Origin: Heteronotia binoei
Lineage: Eukaryota
Length of the DNA: 64,000 nucleotides
Assembly: GCF_032191835.1 (NCBI RefSeq)
Contig: NC_083239.1
Span: 35,340,001 to 35,404,000 of the forward strand
Direction of reading: 5' to 3'
The notes under the pieces were generated by a model. That model was not told where the DNA came from, did no database searches, and saw only the letters and a list, made by a program, of their open reading frames with translations. Below are positions 1 through 64,000 of the stretch, one piece after another. The first letter of the stretch is position 1, and the number at the start of each line of letters is the position of its first letter. The position numbers and the translations under genes were made by a program.

Positions 1-172
1 GAAGAATCGCACTGCTACAGGACCAACCCTAAATCAGACTTTTCCCTGCAGCCGCTGTGGCCGGACCTGCCTGTCCCACATTGGTCTTGTCAGCCACCAG
101 CGAGCCTGCAGCAAACATGGACTATTGCACCCTTCTTAAATCTTCGTTCGCGAAGCCAAGCCGAGAGAGAGA
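1..172 (+). mobile_element. RTE-clade LINE 3' end (C2H2 finger remnant, GA-rich tail)
   Basis: Near-identical to 23185-23349; encodes FPCSRCGRTCLSHIGLVSHQRAC; ends in a (GA)n tail. Confidence 0.75.
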
Positions 173-536
173 GATGTATTTAAGATGAGTTTATCTGTCT
201 GTTCGATTCATTCAGTAAATGACATCTTTTCCTTCCTGAAAGTTACTTTCCATCGCTACTTCTAGAATATTGAAGAAAATGGCCAACACATTCATATGGC
301 AAGCCTGAATAATCAATGCCCAGTCTTTTTTTTTTTTCCAATGGTAACTCTTTCCAAATGATCTTATTAAATTCCTCACCCACTCAATACCAGGCTATTA
401 GTTTTTCTCAACAATGTTAGGGGCAACCTATGGGATATAATCCCCAGTAGTTCTGCCTCTACAACCACTCTATTTTGTGACTTTTACCACTTTCAACTGA
501 GAAATATACAACGATGCATAGTTTCAAAACACTTAC

Positions 537-563
537 GGATTCTTTTACTTCAGATACTTTTTC
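537..563 (-). CDS. Candidate micro-exon of gene 1, EKVSEVKES (27 nt, phase 0)
   Basis: Minus strand tgcttttag|GAAAAAGTATCTGAAGTAAAAGAATCC|gtaagt; canonical splice sites, open frame, length 3n. Confidence 0.6.
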
Positions 564-759
564 CTAAAAGCAAGCATAAATAACACAAATAAATGAAACA
601 TTGCAATGTGCACTCTTTTTTTTCACCCAATACTATTAATAGCTTTTGGAGGCTAAAACAAAGCATATGTTCCTTTTGGAAAGTGCAGTCACCAGTGTTG
701 GAATGTAGGAACTTCTTTATATGAAGTTGGTGCTGTGGCATTCTGCAGAGGGATCCTAC

Positions 760-813
760 CTCCACTCCCTTCATCAAGGAAGCAACCTTTAGCAAGTAGG
801 AAATTATCAGCTT
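760..813 (-). CDS. Candidate exon of gene 1, VASLMKGVE (760-786, 27 nt) or KLIISYLLKVASLMKGVE (760-813, 54 nt)
   Basis: Donor gag|gtagga; two alternative acceptors (ctaaag, tcaacag), both giving 3n open phase-0 exons. Confidence 0.4.
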
Positions 814-890
814 CTGTTGATGGTGGCTTCAGTAGTGACATTGTTTTGTAACCTCCATTGCCTTGATTTATTTATACTTCCCCACAATAC

Positions 891-914
891 ATTTTGAGTC
901 TCTTTGGGGAACTC
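891..914 (-). CDS. Candidate micro-exon of gene 1, EFPKETQN (24 nt)
   Basis: Good acceptor tctttctgttgcaag; weak donor aat|gtattg; open in phase 0. Confidence 0.35.
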
Positions 915-2451
915 CTTGCAACAGAAAGATCAAGGATAAGTTTTAACGTAAAGGCTAATAATAATAATCTCTATGAAGCAAGGATGACTTAGTTTGTTAC
1001 TCAGACTGGTTTTGCACAAACCTTGCTCCATGGCAGGCTTCCCTTTTTCTCCGGAGCAAGCTTCGTGATTTCGCACAAGCTGCTCTGCGCCGCCATTTTT
1101 CATCATGGCAACCCACGATTTGGTGCACGGCAACATAAACCTGTTTTCTCAGGCATCCCAGCTCCACCAGACCAGTGGAAATCAGATTTTTTTTTCCCAT
1201 TTAAAATGATTTAGTGATGCCAGCCAAACGCAGACATCCAACATGACAGGAGATTTTTAAAGGAACCCAACAGCCGCTAAGTTGGCAGGTTGGGCACCTC
1301 AGCCCCACTAGACCAGTGAAAATCAGATGTTTCCATTTAAAGTGTTCATGAGGTAGATAGTCTTACTTCATGAGGTAGGTGTTGGGTAAGGAAGCCCACC
1401 CCCAAGTGGAAAGGTGACCATCCTGCCACCCAAGGACGCAACCTGCAGGCTGGATCACCAAGAGAGGAGGAGAAGGAATGGCGGGGATATGCATGGGGAC
1501 AACCCTGATGGCTGGATCCAGGTTCAAAGATGGGTAGCTCAGCAGGGGGATGTTGACCATAAGGAAGGACAGCTTGTCTGCCCTGGCTCAGTCCAGGGGG
1601 AGTGGTGGAAGTTGAGAATGTCTTATTGTTTTGCCCCTCACCTATTCATGATTGGTGTTACGTTTTGCTATATATCAGGTTGCCCATGCACATAACAAGC
1701 TGAATTGATAGTGCGTGCCAATAAAGGCCAACTTGAACTTGAGGTTGCCCATTCAAAAAATAACACATATCTCTATAACAGAGAGCAGAATACCTGTTTT
1801 GTATGGTGTGCACTATTAATAAAATATAATAGCACAGAAGCCGGCTATGGTTTTGTTTTTTGAGAAGGAGGCACAAACTGATAACAAGACTTTTTGGACA
1901 CTTTTATGCAGCAGGATAGAAATCTCCTCTTTGGAGGTAGGAAAGATTAATAGAATTCTGGAAGTACATTTGAAACTTTGGGAAATTACCTTGATATATA
2001 GACAATTTGTAATAGCTATAGAGGCTTTATCACAAACCAGTCCATCTCTAGTTTTCTGGATTAAAAAATAAGTTATTTCTTCATATTTCATGTGCTCTTG
2101 CATTTCTCATTCACTACAGTGTCTTGGTCAATGCCATCTATTTTACCACAGAGAAAACAGGAATCACATATACCTCCCTTTGTTTTGCAAGTGTAAATAC
2201 AAACATCAATTGAACTGTAATAACATTTGAAGAAATCTCCTAAGTATAGTAACAAGATTCATATCTCAATGCCACACTCAGAAAATAGACAAACATATTT
2301 AGTCAAGCAAAATGTCCTGAATCCAAAACATTAAGAGTTTATGGACCACCTAAAAACATTCATTCCTACATATGAAAGTGGGAGGGGAAGATAAATACCT
2401 CTGAATGAAAAATATCACATGCTACCCTTTAGAGCACAAGACAGATCTTAC

Positions 2452-2520
2452 CTCAAGTCCTTTGATTTCTAGACAAAGGAGAGAGAGGAGGAGAAGGACG
2501 GCCACAGCCTGGAGCTTCAT
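2452..2520 (-). CDS. Signal-peptide exon of secreted-protein gene 1: MKLQAVAVLLLLSLLCLEIKGLE
   Basis: aagATG start, hydrophobic core, I-K-G cleavage-like motif, phase-0 donor gag|gtaaga; paralog at 30197-30265 keeps frame, length and donor. Confidence 0.8.
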
Positions 2521-2591
2521 CTTGACTTGTCTTTGGGGTCTTTCAAGAATGAATTCACCGGTGTGAAGATAAGGGAGTTTTAGCAGCTATA

Positions 2592-2597
2592 TTTATA
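2592..2597 (-). promoter_or_regulatory. TATAAA box 72-77 nt upstream of the gene 1 ATG
   Basis: Same spacing conserved in the paralog (30337-30342). Confidence 0.55.
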
Positions 2598-3894
2598 TCA
2601 TGTCCCTGACCTTGAATTTCAGGCCTGGGTGGTAAAATACAATGCCTCCATAATGGAGGATGTCATCACTTTTGCCATCCATTAAAGGTTAACTCTCATC
2701 CTGTGCAGACAGTGTTGATTGATTCCAAAATCCAGATGCCAAGTTGATGCCAAAAAGTCAATGACATTGNNNNNNNNNNNNNNNNNNNNNNNNNNNNNNN
2801 NNNNNNNNNNNNNNNNNNNNNNNNNNNNNNNNNNNNNNNNNNNNNNNNNNNNNNNNNNNNNNNNNNNNNNNNNNNNNNNNNNNNNNNNNNNNNNNNNNNN
2901 NNNNNNNNNNNNNNNNNNNNNNNNNNNTGCATGTGCCAGAACAACAGAGAGGTAGAAATGACAATACCACTTCACATAACAGTTGGGGATATCAGAGGAG
3001 AACTGAAATGTTCTGAAAGGAAAATGGCTCAGGAAAATTGTCAGCAATACTGTGATATTTAATTAGTATGCTATATATGCCCCCACCTCACTTGGATTAG
3101 AAAACATAGTTCTTCTTTGACATGGTAGAATCATGAAACCTAAAGGCCCACCTGTATTTTGAAGTAATGTATATGTCTATTGCCGCATATTTCCTGGGTA
3201 AGAAGCAGAGATGTCCCAAATGAAAGTGAAAGGCAAAGGACATGTGTTTCTCTAGCATTTATATCTCTGCGCTCTTTACCATTGAAACGTTGCCCTAAAC
3301 CTCATGACATTCTGTCATTGGTGACAGCCCAGAAAGTAGTTGAAAATGTCCAAAGAAAAATGAAGAAGGGAAAGAAACTTAACCCCAAAACTGGAGTAAG
3401 AAACTTAAAAGGTTAATATGCAATTAAAGGGCCGAACAGTAAAACCAAAGTGTAAAAAAAATCATAAATCAACATACACGTATTTATTGTAGAAAGCTAA
3501 AACCATTTAAAGGCCCATCATAAGCCTCTATCCTATGTAAAATCATAAAACCTCAATGGGAACCCACTCAACTTGATCTGACGCATTTCAACCTAGATTG
3601 GTCTTCTTCAGAGGTCAGAAAGGTAAGTACACATATTGGCTCATAATACAGAACAGAATAAAACAATGGAACAATGCTGGACCACAAGGAAATTTAGTGA
3701 AGTGACAAAGGCTTAGAGATATTCTTGAGGCCTCTTGTTCTATAACCTTATGTCTTAATCAAGGGCATGCCTATAGCATTCAGTGTTTTGTTGTATGCCA
3801 CACAGTCCAGAATTGATCAAGTAAAGTCAGAGCCTATGTGCCAAGTATTATGAAAATGTCAACATGCACTTGACCACCAGATGATATTAAAGGT

Positions 3895-4148
3895 AAAAAG
3901 GTAAAGGTAGTCCCCCGTGCAAGCACCAGTCATTTTCGACTCTGGGGTGACGTTGCTTTCACATTTTCACGGCAGACTTTTTACAGGGTGGTTTGCCATT
4001 GCCTTCCTCAGTCATCTACACTTTCCCCCAGGAAGCTGGGTACTCATTTTACTGACCTTGGAAGGTTGAGTCAGCCTGGAGCAGGCTACCTGAACCCAGC
4101 ATCCACCGGGATTGAACTCAGGTCATGAGCGGAGCTTAGGGCTGCAGT
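3895..4148 (-). mobile_element. Sauria-type tRNA-derived SINE
   Basis: Reverse complement of the copies at 12965-13243 and 39628-39892; ACCTTT-type tail. Confidence 0.75.
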
Positions 4149-5877
4149 TCAAACTCTACATGTGAAGCGAGCTCCTGATCAGATGACCTCTGGTATTCAG
4201 GCGGCAAGTGACTGGTGCACATACCCACTCAACCCTTGAGGGGACCCCATCTTATTGAGAATGTGTGACTTTTTTGAGCTTGGGATATCCAGGCAACTGT
4301 GTAAGATGTTTTAAATTCAATAATTTTATGTTAGATTTTTTGTGTTGTGAGCCGCCCTGAGCCACTTCGGTGGGAAGGGCGGGATATAAATCGAAATAAA
4401 CTTGAAACTTGAAGCAGGCAGTGGGAGTGGCAATTATTATGAGGCCCCATCCTGGACTTTTGCCTTGGTACCCAGAATCATTAAGTCCACCCCTGTTGGT
4501 AAACATGGATACATGGACACGCAAAGATGTCTTATACTAAACCAAACCTTTGGCCTGTCAGTGTCAATATCTTCTCAGTTTAGAAGCAGCTTTTCAGAAT
4601 TCAGAAGTGGTTTGTGATTGCTTGCCTCTGCTTGATGACATTGGACTTCTTTAGTGATCTCACATCCAAATATTAACCAGGGCTGACTTTGCTAGCTTCT
4701 GATGAGATTCAACTATCCTGGACCATGAAGATCAGGGGATAACAACAGCAACATGATCCTTTTTTCTGAGTTAGCTAGCAGAGAGAGGACAATCTCCTAC
4801 ATTGAATAGCATAGCTTTTCCAAAACAGTAAATTCAACCTGAAAAAACTGAGGATCAGGGGATAACAACAGCAACATGATCCTTTCAACTGAAGATGCTA
4901 GGGATTGGATATGGGACTTCGTATATGGAAAGCAGATGTTCTACCACTGAGTTGTGGGCCCTCTACTTAGGACAATGGCACCTCCTCCACTTAAGGAGCT
5001 ACACGCCCCATTATTTTGTGTTATTTTTGAACCTCAATGCAGCAGAAAGCTTTCTTTTCCATCGGCATGAAATGTATCTTTTCTGCTTCCAGATTCAGGG
5101 GTGACGTCAATATGTGAACAGCCACATCTAGACTATGATTGCATTGACCTCAACTCATTAATGGAATCCTTTGTTCACAAGAAGAGAGCAGGTGCTGATG
5201 GAACAGCGCAGGGCAACACAGTTTTCCTAGTGTTTAAGGATGTTCTAATGTACCTCCTATTTTCATCACTTAAGAAATTATTTCCACTTGTCTTTTTCCC
5301 AAGGGAGGGGGGAAGCTCATGTTCCATTGAGTGGTTCACAGGAATATTAAAATGAGAGACACCAGTTAATTGAAACCAAATGGAGTTATGTAAGAGGGAA
5401 ATGGGCCAACATTTGTCTTAACCAGATTCCCAATAAGATGCTTGAGGGTGTTGGATTGTATAATAGTAGGTTTTCAACCAACGCAAAATGGTTTTGACCA
5501 CGTGTTTGCCGTGTGAACAGGAAAACAAGAAAGGGAATGAATGGCATGGAATAAATCAGCAAGATATTTTGATTGATAACAGTTGGAGGGGGCCACGATT
5601 CTATAGACCCTTTTCAATGTGTCAGACGAGGGGGCTTTAAGCCCGTCCCAGCTGGAAAGTACTGCATGTTTTAGCCAATCATTAATATGGAATGTCACCT
5701 TCTAGAAAGCATATTTCAGGAACTGCCTCACCTAAGTTTATCTGTTCTTCATTCTACCTGCTAATGATAAGTTCTGTTTTCTATCTGTCCTACTGCTTGC
5801 ATTTTTCTCCACTGCTAAAGAGAAGTGAAACATTTTGCATTTGGGAATAGGTGAGACCCTGAGATTTTATAACAGTA

Positions 5878-7340
5878 TTAGGGCTTTGCACAAACACACA
5901 CACACAAACAAATGGGAAATATCCAGATCTGGAAATATTAGGTGAAAAAAAAATGGGTATTCTGGATATTTCCGAATAGTAATATCCAGTATAACTGAAT
6001 ATACAGAGATACTTGGCTTTTCCAGATATTCGGCTCCATTATATCCTATGGGCCTTTGAAGTCAATGGCAACAGAGGGTATAATGGAAGCTGCCTGGAGG
6101 GAAGGGGGTTTGGAAGAGAGTCCCCCAAACTGCAGGCAGCTTCAGGGAACTCTCCTCCAAGGAACCCTCAAGGGCCAAAAATATTGGACCAGGGGGTCCC
6201 ATTCCAGGGGCACTGAAAGAGGCTGCTCCCATCCCACTATTATACCCTATTGGCCATTAAAGTCAATGGCAACATAGGGTATAATCAAAGGCAGTTGGAG
6301 GATGGGGGGTGGTGGTGTTGAGGGAGAGGCTGCAGAACTCCAGCACAACTTCAGGGGACTCTCCCAAACACAACCCCCAAGGCCCAAAAAGACTGGACTA
6401 GGAAGTCCCATTCCAGAGACACTCAAAGAGGGTGCCCCCATCTCACCATTACACCCTATGGGCTATTGAAGTCAATGGCAACATAGGGTATAATCAAAGG
6501 CAGCTGGGGCACAGATGGGTTGAGCGATAGCCCCCAGACTGCAGGACAGCTTCAGGGGACTCTCCCACACATAACCCTCAAGGCCCAAAAAGAGTGGATC
6601 AGGGGGTCCTTTGCTGTCGCTGCCACACAAAGCCAAACTGATGAATCTCTAAAGGACCCAAAGCACTACATCCCTATACTCAATGGGCTCTGCTGGCATG
6701 GTACCAATATACCCAGATGCCAACTTCTCTGCCACATGAAATACAATCTGATCAAGGTCTGCAGACCTAGCTGCAGCAAATCCAGATGCCATCTCTCTAG
6801 TCCTTCCATAAGCAAGTCCCAAACAACACAAGGAGAGCTGGCCAACCACCTCAACCACGTCAAGCCAGGATTTCTTACCCAGATGCGAACTTCTCTGCCA
6901 CATGACACACAATCTGATGATGCCAACTCCCCAGCCCTGCCACAAACAAGTCCCAAACAACACAAGGAGTGTTGGCCAATCACCTCAACCATGTCAATCA
7001 ATGATTTCTTACCCCGATGCCTATAGGCAGAGGCAGACCCCAGCCAGGCAAAGGCCAAACCAGAGAAACAAACCAGAAAAGGAACCAGAAGCAACCCAAC
7101 TCTAACCCCGCCCCCCTACACACACACACCAGAATCAGTCCAGGTCACTCACAACAATGGCCTATGGGCCGAGGCAGGCTCCAGCCAGATGAAGGACAAA
7201 ACCAGAAAGAACCAGAGGCCATCCCCCAACCCCCAACAGAATCAGATTCAGGAAAAAAACAAAATAGCAATCCATCAGCAGTCACACAGCCTGGCCTAGG
7301 GAAAACAGGAAGAAATCAGACCCACACAAACAGATAAACC
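5878..7340. repeat. Unclassified interspersed element with three internal ~210-bp tandem units (6035-6600) and further internal repeats
   Basis: Recurrent motif aagtcaatggcaacatagggtataatc at about 6059, 6261 and 6469; no coding signature recognised. Confidence 0.45.
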
Positions 7341-7759
7341 AAAAACCTGTCAGAAATTTAAAAAGCAATTTCAAAATAATTTTAAACACCCAGTTAATAT
7401 TATAAAATTATAAAAAAAGAAATACTCAATAGTTTCTACCAAAAACCTATCACAGATACAAATTCTAGATCCCCTTTCTTGGCCAGTCAATTGTTCATGT
7501 ACGACAGCAAGTGGAAGGGAATTCATTCTTGCAAGAAAAAGAAAAAAGATCTCTGGTAACATCATACCATAATACTATAGAAATAGCATTGTAATATAGA
7601 TTAAAGTATGAATATCCCAAAATACATGGGCAAATATATGCTTCACTTTCCTTCTTGAAGTCCACACCATTTTTCCACCATGAGGTGGCTCCTAACCAAA
7701 CTATAAGTACTAGTCTTTCCTAAGGCCAGTCACAATCCAAACCAAGTGAATTCATTTTA

Positions 7760-7952
7760 TGGGCTTTTTTTTTAGCAGGAATGCACAACGGCGTTTCAGC
7801 TGGCTTGGTGTCAGTGGATGTGGTCTAATATGCAAATGAGCTCCTGCTGGGCTTTTCCTGCAAAAAGCCCTGTGTGAAACCATGGTGAGGTCAGGGGTGT
7901 GGCTTAATATGCAAATGAGTTCCTGTTGGGCTTTTTCTGCAAAATAAGCCCT
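7760..7952. mobile_element. MITE family with agggcttttt...aaaaagccct termini; related copies near 11005-11185, 16940-17125, 25650-25850, 33760-33940, 37075-37255 and 53350-53550
   Basis: Palindromic 180-200 bp units sharing tgcatattaggccacac; multiple dispersed copies. Confidence 0.65.
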
Positions 7953-8334
7953 GATCTTACCTACAAGCAGGTGAACCCATCCAGGTTTAAAAGAATCAAA
8001 AACCAACAGTTAAACGAGTGATTCTTTACTATCTAGATTAACTGCAGATACATTTTTAATAACCATTAACCAGGCTATAAGAGAAATTGCCTTGTGCCAA
8101 GTTTCCGTTAACAGGGAGGATGAGACAAGAGCATCTAGGATATACTAAGATTGATCTAAGGACATTTGTCTGGATTATTTCTGGGCACCTACCCAGGCTA
8201 CCAATCCACACCGGAATAGCATATAAAAACAGTGAGATTATTTTTGCTGAAATGCATCCAAAGCAGCAGGGACAAATTGAGGACCTGTGGTGAAGGGAAA
8301 AAATCCCTCAGAATTGCAGCTGTACCTCTGGCTA

Positions 8335-8600
8335 TTATAGATATCTCTTTAGCATACAAAGTCCAAGAAGTGACTGTTGGAATGTAACTCTGAGATATTT
8401 ATAAAATGGGACTTCTTCCATAGCGTGACCTGAGATATTCCAGCATAATAATTTCAGCCTATAAGATCTAGCAAAAACTAACACCTTGACTTTCTTGAAA
8501 TTGATTACCAGGTGTTCATCAGCACAATACTGAATGAAGATCATGACTGATTGACACGGTCCCGTTTTTGTTACTGATGCCAGAGCTGTGTCGTCCACAT
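8335..8600 (-). mobile_element. Degenerate LINE reverse-transcriptase C-terminal remnant
   Basis: ORF carries LVINFKKVKVLVF...FYKYL, typical of the RT thumb region. Confidence 0.45.
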
Positions 8601-9141
8601 ATAGCGTGGAATCAGATAAGTCTCTAGCCTGGGGTGGGTGGTGTGGCGAGGTCTGTGCAAAGACAGCATAGTCAGTCTAAAGGCTAAATCATTAATGTAC
8701 AAATTAAACAAGGTAGAAGCCCCTTCTGGTTTCTATGGGAGCAGATAAACAGTATTAAAGACAACCAATAATAATAAAAAAAGTAACCTAACTGGTATAT
8801 AGGCCTTACATAGCTTCTCCCAGAGTCTATACGGAAGGACCATGTCAATTTTTTTTTTTTAAATTGTAATCGTTTGTCATTTGGATTCAAGGTACATTTC
8901 AAGAATGATAGAACTATTCAGTTAATCACTAAACTGACTACAAAATAATGTTATCATCCAAAAAAAATGTGTGAACTGAAAACTGTGAGCTAGCTCACAC
9001 TAACTCAGCTTAGAGGGAACATTGCTCCCATGTATATAAACTGAGTGGCCATTCTGTTCTTTCCCTGTTCCTTGCTTCCCATGCCTTCAGCTCATGATTA
9101 TGTGGACTTAAGCTGCCTTGATTAAAAAAAAAAATACTCAT

Positions 9142-9171
9142 GATTTCTGTTGGAGGTGCGGTAGTTTGTGT
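9142..9171 (-). pseudogene. Thr/Pro-rich micro-exon TQTTAPPTEI with mutated donor (atgagt)
   Basis: Acceptor catgtttttag intact; donor reads ATGAGT where paralogs have GTGAGT. Confidence 0.6.
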
Positions 9172-10190
9172 CTAAAAACATGCATGGATAATAAAAATAT
9201 ATGAAATGTTATGACCCTTCATCCGCCTCATGCTATTCTGTCAATAGCTCTCAGAGGCATGTGGGAATGATGAGGATACATTGGTGAACTGTGTACAACA
9301 GGATCTGAACGTGTGGATTGATTCCTAGACACCTCATGATCTCCATGTTTGCTAAATTGCCTCCATGGAGTTTTGCCCCAGACTAAGAAGATATCAGTGA
9401 ACAACTGCTGATATTGGTTCAGTTCAATACTATTTTGTTTGCTGGCAGGCCACCTTATTGGCATTGATTTTTGTATATTTCTCCCTGTACATCTGAAGGC
9501 TTTTAGGACACAACACATCAGCTCTTCCATGCTATCTCAGAGGGGATCCTCTTTTTCAAATCAAATGATTCACCTGTGCATTTTTCTACCAGTCACTTTT
9601 TGTGACCTTAAAACACACACAGTCCACAAAGCTCCACAGATAAATGAGAGGCCTCCCAAGTGATCTGTGTGAAAATCCCTGTGGAAGAGGCTGTCAAGTT
9701 GAAGGGTTAGGAGGCAGGTGACCTCTTTAACTAGTTTTCCTTTACTTAAGTGTCTGACTAGTTTGGCTTCTCGTGTTCCAGAGGCCATGCTGGTTCTGAT
9801 TGTGAGAGGGTTCCACTTGATCCTCTGATGCTTCCTTGGGCTGTAATGTCTGTATTAATCCCTCCCTTGCAATTATTTTGAACATAAGGATGTAAGAGTA
9901 GTATTAACCTGTATACTAAGAATAAAAAAATGTAATTTATGTACATCATGGCAACTTTGATGCCTTAACCAATGTCATTAAGAGTAAGGACTTCATTTTT
10001 TACCTGTCAAATTTCCCTCTCAACTGAGCCCCAGACCACTGTGTTCCTACAACCAAAGTAGGTTCTTAGTATACAACATGGTACTCTGTTCTGATTTTGT
10101 CCTTGTCCCTGTTCCTTGCTTCTTGTGCCTTCAGCTCATGCTTATGTGGACTTAAACTGACTTGATTTTTTTATTTTAAAAAATATTCAC

Positions 10191-10223
10191 TTTTTCAACA
10201 GTTGTAGGTGCAGCGGCTGTTTC
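10191..10223 (-). CDS. Thr/Ala-rich micro-exon ETAAAPTTVEK (33 nt, phase 0)
   Basis: gaatgtttttag|...|gtgaatattt; homologous position to the 27-nt exons at 55-61 kb. Confidence 0.65.
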
Positions 10224-12231
10224 CTAAAAACATTCATGAGTAATATAACTATATGAAATGTTCATTATGATCATTGTCAGTCTCATGGGATGCTGTCAGT
10301 AGCTGTCAGAGGCATGCAGGAATGCCAGGGATACTTTGGTGGACTGTGTTCAGTAGTGTCTGAATCTGCTAGGCTCTCTCCATGGAGTTTCTGTCCAGCC
10401 AATACAGATATGTGGAAATGGTTGGTGATCAACTGCTGATGCTGGGTCAATGCAATTTTGTTTGCTAACAGGCCATCTTCACTGCATTGAGTTTTGTGAA
10501 TTTCTTCCTACACATTTGGAGGATTTTAGGGCACAACACGACAGCTCTCCATACTATGTCAGAAGGGATCCTATTTTTCAAATCAAGAGATTCATCTGAT
10601 GTGTGTTTTTCTGCCAGTCATTTTTGTGTGAACTATATATATAAAAAAGAAAATATTCCACAGGTAAAAATGAGAAGCTCTCCTAGTGATCTGTGTGAAA
10701 ATCCCTGTGGAAGAGGTTGCCAAGCTGACAAAGTCTTCCTCCTCCTTCCTGCCCTTAGGAGGCAGGTGACCTCTTTCCTAGTTTACTTAAGTGTCCGACT
10801 AATATGGCTCATGCTGGTTCAGATGGTAAGAGTATATCATTTGATACTTTAGGAAGGATTGTGAGCAACTGAGGATGGTGTTTCAAATCGTGATGATTTT
10901 TTTGATTGCTAAAAGGCCAACTTCATTGCCTCAATTTATGTATATTTTCCTCTATAAATTTAGACACTTATAAGGCATGACACATCAGCTTTTCTATGTT
11001 ATGCCCAGGGCTCTTTTGTAGCAGGATCTCCTTTAATATTAAGCCACATGCCCCTGATGTAGCCAATCTTCCTAGAGCTTACAGCAGGCCCTGTAAGAAG
11101 AGCTCTTTAAGCTCTTAAAGGATTGGCTACATCAGGGGAGTGTGGCCTAATATGCAGAGGAGCTCCTGCTAGAAAAAGAACCCTGCTTCCAGGTCATGTA
11201 GGCACTTTGCTGAAATGTTGAACGTTCCTCCGTGCTCCCAGTAAGTGAGCCTCCTGTCAGCTGCTTGGAGGGAACTGACAACCCTAGAGGAGACCCCCCC
11301 CCTTTTCCAAAATAAGAGAATCTTTCAATGTGTTTTTTTTCCCCTGTCAGTCACTTAATTTGATATGAAGAGTTCAAAGTCCACTGATAAATGAGAGGCT
11401 GTCCAGCTGATCGTTGTCAGAACCCGGTAGACATGGCTGCTTGGAATCAACAGAACTTCTACCACTATCTGCCATTAGGATGTAGGTGACTCTTTAACTT
11501 GTTTTCTTTCACAAAAGCATTCGACTAATTTGGATGACCATGAGCCACCATGACCACGAGCCACCTTGTGCTTGCTGTATGTTCTTATGTTCTGTATGTT
11601 CTTATGTATGTGCTTGCTGTATGTTCTTGTGTTCTTATGTTATGCTTATGCTATCCTGAATGAAGGGAGAAGAAGCCATTGGTCTAATCATCTTTCATAT
11701 AGCACAGTATTACAATAAGGAGGACTAGATCTGTTCCTGATTCAAGGAGGGATAGCCATCCTCACCTCTGGTGATATTGCTCATGATCTTCTCAATGAAG
11801 GGGAAAGAGACCACTGACCAAATCAAGAAGTATATTCATGTCAATCAGTTGTAACCAAGTCTTTTCATCAAAGCACATATTACTAAAAGAGATCCAAAAG
11901 ACTTGTTGGGTGCAGTTTGTGCGAGGGTTGTGTGAGGGTTTTTTATTGTGTTCACTTAAGTTTGGAAAACAAAGAATGAAGGAAAAATTGAACTGGATGA
12001 CTGCCTGTGAAGAGCATCTTTTTAACCCTACTGCTAAGTGGCCTCAAGGGCTCCTGGGTAAAGATAAATGTGGCCAACGGTGCAACCTGCAAACACATTC
12101 ACTTCCACTTCCACAGAATTCACTGGCCCTTCTCTTTGTTAGAAATGCCAAATAATCAGAACACATAAGCTCTTCTGTGTTTTTTTGAGAGGGGATGCAA
12201 TTTTTCCATAAGGAGACCTTCTCAAGATTTT

Positions 12232-12537
12232 AGGGCTGCCAAGCCCCCGGTCCTGGCAGGGGTTCCCCTGCCCAGGAGGTTCCCAACCTGCCAACCCACA
12301 TTGTGCTGATGGGGGGAACCTCCCCTGATGTCGCTAGGTACCATACAGTTTTCCCCCTCTCAAATGGCTACAGCATCCGGGAAAACCATAGAGTTTTCCC
12401 AGAAACACCTAGAGCGGATGCCGCGTGATGTCGCTGGCATGATGATATCACTTCCGGATGATGTCATTGCATGATGCGCTCATTGTGCACACAAAGATAG
12501 TCCCCCTGCCGGAGGCACAGAGGTACTTGGCAACCCT
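12232..12537. mobile_element. MITE with agggttgcc...ggcaaccct-type termini; related copy near 40230-40690
   Basis: Termini tagggctgcc / ggcaaccctg; absent from the paralogous 63.1 kb segment. Confidence 0.55.
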
Positions 12538-12964
12538 GCATGATTTCCATCCTTCTACAAGTTGCTTACTCTGACCTTTAGACTTTAGGCATCCTTGATA
12601 ATTGAGAAGCTCTCTAAGTGATCACTGTGGGAACCCCTTTACAAAAAGCTGTCTGGTCACCCTTTGGCACTACAAAAAATGTGACTCACTGCTACAAAAA
12701 ATGTCACCCACTAAATCACTTGGGTTTTTTTTTCTTAAAACTAAAAAATAATATTATGGGTCTATCTTCTCATCCTCACCATACACTTCTCTCCTCTACT
12801 TCATTCTACACTAGGCCATTCTATATAACACATTAGGTTCCAATGACTATTGAAGCTATCATTATATAGTTGTTGCTCTATTCTTAAGCCTCACTCCAAT
12901 CCTTACAATAATCCTTACACTAATAGTAACCCTATCCTTTTTCTTTGATTCATTTACCATGAAC

Positions 12965-13243
12965 TCTGCCCTGTGGCGCAGAGTGATTAGGCTGCAGTTC
13001 TGCAGTCCTATGCTCTGCTCATGACCTGAGTTCAATCCCAGTAGAAGCTGGGTTCAGGTAGCCAGCTCAAGGCTGACTCAGCCTTCCATCCTTCCGAGGT
13101 CGGTAAAATGAGTCCCCAGCTTGCTGGGGGTAAGGTGTAGATGACTGGGGAACACAATAGTCTGCCATGAAAACGCCGTGATGCAATGTCAGCCCAGAAT
13201 CAGAAACGACTGGTGCTTGCACAGGGGACTACCTTTACCTTTT
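12965..13243 (+). mobile_element. Sauria-type SINE
   Basis: gtggcgcagagtg head with B-box-like gagttcaatccc; ggggactacctttaccttt tail. Confidence 0.75.
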
Positions 13244-13289
13244 TATTATTTATGTACTGTTAGCTACCTCTGATTTTGGAATACTCACA

Positions 13290-13800
13290 GGTTGAGCTTG
13301 ATTATATGCTCTTTCCATATATGCCCAGGAGGTTGTTATATTCGGCCTCCCAACAGCTGTTGGCCGTTCCCGGCCCAAGAGATGCCTGCCTCGCCTCAAC
13401 TAGGGCCAGGGCTTTTTCAGTCCTGGCCCCAACCTGGTGAAATCAGCTTCCTATTGAGATCCGGGCCCTTCCTGGCTTATTAGCCTTCCATAGGGCCTGT
13501 AAAATGGAGCTGTTCTACCAGGCTTTTAGCTGAGGCTGTGGGCATCTATTCTTGATCTGGTTGGCCTCCCTGGCCAGCACTGTCATCTGTGCTAGGAATT
13601 GGAAAAAAAACTGCCATCCCTATGAGATATCATGATGTGAGATGGCTAGGCTGGGCAATATATGATGGCATGGCAATCTGAGTGCTGTTGAGTTGTCTGT
13701 TTTAAAATGTTTTTATTGTATTTTATTGTTTTATTATATGTTGTACTCCACCCTGAGCCCTACAGGGAACGGGCGGAATAGAAATTTACTAAATAAAAAA
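13290..13800 (+). mobile_element. L2-like LINE 3' fragment
   Basis: Similar to the 3' ends at 24.8-25.26 kb and 57.8-58.2 kb; ends ccctgagccc...aataaa. Confidence 0.5.
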
Positions 13801-14721
13801 TAGTAATTATGAAGTCCTTATTTAGGCTAAAAAGAGAGATGAAGACTATGTGCACTCTTCATTATGATCCTTGATTTCTTTCCCACACTACTCTCAAGCA
13901 TAGCAGTTCCTCTATGTTCATATGGAGATTCTCTGTACTATTTGTGTCCATCTGCTTGTCACTTATTTTCCGGCCCTCTAATATCAGTGTAATATATGCT
14001 GTAGAAAAGTTTGGCTCTTGGGGTGTGCACTAAGAAAACACTTGGTATACTTTTGTATCTAGAGTGGGAGGGGGCAGATTTTTTCCTACATGTAATTTTT
14101 TTCTGTTCACATAGGACATTGCCTGTTTTTTTTTTTTAATTAAGATCTATGTGCTTTTTCAGATTCTGCTGCTTCAGGTCTTTCAATGGGGAATCTATTG
14201 GAGGGCCTGAGGCAGCTGTTTATTAAGATAGTCTGGCATGCACTCTAAATATACCCAGAAATGTTTTAAGTGAATTGGATAAAGATATCTGATTTTAGCG
14301 AACCAGGAAGTAGATGTGTATCACCAGAGAAGCAGTTCTCTCCACTGATTTCTATGAGGGCAGATTGGCAACAGCATTGGAGGTAAGGTGGTGGTGGTGA
14401 AATGTAATTTGCATTCATTTCATTTTCCTACTCGTACAGTGCCTGGGTGGCTCTCTCTGGTACTTGGAAGGGAGATCACCAAGGAAGGTTCTGCAAAATC
14501 GCTTTCAGGAATTGCCATAACTGGGCTGTGACTTGACAGCACTTTACACACACACCTGTTAGCAAAGGCATGCAATATCTGACAAGCAAGGAAAGCAGCA
14601 CGAAACATCTGACAAGAAAGGACCTTTCCTTTTATGAAGAACATTCGAGATTAATAAATGTTGAAAGTACTTGTTCTACTGTGAGGCATTTCTTCATCCA
14701 TAGACAATTTGAAGTACTTAC

Positions 14722-14742
14722 CGCAGCAGAAATTATCCACTG
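14722..14742 (-). CDS. Candidate micro-exon QWIISAA (21 nt)
   Basis: ttttttccttttcag|...|gtaagtac; strong sites; flanks duplicated around 17501-17524. Confidence 0.55.
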
Positions 14743-14984
14743 CTGAAAAGGAAAAAAAAATCATGGTATCTTATTTCTAAATAATGTTACATTCTCTCCA
14801 CTGATTTCTGTTCACACTATCTGTAGCTACAATCTGTACTTCCTCCATCTTTTCTATAGCCATGGGTTGATTTGTCTTGGCCCCTCCTCAAATATTATAT
14901 GAGGGAAATAATTGGATGGCTGAAGAGAACTACCCAGTGGGGAGGCACCCAACTTTCTTCTCCTCCTGCTAAATATAGAAATTG

Positions 14985-15610
14985 AACAAACCAAGTGCTA
15001 TAAATATCTAGGCTTAACGTTCAATTATAATCTCAAATGGGTAGTCCTATAATTTTAGATTGATTAAACAAAGGCTCCTTGATTTAGAACTTACTAAATT
15101 ATGTCCTGTTCAATATTATACATGCTCACTGGTGGCACTTGGTCTTGCTCAACCCATTGGAAAAATGGCCAACTATTTATGTGATCTAGAAAACTCCCAG
15201 CGACGGAGAGCATTTGTGTTAGCGAGGATGAATGCCTTTCCTTCAAATGCTTTTTTTATGGCAGATTCATCCAAATCCCATATAGAGAGAGAGTCTGTCC
15301 TTGTGGGGTGAACAGCCCAGATTCCATCCAACATCTATTGCTGGACTGTCAGTTATATTCTAATCCCCGGAGAGAACTGGTTGGAAATCTTTCCTTCTCT
15401 GTAACCTAGTGAATGGGATTGATTTCTGCCACCTACTGAAAGGTAATGAAATAGAAATCACAAGGGCTGTTAGTAAATTTCTGGAGAAGTCCATTAAAAT
15501 CTATGCGGGGCATCTTTCACTATAAATTTTATAAGCTTTTTTTTCTTAATCTTCGACTGTATATTTTGTCTGCCCTTATTTCATGTCATGCCTGAGTATG
15601 TCAATAAAAG
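14985..15610 (+). mobile_element. Degenerate LINE 3' end with RT thumb and CCHC-like knuckle; related remnant near 34830-35080
   Basis: KCYKYLGLTF and RRAFVLARMNAFPS...HLLLDCQLY read across frameshifts. Confidence 0.45.
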
Positions 15611-15799
15611 GTATGATGATGATGAAATCTCCACCCTGTGATGCATAATATAAAAGAATAGTAAGGGCTGAAATCACAAGGGGTTGTATTGATTTCTCTA
15701 AAAAGTGAAATCAAAGAGAAATCCCTCTTTTTAAAGGGGGGGAGGGAAAGAATAGGAGGAACCAGTGGCTATATCTGAAAGGGAAAAAAAAGAATAGGG

Positions 15800-16017
15800 G
15801 AGGGACGGTGGCTCAGTGGTAGAGCATCGGCTTGGGAAGCAGAAGGTCCCAGGTTCAATCCCCAGCATCTCCAACTAAAAAGGGCCTAGGCAAATAGGTG
15901 TGAAAAACCTCATCTTGAGACCCTGGAAAGCCGCTGCCAGTCTGAGAAGACAATACTGACTTTGATGGACCAAAGGTCTGATTCAGTAGAAGGCAGCTTC
16001 ATATGTTCATATGTTCA
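15800..16017 (+). mobile_element. tRNA-derived SINE with CR1-like tail (Squam3-like); second copy 29520-29735 on the minus strand
   Basis: ggtggctcagtggtagagcat A box, ggttcaatccc B box, (catatgtt)n tail. Confidence 0.7.
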
Positions 16018-16291
16018 ATAGTAGAAAAAAATTCTGTCTCCATAATAATGCTAGGAAATATGTATGCACCCAGACAATATCCGTATGTATTCCTGTTCAG
16101 TAGCACCTGATTGAAATAGGGTTCTACTTTGAAGGACACCTGAGGAAACTGTTAGGAAAAATTTGACAAGCTTAATCTAGGCCCAAAATAGCAAAGCATG
16201 ATGAACTGTGCAACAAATACACAAAGGGTTTATTATTGAATGTTCCCCTTACATTTAACAAGAGAAAAAAAAATACATTCGTTCTTCATAC

Positions 16292-16312
16292 TTGTGAAAT
16301 TTCCCTCAATAT
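16292..16312 (-). CDS. Candidate micro-exon ILREISQ (21 nt)
   Basis: ccatggataaaaaatgtag|...|gtatga; open phase 0; weak pyrimidine tract. Confidence 0.35.
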
Positions 16313-16447
16313 CTACATTTTTTATCCATGGCATACAGTTCGGGCAGCTTCATACTCATGGTGGTAACTTTAACAATATTTCTGCACTTCTAATAATTTA
16401 AATAATTTCAAAAATGTAATCGTCATGGCTTTCATAAAGGAAAATAC

Positions 16448-16501
16448 CTTTGAGCCCTTCATTTGGTAGCAAAGACATTGTAAGAATGTGGGATGCAACG
16501 G
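16448..16501 (-). CDS. Candidate 54-nt exon PLHPTFLQCLCYQMKGSK
   Basis: tctttacttgtcag|...aag|gtattt; the 3' end LCYQMKGSK resembles the signal-exon ends LCLEIKGLE and LCLEVKGQE. Confidence 0.4.
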
Positions 16502-17500
16502 CTGACAAGTAAAGACCTTTCCAGATATTGAAGACATTAGAGATTAATACAGTCTTGAAGTCCACTTGGAGATTAGAAGACTGAACCCTTCATACACAGA
16601 TAATATCGACAATCTACTAAATTTTTAAAAGACTCTTTATTCTGCAATCCCTACTTAAAAAAAAAAAAGTTTTCATCATGCTTTTAGATACTGTTACATG
16701 GCATATAAACTGCAATCTCTTTGTCCGTTCCATCTATTTTATCAAAAGTGCTAGATGTGTGGGAATTGTATACTTGGGATACTGCATCTGAAAAGGCACT
16801 GCTTCTAAATCACTATCAGTCTGTCTGTGCACCTGATGAAAGATGAAACAGAACTTGTGATGCTCATCTGTGTAACACACAAGGAATTGTTCCTTGAATA
16901 CTTGAATATAATCTTATGGTGGCAGGGTATAGTCTGATCCAGGGCTTTTTTTGTAGCAGGACCTCCTTTGAATACTAGGTCACACACCCCTGATGTAGCC
17001 AATTCTCCTGGAGTTTACAGTAGGCACTGTACTAAGAGCCCTGTAAGCTCTTAGAGGATTGGCTACATCAGAAGGGGTGGCCTGTATACGCAAATGAGGT
17101 CCTGTTAAAAAAAACAACAAAACCCTGGTCTGATCTCATCAGATCTCAGAAGCCAAATAGGTCTGCTACTTGGGAGACTACCAAGGAAGGCTCTGCAGAG
17201 AAAGGCAATGGCAACCTCTTTTGCTTCTCACTTACCTTGAAGGCCCCTACAGGGATTTCCATATGTTATCTGTGATATGACAGAACTTTGCATGCATGTG
17301 CATGAGCGCGCGCGCACACACACACATACACTATCTGTTATCAAAGGCATGCAAAATCTGACAAGCAAGGAAAACCGCATGAAACTTCTGACAAGCAAGG
17401 ATCGTTCCTTGTATGAAGAACGTTAGAGATGACTAAATTTCAAAAGTACTTTGGCAACTGTGAGGCGTTTCTTGATACATTGACAGTTTGAAGTACTTAC

Positions 17501-17524
17501 CAAGTAGTCTTTGACTTTTGTATA
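17501..17524 (-). CDS. Candidate micro-exon YTKVKDYL (24 nt)
   Basis: ccccctccctatttag|...|gtaagtac; strong sites; duplicate context of 14722-14742. Confidence 0.55.
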
Positions 17525-18164
17525 CTAAATAGGGAGGGGGAAAAGGCATGGTAATTTATTTTTAGACAATATTACATGGTATAGTAGCTACAATCTGTTT
17601 GTTCCCTCCATCTTTTCTATACCCCGGGGCTGATTTATCTTGGCACTTTCTCAAATAAAGTATGAGGGAAATAATTAGATGGCTGAAGAGTGCCATCCAA
17701 TGGGCAGGAGTAGGTTGGAGTTGATTTAAGAATGCCTCATTCTTTTTAGCAGGCTTTTCCCACCTGCTGCTGACCCACCCACTTTCCCTATAGCTTCGGT
17801 GGGATTAGCTGGTCTCCTTTCATGGGGCTAGACTGATATTTTNNNNNNNNNNNNNNNNNNNNNNNNNNNNNNNNNNNNNNNNNNNNNNNNNNNNNNNNNN
17901 NNNNNNNNNNNNNNNNNNNNNNNNNNNNNNNNNNNNNNNNNNNNNNNNNNNNNNNNNNNNNNNNNNNNNNNNNNNNNNNNNNNNNNNNNNNNNNNNNNNN
18001 NNNNNNNNNNNNNNNNNNNNNNNNNNNNNNNNNNNNNNNNNNNNNNNNNNNNNNNNNNNNNNNNNNNNNNNNNNNATATAAAAGAGCCTTGGGGTTACAC
18101 TGTTTAGGTCATAATTGGCCAATTCCACATTGATAATTTTAAATTATTGGTTTCAGTTAATGGA

Positions 18165-18507
18165 TTTTTATTTATTGTATGGTATTCATTTTTGTTAACA
18201 TTATAGGCCACCATGAGTTCCTGTAAGATTGAAATGTGACTAATAAATGTTTTAAGTAAACAAATACATTTGTCCTTCCAGAAAATATTCTTGTTGACAT
18301 AACTATGAGTGCAAACCAACAAAATAGAGGGGGGATGCAGGTTTGGATTGCCCACATGTAACTGAAAAACTGAAGACATGTTGTATGTCTGAACTGCATG
18401 ATATCTGAGGGAATCTATGCCATTTTCTGAATGCAAATTTTCCAGCATTGATCTTTGTCCTTTCTGGGAGGATTTATATTGTGAATCCTCTTTAGCTAAA
18501 TTTCCCC
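18165..18507 (-). other. Candidate terminal exon (GEI-stop in phase 0, then 3' UTR, AATAAA at 18171-18176)
   Basis: Acceptor tatcctatttcag|GGGGAAATTTAG and a downstream polyA signal. Confidence 0.35.
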
Positions 18508-18819
18508 CTGAAATAGGATAGTACATTTATTTTCCTTTCTTCAGGCATTTGGAATCCGTTTCTAAGCCAGGGTCAGGATCAGAATACCCTGAGGGAGGGG
18601 CAGTTGCCAGGGGGTCCTACCACAATCCCCAAAGTTAAAGATCTGCAGGTGGTCTAAAATGGTGACCGTTCTGGTGGGTACAGTGGAGGAGTTCCAATCT
18701 GCACATGCTCCACAGCATCCTCAGGAAAATGACATAAGGACTGTGAGGGAAAAGCTCCCCTTTTTGAACATCAAAGAAAACTGGGGAAGCCATTAGGCCA
18801 TCAGGTTTGACCTTGATCA

Positions 18820-21226
18820 CATCCCTTATGAATATACAGTGCAGGTGAAGAATAGGTTTAAGGAACTAGAGTTGATAAGGCAGAGTGCCTGAAGTACTAT
18901 GGATGGAGGTTTGTGACATTATTCAGGAGGCAGCAATCAGCACCATCCCAAAGAAAAAGAAATGCAAGAAAACAAAGTGGCTATCTAATGAGGCTTTACA
19001 AATAGCTGAGGAAAGGAGGAAAGTGAAAGGCAAAGGTGAAAAGGAAAGATCCACCCAACTGAATGCAGATTTCCAGAGAACAGCAAGTAGAGATAAGGAG
19101 GCCTTCCTGAAGGAATAATGCAAAGCAATAGAGGAAAAGAATAGAATGGGAAGGACAAGAGATCTCTTCAAGAAAATTTGAGAAATCAAAATAACGTTTC
19201 ATGCAAAGATGGCCATGATAAGGGACAAAAATGGCAGGGAACTAACAAAAGCAGAAGAGGTTAGGAAGAGATGGCAAGAATACACAGAAGAATTATACAT
19301 GAAGGATCTCAATGTCCTTGACGACCATGACAGTGAAATCACTGACCTCAAGCCAGACATCCTGGAGTGCGAAGTCAAATGGGCCTTAGAAAGCATTACT
19401 AACAACAAAGCAAGTGCAGACGATGGTATCCCAGTTGAGCTATTCAAAATCCTAAAAGATGATGGTGTTAAAGTAATGCACTCATTATGTCAGCAAATTT
19501 GGAAAATGCAACAGTAGCCACAGGATTGGAAAAGGTCAGTTTATATTTCAATCCCAAAAAAGGGTAATGCCAAGGAATGTTCAAACTATTGCACCATTGC
19601 ACTCATTTTACACACCAGGAAGGTCATGTTAAAGATCCTACAAGCTAGGCTTCAGCAGTATGTGGATCGGGAACCACCAGAAGTACAAGCTGGGTTTTGG
19701 AGAGGTAGAGGAACAAGAGATCAAATTCCCAACATTCACTGGATTATGAAGAAACCACAGGAGTAACAGAAAAACATCTATTTCTGCTTCATTGACTATG
19801 TTAAAGCCTTTGATTGTGTGCATCACAACCAACTGTGGCAAGTTGGGATGGGAGTACCAGACCACCTCAGATGTCTTCTGAGAAACCTATATAAGTGACT
19901 GTCAGAACAGGATACGGAACAACTGATTGGTTTAGAATAGGAAAAGGAGTTTGACAGGGATGCATATTGTCACTCTGCTTATTTAATTTATATGCAGAGT
20001 ATATCATCTGGAATGCCAGCCTGGATAAAGCAGAAGCTGGAATTAAGGTTGCGGGGGAAACATCAACAATCTCAGATATGCAGATATTACCACTCTAATG
20101 GCAGAAAGTGAAGAGGACCTAAAGAACCTCTTGTTGAGGGTGAAAGAAGAGAACACAAAAGTAGGTTTGAAACTCAACATAGCAAAAACTAAGATCATGG
20201 TATCTGGTCCCATCACTGCTTGGCAAATAGAAGAGGAAGACAGACTTCATATTCCTGGGATCCAAGATCACTGCAGATGGTGACTGTAGCCATGAAACTA
20301 AAAGATGGTTGCTCCTTGGGAGGACAGTTATGGTGAACCTGGGCAGTATAATAAAAAGTAGAGACATCGCACTGCCAAGAAAAGTCCATATAGTCAAAGT
20401 GATGGTATTCCCAGTAGTAATGTATAACTGTAAGAGTTGGACCATAAGGAAGGCCGAGTGGAGAAGAATAGATGCTCTCATGTTATGGTGTTGGAGAAGA
20501 CTCTTGAGAGTCCCNNNNNNNNNNNNNNNNNNNNNNNNNNNNNNNNNNNNNNNNNNNNNNNNNNNNNNNNNNNNNNNNNNNNNNNNNNNNNNNNNNNNNN
20601 NNNNNNNNNNNNNNNNNNNNNNNNNNNNNNNNNNNNNNNNNNNNNNNNNNNNNNCCGCCCTCCACTCCAAAGAGTCTCAGAGCAGCTCACAATCTCCTTT
20701 ACCTTCCTCGCCCACAACAGACACCCTGTGAGGTGGGTGGGGCTCGAGAGGGCTCTCACAGCAGCTGCCCTTTCAAGGACAACCTCTGCCAGAGCTATGG
20801 CTGACCCAAGGCCATTCCAGCAGGTGCAAGTGGAGGAGTGGGGAATCAAACCCGGTTCTCCCAGATAAGAGTCCGCACACTTAACCACTACACCAAACTG
20901 GCTCTCAAATCAGATCAAATCAGTCAGTCCTAAGGGAAATCAACCCTGATTGTTCCCTTGAAGGTCAGATGCTGAAGCTGAAGCTCAAATACTTTGACCA
21001 CCAAATGAGAAGGGAGCACTCACCGGAGAAGACCCTGATGCTGGGAAAGACAGAAGGCAAAAGAAGAAGGGGACGGTAAAAGATGAGATGGCTGGACAGC
21101 ATTACTAATATAACCAACATGAATCTGAGTGGACTTTGGAGGATGCTGGAAGACAGGAGAGTCTGGCGTGACTTGCTCCATGGTGTTGCGAAGAGTCGGA
21201 CTCGACTGTGTGACTGAACAACAGCA
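18820..21226 (+). mobile_element. RTE-BovB LINE, 5'-truncated and degenerate, interrupted by an N gap and a SINE (20655-20905)
   Basis: MPEVLWMEVCDIIQEA..., RWQEYTEELY, KASADDGIPVELFKILKDD, MAESEEDLKNLL...; BovB 3' end ...gtgtgactgaacaac. Confidence 0.9.
20655..20905 (-). mobile_element. tRNA-derived SINE with L2-like tail; second copy near 27410-27693
   Basis: Minus strand reads agtttggtgtagtggttaagtgtgcggactcttatctgggagaaccgggtttgattcccca. Confidence 0.65.
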
Positions 21227-21239
21227 CATCTGGGTAACA

Positions 21240-21910
21240 AAAATGAGGAACACATACTGGATGGGAGATACACTTCTGGATAGCAGTGTGTGTGAATAAG
21301 ATATTGGGGTACAGATGAACCATAGGTTAGATATGAGCAGACAGTGTGATGCAGCAACAGAAAAGGCTAATGTGATCTTGGATTCATCAATGGAGGCACA
21401 ACATCCAAATTGTCATAGTCCCACTGTACACTGCATTGTTCAGGCCACACCTGGAGTATAGTGCGCAGTTCTGGAAGCCTCACTTCAAGAAGGATATGGA
21501 TAGAATGGAGCAGATTTAGTGTGAATGACAAGGATTATCAGGGGCCTGGAGACAAAGCCCAGTGAGGAAAGGCTGAGGGGCTTGGGAATGTTCATTCAGG
21601 ACAAGAGGAGGCTGAGGGGGGGGGGGGGACAGGATTGCTCTTTTTAAGTATTTGAAGGGCTGTCACTTAAAAGAGGGCAAGGAGCTGTTCCTGTTGTCAG
21701 CAAAGGAGAGGACTCAATTATATCTAAATTAAGGCTGGGAAGGTACTGACTGGTTATTTAGGGGGACTTTTTTTTTTTTTTTACAGTAAGCTTTTTTTCA
21801 ACAATGGAATCAGCTACCCTGGGAGGTGGTGAGCTCCCCCTCAACAGCAGTTTTTAAGCAACGACTGTATGAACACTTGTCAGGAATGCTGTAGGCTGGT
21901 CTTGTATTGA
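21240..21910 (+). mobile_element. CR1 LINE 3' fragment
   Basis: Encodes RPHLEY..QFW.PH.KKD and the CR1 3' region. Confidence 0.75.
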
Positions 21911-22120
21911 GCTTCGAGAATTTAATAACAACTTGGAACTAGCCCTGCTCTAAGCAATTCTGCTTCGAACAACCATAAAGAGGAATCAAAGAGGAATCTT
22001 TCTTATAAAAGGGAGGGGAGGGGAGGGAAGGGGGGAACAGTGATTATTATCTAAAAATGAATTTTGGAAAGAGAAACTCCCCTCACTGTAGCAATACAGC
22101 AAATATACATACATCTATAC

Positions 22121-22144
22121 ATTATCTGAATGTTTTCCCTTGGT
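22121..22144 (-). CDS. Candidate micro-exon TKGKHSDN (24 nt)
   Basis: tgctacttag|...aat|gtatag; weak donor; same length and end as 891-914. Confidence 0.3.
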
Positions 22145-22290
22145 CTAAGTAGCACTTGAATAGGATGGGGTTGTACTGTGCAAGGACACATAGTGAGAAG
22201 GCTAGGTGAATCTGGCAAGCATCATCCAGATCCCAGAGAACAAAATATTATGAAATAAGTGGCAAACGACAAAGAATTTAAAATACTCAC

Positions 22291-22305
22291 AATTTTTGGC
22301 AAACG
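22291..22305 (-). CDS. Candidate micro-exon RLPKI (15 nt)
   Basis: tcattaaatttag|CGTTTGCCAAAAATT|gtgagtatttt; family-typical donor. Confidence 0.55.
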
Positions 22306-22801
22306 CTAAATTTAATGAGAGGGGAAAAATGCATTAGGATCTATTTCTCAAAACAGCATCCTTACCCTCAAGACATATTTAAGAATGCATTTGCACTTCT
22401 AACTCAATTGAGGTTTGAACATTTTCATAAAGAGTGTTAGTAAATATATTTGTTTTAGCCCCTCTAACATTATTTCCCAAGTCTCTATTGGGAGTAAAAA
22501 TAGTTCTTAAATTCATTTAAAGTCTCAGGTAAATTTCTTAAATTTCCCTGTGTTTCTGTAACACCACTATGCACCTCTCTTAGTTCCTCTTTACCTAATT
22601 TCTCCCTGGAATATAACAGTCTGAGTATTTTCTCCATGAGGAAGAACGGTGAGTAATAACATTTTTAAATAAATAAATAATAGTTCTGCCTTGGTTTTAC
22701 AACATGATCTAAGTCTCCTCTTTGGGGGTGGGATACATTCACAGAATTCTGGAAGTCCATTGGAAACTTGAGGATATTATCTTGATATGTAGATAATACG
22801 T

Positions 22802-23349
22802 TGTGTATGTGGATATGCCCTTCAGGCCTGCGCAGAGGAATTTTTTAGGTGAAGCGCAGTGTGCGCGGTACTGGCTCCACCCTTTCACCTGGGGGTCATC
22901 TGCCATGGCCCAGTAAGCCGGGACGCCGGCAGCGAGTCCTCCAGGTGGTAGGTGTTACATTAACGTGCTCTATCTGCCCGGGTTTGATGTTAGAGTTTTC
23001 CTTCTCTTAGGCTGGCAAGGTTGGTGGGCCTTGAAGAAATCCCTTAGCACCTGTCACATCAACCATCACCAGTGGTCTGACCTAGCCTCAGATCGCAAAG
23101 CATGGAGGCACACCATCCACCAGGCTGTCTCTTTCTTTGAGAACGCATGCATAGCTGGTCTTGAGGACAAAAGGAGATTGAGGAAGAATCGCACTGCTAC
23201 AGCACCAACCCTAAATCAGACTTTTCCCTGCAGCCGCTGTGGCCGGACCTGCCTGTCCCACATTGGTCTTGTCAGCCACCAGCGAGCCTGCAGCAGATGT
23301 GGACTATTGCACCCTTCTTAAATCTTCGTTCGCGAAGCCAAGCCGAGAG
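22802..23349 (+). mobile_element. Short bipartite RTE-derived element with 11-bp TSD agataatacgt
   Basis: TSD at 22791-22801 and 23350-23360 (the tail boundary is ambiguous by 1-2 nt); the 3' part matches 1-172. Confidence 0.75.
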
Positions 23350-24059
23350 AGATAATACGTAATAGTTACAGAGAACCCAAGAAGCTGAAGTAGGCTTGCG
23401 AATCCCCATTTCCTAGTGGGGGATCTCACAGTTTGGCAGGCTCTTTTCCACTCCCAGTCAGCCGGCCGGTGGGGGAAAGCCCCACCCCAACATCCTCCAT
23501 GTGCCTTCAAACCTCGGAAGGTTTTAGAAGACACTGGGAACAGAAAGGTTTGTGTGCCTTTAAATCTTTGAGCCAGGCTGAATGGGGGAGGGGTGAGCAT
23601 CTCCTCCACTTAGACTTGGGGCATCCAACTGATTATAGTTCATCCTTTTAATAGCTTTTCTAAGGCACTACAGTCACTTGCCTCCCTTTCGTGATCCAAC
23701 TCATTGGCTGATCAGCAGGAAATGGCCAACTGACACCTCCCCCCTCTCTTTTAGTGCTCTGTCAATGGATTTCATTCTCTATTAGGGTTTGTAGAATCTT
23801 TCGGGATCAAGTGCCGTGTTCTACTGGAGAAAGTTTTCCTTCCAGACGTTTCGTTCTCAGCTGTGGAGAACATCCTCAGTGGCTTTGCAGCCGGAGCAGG
23901 TGCTCAGACCTTCTTGGCTGCTGTGCATTTCATTCTCTGTTTAATCATGCTGGGATACAGGGGTTGGCCTTATAGTGGCTCTCCTCCTTTCTCCAGGGTC
24001 GGGGACAAAGGGTGGCAATAGGGGAGGAACTATCCCGACGACATCCACTTGTATGCGGT

Positions 24060-25270
24060 GTGCCATAGGGGACGGTTCTCTCCTCGATGTTGTTGAACAT
24101 CTACATGTGCCCCCTTGCCCAGATTGCCCAGTGGTTTGGGCTGGTATGTCATCAGTATGGAGATGACACCCAGCTCTATCTGTTGATGGGTGGCCAGTCC
24201 AACTCCTCCTCAGAAGATCTGACCATGGCACTACAAGCTGTGGAAGGTTGGCTCAGGCTGAGCAGACTGAAATTGAATCCGATGAAGACAGAGGTCCTGT
24301 ACCTAAGTCGTGGCAGTCTGAGAGCAGAGGTCTCACTACCGACCTTTGATGGAGCGCCACTTATGTTGGCACCCAAGGTTAAAAGCTTAGGGGTGCTCCT
24401 GGACTCCTCTTTAACAATGGAGGCTCAGGTGGCAGCCACTGCCAAATCAGCCTTTATCATCTTCGACTGATAAGGCAGTTGGTCCCTCACCTTGAACGCG
24501 ATGACTTGGTGACAGTAATTCCTGCCATGGTCACCTCAAGGTTGGATTACTGTAATGCCCTCTACATGGGGCTGCCCTTGTCTCACACCCGGAGGCTTCA
24601 ACTAGTGCAGAATGCTGCAGCCAGGCTATTAATGGGCCTCCCCTTGTGGGAGCACATTCAGCCTGCACTGAAAGCGCTGCACTGGTTGCTCATCGCATAC
24701 CGGATCTGTTTCAAGGTGCTGGTTCTTACCTTTAAAGCCCTATATGGCCAGGAACCTACATACCTTAGAGACCGCCTTTCCCCACATGTTCCCCGGAGAG
24801 CACTTCAGTCAGGATCACGAAACCTGCTGTCAATCCCTGGCCTAAAAGAGGCCAGGCTCATGACAACCAGAGCCAGGGCCTTTTCTGTTGCAGCCCCAAG
24901 CTGGTGGAATGAGCTCCCTGAGGAGGTTAGGGTCCTGCGATAGCTCACACAGTTCTGCAGGACCTGTAAAATGGAGTTCTTCCACCACGCATTTGGAGAT
25001 TAAGATCATTTGGCTGCAACAGACTCCGAAACAACTGGGCCACCTTGAACATGAACCTAAGATCAATCTTTCCATAAGAGGAAACTGGAACAACAAATGG
25101 AAACTCAAAGATCATTATAGCACCTGAAATGGTTATATGCTTTTATGTTTTTGTGTCTTCTTATATTTTAAATGTGGTTTTATGTTCCATGTATTCACAC
25201 AGCTATGTGAGCCACCCTGAGCCTGCTTTGCGGGGAGAGTGGGATATAAATTGAATAAAACAAACAAATA
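24060..25270 (+). mobile_element. L2 LINE 3' fragment (RT C-terminus)
   Basis: QYGDDTQLYL, LKLNPMKTEVL, SRLDYCNALYMGLP, ELPEEVR; AATAAA-rich tail. Confidence 0.85.
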
Positions 25271-25457
25271 AATAATAAACAAAGAAGAGTATATCATATG
25301 AAACCTGGAGGCATTGCATGAATATTAACCCATAAGATTTTAACAAGTACAGACAGGAGATTCTCAAAATGAATGAGCACAAATGCTATACTGATTTTTC
25401 CCCTGTCTGTATAATGGGAATTGGGCAAATGTTTTTCATAGGTACCCAAATACTTAC

Positions 25458-25505
25458 AGTACCCAACACTGCGTCTAAGTCATTGCTGACATACCAAACG
25501 TCCTC
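25458..25505 (-). CDS. Candidate exon EDVWYVSNDLDAVLGT (48 nt, phase 0)
   Basis: tattttattttaacag|...|gtaagtatttg; strong sites; open frame. Confidence 0.6.
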
Positions 25506-26034
25506 CTGTTAAAATAAAATACTTTGTGATTAGGGTCCTCTCCAAACATAGGTAATGAGACAGATTCTCTTTCAGAGGGTCAAGGACAAACTTAGGGTCC
25601 AAAACTATAAATGTCTTTTTAATGCTTTTCAGTGCTGTAGAAAGTACTGTCCAGGACTTTTTTTGTAGAAAAAGCCCAGCAGGAACTCATTTGTATATTA
25701 GGTCACACCCCCTGACAGCACCATTGTTTCACACAGGGCTTTCTTGTAGAAAAAGCCCAGCAGGGACTCATTTGCATATTTGGCAACACCCCCTGACACC
25801 AACTGTGTTCCTATGTGTTCATGCTAAAAAAAAAAAAAAAAAGCCCTGGTAGTGTCTATAAAGTATCTGCAAGGAGAATATGAGTTTGATTACATTAAAA
25901 AAATATGATCCAGTGAATACAAATAGTGAATTAATTAATCAAATTTATTTTCACTATTTTGAAAGGCTGATGAATAAATAGAGCCCAGGAGAGAGGCAAG
26001 AGTAAGCTAGCTGAATATAGAGAACATTAGATAA

Positions 26035-27404
26035 TGTTATGACCGCCCTGCACTTCTTAAGGCGACTTATGACGACTTATGGCAACCCCAGCCCCTCCTG
26101 CCGACTTTATTTCTTCCTTCTGGTTTTACCTCACGACTGCTGAGTAAAGGGGCTGGGTATAATAAGAATTTCTAGTCTCTTCGGGGTTCTCTTTTATTTT
26201 CAGATAGACGGATAACTATGTATGTAGGGGACCACTGCTGATTTGCTGCTGATTCCAAATACTCAGGCACCAGAGAACTTAACCACATATTTTTATTTAC
26301 ACACAGTCTTCAGCTGAGGGGAAGGGATGTATTTACATAGGCTATTTTGTATCTTGGATGAATAACAGTTGCTAAACAGTTCAGGCTTTACAATACAGAG
26401 GTTCATTGTGGTATCTCAGGGTCCACAGTTCTTATATTCTTCACTCTCCCAACTCTAATTAGGTTGGCCTCTTGGGCTTTATGTGTCTGGTTTCTTGAGT
26501 CGACTGGTGTGTCTGTTCCCAGCCCTCCTGACTCCCTCAGACCCACATCTTGTCAGACGCTGGAAAGCTTTACTGTTATGATATGATATTATGTTTAGAA
26601 TGCAATGTATAGCTTGACCTGACTAACTCCATCTTAGAACATTTGTTACTAGCCATGAAACAGAAACCTTGCATATCAAAGTAGAAGTGGAGATGTTACT
26701 AACCCCACTGTAAATTCCTGTCCTTGGTACTAACAAAAGCAACAACCCTTTGAAGATAAAACGCCTCAGGGAAAGCCAGCAGGGCTGTTCCGTGAGAATG
26801 AGAGCCACAATGAGATAAGAGAAAACTAAGGTGCTAAATGTATCACTATAGTGTGGCAATGTAGATTTGTTTAGAGAACGTTTGATGTACTTTGAGTTAA
26901 AACAGCCATGCTCCCTCCAAAGAGCATCAGTTCCAATGCATCTTTGTTCAGAACATTTGGATTATCAAATAAAGACTTAACATTGTAACAAATGAAGGTC
27001 CTCTTACTTTGAAGCTCCATCGTCTGACACATCTCTCTCTCAGCAACCTTGTTAGTTCTTAAGAGTAGTGTAAATATTTCTGTGACCACTCAGGTCTTTC
27101 ACTGTGACACTTGATTGTCACTCTCAGCCACCTGGCTGTCTCCACAGAGCTAACAGCGAGCTTCACTTCACCAGAAGTCTCTTCACAGCTCTCTGTATCA
27201 GCTCTCTCTTCAGTTCTCCTGCTGACCATATACTGCCCATTTCAACTATCTCCCTCTGACAGTTGCTGACAGTTGACTCTCCAGCCGTTATCTGTCACTC
27301 ACTCATCCTGAGAGTTCTGAGCACTTCAGCCCTCACCCTCAGATCACATGACTCAGACTCCCTGAGTCCTTAGCTTTTCTATTAACCCTTCCAATTCTGT
27401 CACA
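26035..27404 (-). mobile_element. Solo LTR (TG...CA) homologous to 36004-36903, containing a nested element
   Basis: Reverse complement aligns end to end with 36004-36903 except for a 479-bp insert. Confidence 0.7.
26551..27029. mobile_element. Nested solo LTR-like element with 9-bp inverted termini tgtcagacg/cgtctgaca and 5-bp TSD catct
   Basis: TSD at 26546-26550 and 27030-27034; absent from the 36 kb homolog. Confidence 0.75.
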
Positions 27405-28561
27405 AATGTTATAGGAGAAAATGCAAGATAAGGATGATGATATTCGATTTGTGCCCTGCCCTTCACTCTGAATCTCAGAGCCTCAGAGTGGCTTACAATC
27501 TCCTTTACCTTCCTCCTCCACAACAGACACCCTGTGAGGTAGATGGGGCTGAGAGAGCTCTCACAAAGCTGCCCTTTCAAACAGCTCTGCAAGAACTATG
27601 GCAGAACTCAAGGCCATTCCATTAGGAGTGGGGAATCAAACCCAGTTCTCCCAGATAAGAGTCTGTGCACTTAAACACTACACCAAACTGGCTATCAAAG
27701 AAAGGAAATTATAAGAGACAGTTCTATCAAGGACACAGGCAGTAGTGACTGGTACAGTCTCATCAGGATCAGAAACTGACATCCGTTTGATATCAAGAGT
27801 ATCAATCAGTATCAACATCACAACTTTACTGGCATAATGTATCATGATTACATAGTGGGTTTTGGCCACCAGGATTATTTCAGGGAGGACTACTTAAGCA
27901 GTTTAATTTAATGATATCCTGAAGTCAATAAATAGCCAAGAAGGAGAACCAAGGTTTTGAAATGTGTAACTTTAAACACTGAATACTGTAAGTTAGATAA
28001 TGTGCAATTATGCTGAATCTAATTTTTAGAAAACTCTCTGGGAACAGCAACTGAAATTACTTATTTGCTAAAAATCTGCATATTCTTGAGGTTTGGGAGA
28101 AAGCAGCACAGCAGATTTAATAGCTGCTCTAAATGTCTGATGAAAAAATATAAAGCAAGCTTGGTTTATGCATAGCTTAAAAAAAAAACAATTGTGCAAT
28201 TACAAACATATTCTGCAAAATCCTAGGTGTATTTGAAACAGTGGTCACTGTATTTAACATAACTTAAAGATCTTTCCATTTAGAAAAGTTTTTTAACATT
28301 TGAATCACATCCCTAAATGCAGAGCTCATTGTGTCAAAAGCAAGATAGCATGTTAGGCTGTTAGTTTGTTAAATGCTCTATAACCTCCCTTCCCCACCCA
28401 CAACACACACAGATGGATTTATAGTACAGTTTCAAACTCTTCCTTCTCCTCTTTTTCCTTGGTTAGTGGAAAGTACAAAGTGCCTTACAGGTTAGTTTTG
28501 TTTGGAGTGGGAGTATTCTGGAGACATCTGATGCTTTTGTAATTCCAGTTTCATTAGTTAC

Positions 28562-28579
28562 CTAATTTCCTACTCCATT
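28562..28579 (-). CDS. Candidate stop-containing exon NGVGN* (18 nt)
   Basis: caacaatttag|AATGGAGTAGGAAATTAG|gtaact; a similar ...GAAATTAG|gtaa occurs near 22576. Confidence 0.3.
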   Translation of the reverse strand, partial: NGVGN

Positions 28580-28951
28580 CTAAATTGTTGGTCACAAGAG
28601 AAAGGAGGGTGAGAAGGATGCTGACTTCTGTATGAAGTTAAGTATCAAACTATTTCGCACCAGATAACATCAGATACATCTTAGCTCCAGCAGCCTATCT
28701 TATGTCACTGGAGTCCCCTACCTGTCAAAGAGCATTTTCTCTAACTAGATAATATGTACTCCCTTTGGCAGTGCTGGAAGTTAAGGTATAGAAAGACTCC
28801 TTTGTTAGAAAGGGTCTGTCACTGTGGTGCTGTCATAGCACCAACTGACAATTTGGTGAACAGAAACAACTGACCATTTTTGTTCTCTTGTCAGTTTTAC
28901 CAGGAAATACATGCTAAGTTTATTCTCCCTCTGGTCAGGAAGTTTCCTTAC

Positions 28952-28966
28952 TGTTCTGACTCTGAG
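28952..28966 (-). CDS. Candidate micro-exon LRVRT (15 nt)
   Basis: agcttccttaacag|...|gtaagg. Confidence 0.35.
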
Positions 28967-29343
28967 CTGTTAAGGAAGCTTCTAATGGACATTAACGTGC
29001 AGACAACAGCTTCTTGCACAAGTTTTTTTTTTTTGCTGCTGCCTGTAAAGTTCACAAGGATATTGTATGTAATACTTTAGTTTCTTAAAATCACTCGTCT
29101 CACTTGTAACTGTCTATTTTAATTTGTTTGTATATCCCATTTGACAGATGAACCACTTTTAAAATTCTGAGCAGTGTGTATAATGATCGGTGCTGGCTGT
29201 AGACCATAAGCCGCCCTGAGCCCGCCTCGGTGGGGTAGGGCGGGATATAAATCGATATAAATCGAATAAAAATAAATAAGAAATAAATTGATTGTATGAC
29301 ATTAGGAGATATGGCCTAATATGCAAATGAGCTCCTGCTGGGC

Positions 29344-29422
<79 letters not shown>
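29344..29422. repeat. (TATC)n tetranucleotide microsatellite
   Basis: About 19 perfect units read directly. Confidence 0.95.
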
Positions 29423-30196
29423 GTAGGCATGCTGGCTCTGGCTTGGTTTTGTGAAGGAAACAGGCTATTAAAAAGCCTGCAGCCTGTTTTGGACACTTGC
29501 TTCCAGCAGGGTATAAATATATATATGAACATATGAAGCTGCCTTATACTGAATCAGACCCTTGGTCCATCAAAGTCAGTATTGTCTTCTCAGATTGGCA
29601 GCGACTCTCCAGGGTCTCAGGCTGAGGTTTTTCACACCTATTTGCCTGGACCCTTTTTGGGAGATGCCAGAGATTGAACCTGGGACCTTCTGCTTCCCAA
29701 GCAGATGCTCTACCACTGAGCCACCGTCCCTCCCAATCTCCTTGTTGGGGGCAGGAAGCCTTTATAGAATTCTGGAAATGCATTGGAAACTTGAGAGAGT
29801 TGCCTTGATATAGCGATAATGTGCAATATCTACAATGTACCTGTTAAAAAGGCTGAATTTCTGGATTTTAAAAAATTATCCCTTCATACTTCAATTCTTA
29901 TTCTTGTCAGACAGGGCAAATGCAAACCCTCTCCTCCCCCCCCCCTTTTTTTTAACAAATACAAACATACATTGAACTAGAGTTACTTTGAAGTGATCCC
30001 CTAAGGATGACAAAAGCATTATTATCTCAACACCATCTCCAGAGAATAGAACAAAAATGCCCAGTTATTTAGCTCAGGGTTCTTTCATAAGCAGCCTTTT
30101 GTGTCCATACCTGATATATGAAGATGAATATCTCTGAGGATAAATATTAATGAAACACATCATGTGCTACCCGTCAGAGTACAAGGCAGCCCTTAC

Positions 30197-30265
30197 CTCT
30201 TGTCCCTTGACCTCTAAACAAAGGACAGAGATGAGAAGAATGGCAGCTGCAGCCTGAAGTTTCAT
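30197..30265 (-). CDS. Signal-peptide exon of secreted-protein gene 2: MKLQAAAAILLISVLCLEVKGQE
   Basis: aagATG, hydrophobic core, V-K-G motif, donor gag|gtaagg; 69 nt like the paralog at 2452-2520. Confidence 0.8.
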
Positions 30266-30336
30266 CTTGGTTTCTCTTCGGTGTCTTTCAAGAATAAGCA
30301 AACCAGTGTGAAGAAAAGGGATGTTTAGCAGCTGTT

Positions 30337-30342
30337 TTTATA
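30337..30342 (-). promoter_or_regulatory. TATAAA box upstream of gene 2
   Basis: Same position relative to the ATG as in gene 1. Confidence 0.55.
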
Positions 30343-30420
30343 TCATGGAATGTCAAGCCTTGATGCTAAAATACAACACTTCCATGCTCTAGGGTCTATC
30401 AATTTTGCAATCAGGAAAGG

Positions 30421-31900
30421 TTAGCCCTCATCCTGTGCCAGGTAAATATTAATTGCAAAACCAAGAGGCCAGCTTGGTGCCAATGGCATGGCTTTTCCTG
30501 GGTTGAGTTTTGCAGGTCTGTTTCCACTGGCCTGTGCCAGAACAAAGTGACCCCAGGGCAATGGCCCCAAGGTTGTCTGCTGAGATGGAGCAGAATGTGA
30601 AGCTACCTGGGCATTTACAGCCAGGGAAAACTGCACAGACCCCCACAAATAAGACTGGCCCGGAGCCTGAACAGCCGCACCCTGTGAAGAACCAACCAAG
30701 CCAGGGTGTCCCCCCCATCATGCTCGGTCCCGCCATAAGACTAAGTGGTGGAGGTTGTCCCCAAAGGCTCCCATGGCCATTCCCCTACGTTTCGCTGTGT
30801 GGTGTGTTTACCTTCAGAGTTAGCCGCTGTGACCACTACTGCCACAGGTGCCGGGGCCGACAGCCACCCCAACGCTGCCCCAGAGCCTTGGCCGCCATCC
30901 TCCTCTTCAGAGCCTTGGTCCTCCTCGACCACCGGGATGTGGCTTGGGCCTTCACTCCCATCATCCTGGCCAGTCTGCCCTGCAAAGCAGACAAACAAGC
31001 CAGAACCTCCTTCTCAAAGGCCCAGGTGGATGTCCTGGCCGCCTTGTGGCTCCTGGCCTGCTGTGAAGGCCTCACCTCACAGCCCCCCTGCCTCTCCAAC
31101 TGGTTGATGATGGCCTTCCTTGTACGGACCTCCTTCTCTTCCCCCGGGGCATGGGGTAGAGGCCTCTTATTGGGGGGTCTCCAAAGTGGCTGCTTGCCTT
31201 TGGGCGGGCCCTGTCCCTTCTTTGAGCCCATCTTGCTCAAAACCAGTCTAAAACCCCCTTTCAGATAGCCCTCTCCCGGGCCTGATTTAAACTCCCACTG
31301 GGTCGTTAACCCCAAGGCGATAAAGGCCAACAGGCTGATGGCTGGAGCCTCGTGGGGCTCTGGATGAGCCGCGGAGCAGTGGAGAGAAAAGGGGGTGTTC
31401 ACCAGCTCCCTAGGGGGAGAAGCCTCCCGTGAAGGTCTCTGCTGCCGCGGCCCAACTCTGTCCCTCCGAGGCATCGCTCTAATGAGTGCCCACAAGCCGC
31501 TGCTTGGCCCAAGTGCCGCACCAAAAGCTCCTTCTTCACTGTGTCCTGAAGCTGCGCCACTCCAAGCCACCACTGCTGGGCCAGCCCTCCAACGCTGCCC
31601 GTTCTTGGCGTGAAGGGAGAGAGCACTCTGAATCTCTCCTTGGCAAGAATGGAGTGGGAACTGCGTGGTTGGGGGCGTGGCTGGGGTTAATAAAACCCCA
31701 GCACTCTGCCCCCCAACCAGTCCCCACATGGTTGGAAAGGCCTGTTAGCCTCCCATCCTTCCGGGGAGACAAACATGGCCTCCACCCTAAGCCGACGAAA
31801 CGTCGGCACGGTCGGGAGGGGCCACAATATGTGTGCCTGTTATTGTTTACAATTTTGTGGAGGTCTAAGATTTGGTGTTACTTTTATTTATATTTCTTGG
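30421..31900 (-). mobile_element. GC-rich retroelement-like fragment (possibly DIRS/Ngaro-type ORF1 region); GC-rich blocks of similar character near 58450-59100 and 63545-64000
   Basis: Abrupt GC shift and overlapping Pro/Arg/Ser-rich ORFs (MGSKKGQGPPKGKQPL...); family not recognised with certainty. Confidence 0.3.
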
Positions 31901-31942
31901 TTCTGTACCAAGACCTCTCTTTCCTTTTCTGTTTTTTTTTTC

Positions 31943-33056
31943 CATAAGAACATAAGAGAAGCCATGTTGGATCAGGCCAATGGCCCATCCAGTCCAACAC
32001 TCTGTATCACACAGTGGCCAAAATACACACACACACACAGTGGCTAATAGCCACTGATGGACCTCTGCTCCATATTTTTATCCAATCCCCTCTTTAAACT
32101 GGCTATGCTTGTAGCCGCCACCACCTCTTGTAGCAGTGAATTCCACATGTTAATCACCCTTTGGGTGAAGAAGTACTTCCTTTTATCCATTCTAACCTGA
32201 CTGCTCAGCAATTTCATTGAATGTCCACAAGTTCTTGTATTGTGAGAAAGGGAGAAAAGGACTTCTTTCTCTACTTTCTCCATCCCATGCACAATCTTGT
32301 AAACATCTATCATGTCAACATTTCTCCAAGCTAAAGAGCCCCAAGCATTTTAACCTTTCTTCATAGGGAAAGTGTTCCAAACCTTTAATCATTCTAGTTG
32401 CCCTTTTCTGCACTTTTTCCAATGCTATAATATCCTTTTTGAGGTGCGGTGACCAGAATTGCACACAGTACTCCAAATGAGACTGCACCATCGATTTATA
32501 CAGGGGCATTATGGTACTGGCTGATTTGTTTTCATTTCCCTTCCTAATAATTCCCAGCATGGCGTTGGCCATTTTTATTACTGTCTTGACATTTTCAGTG
32601 AGTTATTTACCACGACCCCAAGATCTCTCTCTTGGTCAGTCTCTGTCAGTTCACAACCCATCAACTTGTATTTGTAGCTGGGATTCTTGGCCCCAATGTG
32701 CATTACTTTGCACTTGGCCATATTGAACCTCATCTGCCACGTTGATGCCCACTCACCCAGCCTCAACAGATCCCTTTGGAGTGCCTCACAATCCTCTCTG
32801 GTTCTCACCACCCTGAACAATTTAGTGTCATCTGCAGACTTGGCCACTTCACTGCTCACTCCCAACGCTAAATCATTTATGAACAAGTTAAAGAGCATGG
32901 GACCCAGTACTGAGCCCTGTGGCACCCCACTGCTTACCGTCTTCCACTGCAAAGACTGCCCATTTATACTCATTCTCTACTTCCTATTAATTAGTCAGTT
33001 TTTGATCCACAAGAGGACCCGTCCTTTTACTCCATGACTCTCGAGCTTACTAAGGA
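31943..33056 (-). mobile_element. CR1 LINE 3' fragment
   Basis: SGVPQGSVLGPMLFNLFINDL, (F)ADDTKLF, SHLEYCVQFWSPHLKKDI; (cataagaa) tail. Confidence 0.9.
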
Positions 33057-35199
33057 CTGAACCAGACCATTAAGGACAGTATTTCTACTCAGTCTAGCAC
33101 CAACTAGCCTCTAGCAAAGGTTTTTCCTAACACCAGTTACTGTATCCTTTTAACTTCATATGTCAGGGACTGAACCTAGGACATTTTGCATAAGATGCTG
33201 GCACCAGCTCTGCTTAAGGAGCTATACATCATTTTGTGTCATTTTTTAACATAACACAACAAGAAGCTTTCTTTTGCATCACCATACAATGGACAGTGTA
33301 TCTTCAGCCTCCAGGCTCCGAGGTAATGTCAAAGTGTAAACAGCCACATCAATGCTATGATCTCATCTTCCTCTAACCATTAAAGGGATCCTTTGTTCAC
33401 AAGAAGGGAGCAGGGACAGATGGAACAGCCTGGGGCAACACAGGTTTCCTGAGTTTATAGGGATGCATCAATGTATCTACTGTTTTCGCTACCTAAGACA
33501 GGGCCTCCAACCTTCTTCAGTCTGTGTGCCCCTTTGGAATTCTGACACAGGGAAGGCAGAACCAGCCACAAAATGGCTGCTGAAGGAGATGCAAGAGTAT
33601 TTTTGTTTTTTAAAAAATACACTGTGGTGTTATCTACAGCGGAAACAATGTCATTATAATTTACAAAACCAATCATATCTCTAATGGCCAATCAGAAAAC
33701 CTGTTGGGATTAAGCCCCACCCATTTTCTAATAACACTCAGTGAGCAGTAGGATCGACAGGTATTTTTCTGTTGAAAAAGCCCAGAAGTAATAATTTGCA
33801 TATTATGCCACACTTCATGACATCACCATTGTTTTGCCTATTAGGCCACACCCCCAGAAGCAATTATAAAGCAAAGTTTGTTAGACATTGAATGCCAGGG
33901 CGACATTAGTTCAACTGCATTCCTGCTGAAAAAAAGCCCTGAGAATAGAAGTTGTCAGGTGCCATGGGGACCCTGATTTAAGAAATTATTTCAATCTGCC
34001 TTTTCCAGAGAGGAAAAAAAATTGCAGAAAAAAGAAACAAAATATATCAAAACAATTAATAGGGTATATTTGCTTAGTGACAAGTTTTCCAATATTTCAA
34101 ATATTTGGATGTTTAATCTGGCTTCTGAATACATTTAAAATCACCCCTGCATTGATGTACTCATATGTGGCGTTTCAGAGCCATTCTAACTAAGCATTAG
34201 GCCTCTAGATGAAACAGGATTGTATACAGAGAACAGTGGATCTAAAGAGAACTGTCTTGTTGGATTAGAGAACAATATTTGGATCATGTCCTGTTGAGCC
34301 CGTGGTTAACAGGATTATGAAAATGAGAGCTATCAGTTAATTAAAATGAATTGGAGCTATGTAAAAAAAAAGGGGGGAACAGACCAACATTTGCCTTAAC
34401 CAGACACTTAAGATGTTTGAGGGTGTTGGATTCCATCAACAAATGTTAGTGTTTCTGTACATGTGCTTGCCTTGTAAGCAGGAGGATGAGAGAGGGTGAA
34501 TGTTGCTGCTGAATAGGTTAACAAGATATTTTGCTTGGTAATCACATTTGCACTATGGCCACAATTATTTAAAAATCTCCTAATGGCTTGGAAGATGAGG
34601 CTGATAGTCTATCCCAAGGCCATTGTCAATTATTAAGACTGCAATTTCCTTCCCTCCAGAAGTGAAGTGGAAATTGTTATTTGATTTGCACTTAGGTCGG
34701 TAAGATCTGTCTCTTTTTAGTAGTAATATTATTTTGCACTAGGGAATAGGCAAAAGCAATTATAAAGCAAAGTTTGTTAGACATTGAATGCCAGGGCGAC
34801 ATTAGTTCAACACCCAGTTTTTTAGAGCACTTGCGATATGTTGTCACCTTGGCTGCTCATCTCTCATTATCGGAGATTCTGGGCCAAAGAAGGGCATTCT
34901 CCTTAACTAGATGGAGAGCACTCCCCTTTTGAGCTGGTGGAGGGGTGATATATAAAGACTCCTATGCTGGAAAGGATTTGCCTCTTCGACATTGGAGAAG
35001 TTGAAACTTCAGAACATATTTTACTCTATTGGCCACTCTATCAAGAAATTTGCTAAAGAGATCATTTGCCCTCTGCTCAGAAGGTATCCTAGCCTCTCTG
35101 TCTTATAGCTTATAGGATCTTTCTTATGGGTGTTAACCCTCAGGTCACAGCACTCAGTGCAAGATTCTTCACAACTGCCTGCAAAATCTGCCAGGAAAT

Positions 35200-35900
35200 C
35201 TCACAACCTAAATAAGAATTTTAACATCTTAGAAACCCCATCTCTTTGCCCAGGTTGCCCTACTAGAAAAAAATTAAATTGATGTATCATTATAAGAATT
35301 ACAATTTTTAAGAACGACATTTCCTTTTTTTTCTTTGTACAATTTTGTTGTTTTATAAGAACTGTAGTCATGCGACTGGTGTTGGTTATAGACTGTATTA
35401 ATAAACTTGAAAGAGGCATTCCTAGTTTTGTTGTTGTTGTCAAATGTCATCAGTCTATCTCTGCAGACTCGGCATGTTGTGACAATTTCTTAATTCTGAA
35501 AACTTCTATGGTGATCTGAGCCTATTATGTCAGTAAATCAATCCTAGCAACATTGTTTCAAGTCTTCACTTTTTTTCTTCAAAGCCTCTATTTTAATATT
35601 TCTTTCAGTCTTATTACCCACATCCTCTATTTTGTCGTCCAGCTCTTGAATTTTATTATTTATTTCACTTACAATCTTGTTTTATGAGTCTTAGCAGGTT
35701 GTTCCAACATCTCACCCCTAGTGTTTATTTCTGAAAGAGTTATTTTGGCCTCCTTCATTTCTTGAATGTTTCTACAGGGTTTGGGGTTTTTTTTCCCCTT
35801 TGATTTTCACCTTTTGTCCAAAAGTTCAATATAATACTCTTTTTCAAGCCTAGATTCATCAAACTTGGATAATATATGTGCTTCAGACTTCTGGAATTCT
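35200..35900 (-). mobile_element. Highly degenerate A-rich fragment, possibly L1-type ORF1
   Basis: Minus strand reads coiled-coil-like NNKIQELDDKIEDG with many stops. Confidence 0.25.
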
Positions 35901-36003
35901 GGCAGAAAGGGAATTCTCATATTCTCATTGATAGAGCTATTGATTTTTTCCCTAAAGGCAAATCACTTTGCCTCCTAGCCATAGCTAATATTGGTTATGC
36001 ATC

Positions 36004-36903
36004 TGTGACGGTAAGGTATGGGTTAAACATAAAACCAAGGATGCACAGAGCCTGCGTCAGGTGACCTGAGGGTGGGGGCCAGAGTGCTCAGAACTCTCCG
36101 TGTGTGAGATTGACAGCTAACAGCTGAGGAGAGTCAGTTAGTTGTCTGACAGAGGCTGAGAGAGTCAGTTGGTGCCTGACAGAGCCTGAGAGAGTTGGTC
36201 TTTGAGAGAGTTGAGACAGTGGCTGAGGAGAGAAGAAAAGCTGACTGCTAGCTCTATGAAAACAGCAAGGGACTGTGGGTGAGTAAAAGGAAGAGTCACC
36301 GTGAAGACCTGAACGGTCACAGACACATACATATCTCTTAAGAGCTAGAGAGGTGGTTGAGGGAATAGATGTGGGTCTAAGAGTCTGAAGGGCTGGGAGT
36401 AGAGGCTCCAGTCGACTTGAGAGATTTGGCACATTACACCTAAGAGGCCAGCCTTTGCTAGAGTTGGAGAGTGTATAATATAAGATCTGTAAAGCCAGAG
36501 AGACCTAAGAGAAAGAAAACATATTCTAAAGCCTGAAACAACTGAGCAACTTGTTAACTGTGTGAGATACTTTATAGCCCATGTATATATCTCCCATTAC
36601 CCCAGTTTAAGTCTTTGTGTTATAATAAATATCTGTGGTTTACGTTAAACTTCTCTGGTGCCTTTAATTTGGGAAAACTGTCAAAACTGCTGTGGTCCCC
36701 TATGAAGTGCATTGTATATCCATCTGAAAACAAATACCCCGAAGAGACTTGTACAGAGAAATCCATATCATACCCACCCCTTGAGTTCTATAGTCCTGAG
36801 GGAAAAGTTTTAAAAGGAAGAACTGAGGAGAAAGAGGGGCTGGGGTAGCCATAAACAGCACATAAAAGCGATCCAGTGGGACCGTGAGGTGGGTGCTGTT
36901 ATA
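36004..36903 (+). mobile_element. Solo LTR (~900 bp) with 5-bp TSD gcatc
   Basis: tgtgac start; TSD at 35999-36003 and 36904-36908; homologous to 26035-27404. Confidence 0.7.
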
Positions 36904-38807
36904 GCATCTATACCCAAGCCCTTTATCCATCTATGGTACAGTTGATGATTGATACAATTAGGCAAAATCTAATTAATATTATTTACAACCTCTATGTTCT
37001 ACATCTTAAACTCAATAAAGCTAAATCAGTATCTATTTGGTGTTCTGACCACTGGATCTACTATAGCACAACAACCGGGGCTTATTTTGTAGCAGGAATG
37101 CCTTTGCATATTGGGTCACACACCCCTGGTGTAGCCAATCCTTCAAGAGCTTACAGGTCTCTTATTACAGGGCCTACTGTAAGTTCTTGGAGGACTGGCT
37201 ACATCACGGGAGTGTGGCCTAATATGCAAAGGAGTTCCTCCTACAAAAAAAAAAGTCTTGACAACAACTAATAATTAAACACAAAATGGAGTATAGATCC
37301 GGAGCCAGTCGTGGCATTGCCTTGTAAGTGTGTGCTTGTGCTGTGGCCACAGGCTAATTCATTGATGAATTAGGGTGGCAGTGGGGAGTGTCCTGCAGTT
37401 CTGTTAGTATATGAGCACTGTGTTACTTTCACCTGCTCTCTTTTTTCCCCAACTGACATCTTTTTCCCTTCATCTAGCCACAGACTTTTTTGTTCCAACA
37501 ACCACAATAAGAGCTGATCATTTGGATATTTAAGTGGTGGGGCCTGGAGAGGGTGGGGTTTGAGGAGGGATATGATCTTAGACAGGTAAGAACACAACAT
37601 AAGAGAAGCCATAAGGAATCAGTCCAATACTCAGTGTCACACAGTGGTGAACTCCCCCCCCCCCAAAAAAACCAAACACATGTGCCATCAGGAGGTCCAT
37701 CAGTGGGGCCAGGACACACCAACTGGTCCCCACCCCCCCTGCCGCCAAGCACCAAGTATACAGAGCATCACTTCTCCAGACAAAGAATACACCAAGAATA
37801 CACCACCACCTCCTGTGGCAAATGCCATTTCCTACTGGAGATCACTCACATTTACAACTGCTCTCTAGATGGCAGAGATCAGCTCCCCTTGAGGTGTGTG
37901 TGTGTGGGGGGGGGGAGTCAGTGCCTTCACATGGGTGGGTGGGAAGACAGCAAGGCTGGGGGGCACTTGCCCAGAGCCTCTTTCTAGATTCTATTGTATT
38001 TTTATTCACAATGGCCCTTACTCCTAGTTTATTCATAAAACTGGTGCTTTAAATTTTTGCTACAGACCCTCTATGCAGATACTATCCAGACCCTAAGAAA
38101 TGTGAGAAAGGTTAGTGCCATTTTAATCTTATTTTATTCAATAATTGGACAACCACCTCCTTAATTTGTTTAAATTTTCTCCCAGCACATTTTGAGGATC
38201 CTGGAGAACCAGGTGTGATTACTTCTCTGCTCATAACAATTAGTAAGGAAATACAGGCTGCAATCACACACACTAAATAATGAACTTTCAATCCATTTTC
38301 AAAGCACTTCCAACTGGATTTTACTATGTGAACTAGCAGTTGGAAAGTGCATTGAAAGTGTACTTTAGGGTATGTGATCGCAGCCACAGTTGTCATTGAT
38401 GGAGGGATTACATAATTTTCCTGTTCTTCAGGGCAACTTTATTGGAAGTGATGCCAAATGTATGATTTGTTGTGTGTAGGTTCCTTGAGGGAGTTTTAGA
38501 TGCAGGATAAAAATGCCGCCAGGTGTATTGCTTTCATAACATAGAATAACAGAAATATAATTCTCCTCTTTGTTGGAAGAACATAAAGAAATATTGTGAA
38601 GGAGAAAAATGATGAAGTGGTTCAGTCATTTTGTGCTTGGTTCAACTAAGGATAGCTCTTTTTTTCATGCAGCTGACTTTGCTGATGGTCTTCAGAGTGA
38701 AGAGAGAAAAGGCCATTGAAGCTAGGAATGGACATGTTCAGGTCAGCCCCTGGTCCTCAACTCTATGGTTCCTTAGCTTTGCCATATTCCCACCTAATCA
38801 TACACAT

Positions 38808-39093
38808 GGGCTGTTTTCGCACTGACCTTAATCAGCAGCGATGCCCCTCTTCACCGCGCAGGATCGGCGCGGATTTCACACTAATTGCCGCGGAGCACCC
38901 GGAAGAGCCAGAAAGTCCCGCGGCTTTTGCGGCGCAAATGGAAACCGCCAAAAACCAGTTTCCATTTGCGCCGCAAAAGCTGCGGGACTTTCCGGCTCTT
39001 CCGAGTGCTCCGCGGCAATTAGTGCGTATCCGCGCCGATCCTGCGCAGTGAAGAGGGGCGTCGCTGCTGATTAAGGTCAGTGCGAAAACGCCC
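38808..39093. mobile_element. Near-perfect palindromic CpG-rich MITE with GGGC termini (Harbinger-like)
   Basis: gggctgttttcgcactgaccttaatcagcagc... pairs with ...gctgctgattaaggtcagtgcgaaaacgccc along almost its whole length. Confidence 0.75.
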
Positions 39094-39627
39094 ATGGAGA
39101 AGTGCCATGACTTGGAGAAGATGATCAATTGATCCATGTGTCTATCCTCTTTAAAAAGAAGTTTGCGTTATGGGCACTGGAGAGAGGTCCATAGGGATTC
39201 CAAACCATTCACTATTTAAAAAATATACCCAACTTTTTTTTTTCTTTGTAGTCAAAAGGGTCCATCCCAAAAAACTGATACAAGTGAGAGTGCTAATGCT
39301 AATAGTGGCAATTCCACCTTCTAAATGCCCTCTAACTTATTAAATTCTGCATCCAATCAACTTTGAACTCCGCTGCCCCCTTTCAGTTGTGGTAGTGACA
39401 ATCTATAGAACATATAATTCAAAAAGTCTTTCTCTACACCCACCCCACTGGCTGGCCTTTAGCACTCTCAACTCATGCATCTATAGACAGCTGTGGTTTA
39501 GAAATATTCACGTTTCTGGAATGGCAGGAATTGGTACTAGGTCCTAAGAAGAGGCATAAATAACATGGATAAAGGAAACATTAGTAATGATTCTTGGTCC
39601 TTTTGCATAATACCATCAGTCGTTTCT

Positions 39628-39892
39628 AGAGGCACAGAGTGGTAAAACTGCAGGACTGCAGTCTGAGCTCTCTGCTCACGACCTGAGTTTGATCCTGGTG
39701 GAAGCTGGGTTCAGGAAGCCAGTTCAAGGTTGACTCAGCCTTCCAGCTTGCTGGGGGGGGGGGAAGTGTAGACAACTGGGGAAGGCAATGGCAAACCACG
39801 CCATAAAAAGTCTTCTGTGAAAACACTGTGATGCGACGTCACCCCAGAGTCAGAAATAACTGGTGCTTGCACAGGGGACTACCTTTACCTTG
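39628..39892 (+). mobile_element. Sauria-type SINE
   Basis: Same family as 12965-13243. Confidence 0.75.
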
Positions 39893-42800
39893 TCACTAAA
39901 AAGGGGATCCTTTCAGAAAATGCAGAGAACAGGGATTTAATCTGGGGACCTGTCAGAAAAATCTGATGAGTGCACTGGCATTCTTCAGTTCCTCCTCCAG
40001 AGAGTTCTAGCCCCTTATTGACTTCAGTTCCTCCTCCAGAGAGTTCTAGCCCCTCTCTGTATACCTCTTTCTTCACTCTTCTTACATTTTATGGAATGTA
40101 AGCCACCCTAAGCCTGCTTCAGCAGGTAGGGTGGGATACAGGCCACATGAGTGAGTGAATGAATGAATGAATGAATGAATGAATGAAATAGTGACTTGGA
40201 AATACATTTATGAAAAAAATGCATTTTGGGGGTAGGGTTGCCAGGTCCAATTCAAGAAATATCTGGGGACTTCGGGGGTGGAGCTAGGAGCAAGTTTGTA
40301 TCAAGCATAATTGAACTCCAAAGGGAATTCTGACCATCATATTTAAAGGGACTGCACACCTTTTAAATACCTTCCTTCCTCTGGAAATAATGTATAGGGG
40401 GACCTCCTTTTGGGGCTCATAGAATTTGACCCCCTTGTCCAATCTTTTTGAAACTTGGAGAGACTTTTGAGGAGAGGCATCAGATGCTATGCTGATAATT
40501 TGGTGCCTCTACCTCAAATAACAGCCCCACAAAGCTCCAGATACTCACAGATCAATTCTCCATTATACCCTATGGGAATAATGGAGTGCCCAGCAGAAAT
40601 TTCCTTCCCCACCTTGCCTTCTAATGACACTGAAGTGGGGGGAGGACTTCCAAACTGGGAGATCTCCTGCCCCACCTGGAGATTGGTAACCCTATTCAGG
40701 GGGCAGAGGTGTAACCTGAGTAAAACCTTTACCACGAGGGCTAAAATTTTTTTATCTAAGGGCAAAGAACAGGCAAAAAAGTTCAATTACCAGCCTCATC
40801 CTAGCTACCGTTTAGGACAATCTAATGGGTCCAACTAGAGAAAATAGGAAGGTCCCATCTCCCCCTCCCCCCCAGGAGGGAACAGAGATTTGGAGGAAAT
40901 GATGACAAGAAAGACTTCAGGAAGAAAGTCCTGGAGATTTCAGGGAAAAGTCTTTTTAATCCAGCCTGACATACAGGTCTGGGGCTGGGGTGCCTGCCCC
41001 CCTAGGTCAATCCCTGATCTCCACCCCCCAAGTGTTTACTTCACGTGTGCAAAGCACAAGCGTGCTGATGACACCATAATGACATCATCATTTCTGCCAC
41101 CGCCGAGCCCAACGCAGATCCTGCTGCCCCCAGAGATGCCTGCGTGCGGCTGAGCGCAGCTGGCTGAGGCTGGGTGGCTGCAGGAGGTTCTATGAAGTCC
41201 AGCATGTCTAGAAAAGCATGCAAGCTCACACTTTGAATAGAACTTCGTTGGTTTTAAAGGTGTCACTTTGTTCTGTTCCTTTAAGCTTCTGTTAAAGGAG
41301 CAAGACGCCTTCCCCCAAGTTCGTTAGCAAACCTACCTCTATCTTTCTTCACTCGTAATGAGTGGGATCCCCCTGAGAGAACATATACAACCTATGCTTT
41401 ACCAGCTGCACTGGCTACAGAATGAGTACCAAATCAGATTCAAAGTTCTGGTACTCATCTTTAAAGCCCTAAATGGTCTAGGACCATAGTAGCTGCAGGG
41501 CCACCTCTCCATATATACCTCTCAGAGACCTTTATGCTCATCTAGTAACAATTTATTTCCAGTCCTTGGACCCAGAATGGTCCAGCTGTCCTTAACCAGG
41601 GTCAGGAACATTTTGGCTGTGGCCCCAACCTGATGGAACTCTCTGCCCAATGAAATTTGAGCCCTGCAGGATTTGGATCAGTTCTGCAGGGCTTGCAAGA
41701 CTGCCATGTTCCACCGAGTCTATGATTGGAGACAGTGGTGGCTAAAAATATCACCTGACCTCCCCATTGTTGGACTGTGATTCTCACTGTATTGGCTGAC
41801 CTCTTTGTTATTCACTTCTGAAGGTTTGTTAGATTGCCAACTGAAATGGTTTGATTGATTAGTTCCTACATTTTAATCTGTAATGTTGCTTTTTTTGATA
41901 TTGATTATATTGTTGTTGATTATATAGTTGTTCAGTTGTTGGAAGCCATCCTGAGCCATACTTGGTGAGGAAGGGAGTGGGATGAAAATTGAATAAATAA
42001 ATAAATAAATAATGAAATGTCCAACAGATGCCCTATTTTGACACTGACCCAGCCCATATCTGCATGGTTGCAGCAAGGTTGCCATATCAACCTTTTCCTA
42101 TACAATTATGGGCTGTTTTAGCCTTAGCCTTTCATCCTTTGGTGCTTTCTGATGATTCCTACATTCTCAAACAACCCATGCCTTTAACAATTATGATATA
42201 CCGTAACTATGGGGACAGTATGAAGCATGTGAAAAACATTCCCTCTGGCAATTGATCTGAAGAAATGGAGGGGAGAAATTCCACCTCAGTTTGTATAAGA
42301 AGTAATCAGTCTCTTGCTGACCCATGCTGATAGATCCAAGTGGGCAGCCATGTTGGTCTGAAGTAGTTGAACAAAGCAGGAGTCAAGTTGCAGCTTTAAG
42401 ACCAGCCAAGTTTTATTCAGAACGTAAGCTTTTGTGTGCTCTCTAAGCACACTTCATCTCAATGCACAGCAGCCAAGAAGGTCAGAGCGCCTGCTCCAGC
42501 TGCAACGCCACTGAGGATGTTCTCCGCAGCTGAGAACAAAACGTCTGGAAGGAAAACTTTCTCCAGTAGAACACAGCACTTGAGCCCGAAAGATTCTACA
42601 AACCCTAATGATGTTACCAGCTGTGAAAACCTGAACCCAATGAACAGTCTTTAAAATGTGCTAAAGTTCTGCTTTCTAGATATGGGGAGCAGTCTCTCTC
42701 CTTGAGAGGGGGTGGAGGTGCCAATCCAGCAACAGTCACTGTCCTCAAGCAAATGCCTGGTGGAACATCTCTCCTTTACAGGCCTTGTGGAATTATAAAA

Positions 42801-43937
42801 GATCCCACAGGTCCCTGATGTCTTTCAGCAGAGAGTTCCATCAGGTCTGGGCCAAGACTGAGAATGTCCTAGCCCTCACTGAGAACAGTTGGACTCCTTT
42901 AGGACTGGGGATCACTAGTAGACTTCTACCAGTAGAGTGTAATGCTCTTCCAGGAACATAGAGGAGGAGGTGGTCCTATAGATACATTGGTCCCAGACCA
43001 CTCAAGGTCTTAAAGGTCATAACCAAAATCTTGAATTTAACTTAGTGCTCAACGAGAAGTCAGTGTCGCTGGCGCAGCACAGGTAGAACGTGTGCTGTCC
43101 ATGGCATTCCTGTTAGGACTCGCACTGGACCCATTGGAGTTTCCGGGTTAAAGCCAAGGGTAGGCCAGAGTATAGCGAGTTACAGTAGTCTAGTCTGGAG
43201 GTGACCTTTGCATGGATTATTGGTTATTCATCTCTGAAGGTTTGTTAGGGTGCCAAATGATACGATTTGATTGATTAGTTTCTAAATTTTAATCTGTAAA
43301 CTTTGGTTTTAAACTGTGATGTTGATTTTATTCTTGTTCAGTTGTTGGAAGCTGCCCTGAGCCCTACTTGTTGAGGAAAGGATTGTTATAAAAATCAAAT
43401 AAAAAGTAATGAAATTCCCAGCAGATGCCCCATTCTGACACTGACCCAGCTCATATCTACATGGTTGCAACAAGGTTGCTATATCAACCTTTTCCTAGCC
43501 TATTATGGGCTGTATGAGGCCTAGCCTTTCATTCTTGGTGCTTTCTGATCATTCCTATATGCTAAAAAAAACCCTGTATTTCTGCCTTTACTAATAGTGG
43601 CATAACCCTGGGGACAGGGAGCGGGCAAGCTCGGAGCAGGTGCTGCGACGACCCGCATCCATAGCAGCGACGGACTGCAAACGCAGTCGGCTCCACTTCC
43701 TCCACCTTCGGACGCCTGCCAGCAGCAAAAGCTGGCTCATTCTTGGCTGTCTTCCCGGACACACCGATAACAGCACGCTGCCCGGCCGACACCCCCGGAC
43801 AGCTCACGGCCGCAATTCTCTCTTGGAAGTCAAGCAGGTGGGCACAGACGTATTCCACGGTCAGGGTCGCTACGTCCACCGTCTCCAGAGAAGTTATGGA
43901 GACGGTGGACGTAGCGACCCCTCCCTCCCCGACAGAG

Positions 43938-44313
43938 TGAGGGAGATGACTTGCCCGACACAGGGCTTCAGGAAAGAAAATCAGGCAGACACGTGCAACT
44001 AGTGCCAAAAGGTGTATTAACATATATACACGACAAGTGCTCTCTTGTGCAGTCTATACAATATCACCTCCACGGACAAAGTGCTTCGCCTAACCACCAT
44101 CTCACAGGGAGAGACCTGTGTGATGCACACACAGATCATATATAGTCCAAGCAGCCAATCCTGGCCGTGCTGACTCAGCAGATTGCATCACTTGGCTTCT
44201 GCCGGCTCAAGCCGGTCTGCTGATCAGGTCACTGTGACCTAGCCTGGCAGCTAGATCACCAGCTGTCATACTGTAGCTGTCAGACTGGGTTTATGTAGAT
44301 TCTTGCTCCAACA
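43938..44313 (-). mobile_element. Copia 3' LTR (376 bp, lacking the outer ~22 bp), preceded on the minus strand by a PPT-like agattaggaggtg
   Basis: Appears identical by eye to 47259-47634. Confidence 0.9.
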
Positions 44314-44398
44314 CACCTCCTAATCTATTTAAACCCAGTGCACCATAACACTTTACACAGTTTACATACATGTCCACCAGCAACATTACAGTTCATAT

Positions 44399-47059
44399 TT
44401 ACGTAGCTCGGAACCCTTTCCGGAATTCGTTCAGGAACTCATCATGATTGTAAAACACATCATCGTGTTCCTGTTCAGCCAGCTCTTTCAGACGCTTGGC
44501 TTCAGCCTCCTTCTCCCTTGCCTCGCACTCTGCCACCCAGGCTTTCCATTTCTTAGCCTTTTCTTTTAACATTTCCTCAAATCCGGGTGGGTCTGGATTG
44601 ACAGTCAGAGTGACATAGGGACACTTGTACCTAGCGGGACGTTGGCCTTTGGTGGACCTGGCAGACACCCGTGGCCCTGTGCTTGGACCAGCTTTGTCTT
44701 CTTCGGGTTGCTCTGTTCCCACCTCCTGGGCTGGTTGCTCTGCCCCTGTAATTGGGTGTTGAACCTCCTGACTCTCACACTTTACCTCCAGTTCCTGCAT
44801 TTGAGGCTCTGCCTCCTGACTCTGCTCGTCGGGCTCTGTGCCAGCATTCGGCTCACCTTCTCCAGCCCCACTGGGTGCCACCTCCTGGGCTGGAGTTCTG
44901 GGCTGCGCTCCAACATCGTTATCGCTACTTGGCAGCAGGACAAATTGTTTCTGCAAGGAGTGCAACCTTGGCCAGCTGCTTTCTTCATTGAACTGGGCAC
45001 TCTTACTAAGTGTTATCTTGCTTTTGCTATTGCAGAAACGATAACACCTGGCCCTTGGCTTGTAGCCCAGAAAAATTAGGCTCTCTGCCCGGACATCCCC
45101 CTCCCCGCTACTCGTGGAGTGGATGCCAACCCGAGCCCGTGACCCAAAGACTTTTAAAGAACTCAAATCTGGGGTCTTGTTCAACAGTAACCTGTAAGGC
45201 ACATTTTTCACAGTATTACACCAAACCCTATTTTGCAAAAAAACAGCTGCATGTATGGTTTCTGCCCAATAGGTCATTGGCAGTTGTGCATCCTCTAACA
45301 TGCAATACATCACATTCTGCAATACAGCCCCATGCCCATTTTCTCGGGGCGTTGCCGGGTTCGTCAGACGGTGGGCGATGCCCTTGTTCTCCAGCCAACG
45401 TTTCATCTGGTTAGATAAGAATTCCCCCCCTCTGTCGGTTTGTACAGCCAGGAGATTAACCCCTAATTGTCTCTCCACTGCTTTGACCCACTTGGTGAAT
45501 GTCTTATACACCTCAGACTTATGCACCATGGTGAAAACCCACGCGTACCTCGTGTGGTCGTCGGTGGCCACCAAGCAGTATCTCCTCCCCGACAGACTCT
45601 TTGGCAATGGGCCAATAACGTCTAAATGGACTAGTTCCAGGGCTCGTGTGCTTTCCCTTGAGCTTTCTTTAGCAACAGCACACGCCTTGCTTTTGGTCTT
45701 CTTGCAGACCTGGCAATCCAAGTAACATTTGCAAGGATTTACTTTCAAACTAGGCACAAGCTCCAGGGTTTTCTTTAACGCCCTAAATCCGCAGTGCCCA
45801 AGTCTCCTATGGAGCAAATGTATACAATTATTGTGCACAGGCTCATTCGACACCTGAGCCACCTGGGCACAATCACTCTGGACCACATACAGTTTACCTT
45901 CCCTCTTTCCTGTCACAAGCAACTTTCCCCCACCTCCCAGGATTTTGCAGCAGGTTTTCTCAAATCTCACCTGGTATCCCTGGTCAAACAGTGTGCTAAC
46001 ACTCAACAGGTTAGACTGCAGTGAGGGTACATACAACACATTTTGCAACATACATTTCAGTGCAGGAAATTCCACATTGCCTGAGCAAACAGAATTGGCA
46101 GTGGTCCCATCAGCCAATCTCACATACTTATGCTCAGGACTGTCAATGTTTTTCAACAACTCCTTCTCGCAGCAGAGATGGCTCGTTGCCCCGGAGTCTA
46201 AAATCCAAGCAGACCCTGTGCTCTCTACTGCAGACGTGACCAGCCGGGTTGCTTCCTCACACGGGCTGGCGGTCCTCCGCTCTCGCCGCACACGCCCCCG
46301 CCTCTTCTCCCTCTCAGGGCAAGCTCGGAGCAGGTGCTGCGACGACCCGCATCCATAGCAGCGACGGACTGCAAACGCAGTCGGCTCCACTTCCTCCACC
46401 TTCGGACGCCTGCCAGCAGCAAAAGCTGGCTCATTCTTGGCTGTCTTCCCGGACACACCGATAACAGCACGCTGCCTGGCCGACACCCCCGGACAGCTCA
46501 CGGCCGCAATTCTCTCTTGGAAGTCAAGCAGGTGGGCACAGACGTATTCCATGGTCAGGGTCGCTACGTCCACCGTCTCCAGAGAAGTTATCAGGGGAGT
46601 GTACTCAGGTGGCAACGACGACAGCAAAATGTACACTCTGTCGTCTGGAGCTACAGTCTTGCCTCTTGCCTCCAGCTCAACGAAACAGTCCGTTAGCCGT
46701 TTGATGTGATCTTTCACACACCCTCCAGCCGGCATAACGGTGCGGAACATCCTCCTTGTCAAGGCCATGAGGGAACCAGCAGTGGTGCTAACATGCACCG
46801 CACTCAACGCGTCCCAGGCAGCCTTGGGAGTGTCCTTCCCTCGCACATAAACCAGCTGGTCATCTCCTATAGACAGCACTATGTTGGCCAGTGCCTTATC
46901 CGATAACACAGTCTCGGCAGGAGATAAGTCAGCAGGGGGGTTACTCACGAACAGCCATTGCCCTTCACGCTTGAGGTAGTGTTGCATTCTCAGGCTCCAC
47001 ACCGCGTAGTTGGCTGAGGTGAGCTTCTCAACGGCTACTCCAAGCTGTTGCTGAGCCAT
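44399..47059 (-). CDS. Ty1/copia gag-protease-integrase polyprotein (886 aa) without RT/RNase H
   Basis: CYGCGSSQHLLRAC knuckle, WILDSGATSH protease, GKLY, HRRLGH...CQVC, LVHLDVIGP, QTDRGGEF; no YVDD motif. Confidence 0.95.
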   Translation of the reverse strand: MAQQQLGVAVEKLTSANYAVWSLRMQHYLKREGQWLFVSNPPADLSPAETVLSDKALANIVLSIGDDQLVYVRGKDTPKAAWDALSAVHVSTTAGSLMALTRRMFRTVMPAGGCVKDHIKRLTDCFVELEARGKTVAPDDRVYILLSSLPPEYTPLITSLETVDVATLTMEYVCAHLLDFQERIAAVSCPGVSARQRAVIGVSGKTAKNEPAFAAGRRPKVEEVEPTAFAVRRCYGCGSSQHLLRACPEREKRRGRVRRERRTASPCEEATRLVTSAVESTGSAWILDSGATSHLCCEKELLKNIDSPEHKYVRLADGTTANSVCSGNVEFPALKCMLQNVLYVPSLQSNLLSVSTLFDQGYQVRFEKTCCKILGGGGKLLVTGKREGKLYVVQSDCAQVAQVSNEPVHNNCIHLLHRRLGHCGFRALKKTLELVPSLKVNPCKCYLDCQVCKKTKSKACAVAKESSRESTRALELVHLDVIGPLPKSLSGRRYCLVATDDHTRYAWVFTMVHKSEVYKTFTKWVKAVERQLGVNLLAVQTDRGGEFLSNQMKRWLENKGIAHRLTNPATPRENGHGAVLQNVMYCMLEDAQLPMTYWAETIHAAVFLQNRVWCNTVKNVPYRLLLNKTPDLSSLKVFGSRARVGIHSTSSGEGDVRAESLIFLGYKPRARCYRFCNSKSKITLSKSAQFNEESSWPRLHSLQKQFVLLPSSDNDVGAQPRTPAQEVAPSGAGEGEPNAGTEPDEQSQEAEPQMQELEVKCESQEVQHPITGAEQPAQEVGTEQPEEDKAGPSTGPRVSARSTKGQRPARYKCPYVTLTVNPDPPGFEEMLKEKAKKWKAWVAECEAREKEAEAKRLKELAEQEHDDVFYNHDEFLNEFRKGFRAT

Positions 47060-47236
47060 CGTGCCGACTCCTCCTCACGGCTGGCTGCCGACGTCCCTCT
47101 GGCTCTCAAACAGAGAACGGTGGTGCTTCTGTGTCCTTCACCGGCGTTCCTCGCCTCCGGCTCTTTCCAAACTCACAGTCAGCTCAACTCTCAACTCTCT
47201 CCTCCGCGCAGCGGAACCGCCCTGGGCCCATAACCC

Positions 47237-47634
47237 TGTCGGAGCGGGAGTAGCAGAGTGAGGGAGATGACTTGCCCGACACAGGGCTTCAGGAAAGAAA
47301 ATCAGGCAGACACGTGCAACTAGTGCCAAAAGGTGTATTAACATATATACACGACAAGTGCTCTCTTGTGCAGTCTATACAATATCACCTCCACGGACAA
47401 AGTGCTTCGCCTAACCACCATCTCACAGGGAGAGACCTGTGTGATGCACACACAGATCATATATAGTCCAAGCAGCCAATCCTGGCCGTGCTGACTCAGC
47501 AGATTGCATCACTTGGCTTCTGCCGGCTCAAGCCGGTCTGCTGATCAGGTCACTGTGACCTAGCCTGGCAGCTAGATCACCAGCTGTCATACTGTAGCTG
47601 TCAGACTGGGTTTATGTAGATTCTTGCTCCAACA
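47237..47634 (-). mobile_element. Copia 5' LTR (398 bp, TGTTGG...CCGACA) followed by ggttatgggcccagg PBS-type motif (47221-47235)
   Basis: TG...CA termini and the characteristic copia post-LTR motif. Confidence 0.9.
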
Positions 47635-47929
47635 GTATGAGGCCTAGCCTTTCATTCTTGGTGCTTTCTGATCATTCCTATATGCTAAAAAAAACCCTGT
47701 ATTTCTGCCTTTACTAATAGTGGCATAACCCTGGGGACAGTATGAAGCAGGTGAAAAACATTCCCTCTAACTGCTGATGTGAAGAGCTGGAGGGGGGAAA
47801 TTCCTCCTCAGTTTGCACAAGAAGTAGCCAGTCCCTTGGTTACCCATATTGAGTTAACTGATCTTGTTCCACTAATGGTAATAATAAGGCCATTAAAAAA
47901 AAGCACACACACACACCATTTCAGTGCAC

Positions 47930-48270
47930 TTGCAATTTTTTATATTTTATTTTTGCAAAGCTTTTGGCATTATCCCAGGCAATAGAAGGACAGTTCTTCT
48001 CATCCTCAGCCTTTTTGTTATAGACGAAACAAAATCAGTAAGTGTAATAAAATTTGTCTAAATTGTACTACTTTGATTGGTGGTTTTCCATGTTAATTTT
48101 ATAGGGTTAAAGGGATAGCATAGAAGACATATCAGCAAGGCATCGTCATCGTGGTCCGGCATCGTCATCATGTTCCAGTATCTTCAGTCAGGCATCTTCT
48201 TTAATTGATTTGAAGAGGAAAGAACAGGTATCAGGAGAAGCATCTCAAGGAACTAGAGCTCAAATCTTTA
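47930..48270 (-). other. Candidate non-coding terminal exon of the Thr-rich gene (AATAAA at 47946-47951)
   Basis: Acceptor ttacttacctactttcttag|TAA...; downstream polyA signal. Confidence 0.35.
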
Positions 48271-49632
48271 CTAAGAAAGTAGGTAAGTAATTTACCACAG
48301 ACTAGGGAAAGGACTCTGCTAAAGGTAAGTACTTTCAGATTCTACTTATATCAGAGCACATCCTTTCTTCCATTCATTAAAATAAGCTTGGAAATTATTC
48401 AGCATTCCTAGGCTGCATAACATCTTTCTCCTCATCAACACTATGTACTACAGGAATTTATAAAAAATGTTGTTCCCGCCATCATTTTTTGAGTTCTGAG
48501 AGTTTAATGGTTGCCACAGGAAGTGGGACCCATGACAAAATGGCTGCCCTGAAAGCTTTTACATCACACAGTGACAGTGTGGTGAATCCAACCACTTTGT
48601 ATGATGCCTTTCTCTAACTTAAGGGGAGTTCCTCAAACTTAGATGGCTGTCCCTCCAATGCAAGACACATTTCAAACTTTCAAGGGAAAAATGCAGGAGG
48701 AAATGCTCTTTCTTTTTCAGTATGGTGGTAGGATAAGACGAAGGTCCACACCAGTAAGTTTGAAGGCAATTGTCTTCCCATGACAAAGGTAGCTGTTTGC
48801 CTGTTGACATGACCTCCAGATGCAAAAATGATACCTCAAGATTTCTCCAGAGGCATCTCTTTTTGGAGAATGTGGAGGAAACCCAGAATTGACTCTTTGG
48901 TTTGGAAAAGAGAAGTTGTTCATTTTCAGCTTCCAAAGGTAAGAAAGTTCCTTTGGAATGTAAATTCATTCTACTAAGGATAATATTTTCATCCAGCACC
49001 AGAAACCTTTACTGGGCCTATGCATTACACTGAAGAATATTTCCCAAACAACTCAGGAACCCACCCTGAGCCTGCATTGCGGGAAGGGCAGGACATAAGA
49101 ATGAATGAATGAATGAATGAATGAATGAATGGATGGATGGATGAATGAATGAATGAAAATACACATCAACACAAGAAATTTCCCTCACCACAAAACTTCA
49201 GTCAATTATCAAATAGTTGACTCCCCCATCCCTAATATTATTCATTGACATTTGCAGATACATTGAAAGTAAACTGAATAGAATGTGGTAGTGTTGTTCC
49301 TATTTCACACCATCAAGGGGAAAATGCAATAAAGTAAGGAAATTCTACTTGGGCTCATGAGTAGTTCCTACTCTCTTCAATGGGAACTGTGCCCTGTAAC
49401 AGTTTTCTACTGATCAGCTTTCTGAAATTCTCAGCTTATGAATTCCTCCTCATATTTGGCATATAAAATCATGGTGTTGTTTTATTTCAAAATTTCCAAC
49501 TTCATGGTGCTGATTTATTGTGTTTTTGTGGTTTCAGAGGCTCCTTGACCATTGTATTAAAAAGATGTTGAAGTCAAAGTTGTCACTGAGGTTTGTATAC
49601 ATAGAAAGAAATGATGGCGTAGAAATACTCAC

Positions 49633-49665
49633 TTCTGGCTCAGCATGAGTTTACTGCCCACCGGC
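49633..49665 (-). CDS. Candidate penultimate exon AGGQ* plus 18 nt of UTR (33 nt)
   Basis: tttctgcattttag|GCCGGTGGGCAGTAA...|gtgagtatttct; same splice context as the Thr-rich exons. Confidence 0.55.
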
Positions 49666-50731
49666 CTAAAATGCAGAAATTAGACTCTTTCAATATTCAT
49701 TATGCTAAATGATCATGGTAGGATGGATAAAATGTAGTCACTTTTAGTGACTTTTCCAGTATTGATCATAATTTTTTGTCCCTGTGAAATTTAATCCTCT
49801 ACATTTCCATAAGAATCATTTCCTCCTACTTAATACTTACTGCTCTGAGAAACAACAGTCCTTCATTCTTGCCTTATCTCTAGCACATGGTATGTTCTTT
49901 CTGGTATATTATGTTGGGTGCTTGTAATTATCACCCAGGATGCCCCCTGAAGAGCTTTACACTCTAAAGATCAAAGCTTACTGGTGATCCCGGATCCAAG
50001 ATATGTCTGGCTGTCCTTAACTAGGCCTAGGGTTTTTCTGGCTCTAGGTTCAGCCTGATGGAACTCTCTACCTAGTAACATCTGTGTCTTGCGAGATGTT
50101 GCTTAATTCTGCAGGGTGGAGATGTTCCACCAGGCCTACAGTTGAGGTAGCAACAGCATTTGTCATGGTTTCCATTTGGCCTTGCCAATCCCAGCATGCA
50201 ATCCACCCAATGGAGGGAGTGAAGTTATGTTTACATTACTCCATCTTTCACGTGGAGAAACTAAACTGTTTTATTCAGGGGTCATTTTGTAGAAAAACAG
50301 GTGGTGGAGCTCAGGGATTGTTATGCAGCTTCACCTACTATTCAATAGACAAGGAGGTGGAAAACCCAACATATTCTGAACTTTAGTTTGCTGTCTTAAA
50401 TTTCTTTTCATGTTCCCTGTAACTAGTTCAAGCACAAAAAAACCCCTGACTTTTTGACCAGTTTTCCATAGAAGACCACTTGCTTCCTCTTGAGCACTAA
50501 CAGGCAACCTTATAAGAGGGACCTAAGTTACACACATAAATAGGTGGAATTGCTCATGATGCGGAACACCATGCTTGATTCTGTAGTCCAATAGTTCTAA
50601 TGGAAATAGTAAGAGGCAATGGGTTTAAAATATACATTTGTGTACATCCCTCTCCAGTCCTGCCAATGAAACCACCATATAGTGATCCAAACTTTGGTCT
50701 ATCTACTCCAATACAGAGAGCCATGACTTAC

Positions 50732-50743
50732 CTTCTTGATCAT
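50732..50743 (-). CDS. Candidate 12-nt micro-exon MIKK
   Basis: Very strong donor aag|gtaagt; acceptor gttacaatag moderate. Confidence 0.3.
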
Positions 50744-52901
50744 CTATTGTAACTCATATATGGGGAAGAGGGAGATTAATGAGCTTGCACAGACCTTTGA
50801 TTTATTTTGTGGCATGCAATACAAAGCTGTAAAGCTGTACTACTGTTGGGTTATTTTAAAGTTAATCTAATGGCATTCCAAGAGCCAACCTTACAATGCT
50901 AACATATGCTTTGAAACAAAGGCACAGCCTACTTCTATACTCCAGAGACTGAGATACTGGCTGGGAGTTTCACCCTGAAGTCTGGCTGTGAGTACCACCT
51001 GTAGCATGAACTAACAACTTATTCTATTACATAAACCACTGGTGATTAATAAAAATATAGTGGCCTACCAACAGCCAAATCTGTTTCCATTCTCTGTATG
51101 TAGATTCTAATTTCCTTTTGTATCCCCTAAAGGCTATAAGCACAACCTCCAATTCAGAGTCCAACCGATTGATTTGCTGTCTTCTTTTTTAAAACTCTGA
51201 CTACTGTGTAGAGGGCAATATGGTTGAATTCAGATGGCCAATTTGGTCCAACACAGGAATAGCCCATGATCAAATCAAAAAGGTGCATTCAAATGCACAC
51301 ATCTGGGTCCCACCTCGCTCCCACCCTTATCTTGTCCACCACCATCACTATACTGCTTCAAAAAGCTACCACTTACTAAGTATCAAACTATTCATTTTTA
51401 AAAAAATAACATAGGTACTTCTGTTGACCCAAACAGAATTTTTCTAACCTGATAGAACCCTTAATATGTTAACAGTAATAGTGATGATGATTCCACATTC
51501 GAATTGCCCAATAACCTATCAAATATGGCATCCACTCAACCCTAATCCATTCATCCTGGTAGAGAGAAACTAAAGAACATAGTATTGTAGAGGGCTCCCT
51601 ACACTCAACTCCATTTCCTAGGGGTGGTGCTCCCTTTTTAAAAAGAGGAATAAAAAACATGAACAAATGACTATGCCATTCTATCTAACATATCAGGTTC
51701 CAGTGACTATGGATTTTTTCTCATTGTATAACGATTCTTCTATTCTTAATCCTCACTCTAATAATAATCCCTCCACTAATAGTAACCTTAACAGTTTCTT
51801 GCCTGATGTACCAAGAACTCGTGTTTATCTTCAGTTAATGATATGTGAATCAGGAATAGGGATAGGCATGGAATGCAAAAATGGTGGTTTGTTTCATTTC
51901 ATGGTTTGTTGGTGTGCCCAATTCAGTGGCTCAGTTCATTTTGTGAGGTTTTTTAATTTTCTGAATGAATTGTGGTTTGTTGATTCATTTGGTTTGGGAA
52001 GGCATGAAATGTCCTGGAAGTGATGTTATCACTCTGGTTATGTTGCTGGGGGCATGCTCTATCCCTTGGGGAAAAACCTTTATGATAATCATAGAGTTTT
52101 TTTCCGAAGTGATAGAGCATCCCCCCGGCAATGTGCCCGGTGCAATAACATTACTTTCATTTCATGTCATCATGCCAGGCAAGTTGTGACTTGTGAGAAG
52201 GATCCCCTGCCCATAATGACACAGATGAACTGCCCAAAAAACCAAGCTGCTGTGTTTTTTGAGTTGTATCTGAACCTATTCAGTATTACCCATGAATCTG
52301 CTGTTTTAGGCAATAATCGGGAATCCTCACAGATTCAAATGAAGCAGGATAAGTAGAACATGAGCATATGAACTGTTAGTAATGATCATTGGTCTCTTTC
52401 TCACATTACCCTCACTCTTTCTCACATGATCCTTTGAGATCGATGGGATCCTTTTGAAAACTGTGAGGTAGAATCCTGAAAATTATGGATGCAAAGTGGA
52501 GGCCATAACTTTTCCCTCCAAAAGTTGCCACAACTTCCTGCCTTTAAGAAACAACTTATCTCTTTGTTTGCCTAATTTGACTTACAAGGACTTATGAGGA
52601 GACACTGCTGATGCTTGCCAGAATTGTGATATTAAAGGGGAGAGTGGGATATATATTTGATAAAATAAAAAAATATGGTTTCATTTGATATTTCATTGCA
52701 CTGATTTGTCTTACTCTTACTTTCCCATTGCATGGTTTCTAACTCTCCTCTGGCACAATATTCAGAAGAATATAGAATAAGTATCAACCTAAAATCCAAA
52801 CCATAATGACATTTAAATTATGCATGTTATGGCAACTTTGATTCCTTGAACAATGTCATTGCCATAAGAGTATGGACTTCAGTTTCAGATTCTACACTCG
52901 C

Positions 52902-52931
52902 AGATGGTGTAGCAGAAAGAGCCTCATCTTC
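52902..52931 (-). pseudogene. Dead micro-exon EDEALSATPS (acceptor AC, donor GC)
   Basis: Homologous position in the repeat unit; tttttac|GAA...TCT|gcgagt. Confidence 0.5.
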
Positions 52932-55166
52932 GTAAAAAGCCAGAAATAATAAAAATGTACACGTTATTAGTTATGATCCTTGATCTGTTTCATGCAATAG
53001 AGTCAGTAAGCTTGAGGGAAATACCCTTTTGTAAACTGCTAACACGAGGGACTGACTCTGCAAATGAATTCACAGAACATTCATGCTCTCAGTCTTGGCT
53101 AGATTCCATCCATGGAGTTTTGTTCAACCTGGGAGGATGGTGAGCAACTGCTGATGGTGGTTAAATAATGTGTTTTTTTTTTGCTAATAGGCCACCTTCA
53201 GGTATGGAGTTCATCCTATTCCATGGGCCAATAAGATAAAATGAGCCCATAAGGGAGTGTCATTTTTTAATTGTGCCCCCCCCCCTAAAAAAAAAACATG
53301 TAGATCTGGTCCTGGTCACTTTCATTCCCTTGATTCATAGATACTTTCCCCATGGACTTTTTTTTAACAGGAATGCACAGAAACATAGTTCCGGCTGGCT
53401 TGGTATCAGGGGGTATGGCCTAATATGCAAATGAGTTCCTGCTGGGCTTTTTCTACAAAAAAGCCCTGTGTGAAACAACGGTGACATCCGGGGGTGTGGC
53501 CCAATATGCAAATATGTTCATGATGAGCTTTTTCTACAAAAAAGCCCTGATTTTCCCCAATACAATTGGAGAGGACCTAGGTTTCAACACATCAGTTCAT
53601 CCATGCTATTCAGAGAGGATTCCCTTTTCCAAATGAAGAGATTTCCCTGATATATGTTTCTCTGCCAGTCAGTTACTGTGACCTGAGGACTTCAAGTTCC
53701 ACTGAAAACTTAGAGACTCTCTAACTGAATGGTGTGAGAACCCTTGAGGAAGAGAATACCGGTTGATCAATGAGTTCCTACCACTTCCTGCCTTTTGAGG
53801 CAGGCTATCTCTTGTCCTAGTTTTCATTTCCATAAGCATTGGACAAATTTGGCTTTTGATCTACCTCTCATGCAGGCTCTAACAATGAGTGGGTATCATT
53901 TGGTAATCTGGTGCTTCCTTGGGCTGATTTGTCTGTATTACTCTCTCCCTCCCCCACAGTTTCCTACATTACTTTAAAAGTTAGAGTGATAAATGATGAC
54001 ATAGAAATGATGTATGTCATGGCAACTTTTGATTCCTCAACCAAAATCATTGTCATTAAGAGAACAGACTTCATACTCAAAGCTGGTTTTTCAAATCAAG
54101 ACATTCATCTGATGTGAGTTTTTTCTGCCAGTCATTATTTGTGACATTAAAAAATCAAAGTTCCACTGATAAATGAGAGCCCTCCCAAGTGATCTGTGTG
54201 AAAATATTTTTGGAAGAATCTGCAAGTCACTTCCTAAGGAGGCAGGTGTCCTTTTTTTTTCTAGTTTTCCTTTCCTTAAGCAATGGGCAAATTTGACTTT
54301 TGATCCACTGCTCATTCTGGCTCCAATAGTGAGTGGGTCCCATTTGATAAGTTATTGCTTCTTTGGACTCATCTGTCTGAATTAGTCTCCCCTCAACACT
54401 GGTCAATTGTTTCCCACTGTCCTCTGCCACAAGTTTCGACAAAAGTTTGTAGAATTAGTATTAACTTAAATGTTAACAATAATGCAGGATGACATGAAAA
54501 TGACGTACATCATGGCAACTTTGATTCCTCAACTAGTGTAATTGTCATTAAGGGTATGGACTTCATTTTTCACCTGTCAACATCCCCACCCCCCTCAGTT
54601 GAGCCTACTTTCAGCAGGATCTGAATTTAAACCCAGTGATCTCTCAGTCTGCTAGGGTCCCTTCATGGAGTTTCAGCCCAGCTTATGAAGATTTACTTAA
54701 AGATCCAACTAATTTAGCTTTTCATGATCCACAGCTCAAGCTGATTCTAATTCTTAGAGGGTTCCACTTGATCCTTTGATGCTTCCTTGGGCTGATTTGT
54801 CTGTATTAGTTGCCCCACTGCCCACCTGATGGTTTCCTATGGTCCTCTATCCCAAGTTGCAACAAAAAAGATGTGCACCAGTATCAACTTAACTTTTAAG
54901 AATAATAAATTATGACATTAAAATTATGTACAACATGAGAATCCTGATTTGTTAACCAATACATTAAGAGTATGGACATCGTTTTTCACCTGTCAACTTT
55001 CCCCCTCAGCTGAGCCCCAGACCACTGTGTTCCTACAACCAAAGTAGGTTCTCAGTATTCAACATGGTATTCTATTTGTTCTGACTCTCTCTCTATCCCT
55101 GCCTTCCTGCACCTTCCATTCAAGCTTACATGGACTTAAACTGCCTTGATTAAAAGAAATACTCAC

Positions 55167-55193
55167 AACGGTTGTAGTTGCAGCAGTTGTTCC
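55167..55193 (-). CDS. Thr-rich micro-exon GTTAATTTV (27 nt, phase 0)
   Basis: ccatgtttttag|...|gtgagtatttc. Confidence 0.7.
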
Positions 55194-55815
55194 CTAAAAA
55201 CATGGATGAGTAATATAAATATATGAAATGTTCATTATGATCCTTCGTCAGTCTCATGTTATGCTGTCAGTGGCTGTAAGAGGTAAACAGGAATGCTAGG
55301 GATACAATGGAGGACTGCGTTCAGCAGGGCCTGAATCTGAGGATTGACTCATGGAAACTTGGTGCTCTCCAAGTTTGCTAGGCTCCGTCCATGGAATTTC
55401 TGCCCAGCCAATAAAGATATGTGGGAATGCTTGATGCTGGTTCAATGCAGTTTTGTTTGCTAACAGGCCATTTTCAATGCCTTGATTTTTGTGAATTTCT
55501 CCCTACACATTTGGAGACTTTTACGGCTCAACACTTCTGCTTTCCTTGCTATATCAGAGGAGACCCTCTTTTTCAAAGCAAGAGATTCACTGGATGTGTG
55601 TTTTTCTGCCAGTCACTTTTTGTGACCTACCAAAAATATAAATAAATCAAAGTTTTACTGCTAAATGAGAAGCTCTCCTAGTGATCTGTGTGAAAATTCT
55701 TGTGGAGGAGGCTTCCATGACTCTCTCCATGACTCTCTCCCTGTCCCTGCCTTCTTGCACCTTCCATTCATGCTTACGTGGGCTTAAATTGTCTTGATTA
55801 AAAAGAAATACTCAC

Positions 55816-55842
55816 AGCAGTTGTAGTTGCAGCAGTTGTTCC
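55816..55842 (-). CDS. Thr-rich micro-exon GTTAATTTA (27 nt, phase 0)
   Basis: ccatgtttttag|...|gtgagtatttc. Confidence 0.7.
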
Positions 55843-56803
55843 CTAAAAACATGGATGAGTAATATAAATATATGAAATGTTCATTGTGATCCTTCATCAG
55901 CCTCATGCTATGCTGTCAGTAGCTGTCAGTTGAATGAGGGAATGTCAGGGATACTTTAGTGGACTGTGTTCAGCAGGGTCAGAATCTGATAAGTGGTTCA
56001 TGTTAACCCAGTGCTCTCCACGTTTGTTAGGCTTCCTCCATGGAGTTTCTGCCCAGCCAATAAAGATGTGTAGGAATGGCTGGCAAGCGACTCCTGATGT
56101 TGGTTGAATGCAGTTTTGTTTGCTAACAGGCCATCTTCACTGCATTCATTTTTTTTGTGAATTTCTCCCTACACATTTGGAGACTTTTGGGGTACAACAC
56201 ATCATCTTCTCCATGCTATATCAGAGGTCCTCTTTTTCAGATCAAGAGATTCACTTTGTGCATGCTTTTCTGCCAGCCATTTTTTGTGAACTGTAAATAA
56301 ATCAAAATTGCTCTGATTAATGAGAGGCTGTCTCCCAAGTGGCCTTTAGGAGGCAGGTGACCTTCACTTAAGTGAATGACTAATCTGGCTTCTTATGATT
56401 CAGAACTCATGCTTGTTCTATTTGTGCGAAGGTTCCACTTGATCCTCTGATGCTTCCTTGGACATCTCCTCCCTCCTCACAATTGTTTCTATAAAAGGAG
56501 GTAGAAGCAGTAATAATCTATATGCTAAGAATGATAAATGATGACATAGAGATTATGTACATCATGGCAACTTCGATGTCTTAACCAACGTCATTCTCAT
56601 TAAGAGGCTGGACATCATTTTTCACCTGTCAACTATCCCCCTCAACTGAGCCCCAGACCATTGTGTTCCCATACCAACAGTAGGTTCTTAGTATTCAACA
56701 TGGTATTCTATTTGATCTGACTCTCTCTCTGTCTCTGCCTTCTTGTTTCTTCAACACATTCTTCTGTGGAGTTAAACTGCCTTGATTAAAAAGAAATACT
56801 CAC

Positions 56804-56830
56804 AACGGTTGTAGTTTCAGCAGTTGTTCC
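56804..56830 (-). CDS. Thr-rich micro-exon GTTAETTTV (27 nt, phase 0)
   Basis: ccatgtttttag|...|gtgagtatttc; the phase-1 reading contains TGA, favouring phase 0. Confidence 0.7.
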
Positions 56831-57344
56831 CTAAAAACATGGATGATTAATATAAATATATGAAATGTTCATTATGATCCTTTGTCAGTCTCATGCTATG
56901 CTGTCAGTGGCTGTAAGAGGTAAACAGGAATGCTTGGGATACAATGGAGGACTGCGTTCTGCAGGGCCTGCATCTGAGAATTGACTCATGGAAACTTGGT
57001 GCTCTCCAGGTTTGCTAGGCTCCCTCCATGGAATTTCTGCCCAGCCAATAAAGATATGTGGGAATGCTTGATGCTGGTTCAATGCAATTTTGTTTGCTAA
57101 CAGGCCATTTTCAATGCATTGATTTTTGTGAATTTCTCCCTACACATTTGGAGACTTTTAGGGCTCAACACTTCTGCTCTTCATGCTATATCAGAGGTCC
57201 TCTTTTTCAAAGCAAGAGATTAATCTGATGTGCGTTTTCCTGCAACTCGCTTTTTTGTGAACTAAAGAAAAAATGGTAAAGGAGAGGCCTCCCAAGTGAT
57301 CTCTATGAAAATCCTTGTCAAGTCAAGTCAGCCTTTATTGGCTT

Positions 57345-58215
57345 AAAAATAATGCTACAGATTAATATAGTCAGAAGCCTTGGAGTCCTACTGGAGCCTT
57401 CACTATCAATGGAGGCCCAGATAGCAGCTACTGCCAAGTTCACCTTTTTTCATCTGAGGCGGGCAAGGCAGTTGGCTCCCTTCCTAGAGCATCAGGATCT
57501 GGCAACAGTGATCCATGCAACGGTCACCTCGAGACTAGATTACTGTAATGCCCTCTACATGGGGCTGCCTCTGTGCCGAACCCGGAAGCTGCAGCTAGTG
57601 CAGAACGCGGCTGCCAGATTGTTGTTGGGGCTCCCAAAGTGGGAGCACATACAGCCGGGGCTGTGTGAACTGCACTGGCTGCCAGCTATATACCGGATTC
57701 GTTACAAAGTGCTGGTCATCACCTTTAAAGCCCTATATGGCCGAGGACCTGCCTACCTTAGGGACCGCCTCTTCCCGTATGAACCCCAGAGAGCACTGAA
57801 GTCAGCAGGGAAAAACCTGCTGACTATTCCCGGGCCAAAAGATGTAAAACTCCAGAGTACCCATACTTGGGCTTTCTCTGTAATGGCCCCACAGCTGTGG
57901 AATCAGCTTCCAGAAGAAATGCGGGCCCTGCGGGATTTTGAACAGTTCCGCAGGGCCTGCAAGACCGTTCTCTTTCGAATGGCTTTCACTGAGTAATTGC
58001 TAAGTAAATTCACCATCTGAATAGCACCAACATATCAACTTATTAACATTTACTTATTGTTTTTAGAATTTTAATAGTTTTTAATTACCTGTTGGTTTAT
58101 ATTGTCAGTTATAATTTAATGTATTTTAACCCAATGTATAACTAAATTGAATTTTGTTGTGAGCCGCCCTGAGCCTGCTCCGGCGGGGAGGGCGGGATAT
58201 AAATAAAATGTGTTG
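57345..58215 (+). mobile_element. L2 LINE 3' fragment
   Basis: VRSLGVLL...SRLDYCNALYMGLP...LWNQLP; gagccgccctgag tail. Confidence 0.85.
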
Positions 58216-59118
58216 TTGTTGTTGTAGTATAAAACAGGATAGAAACACAACTTTCATGTACACTTGTATAAACAAAAAATATTTCTGTGATATCCTTTGT
58301 TGTGACTTTAGAGCAGAGTACAGAAACTTGGCTGACCTCTCAGTAACATTGATTGAAAAATCTTTCAAGAGTCTATGGACCTTAAGTGCATCAAAGCAGT
58401 CCATCATACTGGCTAGAACGGTATAAATACATAAAACATAGAGTCATATACAGATGGCAGTGCAGGAGAACATGAGTAATCAGCCCCGTAGGCAGGATTT
58501 GAAGAATTGGGGGGGGGGGGCTTGATTTTTTTCAGGGGGCACATAGTGGCCCCAACCTCCATGGCCTTCTCTCCTACCACAGCTGAGGAGGAAAGCTGCC
58601 AGCTCACTGCCATACAGCCTCCCCACTCCCCACAGCTGCCCCAAGGTGATCCCTTTCTACCCCTCTTCCAGCAGCTCTGGTGGGGAGCCACTCAGAGATT
58701 TAGATACGTGCCACATGGTCTCCTGCCCTTACCTGTGGCATGATCCAGCTAGGCAAGCCCAGCGGGACAAGGGGAGTGGTGGAAGGCACCACCTTGTCAC
58801 AACTGACTTCTGGGGCTACAAGACCTCCAATTAGGATTTCTTCCTGTTGGAGGACGAGCTGAGGCTGCCCAAGCGCAGCTCCCACCCTCGCTTGGGTGGC
58901 CAGCAAGACCAGGCCAGAAAATCCCTGCAGGCGAACATCACCTCTCCACTGATCCCCAGCCCCGGACTGCAGCCAGAACCTCCACTTGTATGTGCCAGCC
59001 TACCCTACCCTGCCCTGTCTGCAACGGAGCCATTCGCCCCCTATCCCCGCCACCCCACTTGAGAGGCAGAATGGTCTCTTCTTGCAGGCACCCTCTAGCC
59101 CAACAACAGCCCAACGTG

Positions 59119-59611
59119 GAGCTTAACTTTCAGTCCTGGGCGTTGAAAGTGCCCCGTTGTTTCTGCTTGCTGAGGGGTCAGAGATTTCTTCCAGCCCCTA
59201 AGCAAGCAGAAGCAACTCCGAGCTTAACTTTAAGTCCTGGGCACTGAAAGTACTCCGTTGTTTCTGCTTGCTGAGGGGTCAGAGATTTCTTCCAGCCCCT
59301 AAGCAAGCAGAAGCAACATGGAGCCTAACTTTCAGTCCTGGACACTGAAAGTGCTCTGCTGTTTCTGCTTGCTGAGGGGTCAGATTTCTTCCAGCCCCTA
59401 AGCAAGCAGAAGCAACTCAGAGCTTAACTTTCAGTCCTGGGGGCTGAAAGTGCCCCATTGTTTCTGCTTGCTCAGAGATTTCTTCCAGCCCTTAAGCAAG
59501 CAGAAGCAACGAGGAGCTTAAGTTTCAGTCCTGGGCTCTGAAAGTACCCCGTTGTTTCTGCTTGCTGAAGGGTCAGAGAATTCTTCCGGCCCCTAAGCAA
59601 GTGGAAGCAAC
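59119..59611. repeat. Five tandem ~100-bp units, each containing a ~61-nt hairpin
   Basis: Unit starts at 59119, 59220, 59321, 59420 and 59514. Confidence 0.9.
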
Positions 59612-61160
59612 GGTGTATGATGACGGCAGAATGGAGAAGGATGCAGACGAGGCACTGGAGGCTGGTTAGGGGCCCCAAATCAAGGGGCCCTGCCTAGCAG
59701 TCAAAGGGCTGTTCCCCCACAGGCCCCCTCATAGCTACGGACCTGTGAGTAATTGACTCAACACATTTTTGTTTACAAGGGCAATACCTAGCTGAATAGG
59801 CTATTTTATTGAATCTGCTATCAAGAATAGCAGAGGGCATAGCATTGCATCTAGCGAGAGAAAACACTCCGCATTGTTGTGGCATCTGCAAGGAAGATAG
59901 GTAAGAAGCCATCTTTTCTGTGCTAAGAGGAATTTCAAAGCTCAAAGGGGCTTTCACTTAATTTTGTTAGTCAGACTATTTAACTCCTGGTGCTCAATGT
60001 CTAACAATCCCTGTGGAAGAGGCTGCCAAATTGCCAAAGTTCTCCTGCTACTTCCTGCCTTTAGGAGTCAGGTTACCTCTTTCCTTGTTTACTTAAGCAT
60101 CTGACTAATTTGGATCATGCTGGTTCTGACTTTAAGGGTGTATCATTTGATAATTTGGGGAGGATTGTGAGCAACTGCTGATGACTTCTTATTTTTTTTT
60201 AATTGTCTATAGGCCAACTATATTGTCTCAATTAATGTATATTTTCGGCTTTCAGTTTAGACACATAAGTCATGACACATCAGTTCTTTGATGTTATGCC
60301 TAGGGATGCCATATCCCCCAGTGGGAACAGGGCTCTCTTGCTGCCAAGCCCCACTACCACTGGCCAAGAGACTGACAGAGGAATTACTCCTCCCCCCAAA
60401 AAGAGACGAACACCAAAAACTGACTCCTGGGCAAAAACTCTATGATAGAAACTAATTCTACAATAGAGCTTTGGCCAAAGAAACAGAACATCCTCATCTC
60501 CCCAATATCCCTGATGTGCCTATATCACCCACGTCAAATAGGGACATTGTTGAAATGTTGGCATCCTTCCCTGCCCCCAGTAAGTGAGCCCCCTCTCAGC
60601 TGCTTGGTGGGACCTGGCAACACAGGAGGGGACCCCCTTTTCCAAAAGAAGAGACTCACCTATCGTGGGTTTATCTGTCAGTCACTTAATTTGACTTGAA
60701 GAGTTCAAGGTCCACTGATAAATAAGAGGATCTCCAGCTGATCATTGTCAGAACCCTGGTAGACATGGGTGCCCGAAAGCAACACAGCTCCTACCGCTAC
60801 CTGTCTTTAGGAGGCAGGTGACTCATAAACTCAATTTCCTTCACCTCAGCTTTGGACTAATTTGGATGAACATGAGCCACTTCTCATGCTTGCTGTAATT
60901 GTGATAGTGTTTCATTTGATAATTTGGTGCTTCATTGTGCTGGTTTGTCTGAATTAGTCTCCCCCCACAGAAAATGGTTTCTTTCTCTTGTCTGGCATAA
61001 TTTTCACCAGAAGGATATAGAATCAGCATTAAATTCAATACTAAGAAAAATAAATAATGTCTTTGATATAATGTATGCTAGACAATTTTTATTTATTGCT
61101 TAACCAATGTCCATGTCATTAGGAGTATAAATTTCATTTTTAAGATTGAGAAATACTCAC

Positions 61161-61187
61161 AGTTTTTGGTGTAGTAGCCTTTTCCAC
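61161..61187 (-). CDS. Micro-exon VEKATTPKT (27 nt, phase 0)
   Basis: tccatgtttttag|...|gtgagtatttc. Confidence 0.7.
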
Positions 61188-61464
61188 CTAAAAACATGGA
61201 TGAATAACACAAATATACAAATAGTTATGATTCTTGATTGGTTTCATGCTTTGCTGTCTGTAGCTCTCAGAGGCACGAGCTCCCTCCTCCATCTTTAAAT
61301 GGACTGTGATCCTGGTTCCAGACTCCCTGGTCTCCCTTTTTGTGTTACCATTTATGGACTGAGTTAACTCTGGCCTAGTGTCAGAGCCACAAGACTCTTA
61401 TGGTTATGAACTTATATTATGTGAACACAGGCAAACTGCTTCTATGGACATTCAGTGACATTAC

Positions 61465-61479
61465 CCACTTGCCTACTGT
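61465..61479 (-). CDS. Candidate micro-exon TVGKW (15 nt)
   Basis: tcactacctatag|...tgg|gtaatg. Confidence 0.3.
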
Positions 61480-62997
61480 CTATAGGTAGTGAATCCTATG
61501 TGATCTGGAGCATTTGGCAACTGTGCCAGCTCCAATATGGACAATTTGTGTTCAGGATTCAAGAAGGTGTAGCTGTTTTATTCCCTATATTTCTGATGTT
61601 GCTCATGCTATCCTGAAAGAAAGGGGAAGAGGCTTTTGATCTAATTATCTTTCATATAGCACAGAAACACAGTTAGAAGGACTACATCGTTTCCTGATTC
61701 AAGAAGGAGTAGCTATTTCCTCCCCAGTGGATATTGCTCATGATCTCTACAATGAAAGAGAATTCTATATAAAGTGCAAACAATAGCCACACCCGAACAC
61801 AAAGTCCATATTTGTATCAGAAATTAATACTTCAAAACTGGAACTCCGGGTTGTGATATGGTGAACTGTGGAAATAGAGTCCAATGCTCAAGTCTTATAG
61901 CCAGTGTAAGAGTTGAAAGCAGCAAGGCACAAGTCACAACAGGGATGTGCGTAATGCCCTGTTTCACACGGGGCTTCTACAAGCTTTTTAAAACATTGTC
62001 ATACCCTGGGCAAAAACACCATTCTATTACACCATTAGAAGGCACTTGAATAGTGCTGAGTAACAGTCCCAGTTACACTTATAAATCAATAATTAATATA
62101 AAATCCAAAATGGAATATTTCAATATGGAAATGAATGAAGAATTTTGGAAGGCCACAAATGTATCTGGCCTTTTGCCAGCAGCAATTACATACATAGCAG
62201 ATAAAATTATTGTAAATATGCACCTTCCAGTTTAAGTCCTAAGAGTGAAATTCCCTTATTAGGGCCAGTGTAACATCAGTATGTATCAACTAGGGCCAGG
62301 GTGTTTTCTGTCCTGGCCCCTGCCTGGTGGAACAAGCTCCCACTAGATTTGGACCCTGCAGAGCCTGCTGCAATTCCACATGGCCTGTAAAACTGAGCTG
62401 TTCTGCCAGGCCTTTAGTTGAGGCGGTGGAACCACTGAACACCGATATCGCCTTCCTGTCACATGCTGGCCCACGCTGGAGTAATGACTGATTTTGATTA
62501 GTATCACTGATGGTTGTTGTGCAGCCAGGGACTAGGTTTTTGAAATGACTGCCATCTGAATTTTTAATTAGTCAAATGGTTTGTTTGGTTTTATGTTTTA
62601 ACTAGTTGTTTTAGCAATTATATAATTTGTTTTATTTTGATGTGATCTGCCCATCTGGGAAGGGTGGGATAGAAATGTGAAGTAATAAATAAATGATAAA
62701 TAAATATCAATCAGTATCAGTCTCCTATAAGGTTTTTAATATATATTTTGTAATAAACACATGTACTTTTGTCTATAACTATTGATGTTTTTAACCTTTG
62801 GCCCTTTAGTATTCTGAACTTCCTCTGGAGGTTTTTGCCGGGTTGGTTTAGTTTCTCTTCCTCTCTCTTTGTGGTTAAAGAGACAAGTGGCCAGTGGTGC
62901 AGCCTGTAGTAGGATGTATATCATGTGACTGTCTCCCTATGGAAAAATGTCTCCCCTCTAACAGAGCACAGACGAACTTAACGTGTTGTGATGATCT

Positions 62998-63104
62998 GGG
63001 CATTTCTAACAAAGAGGAAAGCCAGAGAATTCTTTGGAAGATTCTGGTGTGGATGTGAATTCTTCCACAGAATTCTCTGGCTTTCCTCTTTGTTAGAAAT
63101 GCCC
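62998..63104. repeat. Perfect 36-bp inverted repeat with further imperfect inner pairing
   Basis: 62998-63033 is the exact reverse complement of 63069-63104. Confidence 0.95.
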
Positions 63105-64000
63105 AAATAATCACAACACATATTCACATGATTTACATCCCACTACAAGTCACTTAGAGTGACCTGTAGACTTCAGGCATCCTTGATAATTGAGAAGCTG
63201 TATAAGTGACCCCTGTGGGAACCCTTTTAGAAAAAGCTGCCTCGTCACCCTTTGGCAGTGTTGCTTGCATTTAAGAGTCTTAAACTATCCTCTGCTATCA
63301 AAAATTGACCCACTAAATCACTTGATTTTATCTAAAAACCTTAAAACTGCCTGAGACAACAGATCACAATAAGTAATATTATGAGTCAGTCTTCTCCTCA
63401 CCGCACACTTCTCTCCTCTACTTCATCATTCACTAGACTATTCTGTATAATGCATCAAATTCCAATGGCTATAGAAGCTATTATTGTATAGCTGTTCCTC
63501 TATTCTTAATCCTCATTCTGATCCTTGTAATAATTCTCACGTTAATCCGGCCCCTTCCCGCCCGCGCTGACTTCAGGCGGGGGCCGAGTTTGCCTCCCCG
63601 GATGGAGTGAGGCAACGGCCTCTTCATCCGGGGATGCATCGGGCGTGGTCTGTTGGGGCTTTATAAGCCCGGCCACACCCGAGGCCACGCACTTCTGCTG
63701 GCCGTTTTGGTCCACCCTGCAATAGTACAGGCTCCTCCGGTCGCCGTATTTTTGGGGCCAGGTAGGAATTTTTTCATCTCAACTAATTGGCCTGGGTTGG
63801 GATGTTTTTCGCCTACCTTGTACTGTGGCTTTGAGTTTGGGTTATTGTTTAGGTAACTTTATTTGCCGGGACTTGAAGTCAGGTTTGTATTTGGTGGGCA
63901 CCCACGGTTTTCCCGGTTTAAGGGAAGTAGCGGGGGACGGACGGCAGTGGGGCTGTACGGCTCTCTGCTGTCTTTCCCGTTACAGGGTTACCTCATCTGG

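Follow-up and report, generated by a model that had tools for sequence, protein, structure and literature searches.

Genes in the window

The minus strand of the window, by which we mean the whole analysed stretch of 64,000 nucleotides of Heteronotia binoei DNA, carries parts of three tandem genes (A, B and C) that belong to a large gecko-lineage family of small, predicted secreted proteins, and the coding layout of the family consists almost wholly of tiny in-frame exons. Gene A is represented by its 3' half, with the promoter located about 25.6 kb past the window end, gene B from the promoter through four micro-exons, and gene C by its first two exons. All gene features of the window described below are on the minus strand.

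In gene A, an array of duplicated exon+intron cassettes is seen as direct repeats between 52700 and 61300, with units of about 650–1000 bp, and this unit is restricted to the cluster on scaffold C17 where it lies on the minus strand in every case. A micro-exon of 27 nt encoding VEKATTPKT (61187-61161), flanked by ccatgtttttag and gtgagtattt and in phase 0, is followed by three successive Thr-rich 9-residue repeats, each from an exon of 27 nt, namely GTTAETTTV (56830-56804), GTTAATTTA (55842-55816) and GTTAATTTV (55193-55167). The penultimate exon of 33 nt (49665-49633) encodes AGGQ and a stop codon, followed by 18 nt of 3'UTR and a donor; gene C and two further genes of the cluster share this stop together with its context, and the Sphaerodactylus homologue of the exon reads AEQQQIHAEPE. 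A non-coding last exon comes next (48300-47925, with an approximate 5' edge); it has an AATAAA signal at 47951-47946 with a GT-rich element downstream (47917-47904), and is conserved with gene C, 10 other cluster copies and Sphaerodactylus; stop codon, AATAAA and GT-rich element are thus all conserved at the 3' end. The inferred mature part of gene A is derived entirely from exons of 9–33 nt, and no protein was found to share three 5-residue words with the 64-residue spliced model.

The four micro-exons of gene B encode RLPKI (22305-22291, 15 nt, with paralogous gene A cassettes of 15 and 9 nt), YTKVKDYL (17524-17501, 24 nt, with flanks 63–87% identical to two paralogous cassettes and an exon identity of about 40%), QWIISAA (14742-14722, 21 nt) and the Thr/Ala-rich ETAAAPTTVEK (10223-10191, 33 nt), the last with a weaker donor, GTGAAT. 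A further cassette at 9171-9142 is degenerate with its donor mutated to ATGAGT, and a second such cassette, with a length of 32 nt that disrupts the frame, is located between genes A and B (39543-39512). No stop exon or 3' exon belonging to gene B was found in the window, and gene B is therefore a truncated gene, or else it supplies gene C with an alternative first exon; considering also the dead cassette and the weak donor it may be decaying. In gene C the signal exon is followed by EKVSEVKES (563-537, 27 nt), with flanks conserved in five Sphaerodactylus cassettes of 27–30 nt. Two weak candidates are a 48-nt open segment at 25505-25458, with a single further copy that lies away from the cluster on scaffold C3, and a 66-nt open segment in gene C (2055-1990) at a cassette site homologous to the Sphaerodactylus KIPID cassettes but with the original donor lost.

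The four Thr-containing exons and the penultimate exon of gene A, the four exons of gene B and EKVSEVKES of gene C make up ten micro-exons with paralogous or orthologous support in their cassette flanks. Each lies inside a duplicated exon+intron cassette, the lengths are 15–33 nt, and all ten are multiples of three and open. The first-pass annotation had listed more than 15 segments bounded by AG and GT, with lengths of 12–54 nt in multiples of three and open in phase 0. The frame holds, the measured range is narrower, and with the two degenerate cassettes and the two candidates without family support set apart the solid count is 12 exons, rising to about 16 segments with the weak ones. The shared context ccatg..ttttag / gt(a/g)agtattt reported there is present.

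Assembly gaps touch no exon and no reading frame. The gap at 2770-2927 lies just upstream of the conserved promoter block of gene C with both sides collinear with the Sphaerodactylus locus, where the matching blocks are about 66 nt apart; that at 20515-20654 is intronic within a repeat insertion, with flanks collinear with one paralogous copy (L001), and that at 17843-18075 also falls in an intron, with the exon at 17524 following 319 nt further downstream. The introns contain many transposon insertions.

Promoters and signal exons

Two paralogous signal exons had been proposed on the minus strand and both were found, one in gene B (ATG at 30265, donor at 30197) and one in gene C (ATG at 2520, donor at 2452), each with 23 codons and a phase-0 donor. 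Exon 1 of gene B (30309-30197) has a predicted 5'UTR of 44 nt followed by the signal peptide MKLQAAAAILLISVLCLEVKGQE, and is preceded by a TATA box (TATAAAA at 30342-30336, in the element 30344-30328) that is conserved in the 29 aligned copies with an intact signal exon. Gene C shows the same arrangement, with a TATA box at 2599-2583 and an exon 1 (2564-2452) with a predicted 5'UTR and the signal peptide MKLQAVAVLLLLSLLCLEIKGLE, and its promoter and exon 1 are 80% identical to the Sphaerodactylus counterpart over 312 nt.

Both in Sphaerodactylus and in the 29 copies of the alignment, the TATAAAA motif precedes an Inr-like TCACAC by 33 nt and the ATG by 77 nt, indicating that each gene begins with its signal exon. 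In the 29-copy alignment the TATA box, the Inr, the 5'UTR, the ATG, the hydrophobic core and the GTAAG donor are all conserved, and the signal exons are 20, 21, 22 or 23 codons long, every one in frame. The predicted cleavage between VKG and QE agrees with the -3/-1 rule and should leave about two mature residues on the signal exon, in line with the SCPP-like architecture proposed in the earlier reading.

Reading frame and exon divergence

With a strict intronic donor, 20 short AG..GT segments are found on the minus strand, 15 of them multiples of three and 12 open, against 11, 2 and 1 respectively in the plus-strand control (binomial P 1.7e-4, Fisher P 0.007). A generic splice-site scan gives 59 candidates on each strand, with no strand excess. 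Sixteen micro-exons lie in conserved cassettes (ten in the window, five in gene A beyond the window and one in gene C), and all 16 are multiples of three and open; the length shifts within cassette types (27/33, 24/21/30, 15/9 and 27/33/30) are likewise all multiples of three. The pooled identity of the exons is 62%, compared with 78% for the 60 nt upstream and 67% for the 60 nt downstream, and in two cassette types the exon is only about 40–47% identical compared with 63–87% for the flanks.

The genomic cluster and relatives in other geckos

About 38 copies of the promoter and exon 1 are present in the genome, all on scaffold C17 between 35.17 and 37.93 Mb (2.8 Mb), and the cassette copies and 3' ends are likewise confined to this cluster. 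The signal exon is intact in at least 29 of these copies, and in at least five the ATG or the donor is lost.

A profile of the signal exon searched against 1.84 billion (1.84e9) proteins matched gecko proteins only; the lineage-specific family of small secreted proteins and the architecture claimed for it in the earlier reading are borne out. The matches include XP_054854771.1 of Eublepharis macularius (LOC129342850, "uncharacterized", isoform X18), a gene for which RefSeq has at least isoforms X17 and X18, and XP_048357619.1 of Sphaerodactylus townsendi, named "translation initiation factor IF-2-like"; both are automatic RefSeq models. The IF-2-like name is a misnomer that stems from low-complexity sequence rather than function. 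Mapped to its locus, XP_048357619.1 has 22 coding exons, among them a signal exon of 69 nt, 18 micro-exons of 9–33 nt and a homologous penultimate exon, and all 21 coding introns are in phase 0. The DNA of the promoter and 5'UTR, the cassette flanks and the 3' exon is conserved between this genome and Sphaerodactylus. The gecko models have the same signal peptide family as the genes described here but almost unrelated mature parts, with Pro/Gln/Lys-rich repeats there and Thr/Lys/Glu-rich sequence here, and the Sphaerodactylus frame stays open across the penultimate exon as far as a stop in the last one, whereas here the stop is in the penultimate exon. No description of the family was found in the literature searched.

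Proposed gene plan and alternative explanations

The window most probably lies within a cluster of tandem secreted-protein genes, so far found only in geckos, with a micro-exon gene plan. A gene of this kind would start with a TATA/Inr promoter, a 5'UTR of about 44 nt and a signal peptide of 20–24 codons ending in phase 0, continue with a string of micro-exons of 9–33 nt, all multiples of three and one per duplicated exon+intron cassette, and end with a short penultimate exon, containing the stop codon in this species, and a non-coding last exon with AATAAA. Since every intron is in phase 0, the reading frame can survive the duplication, loss or skipping of a cassette, and such changes could lead to a quick diversification of the family and to many isoforms. 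We expect the products to be secreted peptides, short, disordered and rich in Thr, Pro, Lys and Glu, with Thr-rich runs that probably bear O-linked glycans in the manner of mucins; secretion, glycosylation and alternative splicing are predicted here from the sequence and from isoform numbering. Our best guess for the role is a secretion of exocrine tissue or of a mucosal surface.

The architecture resembles that of the SCPP genes (caseins, statherin/histatin, ODAM, AMTN, FDCSP, SCPPPQ1), as the first-pass annotation pointed out: the coding introns are in phase 0 in all inferred exons here and in the Sphaerodactylus model, the many tiny exons are born by duplication of cassettes, the signal exon is predicted to stop about two residues into the mature protein, and the stop can precede a non-coding last exon. 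Tandem clusters and fast evolution are common to both, as are secreted and disordered products, in our case by prediction. It could therefore be argued that in the gecko lineage a P/Q-rich SCPP gene left the SCPP locus and subsequently gave rise to an expanded family, and the P/Q-rich repeats of the gecko relatives, e.g. GQLPAAPQP, agree with such an origin, but we consider it improbable. The suggested synteny did not hold, as the family does not lie in the SCPP clusters beside SPARCL1/SPP1 or AMBN/ENAM/AMTN/ODAM: AMBN (PF05111) is on C4 at 33.30 Mb, SPP1 (osteopontin) and SPARC_Ca_bdg exons of a putative SPARCL1 are on C9 at 100.87 and 101.22 Mb, and C17 itself has a single SPARC-type match, a weak one about 13 Mb from the cluster. 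The non-coding exon 1 that precedes the signal exon in SCPP genes is not found, the signal exon being here the first, with a TATA box and an Inr of its own. Inspection of the inferred early exons RLPKI, EKVSEVKES, GKQGFGKAGS and NSPRN showed no SxE phosphorylation motif. The two gecko relatives match no Pfam family and no PDB entry, which excludes the SCPP families that are represented in Pfam, SCPPs in general being hard to relate by sequence. The earlier reading had left two possibilities, a set of unannotated SCPPs and a family that arose by convergence; the results do not support the first, and they favour a convergent or independent origin.

That the copies in the window are dead relics, i.e. 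pseudogenes no longer expressed, is very unlikely. Gene B without a 3' end of its own and with one dead cassette, the degenerate cassettes at 39543 and 9171, the several cluster copies without ATG or donor, and the transposon load of the introns would all fit such decay, but in genes A and C the signal exons are intact, splice sites and open micro-exons are in place, and the conserved stop and the poly(A) signal are retained, and the length changes are all in frame. The notion that the AG..GT segments arose by chance in a transposon or in a tandem repeat without coding function, for which the even splice-site scan and the repetitive nature of the cassettes could be quoted, is strongly disfavoured by the confinement of the cassettes to the C17 cluster, by the frame and length statistics, and by the RefSeq model of another gecko, whose coding exons include homologous cassettes.

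Both the SCPP genes and the micro-exon genes (MEGs) of parasites are known to encode secreted proteins in chains of symmetric micro-exons. A large family of this design that is unlinked to SCPP genes and apparently restricted to geckos would, if true, represent a second vertebrate origin. The gecko genes would then offer a clean system for studying how the splicing machinery recognises exons of 9–33 nt, the intron flanks being conserved across gecko families, and how duplication of exon cassettes drives fast protein diversification. Genes of this kind are overlooked by ORF-based and ab initio annotation, and a 2.8-Mb cluster of them would pass for a gene desert.

Comparison with other gene families

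Frog skin peptide precursors, conotoxins and REST/seminal-vesicle genes resemble the present family in the conservation of promoter, 5'UTR and signal exon, and in mature-peptide exons that diverge at or beyond the rate of the introns, but their mature part is encoded by one or two ordinary exons rather than by a micro-exon chain; in this genome the WAP/REST-type cluster lies elsewhere, on scaffold C2. The Thr-rich repeats of gene A may be comparable to the O-glycosylated, Thr/Ser/Pro-rich tandem repeats of mucin-like (PTS) proteins, the glycosylation being in our case a prediction.

The MEGs of schistosomes, with symmetric micro-exons of 3–81 bp separated by long introns (PMC10526429, PMC4350168), are of the same architectural class, in which symmetric micro-exons of up to about 36 nt between a signal exon and a 3' exon make up most of the coding sequence, a description that fits both the mature part of gene A and the 18 micro-exons of the Sphaerodactylus model. 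Both systems encode secreted proteins, with a conventional 5' exon for the signal peptide, a coding region of mostly symmetric micro-exons (9–33 bp here) with long introns between them, many listed isoforms and exons that are quick to evolve. MEGs differ in belonging to parasitic flatworms and in being spread over many chromosomes, compared with the single 2.8-Mb tandem cluster here, where in addition alternative splicing is suggested solely by the numbering of the Eublepharis RefSeq isoforms. Common descent with the platyhelminth genes was considered and rejected, as the signal-exon profile matched proteins of geckos only. We tentatively propose, as a possibility that we rate somewhat below even, that the cluster is a vertebrate counterpart of the schistosome MEGs with an origin independent of the SCPP genes: about 30 gecko-restricted genes in which the micro-exons outpace their own introns, the flanks are held for the splicing of tiny exons, and phase-0 cassettes could be shuffled, duplicated and alternatively spliced into a combinatorial repertoire of peptides for a secretion peculiar to geckos, such as one used to signal chemically, to coat surfaces or eggs, or to defend mucosae.

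Signal exons and promoters of the C17 cluster

The micro-exon family of predicted secreted proteins on scaffold C17 is real and of considerable size, and it is essentially uncharacterised. Both strands of the window, C17:35340001–35404000, were scanned for hydrophobic segments of 14–30 codons that start with ATG and end at a donor site; on the minus strand there are exactly two matches, which are paralogous to each other. The signal exon of gene B starts at the ATG at 30265 and reads MKLQAAAAILLISVLCLEVKGQE followed by GTAAGG, and that of gene C starts at 2520 and reads MKLQAVAVLLLLSLLCLEIKGLE followed by GTAAGA, both in phase 0. Their alignment reaches about 230 nt upstream and includes the TATA box. 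The family size is seen from this block of promoter and exon 1, which has 38 copies in the 2.63 Gb genome, all located at 35.17–37.93 Mb of C17 and almost always on the minus strand. The ATG, the hydrophobic core and a GTAAG-type donor in phase 0 are all intact in 29 of the 38, two further copies seem to have a GC donor, and the ATG or the donor is gone in at least five copies of the cluster; such a mix of intact and decayed copies fits birth-and-death evolution. In the alignment of the 29 copies TATAAA is near-invariant with an Inr-like TCACA 33 nt downstream, and conservation is higher in the 5'UTR (TTGAAAGGCACCAAAGAGAAGCCAAG-ATG) than in the coding part. In the most distant copies the similar region begins exactly at the TATA box and stops exactly at the donor, which makes the signal exon the first exon of the gene. 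Signal exons of 20, 21, 22 and 23 codons occur, with the frame kept in all. The paralog loci L001 (C17:35689.6 kb) and L003 (C17:35614.0 kb) have a second, promoter-less degenerate copy of the signal exon 1–1.5 kb into intron 1.

Micro-exons and their cassettes

The first-pass annotation had described a tandem cluster of phase-0 micro-exons with signal exons, and this observation is correct. The motif TTTTAG-N(9–39)-GTRAGT occurs 6 times, always on the minus strand (0.78 expected), and GTRAGTATTT with at most one mismatch 27 times, largely on the minus strand, where chance would give 9 in all. The micro-exons are housed in duplicated exon+intron cassettes, and as cassette DNA is confined to the C17 cluster and invariably on the minus strand, it is not a dispersed transposon. 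Exon types were assigned by cassette homology across a 110-kb stretch. On the minus strand of the window the Thr-rich type is present at 61187, 56830, 55842 and 55193 (27 nt each) and at 10223 (33 nt), a second type at 563 (27 nt, related exons of 33 and 30 nt lying beyond the window), a third at 22305 (15 nt, related to exons of 15 and 9 nt), and a fourth at 17524 (24 nt) and 14742 (21 nt), to which a 30-nt exon is related; the stop exon at 49665–49633 has its own cassette type. All typed micro-exons have lengths that are multiples of 3 and are open in frame 0, and the length differences within types are likewise all multiples of 3, which for about eleven independent draws has a probability of (1/3)^11, or about 6e-6. 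In the strand control, where short AG..GT segments with a strict intronic donor were counted, 15 of 20 segments on the minus strand were multiples of 3 and 12 were open, against 2 and 1 of 11 on the plus strand (binomial P = 1.7e-4). A generic splice-site PWM scan gave no excess on either strand and overlooked the Thr-rich exons, which have pyrimidine tracts too weak for it, and it was replaced by a scan with the family's own context and the strict intronic donor.

The micro-exons diverge more than their own flanks. This rapid divergence is apparent in the pooled identity, 62% for exons versus 78% for the upstream and 67% for the downstream 60 nt, and in two cassette types the exons are about 40–47% identical versus 63–87% for the flanks. 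Two degenerate cassettes lie on the minus strand, one at 9171–9142 with the donor ATGAGT and one at 39543–39512 that is 32 nt long. Skipping of cassettes might give rise to a diversity of isoforms.

A module of about 100 bp at 29867–29737 and 22798–22700, with several copies in L003 and up to 8 repeats in paralog introns, carries an invariant CCAG-AATTCT-GTGAAT. It was rejected as an exon, with only a 6-nt AG/GT interval conserved and no convincing exon; a cassette that has shrunk and a micro-exon of 6 nt are conceivable readings. No exons were found in the intron repeat families D3, D5, D7 and D8. A 220-nt segment at 25380–25600, in which a 48-nt AG..GT interval is open, occurs just once elsewhere in the genome, on scaffold C3 at 134.47 Mb, with 81% identity.

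Gene extents and 3' ends

The stop exon of gene A (49665–49633) encodes AGGQ-stop upstream of a good donor, and its equivalent in gene C, beyond the window, encodes KYWQ-stop in a CAGTAAACTCATG context shared with gene A. About 1.3 kb downstream of the stop exon both genes have a conserved block of about 520 nt, present in 11 copies in the cluster, with AATAAA and a GT-rich element at its end, beyond which the similarity ceases. Placing promoters against 3' ends gives gene lengths of 19–80 kb. Gene A extends from a promoter about 25.6 kb past the window end to about 47925, and genes B and C have one common 3' end at 35.321 Mb. The collinearity of gene B with gene A reaches only as far as about 9050, and gene B contains one dead cassette and one weak donor; it is therefore a truncated copy, or else it supplies an alternative first exon to a B/C unit. 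Splicing between exons of genes B and C would keep the frame, whichever pair is joined.

Transposons, repeats and assembly gaps

The window is rich in transposons, among them a Ty1/Copia-like element and fragments of LINE reverse transcriptase, and it has no long host ORF, as the first-pass annotation had stated. The Ty1/Copia-like LTR retroelement is located at 43512–47740, between genes A and B, and has an open 886-aa gag-integrase-type ORF (44399–47059, minus strand). Segments 43933–44313 and 47254–47634 are 100% identical, as are 43512–43617 and 47635–47740, and there is an internal duplicate with 99% identity (43623–43897 and 46317–46591); the element seems to have been inserted recently and may be rearranged or nested. 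A tRNA-derived SINE at about 29530–29735 (minus strand) in intron 1 of gene B, which we take to resemble the Sauria SINE, a resemblance that points to a squamate genome, breaks up a module otherwise conserved among the paralogs. Tandem repeats with a period of 209 bp (6036–6603, 2.8 copies) and 101 bp (59112–59611, 5 copies) are located in the cluster's introns or between its genes. A single small DNA sequencing run covered nothing but a repeat at 1298–1682.

No exon or reading frame crosses an assembly gap. The gap at 2770–2927 is directly upstream of the conserved promoter block of gene C, and the blocks on its two sides have matches in the Sphaerodactylus townsendi locus that keep order and orientation and are about 66 nt apart. 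The gap at 20515–20654 is inside a repeat insertion, with flanks collinear with L001, and the one at 17843–18075 is intronic.

Relatives in other geckos

For the typed 64-aa spliced model of gene A no protein with three 5-residue words in common was found. When 1.84e9 representative proteins were searched with a profile built from the 29 signal exons, six matched at E<=1e-3, none of them outside the geckos, which shows the lineage restriction of the family. Four of the six align at the N-terminus, namely XP_054854771.1 of Eublepharis macularius ("uncharacterized protein LOC129342850 isoform X18"), XP_048357619.1 of Sphaerodactylus townsendi ("translation initiation factor IF-2-like"), and two hypothetical proteins of Gekko kuhli that continue into intron 1. 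The Eublepharis protein has a weak match on the H. binoei genome, via the signal exon. As protein queries the gecko relatives P0002 and P0003 retrieved themselves and one further Sphaerodactylus protein, and nothing else.

The gene structure is seen in Sphaerodactylus, where XP_048357619.1 was mapped onto its locus (L041) requiring exact matches and phase 0. The 249-aa protein is fully accounted for by 22 phase-0 coding exons: a signal exon of 69 nt, two larger exons whose donors are weak, 18 micro-exons of 9–33 nt in the contexts catg..ttttag / gtaagtat, a penultimate exon, AEQQQIHAEPE, that is the read-through homologue of the AGGQ*THAEPE exon of H. binoei, and a last exon encoding N-stop. 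In blastn this locus matches the promoter and exon 1 of gene C with 80% identity over 312 nt, and collinear intron blocks, cassette flanks, the stop exon and the 3' exon are conserved. We infer that a Gnomon model with exons of 9–15 nt would need transcript alignments, and such models would therefore be indirect evidence of splicing.

The layout of n-, h- and c-regions and the V-x-G cleavage context indicate that the products are probably secreted, and an RKRR site in the Sphaerodactylus protein suggests that convertase processing may take place. The products are expected to be disordered, with probable O-glycosylation of the Thr-rich repeats. The literature on micro-exon families in lizards or geckos gave nothing relevant, and no description of the C17 family was found.

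Comparison with SCPP genes and schistosome MEGs

A WAP/REST-type locus is located on C2, apart from the C17 cluster. More than 45 WAP-domain exons are found there in a 0.8-Mb cluster (C2:1.39–2.16 Mb), with a second small cluster at C2:43.61–43.67 Mb, a large expansion of WFDC type that has no relation to the C17 family.

The defining features of SCPPs, the casein/enamel gene class, were applied here as they are reportedly described by Kawasaki and Weiss. By the criteria used the signal exon of an SCPP gene is not the first exon, whereas in the gecko family it is. No SxE motif was seen in the predicted early exons of the gecko family, and neither P0002 nor P0003 has a Pfam family or a relative in the PDB. 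AMBN is located on C4, and SPP1 with adjacent SPARC-type exons (putative SPARCL1) on C9 at 100.9–101.2 Mb, while the family is on C17; a Pfam search for ODAM had no match anywhere in the genome and is uninformative. The first-pass annotation had proposed unannotated SCPPs or a convergent family, a hedge that was correct, and of the two a convergent family is favoured over SCPP membership. SCPPs have been described with their origin from SPARCL1 and their conserved signal peptides (PMC10888740), and schistosome MEGs are secreted and have exons of 3–81 bp and long introns (PMC10526429). Membership in either family is not supported, and it is in architecture that the gecko family resembles the SCPPs and also the schistosome MEGs.

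What the first reader, a model, noticed from the sequence alone, without database searches (positions are those of the whole stretch)
2452..2600. Conserved signal-peptide exon plus TATA, duplicated 27.7 kb away
Seen: MKLQAVAVLLLLSLLCLEIKGLE (2452-2520) and MKLQAAAAILLISVLCLEVKGQE (30197-30265) are both 69 nt with a phase-0 donor and TATAAA 72-77 nt upstream. Substitutions are synonymous or conservative. Inference: cleavage after (I/V)KG leaves exactly two mature residues in this exon. A conserved ttcttgaaag 19-20 nt before the ATG could instead be a splice acceptor after a non-coding exon 1, the SCPP arrangement.
Basis: partly seen in the sequence, partly recalled or inferred. Interest (0 to 1): 0.75.

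Follow-up and report, generated by a model that had tools for sequence, protein, structure and literature searches.

The report
Duplicated gecko signal-peptide first exon
These are the promoters and first exons (short leader plus secretion signal) of two neighbouring copies of a barely annotated gecko gene family for secreted proteins built from tiny exons; this is a real but ordinary gene start in a family that is more interesting than the start itself.

Summary
There are two 69-nt ATG-to-GT exons, at 2520-2452 and 30265-30197. Each has TATAAA 77 nt before the ATG and ttcttgaaag ending 19 nt before it.

- **Coding constraint:** they sit in a 370-bp paralogous block (73.6% identity). Between copies pN/pS is 0.29 (Fisher p 0.017), and 6 of 7 replacements are hydrophobic-for-hydrophobic.
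- **Relative in another gecko:** a profile search of 1.84 billion proteins found one relative, XP_048357619.1 of Sphaerodactylus townsendi, misnamed "translation initiation factor IF-2-like". Its NCBI model uses the same 69-nt exon and donor. The rest of that gene is 15-33-nt phase-0 micro-exons spread over 39.6 kb.
- **Downstream exons here:** the window carries matching Thr-rich micro-exons on the same strand.
- **Promoter versus intron:** against S. townsendi, the 172 nt upstream of the TATA are 77% identical and the coding part 83%, but the first 150 nt of the intron only 40%. TATAAA and an initiator-like TCACACY 28-33 nt after it are conserved in all three sequences.

I read this as a TATA-driven first exon: about 44 nt of leader, a 21-residue signal peptide and two mature residues (confidence 0.7). 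An SCPP-type exon 2 behind an unseen non-coding exon is not excluded (0.2). No RNA run was listed, so the start site is untested. The scan had already noted the surrounding micro-exon cluster on this same window.

The parts
2452..2520 (-). Copy 1, coding part of the first exon: MKLQAVAVLLLLSLLCLEIKG|LE, 69 nt, ends in phase 0
   Evidence: Homologous to the annotated exon 1 of XP_048357619.1 (57/69 nt identical).
2446..2451 (-). Copy 1 splice donor, GAG|gtaaga
   Evidence: The donor sits at the same position in copy 2 (gtaagg) and in S. townsendi (gtaagt).
2521..2564 (-). Copy 1 inferred 5' untranslated leader (about 44 nt, no upstream ATG). It contains the invariant ATTCTTGAAAG (ttcttgaaag at 2549-2540).
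   Evidence: Inferred from the TATA and initiator positions. The start site was not measured.
2560..2566 (-). Initiator-like TCACACC (fits YYANWYY). Its A at 2564 lies 33 nt after the first T of the TATA box.
   Evidence: Conserved as TCACACT in copy 2 and TCACACC in S. townsendi, where it lies 28 nt after the TATA.
2592..2597 (-). TATAAA box of copy 1
   Evidence: Invariant in all three aligned sequences.
2598..2769 (-). Proximal promoter of copy 1, ending at the N run 2770-2927. It includes TCAAGGTCA at 2615-2607 (an extended nuclear-receptor half-site) a few bases before the TATA region.
   Evidence: 77% identical to S. townsendi over 172 columns, against 40% for the intron. The motif reading is from the sequence only.
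30197..30265 (-). Copy 2, coding part of the first exon: MKLQAAAAILLISVLCLEVKG|QE, 69 nt, donor gtaagg
   Evidence: 58/69 nt identical to S. townsendi exon 1.
30266..30483 (-). Copy 2 leader and promoter: ttcttgaaag 30294-30285, TCACACT 30311-30305, TATAAA 30342-30337. An 11-nt deletion removes the TCAAGGTCA element.
   Evidence: Less conserved against S. townsendi (59-68%).
537..563 (-). 27-nt phase-0 micro-exon (EKVSEVKES; ttttag|...|gtaagt) 1.9 kb downstream of copy 1's exon. It is the only clear downstream exon of that gene inside the window.
   Evidence: Its cassette is homologous to the 27-30-nt micro-exon cassettes of the S. townsendi gene (window 593-350 versus L001 31968-32215).
9142..10223 (-). 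Thr-rich micro-exon cassettes lying downstream of copy 2's exon: 10223-10191 ETAAAPTTVEK, and one starting at 9171 whose donor is ATGAGT (broken).
   Evidence: Assigning them to copy 2's gene is an inference from order and strand.
55167..61187 (-). Thr-rich 27-nt micro-exons of a third paralog whose first exon is not in the window: 61187-61161, 56830-56804, 55842-55816 and 55193-55167 (GTTAATTTV type).

Best explanation
Each site is the core promoter plus first exon of one member of a tandem family of secreted-protein genes in a gecko genome.

RNA polymerase II is positioned by the TATAAA box and starts about 28-33 nt downstream, in the conserved TCACACY motif. This gives a leader of about 44 nt with no upstream ATG and an A at -3 of the start codon.

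The exon then encodes a 21-residue signal peptide: Lys2, a 13-residue hydrophobic core, and E-(I/V)-K-G. The peptide takes the protein into the endoplasmic reticulum and is cut after Gly21. Two mature residues follow, and a strong phase-0 donor ends the exon.

Every downstream exon mapped in the family is a phase-0 micro-exon of 15-33 nt. This one constant exon can therefore be joined to any number of duplicated or lost cassettes without breaking the reading frame. The mature protein can drift (Thr-rich here, Pro/Gln-rich in Sphaerodactylus) while promoter and signal stay fixed.

Shown here: the exon, donor, TATA and motifs; their conservation in two paralogs and a second genus; purifying selection; and the micro-exon body of the homologous gene. 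Inferred: the start site, the cleavage site, expression, and which downstream exons each copy uses.
For: - **Exon and donor** are read directly from the sequence.
- **Paralogous block** of 370 bp, with only two copies in the window.
- **Selection:** pN/pS is 0.29 between copies (8.5 synonymous versus 7.5 non-synonymous changes on 17.2 versus 51.8 sites, Fisher p 0.017). It is 0.54 and 0.37 against S. townsendi.
- **Only relative:** a profile search of 1.84 billion representatives gave one true hit, P0001 = XP_048357619.1. It aligns at residues 1-22 of both query and protein, E 2.6e-7.
- **Same exon in the NCBI model:** in its locus the coding range starts at the same ATG, and exon 1 is the same 69 nt followed by gtaagt.
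- **Conserved motifs:** TATAAA, TCACACY, ATTCTTGAAAG and CAAGATGAA are invariant in the three-way alignment.
- **Promoter-like conservation:** copy 1 against S. townsendi is 77% identical in the 172 nt upstream of TATA, 74% from TATA to ATG, 83% in the coding part, and 40% in the first 150 nt of the intron. Homology resumes beyond the N run (3057-2929 versus L001 9565-9695, 71%). An intron end would not be expected to stay conserved this far upstream when the other intron flank is not.
- **No upstream exon seen:** there is no TATA-plus-donor pair at matching positions upstream of both copies. The one extra conserved 77-nt patch is a dispersed repeat.
- **Signal-peptide shape**.
- **Micro-exon body** of the family.
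Against: - There is no transcript evidence.
- The coding range held for the S. townsendi model starts at the ATG and ends at the stop. It therefore says nothing about its 5' UTR.
- The conserved TCACAC / pyrimidine-rich stretch / AAG can also be read as branch point, polypyrimidine tract (8 of 10 pyrimidines at -14 to -5) and acceptor.
- An AAG acceptor is used by the same S. townsendi model at its last exon (caaaag|AATTAA), so A at -3 is not disqualifying in this family.
- TATA-to-initiator spacing differs by 5 nt between the two species (33 versus 28 nt).
- Between the two paralogs, the exon is no better conserved than its immediate flanks.
- No protein of the window's own genome with this N-terminus is in the protein collections. 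Copy 2's presumed gene shows signs of decay: a micro-exon with a dead donor, and no counterpart found by blastn of the family's 3' terminal exons.
Confidence: 0.7

Rival explanations
1. SCPP-type arrangement. The 69-nt coding stretch belongs to exon 2, which starts right after ...ttcttgaaag (19 nt of leader). A short non-coding exon 1 with its own promoter lies upstream, and the TATAAA is an intronic bystander.
For: - The AG is conserved in all three sequences, with 8 of 10 pyrimidines at -14 to -5 and a branch-point-like CTCAC/TTCAC 24-28 nt upstream.
- The 19-nt leader piece resembles the 15 nt at the start of exon 2 in AMTN. [quoted passage not shown]
- The rest of the gene looks SCPP-like: phase-0 micro-exons, two mature residues in the signal exon, and a last exon with one codon plus the stop.
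- An 850-bp conserved non-coding block sits 2.5-6.8 kb upstream of each copy in both species.
Against: - TATAAA and an initiator-like motif at the right spacing are conserved in two paralogs and a second genus.
- The 172 nt upstream of the TATA are 77% identical across genera, while the true intron on the other side falls to 40%.
- A at -3 is an uncommon acceptor base (general knowledge of vertebrate splice sites).
- The upstream conserved block has no conserved TATA or usable donor, and carries indels that rule out coding.
- No matching TATA-plus-donor pair lies upstream of both copies.
Confidence: 0.2
2. One or both copies are silent relics: first exons of decaying paralogs that still look intact. 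The conservation reflects recent common descent rather than present use.
For: - No RNA run was listed.
- No protein with this N-terminus from the window's own genome is in the collections.
- Copy 2 has lost 11 nt of promoter, including TCAAGGTCA, and its promoter is only 59% identical to S. townsendi.
- A downstream cassette has donor ATGAGT.
- No homologue of the family's 3' terminal exons was found between 9 kb and 5.8 kb.
- The third paralog has an in-frame TAA in the exon that matches AEQQQIHAEPE.
Against: - ATG, Kozak -3 A, the hydrophobic core, the cleavage motif and strong donors are intact in both copies.
- pN/pS is below 1 in all three comparisons, and significantly so between the two copies.
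- Copy 1's promoter is 77% identical to that of a different gecko genus.
- A blank run search is not evidence of silence, as the tool itself states.
Confidence: 0.1

Closest known systems
XP_048357619.1 of Sphaerodactylus townsendi (RefSeq model named 'translation initiation factor IF-2-like'; UniProt fragment A0ACB8FRJ5)
   Same: - Same 69-nt first coding exon (17-18 of 23 residues identical) and same donor position.
- Same TATAAA, TCACACC and ttcttgaaag plus 19 nt before the ATG.
- Same cassette type of phase-0 micro-exons downstream, and the same flanking conserved non-coding block.
   Different: - It comes from a different gecko genus.
- Its mature part is Pro/Gln-rich (GQLPAAPQP cassettes), while the window's cassettes are Thr-rich (GTTAATTTV).
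- Exons 2-3 of the model (L001 11001-11102 and 11300-11446) gave no blastn match in the window.
- The name is an artefact of low-complexity similarity (no Pfam domain on record).
SCPP genes of the Pro/Gln-rich class (AMTN, ODAM, SCPPPQ1, caseins, salivary MUC7/PROL genes)
   Same: - A secreted protein whose signal-peptide exon ends in phase 0 two residues after the cleavage site.
- A string of short phase-0 exons that duplicate as exon-plus-intron cassettes.
- A last exon with almost no coding sequence, tandem paralogs, and fast-changing mature parts.
   Different: - Here the signal exon most likely is the first exon, behind its own TATA box. SCPP genes have a non-coding exon 1 (PMC4373244).
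- The signal peptide is 21 residues rather than 16.
- No Ser-x-Glu motif occurs anywhere in the S. townsendi protein.
- No sequence similarity to any SCPP was detected.
- Linkage to SPARCL1 or the enamel genes could not be examined.
Secretory gene families with a constant signal exon and a variable mature part (frog skin peptide precursors, cone-snail toxins, rodent seminal-vesicle REST genes); comparison from general knowledge
   Same: Promoter, leader and signal-peptide exon are held constant among paralogs and across genera, while the mature protein changes composition.
   Different: Those families put the mature peptide in one or two larger exons. Here the variable part is an array of 15-33-nt micro-exons. 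No homology is implied.

Membership tests
SCPP gene family | Signal peptide encoded by exon 2, behind a non-coding exon 1 (PMC4373244) | tested here: inconclusive
   A conserved TATA plus initiator-like motif, and 77% cross-genus identity upstream, argue that this is exon 1. A conserved AAG 19 nt before the ATG keeps the exon-2 reading open. No RNA data were available.
SCPP gene family | Signal-peptide exon ends in phase 0, shortly (two residues) after the cleavage site | tested here: met
   The exon has 69 nt (23 codons) and then GT. The predicted cut after Gly21 leaves LE, QE or QW. The cleavage site is inferred from the -3/-1 rule, not from SignalP.
SCPP gene family | All coding exon junctions in phase 0; short exons that duplicate as cassettes | tested here: met
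   In L001, every exon mapped by exact or near-exact match (about 18) is 15, 18, 27, 30, 33, 102 or 147 nt with AG/GT flanks; residues about 128-154 were not placed. The window's cassettes are 27-33 nt.
SCPP gene family | Ser-x-Glu phosphorylation motif encoded by the exon after the signal exon | tested here: not met
   No S-x-E occurs anywhere in P0001 (read). The exon that follows the signal exon in the window's genes could not be fixed.
SCPP gene family | Location in the SCPP cluster next to SPARCL1 and the enamel or bone SCPP genes | not testable with these tools
   The window and L001 (10 kb each side) hold only this family. Earlier notes of the scan mention no SCPP neighbour.
Family of XP_048357619.1 (unnamed gecko micro-exon secreted proteins) | Homologous promoter and 69-nt signal exon | tested here: met
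   E 2.6e-7 at residues 1-22. 79.8% nucleotide identity over 312 nt for copy 1, and 67-70% for copy 2. Three-way alignment.
Family of XP_048357619.1 (unnamed gecko micro-exon secreted proteins) | Downstream body of homologous micro-exon cassettes on the same strand | tested here: met
   Window 593-350 matches L001 31968-32215 and 44139-44341. Window 2257-2052 matches the KIPID-type cassettes at L001 13893-17250. Exons are shown.

The most novel reading that the evidence does not exclude
Geckos carry an unrecognised, lineage-restricted family of secreted proteins. It is either an offshoot of the SCPP family that moved its start site onto the signal-peptide exon, or an independent reinvention of the same design. 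A fixed promoter-plus-signal exon is spliced to freely duplicating phase-0 micro-exon cassettes. This lets the mature protein switch from Pro/Gln-rich (Sphaerodactylus) to mucin-like Thr-rich (this genome) within one gene family.
Probability: 0.4. Interest if true: 0.55.

Novelty: new member of a known kind. Interest (0 to 1): 0.38.

Why it matters
The exon-plus-TATA pair is an ordinary gene start. It is useful mainly as a handle on the family around it.

It anchors the 5' ends of genes that gene finders miss, because their bodies are 15-33-nt exons. In the collections searched, the only annotated relative found is a single RefSeq model with a misleading name.

With the 5' ends fixed, three things become testable:
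- how many genes the cluster holds;
- which tissue secretes these Thr-rich or Pro/Gln-rich proteins;
- whether the casein/SCPP-like design arose here by descent or by convergence.

The promoter also offers concrete regulatory motifs to test: the TATA box, an initiator-like motif, a TCAAGGTCA half-site present in copy 1 and Sphaerodactylus but deleted in copy 2, and an invariant ATTCTTGAAAG in the leader.

Tried and rejected
- **Plus-strand reading** of the given coordinates: contains a stop codon, rejected.
- **RNA evidence:** the single run search on 2380-2760 listed no run, so read laying could not be used at all.
- **Word-index protein search** with the 54-aa stop-to-stop frame through exon 1: no candidate. 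Pfam on both frames: nothing.
- **Word searches with P0001**, whole and restricted to residues 1-40: only itself and a fragment of the same gene.
- **P0002**, the second hit of the big search: a repeat protein from a 1.2-kb metagenome contig. It matches only the part of my query read through into the intron, so it is discarded.
- **Candidate exon 2 at 1921-2018 / 29735-29832 / 22695-22797:** no shared reading frame; it is conserved intron or repeat.
- **Conserved blocks at 5275-4976 and 5579-5331** as a terminal coding exon or as a non-coding exon 1. An apparent frame (ENCVALRCS...*) breaks in S. townsendi through indels, and there is no conserved TATA or donor. I treat them as conserved non-coding sequence.
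- **The 77-nt patch at 32019-31944** as an upstream exon: it is a dispersed repeat.
- **A phase-0-only spliced mapping** of the whole S. townsendi protein failed for residues about 128-154. tblastn placed the remaining exons.
- **Synteny with SCPP neighbours** through the scan's notes: no such notes exist.

Full report
**1. Observation.**
Read on the plus strand, the stated coordinates give frames with stops.
- Window 2520-2452 encodes MKLQAVAVLLLLSLLCLEIKGLE, followed by gtaaga.
- Window 30265-30197 encodes MKLQAAAAILLISVLCLEVKGQE, followed by gtaagg.
- Both coding stretches are 69 nt, so the donor is phase 0.
- TATAAA is at 2597-2592 and 30342-30337, which is 77 to 72 nt before the A of the ATG.
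- ttcttgaaag is at 2549-2540 and 30294-30285, with 19 nt between it and the ATG in both copies.
- The start codon has A at -3, and there is no ATG between the TATA box and the start codon.

**2. Extent of the duplication.**
A self-comparison of the window aligns 2387-2753 with 30136-30483 (73.6% over 368 nt). Weaker patches continue about 530 nt into the intron (2195-2296 with 29957-30058; 1921-2018 with 29735-29832). A profile built from the two copies, and later from three sequences, finds no further copy in the window.

Identity by segment between the paralogs:

| Segment | Identity |
|---|---|
| 145 nt upstream of TATA | 65.5% |
| TATA to ATG (no gaps) | 80% |
| Coding part | 76.8% |
| First 65 nt of intron | 69% with gaps, 81.5% without |

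So between the paralogs the exon is not the best-conserved piece.

Within the exon, however, change is concentrated at synonymous sites. There are 8.5 synonymous changes on 17.2 sites and 7.5 non-synonymous changes on 51.8 sites (pS 0.50, pN 0.145, Jukes-Cantor ratio 0.20, Fisher p 0.017). Six of the seven replacements keep a hydrophobic residue.

**3. What the peptide looks like.**
All copies have Lys2, a 13-residue hydrophobic core (residues 5-17, mean Kyte-Doolittle 2.9-3.2), and then E-(I/V)-K-G with I/V at -3 and Gly at -1. This is the textbook n/h/c layout of a cleaved signal peptide, and the core is too short for a membrane anchor. The cleavage after Gly21 is an inference from the -3/-1 rule, because SignalP was not available.

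**4. A relative elsewhere.**
- The word-index search with the 54-residue open frame through exon 1 found nothing, and Pfam found nothing.
- I then ran a profile of the two 32-residue open frames (alignment A1) against 1.84 billion cluster representatives.
- It gave two hits. P0002 matches only the intron read-through part of the query and comes from a 1.2-kb metagenome contig, so it is noise.
- P0001 aligns residues 1-22 to query positions 1-22 with E 2.6e-7. It is XP_048357619.1 of the gecko Sphaerodactylus townsendi, 249 residues, named "translation initiation factor IF-2-like". It has no Pfam domain on record.
- Its N-terminus is MKFQAVAVILLISLLCLEVKGQW.
- Word searches with P0001, whole and restricted to residues 1-40, found only itself and a fragment of the same gene.

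**5. The homologous locus (L001).**
The coding range held for the gene starts at the ATG (L001:10001) and ends at the stop (49656). It therefore carries no UTR information.

The first exon is the same:
- Exon 1 is 10001-10069, 69 nt, followed by gtaagt.
- It is preceded by TATAAA at 9929-9934, TCACACC with its A at 9957, and ttcttgaaag at 9972-9981 followed by 19 nt.

The rest of the protein maps to phase-0 exons spread over 39.6 kb:
- 15 and 18 nt: KFPID, KIPID twice, EISKIP.
- 27-33 nt: GELPAPPQP, GQLPAAPQP three times, GQFPAQQPF, LKNFGGSKF, GKKLRDGSKF, GKKFCRCPES, KPVTEAPAP, AEQQQIHAEPE.
- A last exon carrying one codon plus the stop, then the 3' UTR with AATAAA.
- Exons 2-3 of that model (102 and 147 nt) gave no blastn match in the window and do not look like the rest of the protein. 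They may be a modelling artefact.

**6. The same body in the window.**
On the minus strand the window has 27-33-nt exons with conserved flanks (...catgtttttag | exon | gtgagtat):
- 61187-61161 VEKATTPKT;
- 56830-56804, 55842-55816 and 55193-55167, of type GTTAATTTV;
- 10223-10191 ETAAAPTTVEK;
- one starting at 9171 whose donor has become ATGAGT;
- 563-537 EKVSEVKES, 1.9 kb downstream of copy 1's exon.

Their cassettes align with the S. townsendi cassettes. Window 593-350 matches L001 31968-32215 and 44139-44341. Window 2257-2052 matches the KIPID-type cassettes.

The window therefore holds parts of three tandem paralogs on the minus strand:
- one whose first exon lies beyond 64000, with its body at 63.5-53.5 kb and its 3' end near 49.7-47.9 kb;
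- copy 2 (first exon at 30.2 kb, cassettes at 13.5-9 kb);
- copy 1 (first exon at 2.5 kb, with its body running off the window).

Which cassettes each first exon is actually joined to is an inference from order and strand.

**7. First exon or second exon?**

For a TATA-driven first exon:
- TATAAA is invariant in both paralogs and in S. townsendi. A motif fitting the initiator consensus YYANWYY (TCACACC/T) lies 33, 33 and 28 nt after its first T.
- Across genera, copy 1 is 77% identical in the 172 nt upstream of the TATA box, 74% from TATA to ATG and 83% in the coding part. It is only 40% identical in the first 150 nt of the intron. Homology resumes on the far side of the N run (3057-2929 with L001 9565-9695). 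If the upstream side were an intron, it should decay as the downstream intron does.
- Nothing upstream looks like a non-coding exon. A conserved block 2.5-6.8 kb upstream (window 5829-4976 and 34616-33199; L001 54738-55407 and 2315-3188) has no conserved TATA or usable donor. The only other conserved patch is a dispersed repeat.

For an SCPP-type exon 2:
- The AG of ...gaaag is conserved, with 8 of 10 pyrimidines before it and a branch-point-like TTCAC/CTCAC 24-28 nt upstream.
- The 19-nt leader piece is like the 15 nt reported for AMTN exon 2 (PMC4373244).
- The same S. townsendi model uses an AAG acceptor at its last exon.

I put the first-exon reading at 0.7, the exon-2 reading at 0.2, and silent relics at 0.1.

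**8. Mechanism.**
The TATA box sets a start about 44 nt before the ATG. The exon supplies a cleavable signal peptide and two mature residues, and it ends in phase 0. Because all mapped downstream exons are phase 0, cassettes can be gained or lost without breaking the frame.

This fits the contrast between a constant first exon (17-18 of 23 residues shared across genera) and mature parts of different composition: Thr-rich here, Pro/Gln-rich in Sphaerodactylus. The first part of this paragraph is inferred from motifs. The second part follows from the exon lengths measured.

**9. Comparison with known families.**
The design is that of SCPP genes: a signal exon ending two residues after the cut, phase-0 short exons, a nearly empty last exon, and tandem paralogs.

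Membership is not shown:
- the exon-1/exon-2 criterion is probably not met;
- there is no Ser-x-Glu motif in the S. townsendi protein;
- no sequence similarity to any SCPP was found;
- linkage to SPARCL1 or the enamel genes could not be examined.

I file it as a member of the unnamed family of XP_048357619.1, which works like an SCPP gene.

**10. Organism.**
Earlier notes of this scan call the genome a gecko and name Heteronotia binoei. I did not verify the species. The best outside match is a gecko locus at about 80% identity in the conserved parts, which fits a different gecko genus.

**11. Verdict.**
As a feature it is an ordinary gene 5' end, and the two copies are simply tandem paralogs. 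The added value is that it anchors an almost unannotated micro-exon gene family.

Noticed in passing
window 4976-5829 and 33199-34616 (minus strand); L001 54738-55407 and 2315-3188: An 850-bp conserved non-coding block sits 2.5-6.8 kb upstream of each first exon, in both paralogs and in S. townsendi. It has an invariant core TTGTGAACAAAGGAT (which contains a SOX/TCF-type AACAAAG) and further blocks such as TGGTTAAGACAAATGTTGG. Indels rule out coding, and there is no TATA or donor. It is possibly an enhancer shared by the family.
   Followed up: partly
window 2607-2615 (minus strand); L001 9910-9918: TCAAGGTCA, the extended half-site bound by NR5A/ERR-type nuclear receptors, lies a few bases before the TATA region in copy 1 and in S. 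townsendi. It is removed by an 11-nt deletion in copy 2.
   Followed up: no
L001 10001-49656 (XP_048357619.1): The RefSeq name 'translation initiation factor IF-2-like' is a low-complexity artefact. The protein is a secreted Pro/Gln-rich micro-exon product. Exons 2-3 of the model (11001-11102, 11300-11446) gave no blastn match in the window and look unlike the rest of the protein.
   Followed up: partly
window 49633-49665 (minus strand): In the third paralog, the exon homologous to S. townsendi AEQQQIHAEPE reads AGGQ followed by an in-frame TAA. Either the protein ends one exon earlier here and the last exon is wholly untranslated, as in caseins, or this copy is damaged.
   Followed up: partly
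window 8873-9171: After its last Thr-rich cassette (donor mutated to ATGAGT at about 9141), copy 2's presumed gene runs straight into sequence that in S. townsendi lies 5 kb beyond the gene's stop codon. No homologue of the family's 3' terminal exons was found by blastn, so copy 2 may be truncated.
   Followed up: partly
window 43512-47740: There are 100%-identical direct repeats (43933-44313 = 47254-47634; 43512-43617 = 47635-47740), consistent with a very young LTR-element insertion just downstream of the third paralog's 3' end.
   Followed up: no
window 18885-20900, 24087-24970, 57352-57996: BovB-like and CR1/L2-like retroelement fragments, one with a weak RVT_1 match (E 4.8e-05, below Pfam's cut-off), fill the long intron after copy 2's first exon and interrupt the cassette array of the third paralog.
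   Followed up: partly
window 2770-2927: An N run begins only 172 nt upstream of copy 1's TATA box. Homology to S. townsendi continues on both sides of it.
   Followed up: no

Follow-up and report, generated by a model that had tools for sequence, protein, structure and literature searches.

The window examined here, the whole 64,000-nt stretch of Heteronotia binoei NC_083239.1 between positions 35,340,001 and 35,404,000, contained only one gene family and mobile elements. Signal-peptide exons of two paralogues were located on the minus strand, one at 2452-2520 (MKLQAVAVLLLLSLLCLEIKGLE; gene 1) and one at 30197-30265 (MKLQA-type, MKLQAAAAILLISVLCLEVKGQE; gene 2), the latter ending at a codon boundary before gtaagg. 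In both paralogues a TATAAATA box precedes the ATG by about 75 nt, a hint that transcripts of this family may begin with the signal exon. The stop-free frame around the gene 2 signal exon had no match at E ≤0.001 in a library of 1.84 billion proteins, and that of gene 1 yielded no candidate by word search; with a signal peptide of 23 residues, either query was weak, and these blanks carry little weight. Terminal-exon scans over 2.6-9.1 kb produced nothing convincing. One further block, conserved at both 4976-5264 and 33199-33487, could represent either a 3' end or an upstream element. The region from 33 to 52.8 kb was packed with mobile elements, and a candidate exon at 48272-48301 was dropped, having no paralogous support.

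The interval 52.8-61.3 kb carries a tandem array and is rather likely to be the middle part of a putative minus-strand gene. This gene would probably be the third in a tandem series of paralogues, belonging to a gecko family that is lineage-restricted. The sequence at 54-63.5 kb was collinear with 9-13.5 kb in gene 2, the neighbouring paralogue, at 75-85% identity. Collinear with a paralogue that has a signal exon, the array probably belongs to a third member of the family, one that begins beyond 64 kb; the collinearity places this start roughly 15-17 kb past the end of the window. A search of the window for the signal exon returned only the copies at 2.5 and 30.2 kb, in agreement with a preliminary description of this DNA, which had judged that the signal exon of the array gene probably lies beyond 64 kb. 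The product is probably a secreted protein, the basis being paralogy with the neighbouring gene. Because neither the 5' end nor the last exons of the array gene were identified in the window, the gene could be broken elsewhere.

Mini-exons and cassette units

The array consisted of related units of 0.56-0.98 kb on the minus strand, some of them truncated, exon-deleted or devoid of splice sites. Unit B (56290-57270) is full-length at 981 bp and served as the reference; its exon occupies unit positions 441-467. Unit C (55730-56292; unit positions 8-553, after which it is truncated) was 82% identical to B, and the almost full unit D (54708-55629; unit positions 7-892) was 89.5% identical. The preliminary description had proposed a repeated exon-plus-intron unit growing by tandem duplication, and the related copies B, C and D on the unit map bear this out. 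The four peptides it reported lie where it had placed them, each as a 27-nt open unit on the minus strand between gtttttag and gtgagt: VEKATTPKT (mini-exon A, 61161-61187), GTTAETTTV (B, 56804-56830), GTTAATTTA (C, 55816-55842) and GTTAATTTV (D, 55167-55193). These mini-exons are set apart by 0.6-4.3 kb of intron. The unit of exon A is of an older type, with about 90 nt of upstream intron in common with units B-D.

Units that had lost the exon had been claimed at about 54.1, 54.6 and 60-60.9 kb. The first two are units F (53983-54154, minus strand), in which an internal deletion removed unit positions 69-664 including the exon, and E (54428-54587, minus strand), which retains only unit positions 631-793, after the exon. 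The third does not hold: the minus-strand segment at 59984-60965 is intron flank lying downstream of exon A. It contains no exon, is collinear with 10680-11548 in the paralogue and related to 53613-53949, and does not represent a cassette that lost its exon.

Three further exon copies were recognised on the minus strand. Copy Z (52902-52931; EDEALSATPS, 30 nt), absent from the preliminary list, has lost both splice sites (acceptor AG to AC, donor GT to GC). The neighbouring gene holds an intact 33-nt mini-exon, g2a (10191-10223; ETAAAPTTVEK), and a 30-nt copy, g2b (9142-9171; TQTTAPPTEI), which is probably dead, its donor GT now reading AT. As the neighbouring gene retains a single intact Thr-rich exon, the Thr-rich module is not clearly essential. 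The pattern of exons B, C and D occurred three times in the window, whereas 100 shuffles gave an expectation of 0.00. When both strands were scanned under relaxed settings for Thr-rich AG...GT units, only these cassettes and the paralogous exon at 10191-10223 were recovered.

The tree was (g2b,(g2a,(C,(B,D)))), with support of 83/88 and 100/99, which places the duplications of B, C and D after that of the gene. Divergence among these three was 10-18%; because the copies are young, their intactness alone is little proof of function. Exon duplication is a well-known process, and its marks in the DNA were present (one exon with flanking intron per unit, frame-keeping lengths and kept splice sites). 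Judged from the DNA, the array structure is real and modest, a further example of known exon copying; its weight is modest because that process is familiar and the putative sugar-bearing stretch would span only 36 residues.

The intron between A and B contains a transposon block (57300-59980). In it are a LINE-like 3' part, which includes an open reading frame of 214 aa (57352-57996), a 101-bp tandem repeat (59112-59611) and further high-copy repeats. The reading frame matched no Pfam family; it was called a repeat because of a second copy at 24412-24849 and thousands of contigs from X1, a single metatranscriptomic run (5% share of words). When X1 contigs were placed on 55700-61300, thousands fell on the transposon block at 57.3-59.9 kb and nowhere else, with none on the cassettes at 90% likeness. 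This run is uninformative on expression.

Splice signals, reading frame and alternative readings

Conservation was much higher in the last 40 intron bases and the first 10 bases after the exon than within the exon body or farther into the intron. Between A and D, 40 of 46 positions matched in -40 to -1 plus +1 to +10, whereas exon body and deeper intron agreed at 88 of 172 (Fisher p = 7e-6). The same contrast gave p = 8e-4 for A and g2a and p = 0.01 for g2a and D. In the old copies (A with D, A with g2a) the exon body and deeper intron had diverged to about 50%. Scored with a rough matrix against every AG and GT of the minus strand, the acceptors of A-D fell within the top 3.5% and their donors within the top 4-6%. 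The conserved splice signals of the old copies argue for long purifying selection on splicing, and the anatomy of A-D fits that of real, fast-evolving exons.

These observations bear on the strongest alternative, that the cassettes are relics, the paralogue or this part of it being a decaying pseudogene whose units have dropped out of splicing. Of the nine related units or exon copies, three (Z, g2b and F) are evidently dead, the 2.7-kb transposon block splits the array, and mobile elements are plentiful between 33 and 52.8 kb; in addition, no X1 contig fell on the cassettes and no protein relative was found for the signal-exon frames. Transposons in introns are normal, however, all four of A-D are intact, and the old copies have kept their splice signals selectively while exon body and deeper intron diverged to about 50%. 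We regard the relic reading as unlikely, though still a serious competitor.

The exons might also be real but in a frame shifted downstream by one base, which would yield a Leu/Gln-rich peptide (EQLLQLQP and similar) in place of a Thr-rich one. The seven exon copies measure 27, 27, 27, 27, 30, 30 and 33 nt, all divisible by three, from which it follows that three separate indels preserved the frame. In frame 3, B, Z and g2a were interrupted by stops. Frame 2, the phase-2 reading that the preliminary description had set against its own, was open in A, B, C, D, g2a, g2b and Z but carried a stop in the paralogue mini-exon at 14722-14742, a well-defined exon with the best splice sites of all. Moreover, both signal exons end at a codon boundary before a strong donor, and since the candidate mini-exons are all multiples of three this phase would be carried through. 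The Thr-rich phase-0 frame, as originally proposed, is the only one open throughout the intact mini-exons, and it agrees with the phase-0 end of both signal exons; phase 0 thus has indirect support. A shifted frame is accordingly considered very improbable.

An explanation by a dispersed or satellite-type repeat with a chance open stretch between AG and GT is scarcely credible. Repetition of the units and the presence of further repeats in the vicinity speak for it, but the copies are confined to collinear places in two paralogous genes, conservation peaks exactly at the splice signals, and X1 contigs, which number thousands on the adjacent true transposons, are lacking on the units at 90% likeness.

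The best overall explanation, which we hold to be somewhat better than evenly supported, is a putative gene with duplicated, real mini-exons in a secreted-protein family. Mini-exons of 21-33 nt, each in phase 0, would make up the small and probably secreted proteins of this family. Unequal crossing-over would have multiplied a unit of about 1 kb in which a single mini-exon has intron on either side, four copies (A-D) retaining strong splice signals and an open frame; the remaining copies would have been truncated at formation, or have lost the exon by deletion or both splice sites. The transposon block would have been inserted later, into the A-B intron. If all four mini-exons are spliced in, 4 x 9 = 36 residues would be added, half of them threonine; an exon-by-exon count assuming phase 0 gave 18 Thr, 7 Ala and 1 Pro. 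This stretch would most likely form a short, extended O-glycosylated spacer. We infer the splicing of A-D and the secretion and O-glycosylation of the product from the DNA. That protein length is tuned by exon skipping or by copy number differing among individuals is speculation. The fuller proposal, a gecko-restricted secreted family with one repeat per mini-exon in its O-glycan region and a repeat number that could change by unequal crossing-over of 1-kb cassettes and by skipping, is tentative and less likely than not.

Comparison with known systems

The term mucin-like domain, used in the preliminary description, overstated the case, the Thr-rich part comprising four mini-exons and 36 residues; this part is predicted to be a short O-glycan-type spacer and not a mucin domain. 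According to two reports, mucin repeats sit in one large exon and extend over hundreds to thousands of residues, and lineage-specific mucins arise via the gain of exonic repeats (PMC13345508; PMC9417175). Like mucin PTS domains, the array encodes Thr/Ala/Pro-rich repeats, provided splicing is in phase 0, in a product that is probably secreted, and its repeat number rose recently in one gene lineage. Unlike the known mucin domains, it has one exon per repeat, introns of 0.6-1 kb between repeats and 36 residues in total; a long repeat domain of hundreds of residues in one large exon was absent. No direct precedent was found in the literature on mucins for one repeat per exon.

If the array is expressed, it would capture a Thr-rich segment of glycan type while its growth is still at the beginning: the paralogue has one or two copies, the array four. 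This growth would have proceeded by whole exon-plus-intron units, not by repeats within an exon. Current views of how mucin-like function originates (PMC9417175) would then gain an example from reptiles and a second mechanism. Should the reading of one repeat per mini-exon be true, this route would be distinct from the within-exon repeat gain of mammals.

The O-glycosylated region of CD44 is split over variable exons (PMC2120678, PMC2199896). As in such cases, the predicted O-glycan region of the gecko protein is distributed over several cassette exons, which could allow variation in length through splicing. Endomucin and CD45 are likewise sialomucins with an O-glycosylated region derived from several small or alternative exons. 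All three are membrane proteins with larger, non-identical exons, whereas the gecko exons are near-identical recent duplicates in what is presumably a small soluble protein.

Tandem duplication of exon cassettes with symmetrical mini-exons is known from the caseins and other SCPP genes, the collagens and the PEVK region of titin. There too, exon and flanking intron are copied in tandem, the copies are free to decay or disappear, and the exons are multiples of three in a single phase, so that any copy number can be spliced in. The gecko family differs in being lineage-restricted, with no detectable relative, in its Thr-rich exons of 9 residues, and in being known here from DNA. Phase-0 coding introns and small exons, as in SCPP genes, are predicted from the DNA (21, 24, 27, 30 and 33 nt); the Ser-x-Glu phosphorylation motif occurred 0 times among the mini-exon peptides seen. 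SCPP genes further have a non-coding exon 1, followed by an exon 2 that encodes the signal peptide and two more residues, and they lie in a cluster beside SPARCL1 and the enamel genes. The literature on gecko SCPP genes offered no direct precedent.

The rodent SMR/VCS family and snake venom toxin genes encode exocrine secreted proteins with exons that evolve faster than their introns. The gecko family has no homology to either. It resembles them in that introns and splice signals are better kept than coding sequence (A against D; 14722-14742 against 17501-17524), in its tandem duplication and in its conserved signal exon. The interest of the family lies in this combination of tandem paralogues, tiny exons, and splice signals and introns that outlast the coding sequence, as in families of venom and saliva proteins.

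Anatomy of the mini-exon array

The array is located on the minus strand of this vertebrate DNA. Four intact 27-nt mini-exons, A (61161-61187, VEKATTPKT), B (56804-56830, GTTAETTTV), C (55816-55842, GTTAATTTA) and D (55167-55193, GTTAATTTV), are each preceded by gtttttag and followed by gtgagt, and together would encode 36 residues, 18 of them Thr. The exon pattern of B, C and D was observed three times against 0.00 expected (100 shuffles). A relaxed scan of both strands returned Thr-rich open AG/GT-bounded units only at the cassettes and at one further exon, 10191-10223. Runs of N occur in the window at 2770-2927, 17843-18075 and 20515-20654, all of them outside the array.

The 981-bp unit of B (56290-57270), with its exon at unit positions 441-467, served as the reference for mapping the others. 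Unit C covered positions 8-553 at 82% identity and unit D positions 7-892 at 89.5%. Partial unit E (54428-54587) corresponds to positions 631-793 only, while in partial unit F (53983-54154) positions 1-68 are fused to 665-743, the exon part being deleted. Mini-exon A has approximately 90 nt of upstream intron in common with the unit of B. The seventh exon copy, Z (52902-52931, EDEALSATPS), has AC as acceptor and GC as donor; A and Z are of an older unit type. The preliminary description had reported the four 27-nt exons, their tandem exon-intron units and exon loss near 54.1 and 54.6 kb, all of which were recovered. Its additional exon-less cassette at 60-60.9 kb was ruled out by collinearity, 59984-60965 being flank shared with the paralogous gene.

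A mobile-element block (57.3-60.0 kb) lies inside the A-B intron and includes a LINE-like tail, which carries a 214-aa ORF, as well as a tandem repeat of 101 bp. Of the contigs of the metatranscriptomic run X1 compared with 55700-61300, thousands matched this block at 90-99% likeness and none matched the cassettes; 5% of the words sampled were present in X1, every one of them from the block. The 101-bp repeat (59112-59611) is present in five copies (85%), of which some X1 contigs omit one or two. A SINE-like element in the array (53400-53551) is a tandem dimer (53405-53468 and 53486-53549, 87.5% identical), and occurs also at 7759-7955, 25652-25802 and 29301-29351. A palindromic element at 62931-63122 (inverted arms of about 110 bp), with a copy at 12108-12217 in the paralogous gene, is probably a MITE older than the gene duplication.

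Paralogues and duplication history

MKLQA signal-peptide exons were located at 2452-2520 and 30197-30265 (both minus), each ending at a codon boundary with a strong donor after it and a TATAAATA box upstream. When the stop-free frames spanning these exons were used in two protein searches, no relatives were returned, the 23-residue query being weak. The gene starting at 30.2 kb has two well-defined mini-exons, YTKVKDYL (17501-17524) and QWIISAA (14722-14742), whose splice sites rank among the top 0.1-3% by rough matrices. It also carries an intact cassette exon, g2a (10191-10223, ETAAAPTTVEK), and a second copy, g2b (9142-9171, TQTTAPPTEI), with the donor changed to AT. Since its 9-13.5 kb portion is collinear with 54-63.5 kb (75-85% identity), the array is probably the equivalent region in a third paralogue. 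The signal exon had been described as probably lying beyond 64 kb; none was present between 61.2 and 64 kb, and by collinearity it should lie some 15-17 kb past the window end.

A maximum-likelihood tree built on the approximately 550 bp common to the copies had the form (g2b,(g2a,(C,(B,D)))), with support of 83/88 for B/C/D and 100/99 for B+D. The three-copy expansion was therefore placed in the third paralogue, later than the gene duplication. C is located between B and D although those two form the youngest pair, an arrangement indicative of either a two-unit duplication or gene conversion.

The paralogous exons QWIISAA (21 nt) and YTKVKDYL (24 nt) were compared over 14500-14960 and 17280-17720 (minus strand). 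The exons were almost unalignable and the flanking introns about 84% identical, the exon having evolved much faster than its flanking intron. Blocks at 4976-5264 and 33199-33487, 2.5-3 kb upstream of each signal exon, are 75-77% identical, with possible short terminal reading frames unlike between the copies; they may represent the preceding gene's 3' end or a common upstream control element. The left window edge (1-170) and 23183-23352, mid neighbouring gene, share 170 bp at 97.6% identity, far above the surrounding paralogous DNA; a mobile element of recent origin or a gene conversion event may account for this. The ORF at 32578-32973 (minus; reverse transcriptase, Pfam RVT_1, E = 1.2e-12) is a LINE fragment situated just upstream of the promoter region of the neighbouring gene. 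The long direct and internal repeats at 43512-47740 (106, 275 and 381 bp, 99-100% identical) mark a young LTR-type element, which may lie in a 3' intron or intergenic part of the third paralogue.

Splice signals and reading frame

Between A and D, 30/36 positions matched over the 40 intron bases preceding the exon and 10/10 over the first 10 following it, compared with 13/27 in the exon and 18/37 and 19/48 in deeper intron (pooled, 40/46 vs 88/172; Fisher p = 7e-6). Splice-flank conservation was likewise found for A vs g2a (p = 8e-4) and g2a vs D (p = 0.01). The conservation maximum is at the splice signals, not the coding body. The seven exon copies measure 27, 27, 27, 27, 30, 30 and 33 nt, so that the frame was preserved through three independent indels. 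We favor, with some reserve, A-D as working cassette exons jointly contributing their 36 residues. An alternative of some weight, though unlikely, is that this paralogue is decaying and has ceased to use these exons.

Read in frame 3, B, g2a and Z contain stops. A reading shifted by one base (EQLLQLQP) leaves A-D open but meets a stop in the paralogue mini-exon 14722-14742, and the signal exons, which end in phase 0, fit the Thr-rich frame; use of the shifted frame is accordingly improbable. The phase-0 Thr-rich reading first proposed was indirectly supported, being the only one open in every intact mini-exon. A chance repeat is very improbable, with cassettes confined to collinear places in two paralogues and free of X1 contigs; a dispersed repeat was rejected on the same grounds.

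Comparison with known systems

The array is a real but modest finding, and the gecko gene family is of more interest. The A-D segment would form a short spacer of O-glycosylated type in a small secreted protein. Mucin repeats extend over hundreds of residues within one exon (PMC9417175; PMC13345508). Against these, four mini-exons with 36 residues make the earlier term "mucin-like domain" too large.

Tandem duplication of symmetrical exons is a classical process, known from caseins and other SCPP genes, collagens and titin PEVK. The tiny phase-0 exons and the signal exon ending in phase 0 resemble those of SCPP genes, but the mini-exon peptides here have no Ser-x-Glu motif; in this comparison the gecko signal exon looks likely to be a coding first exon. 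Coding sequence that changes more quickly than introns and splice signals, as between A and D and, for exon against intron, in the QWIISAA/YTKVKDYL pair, recalls saliva and venom protein families.
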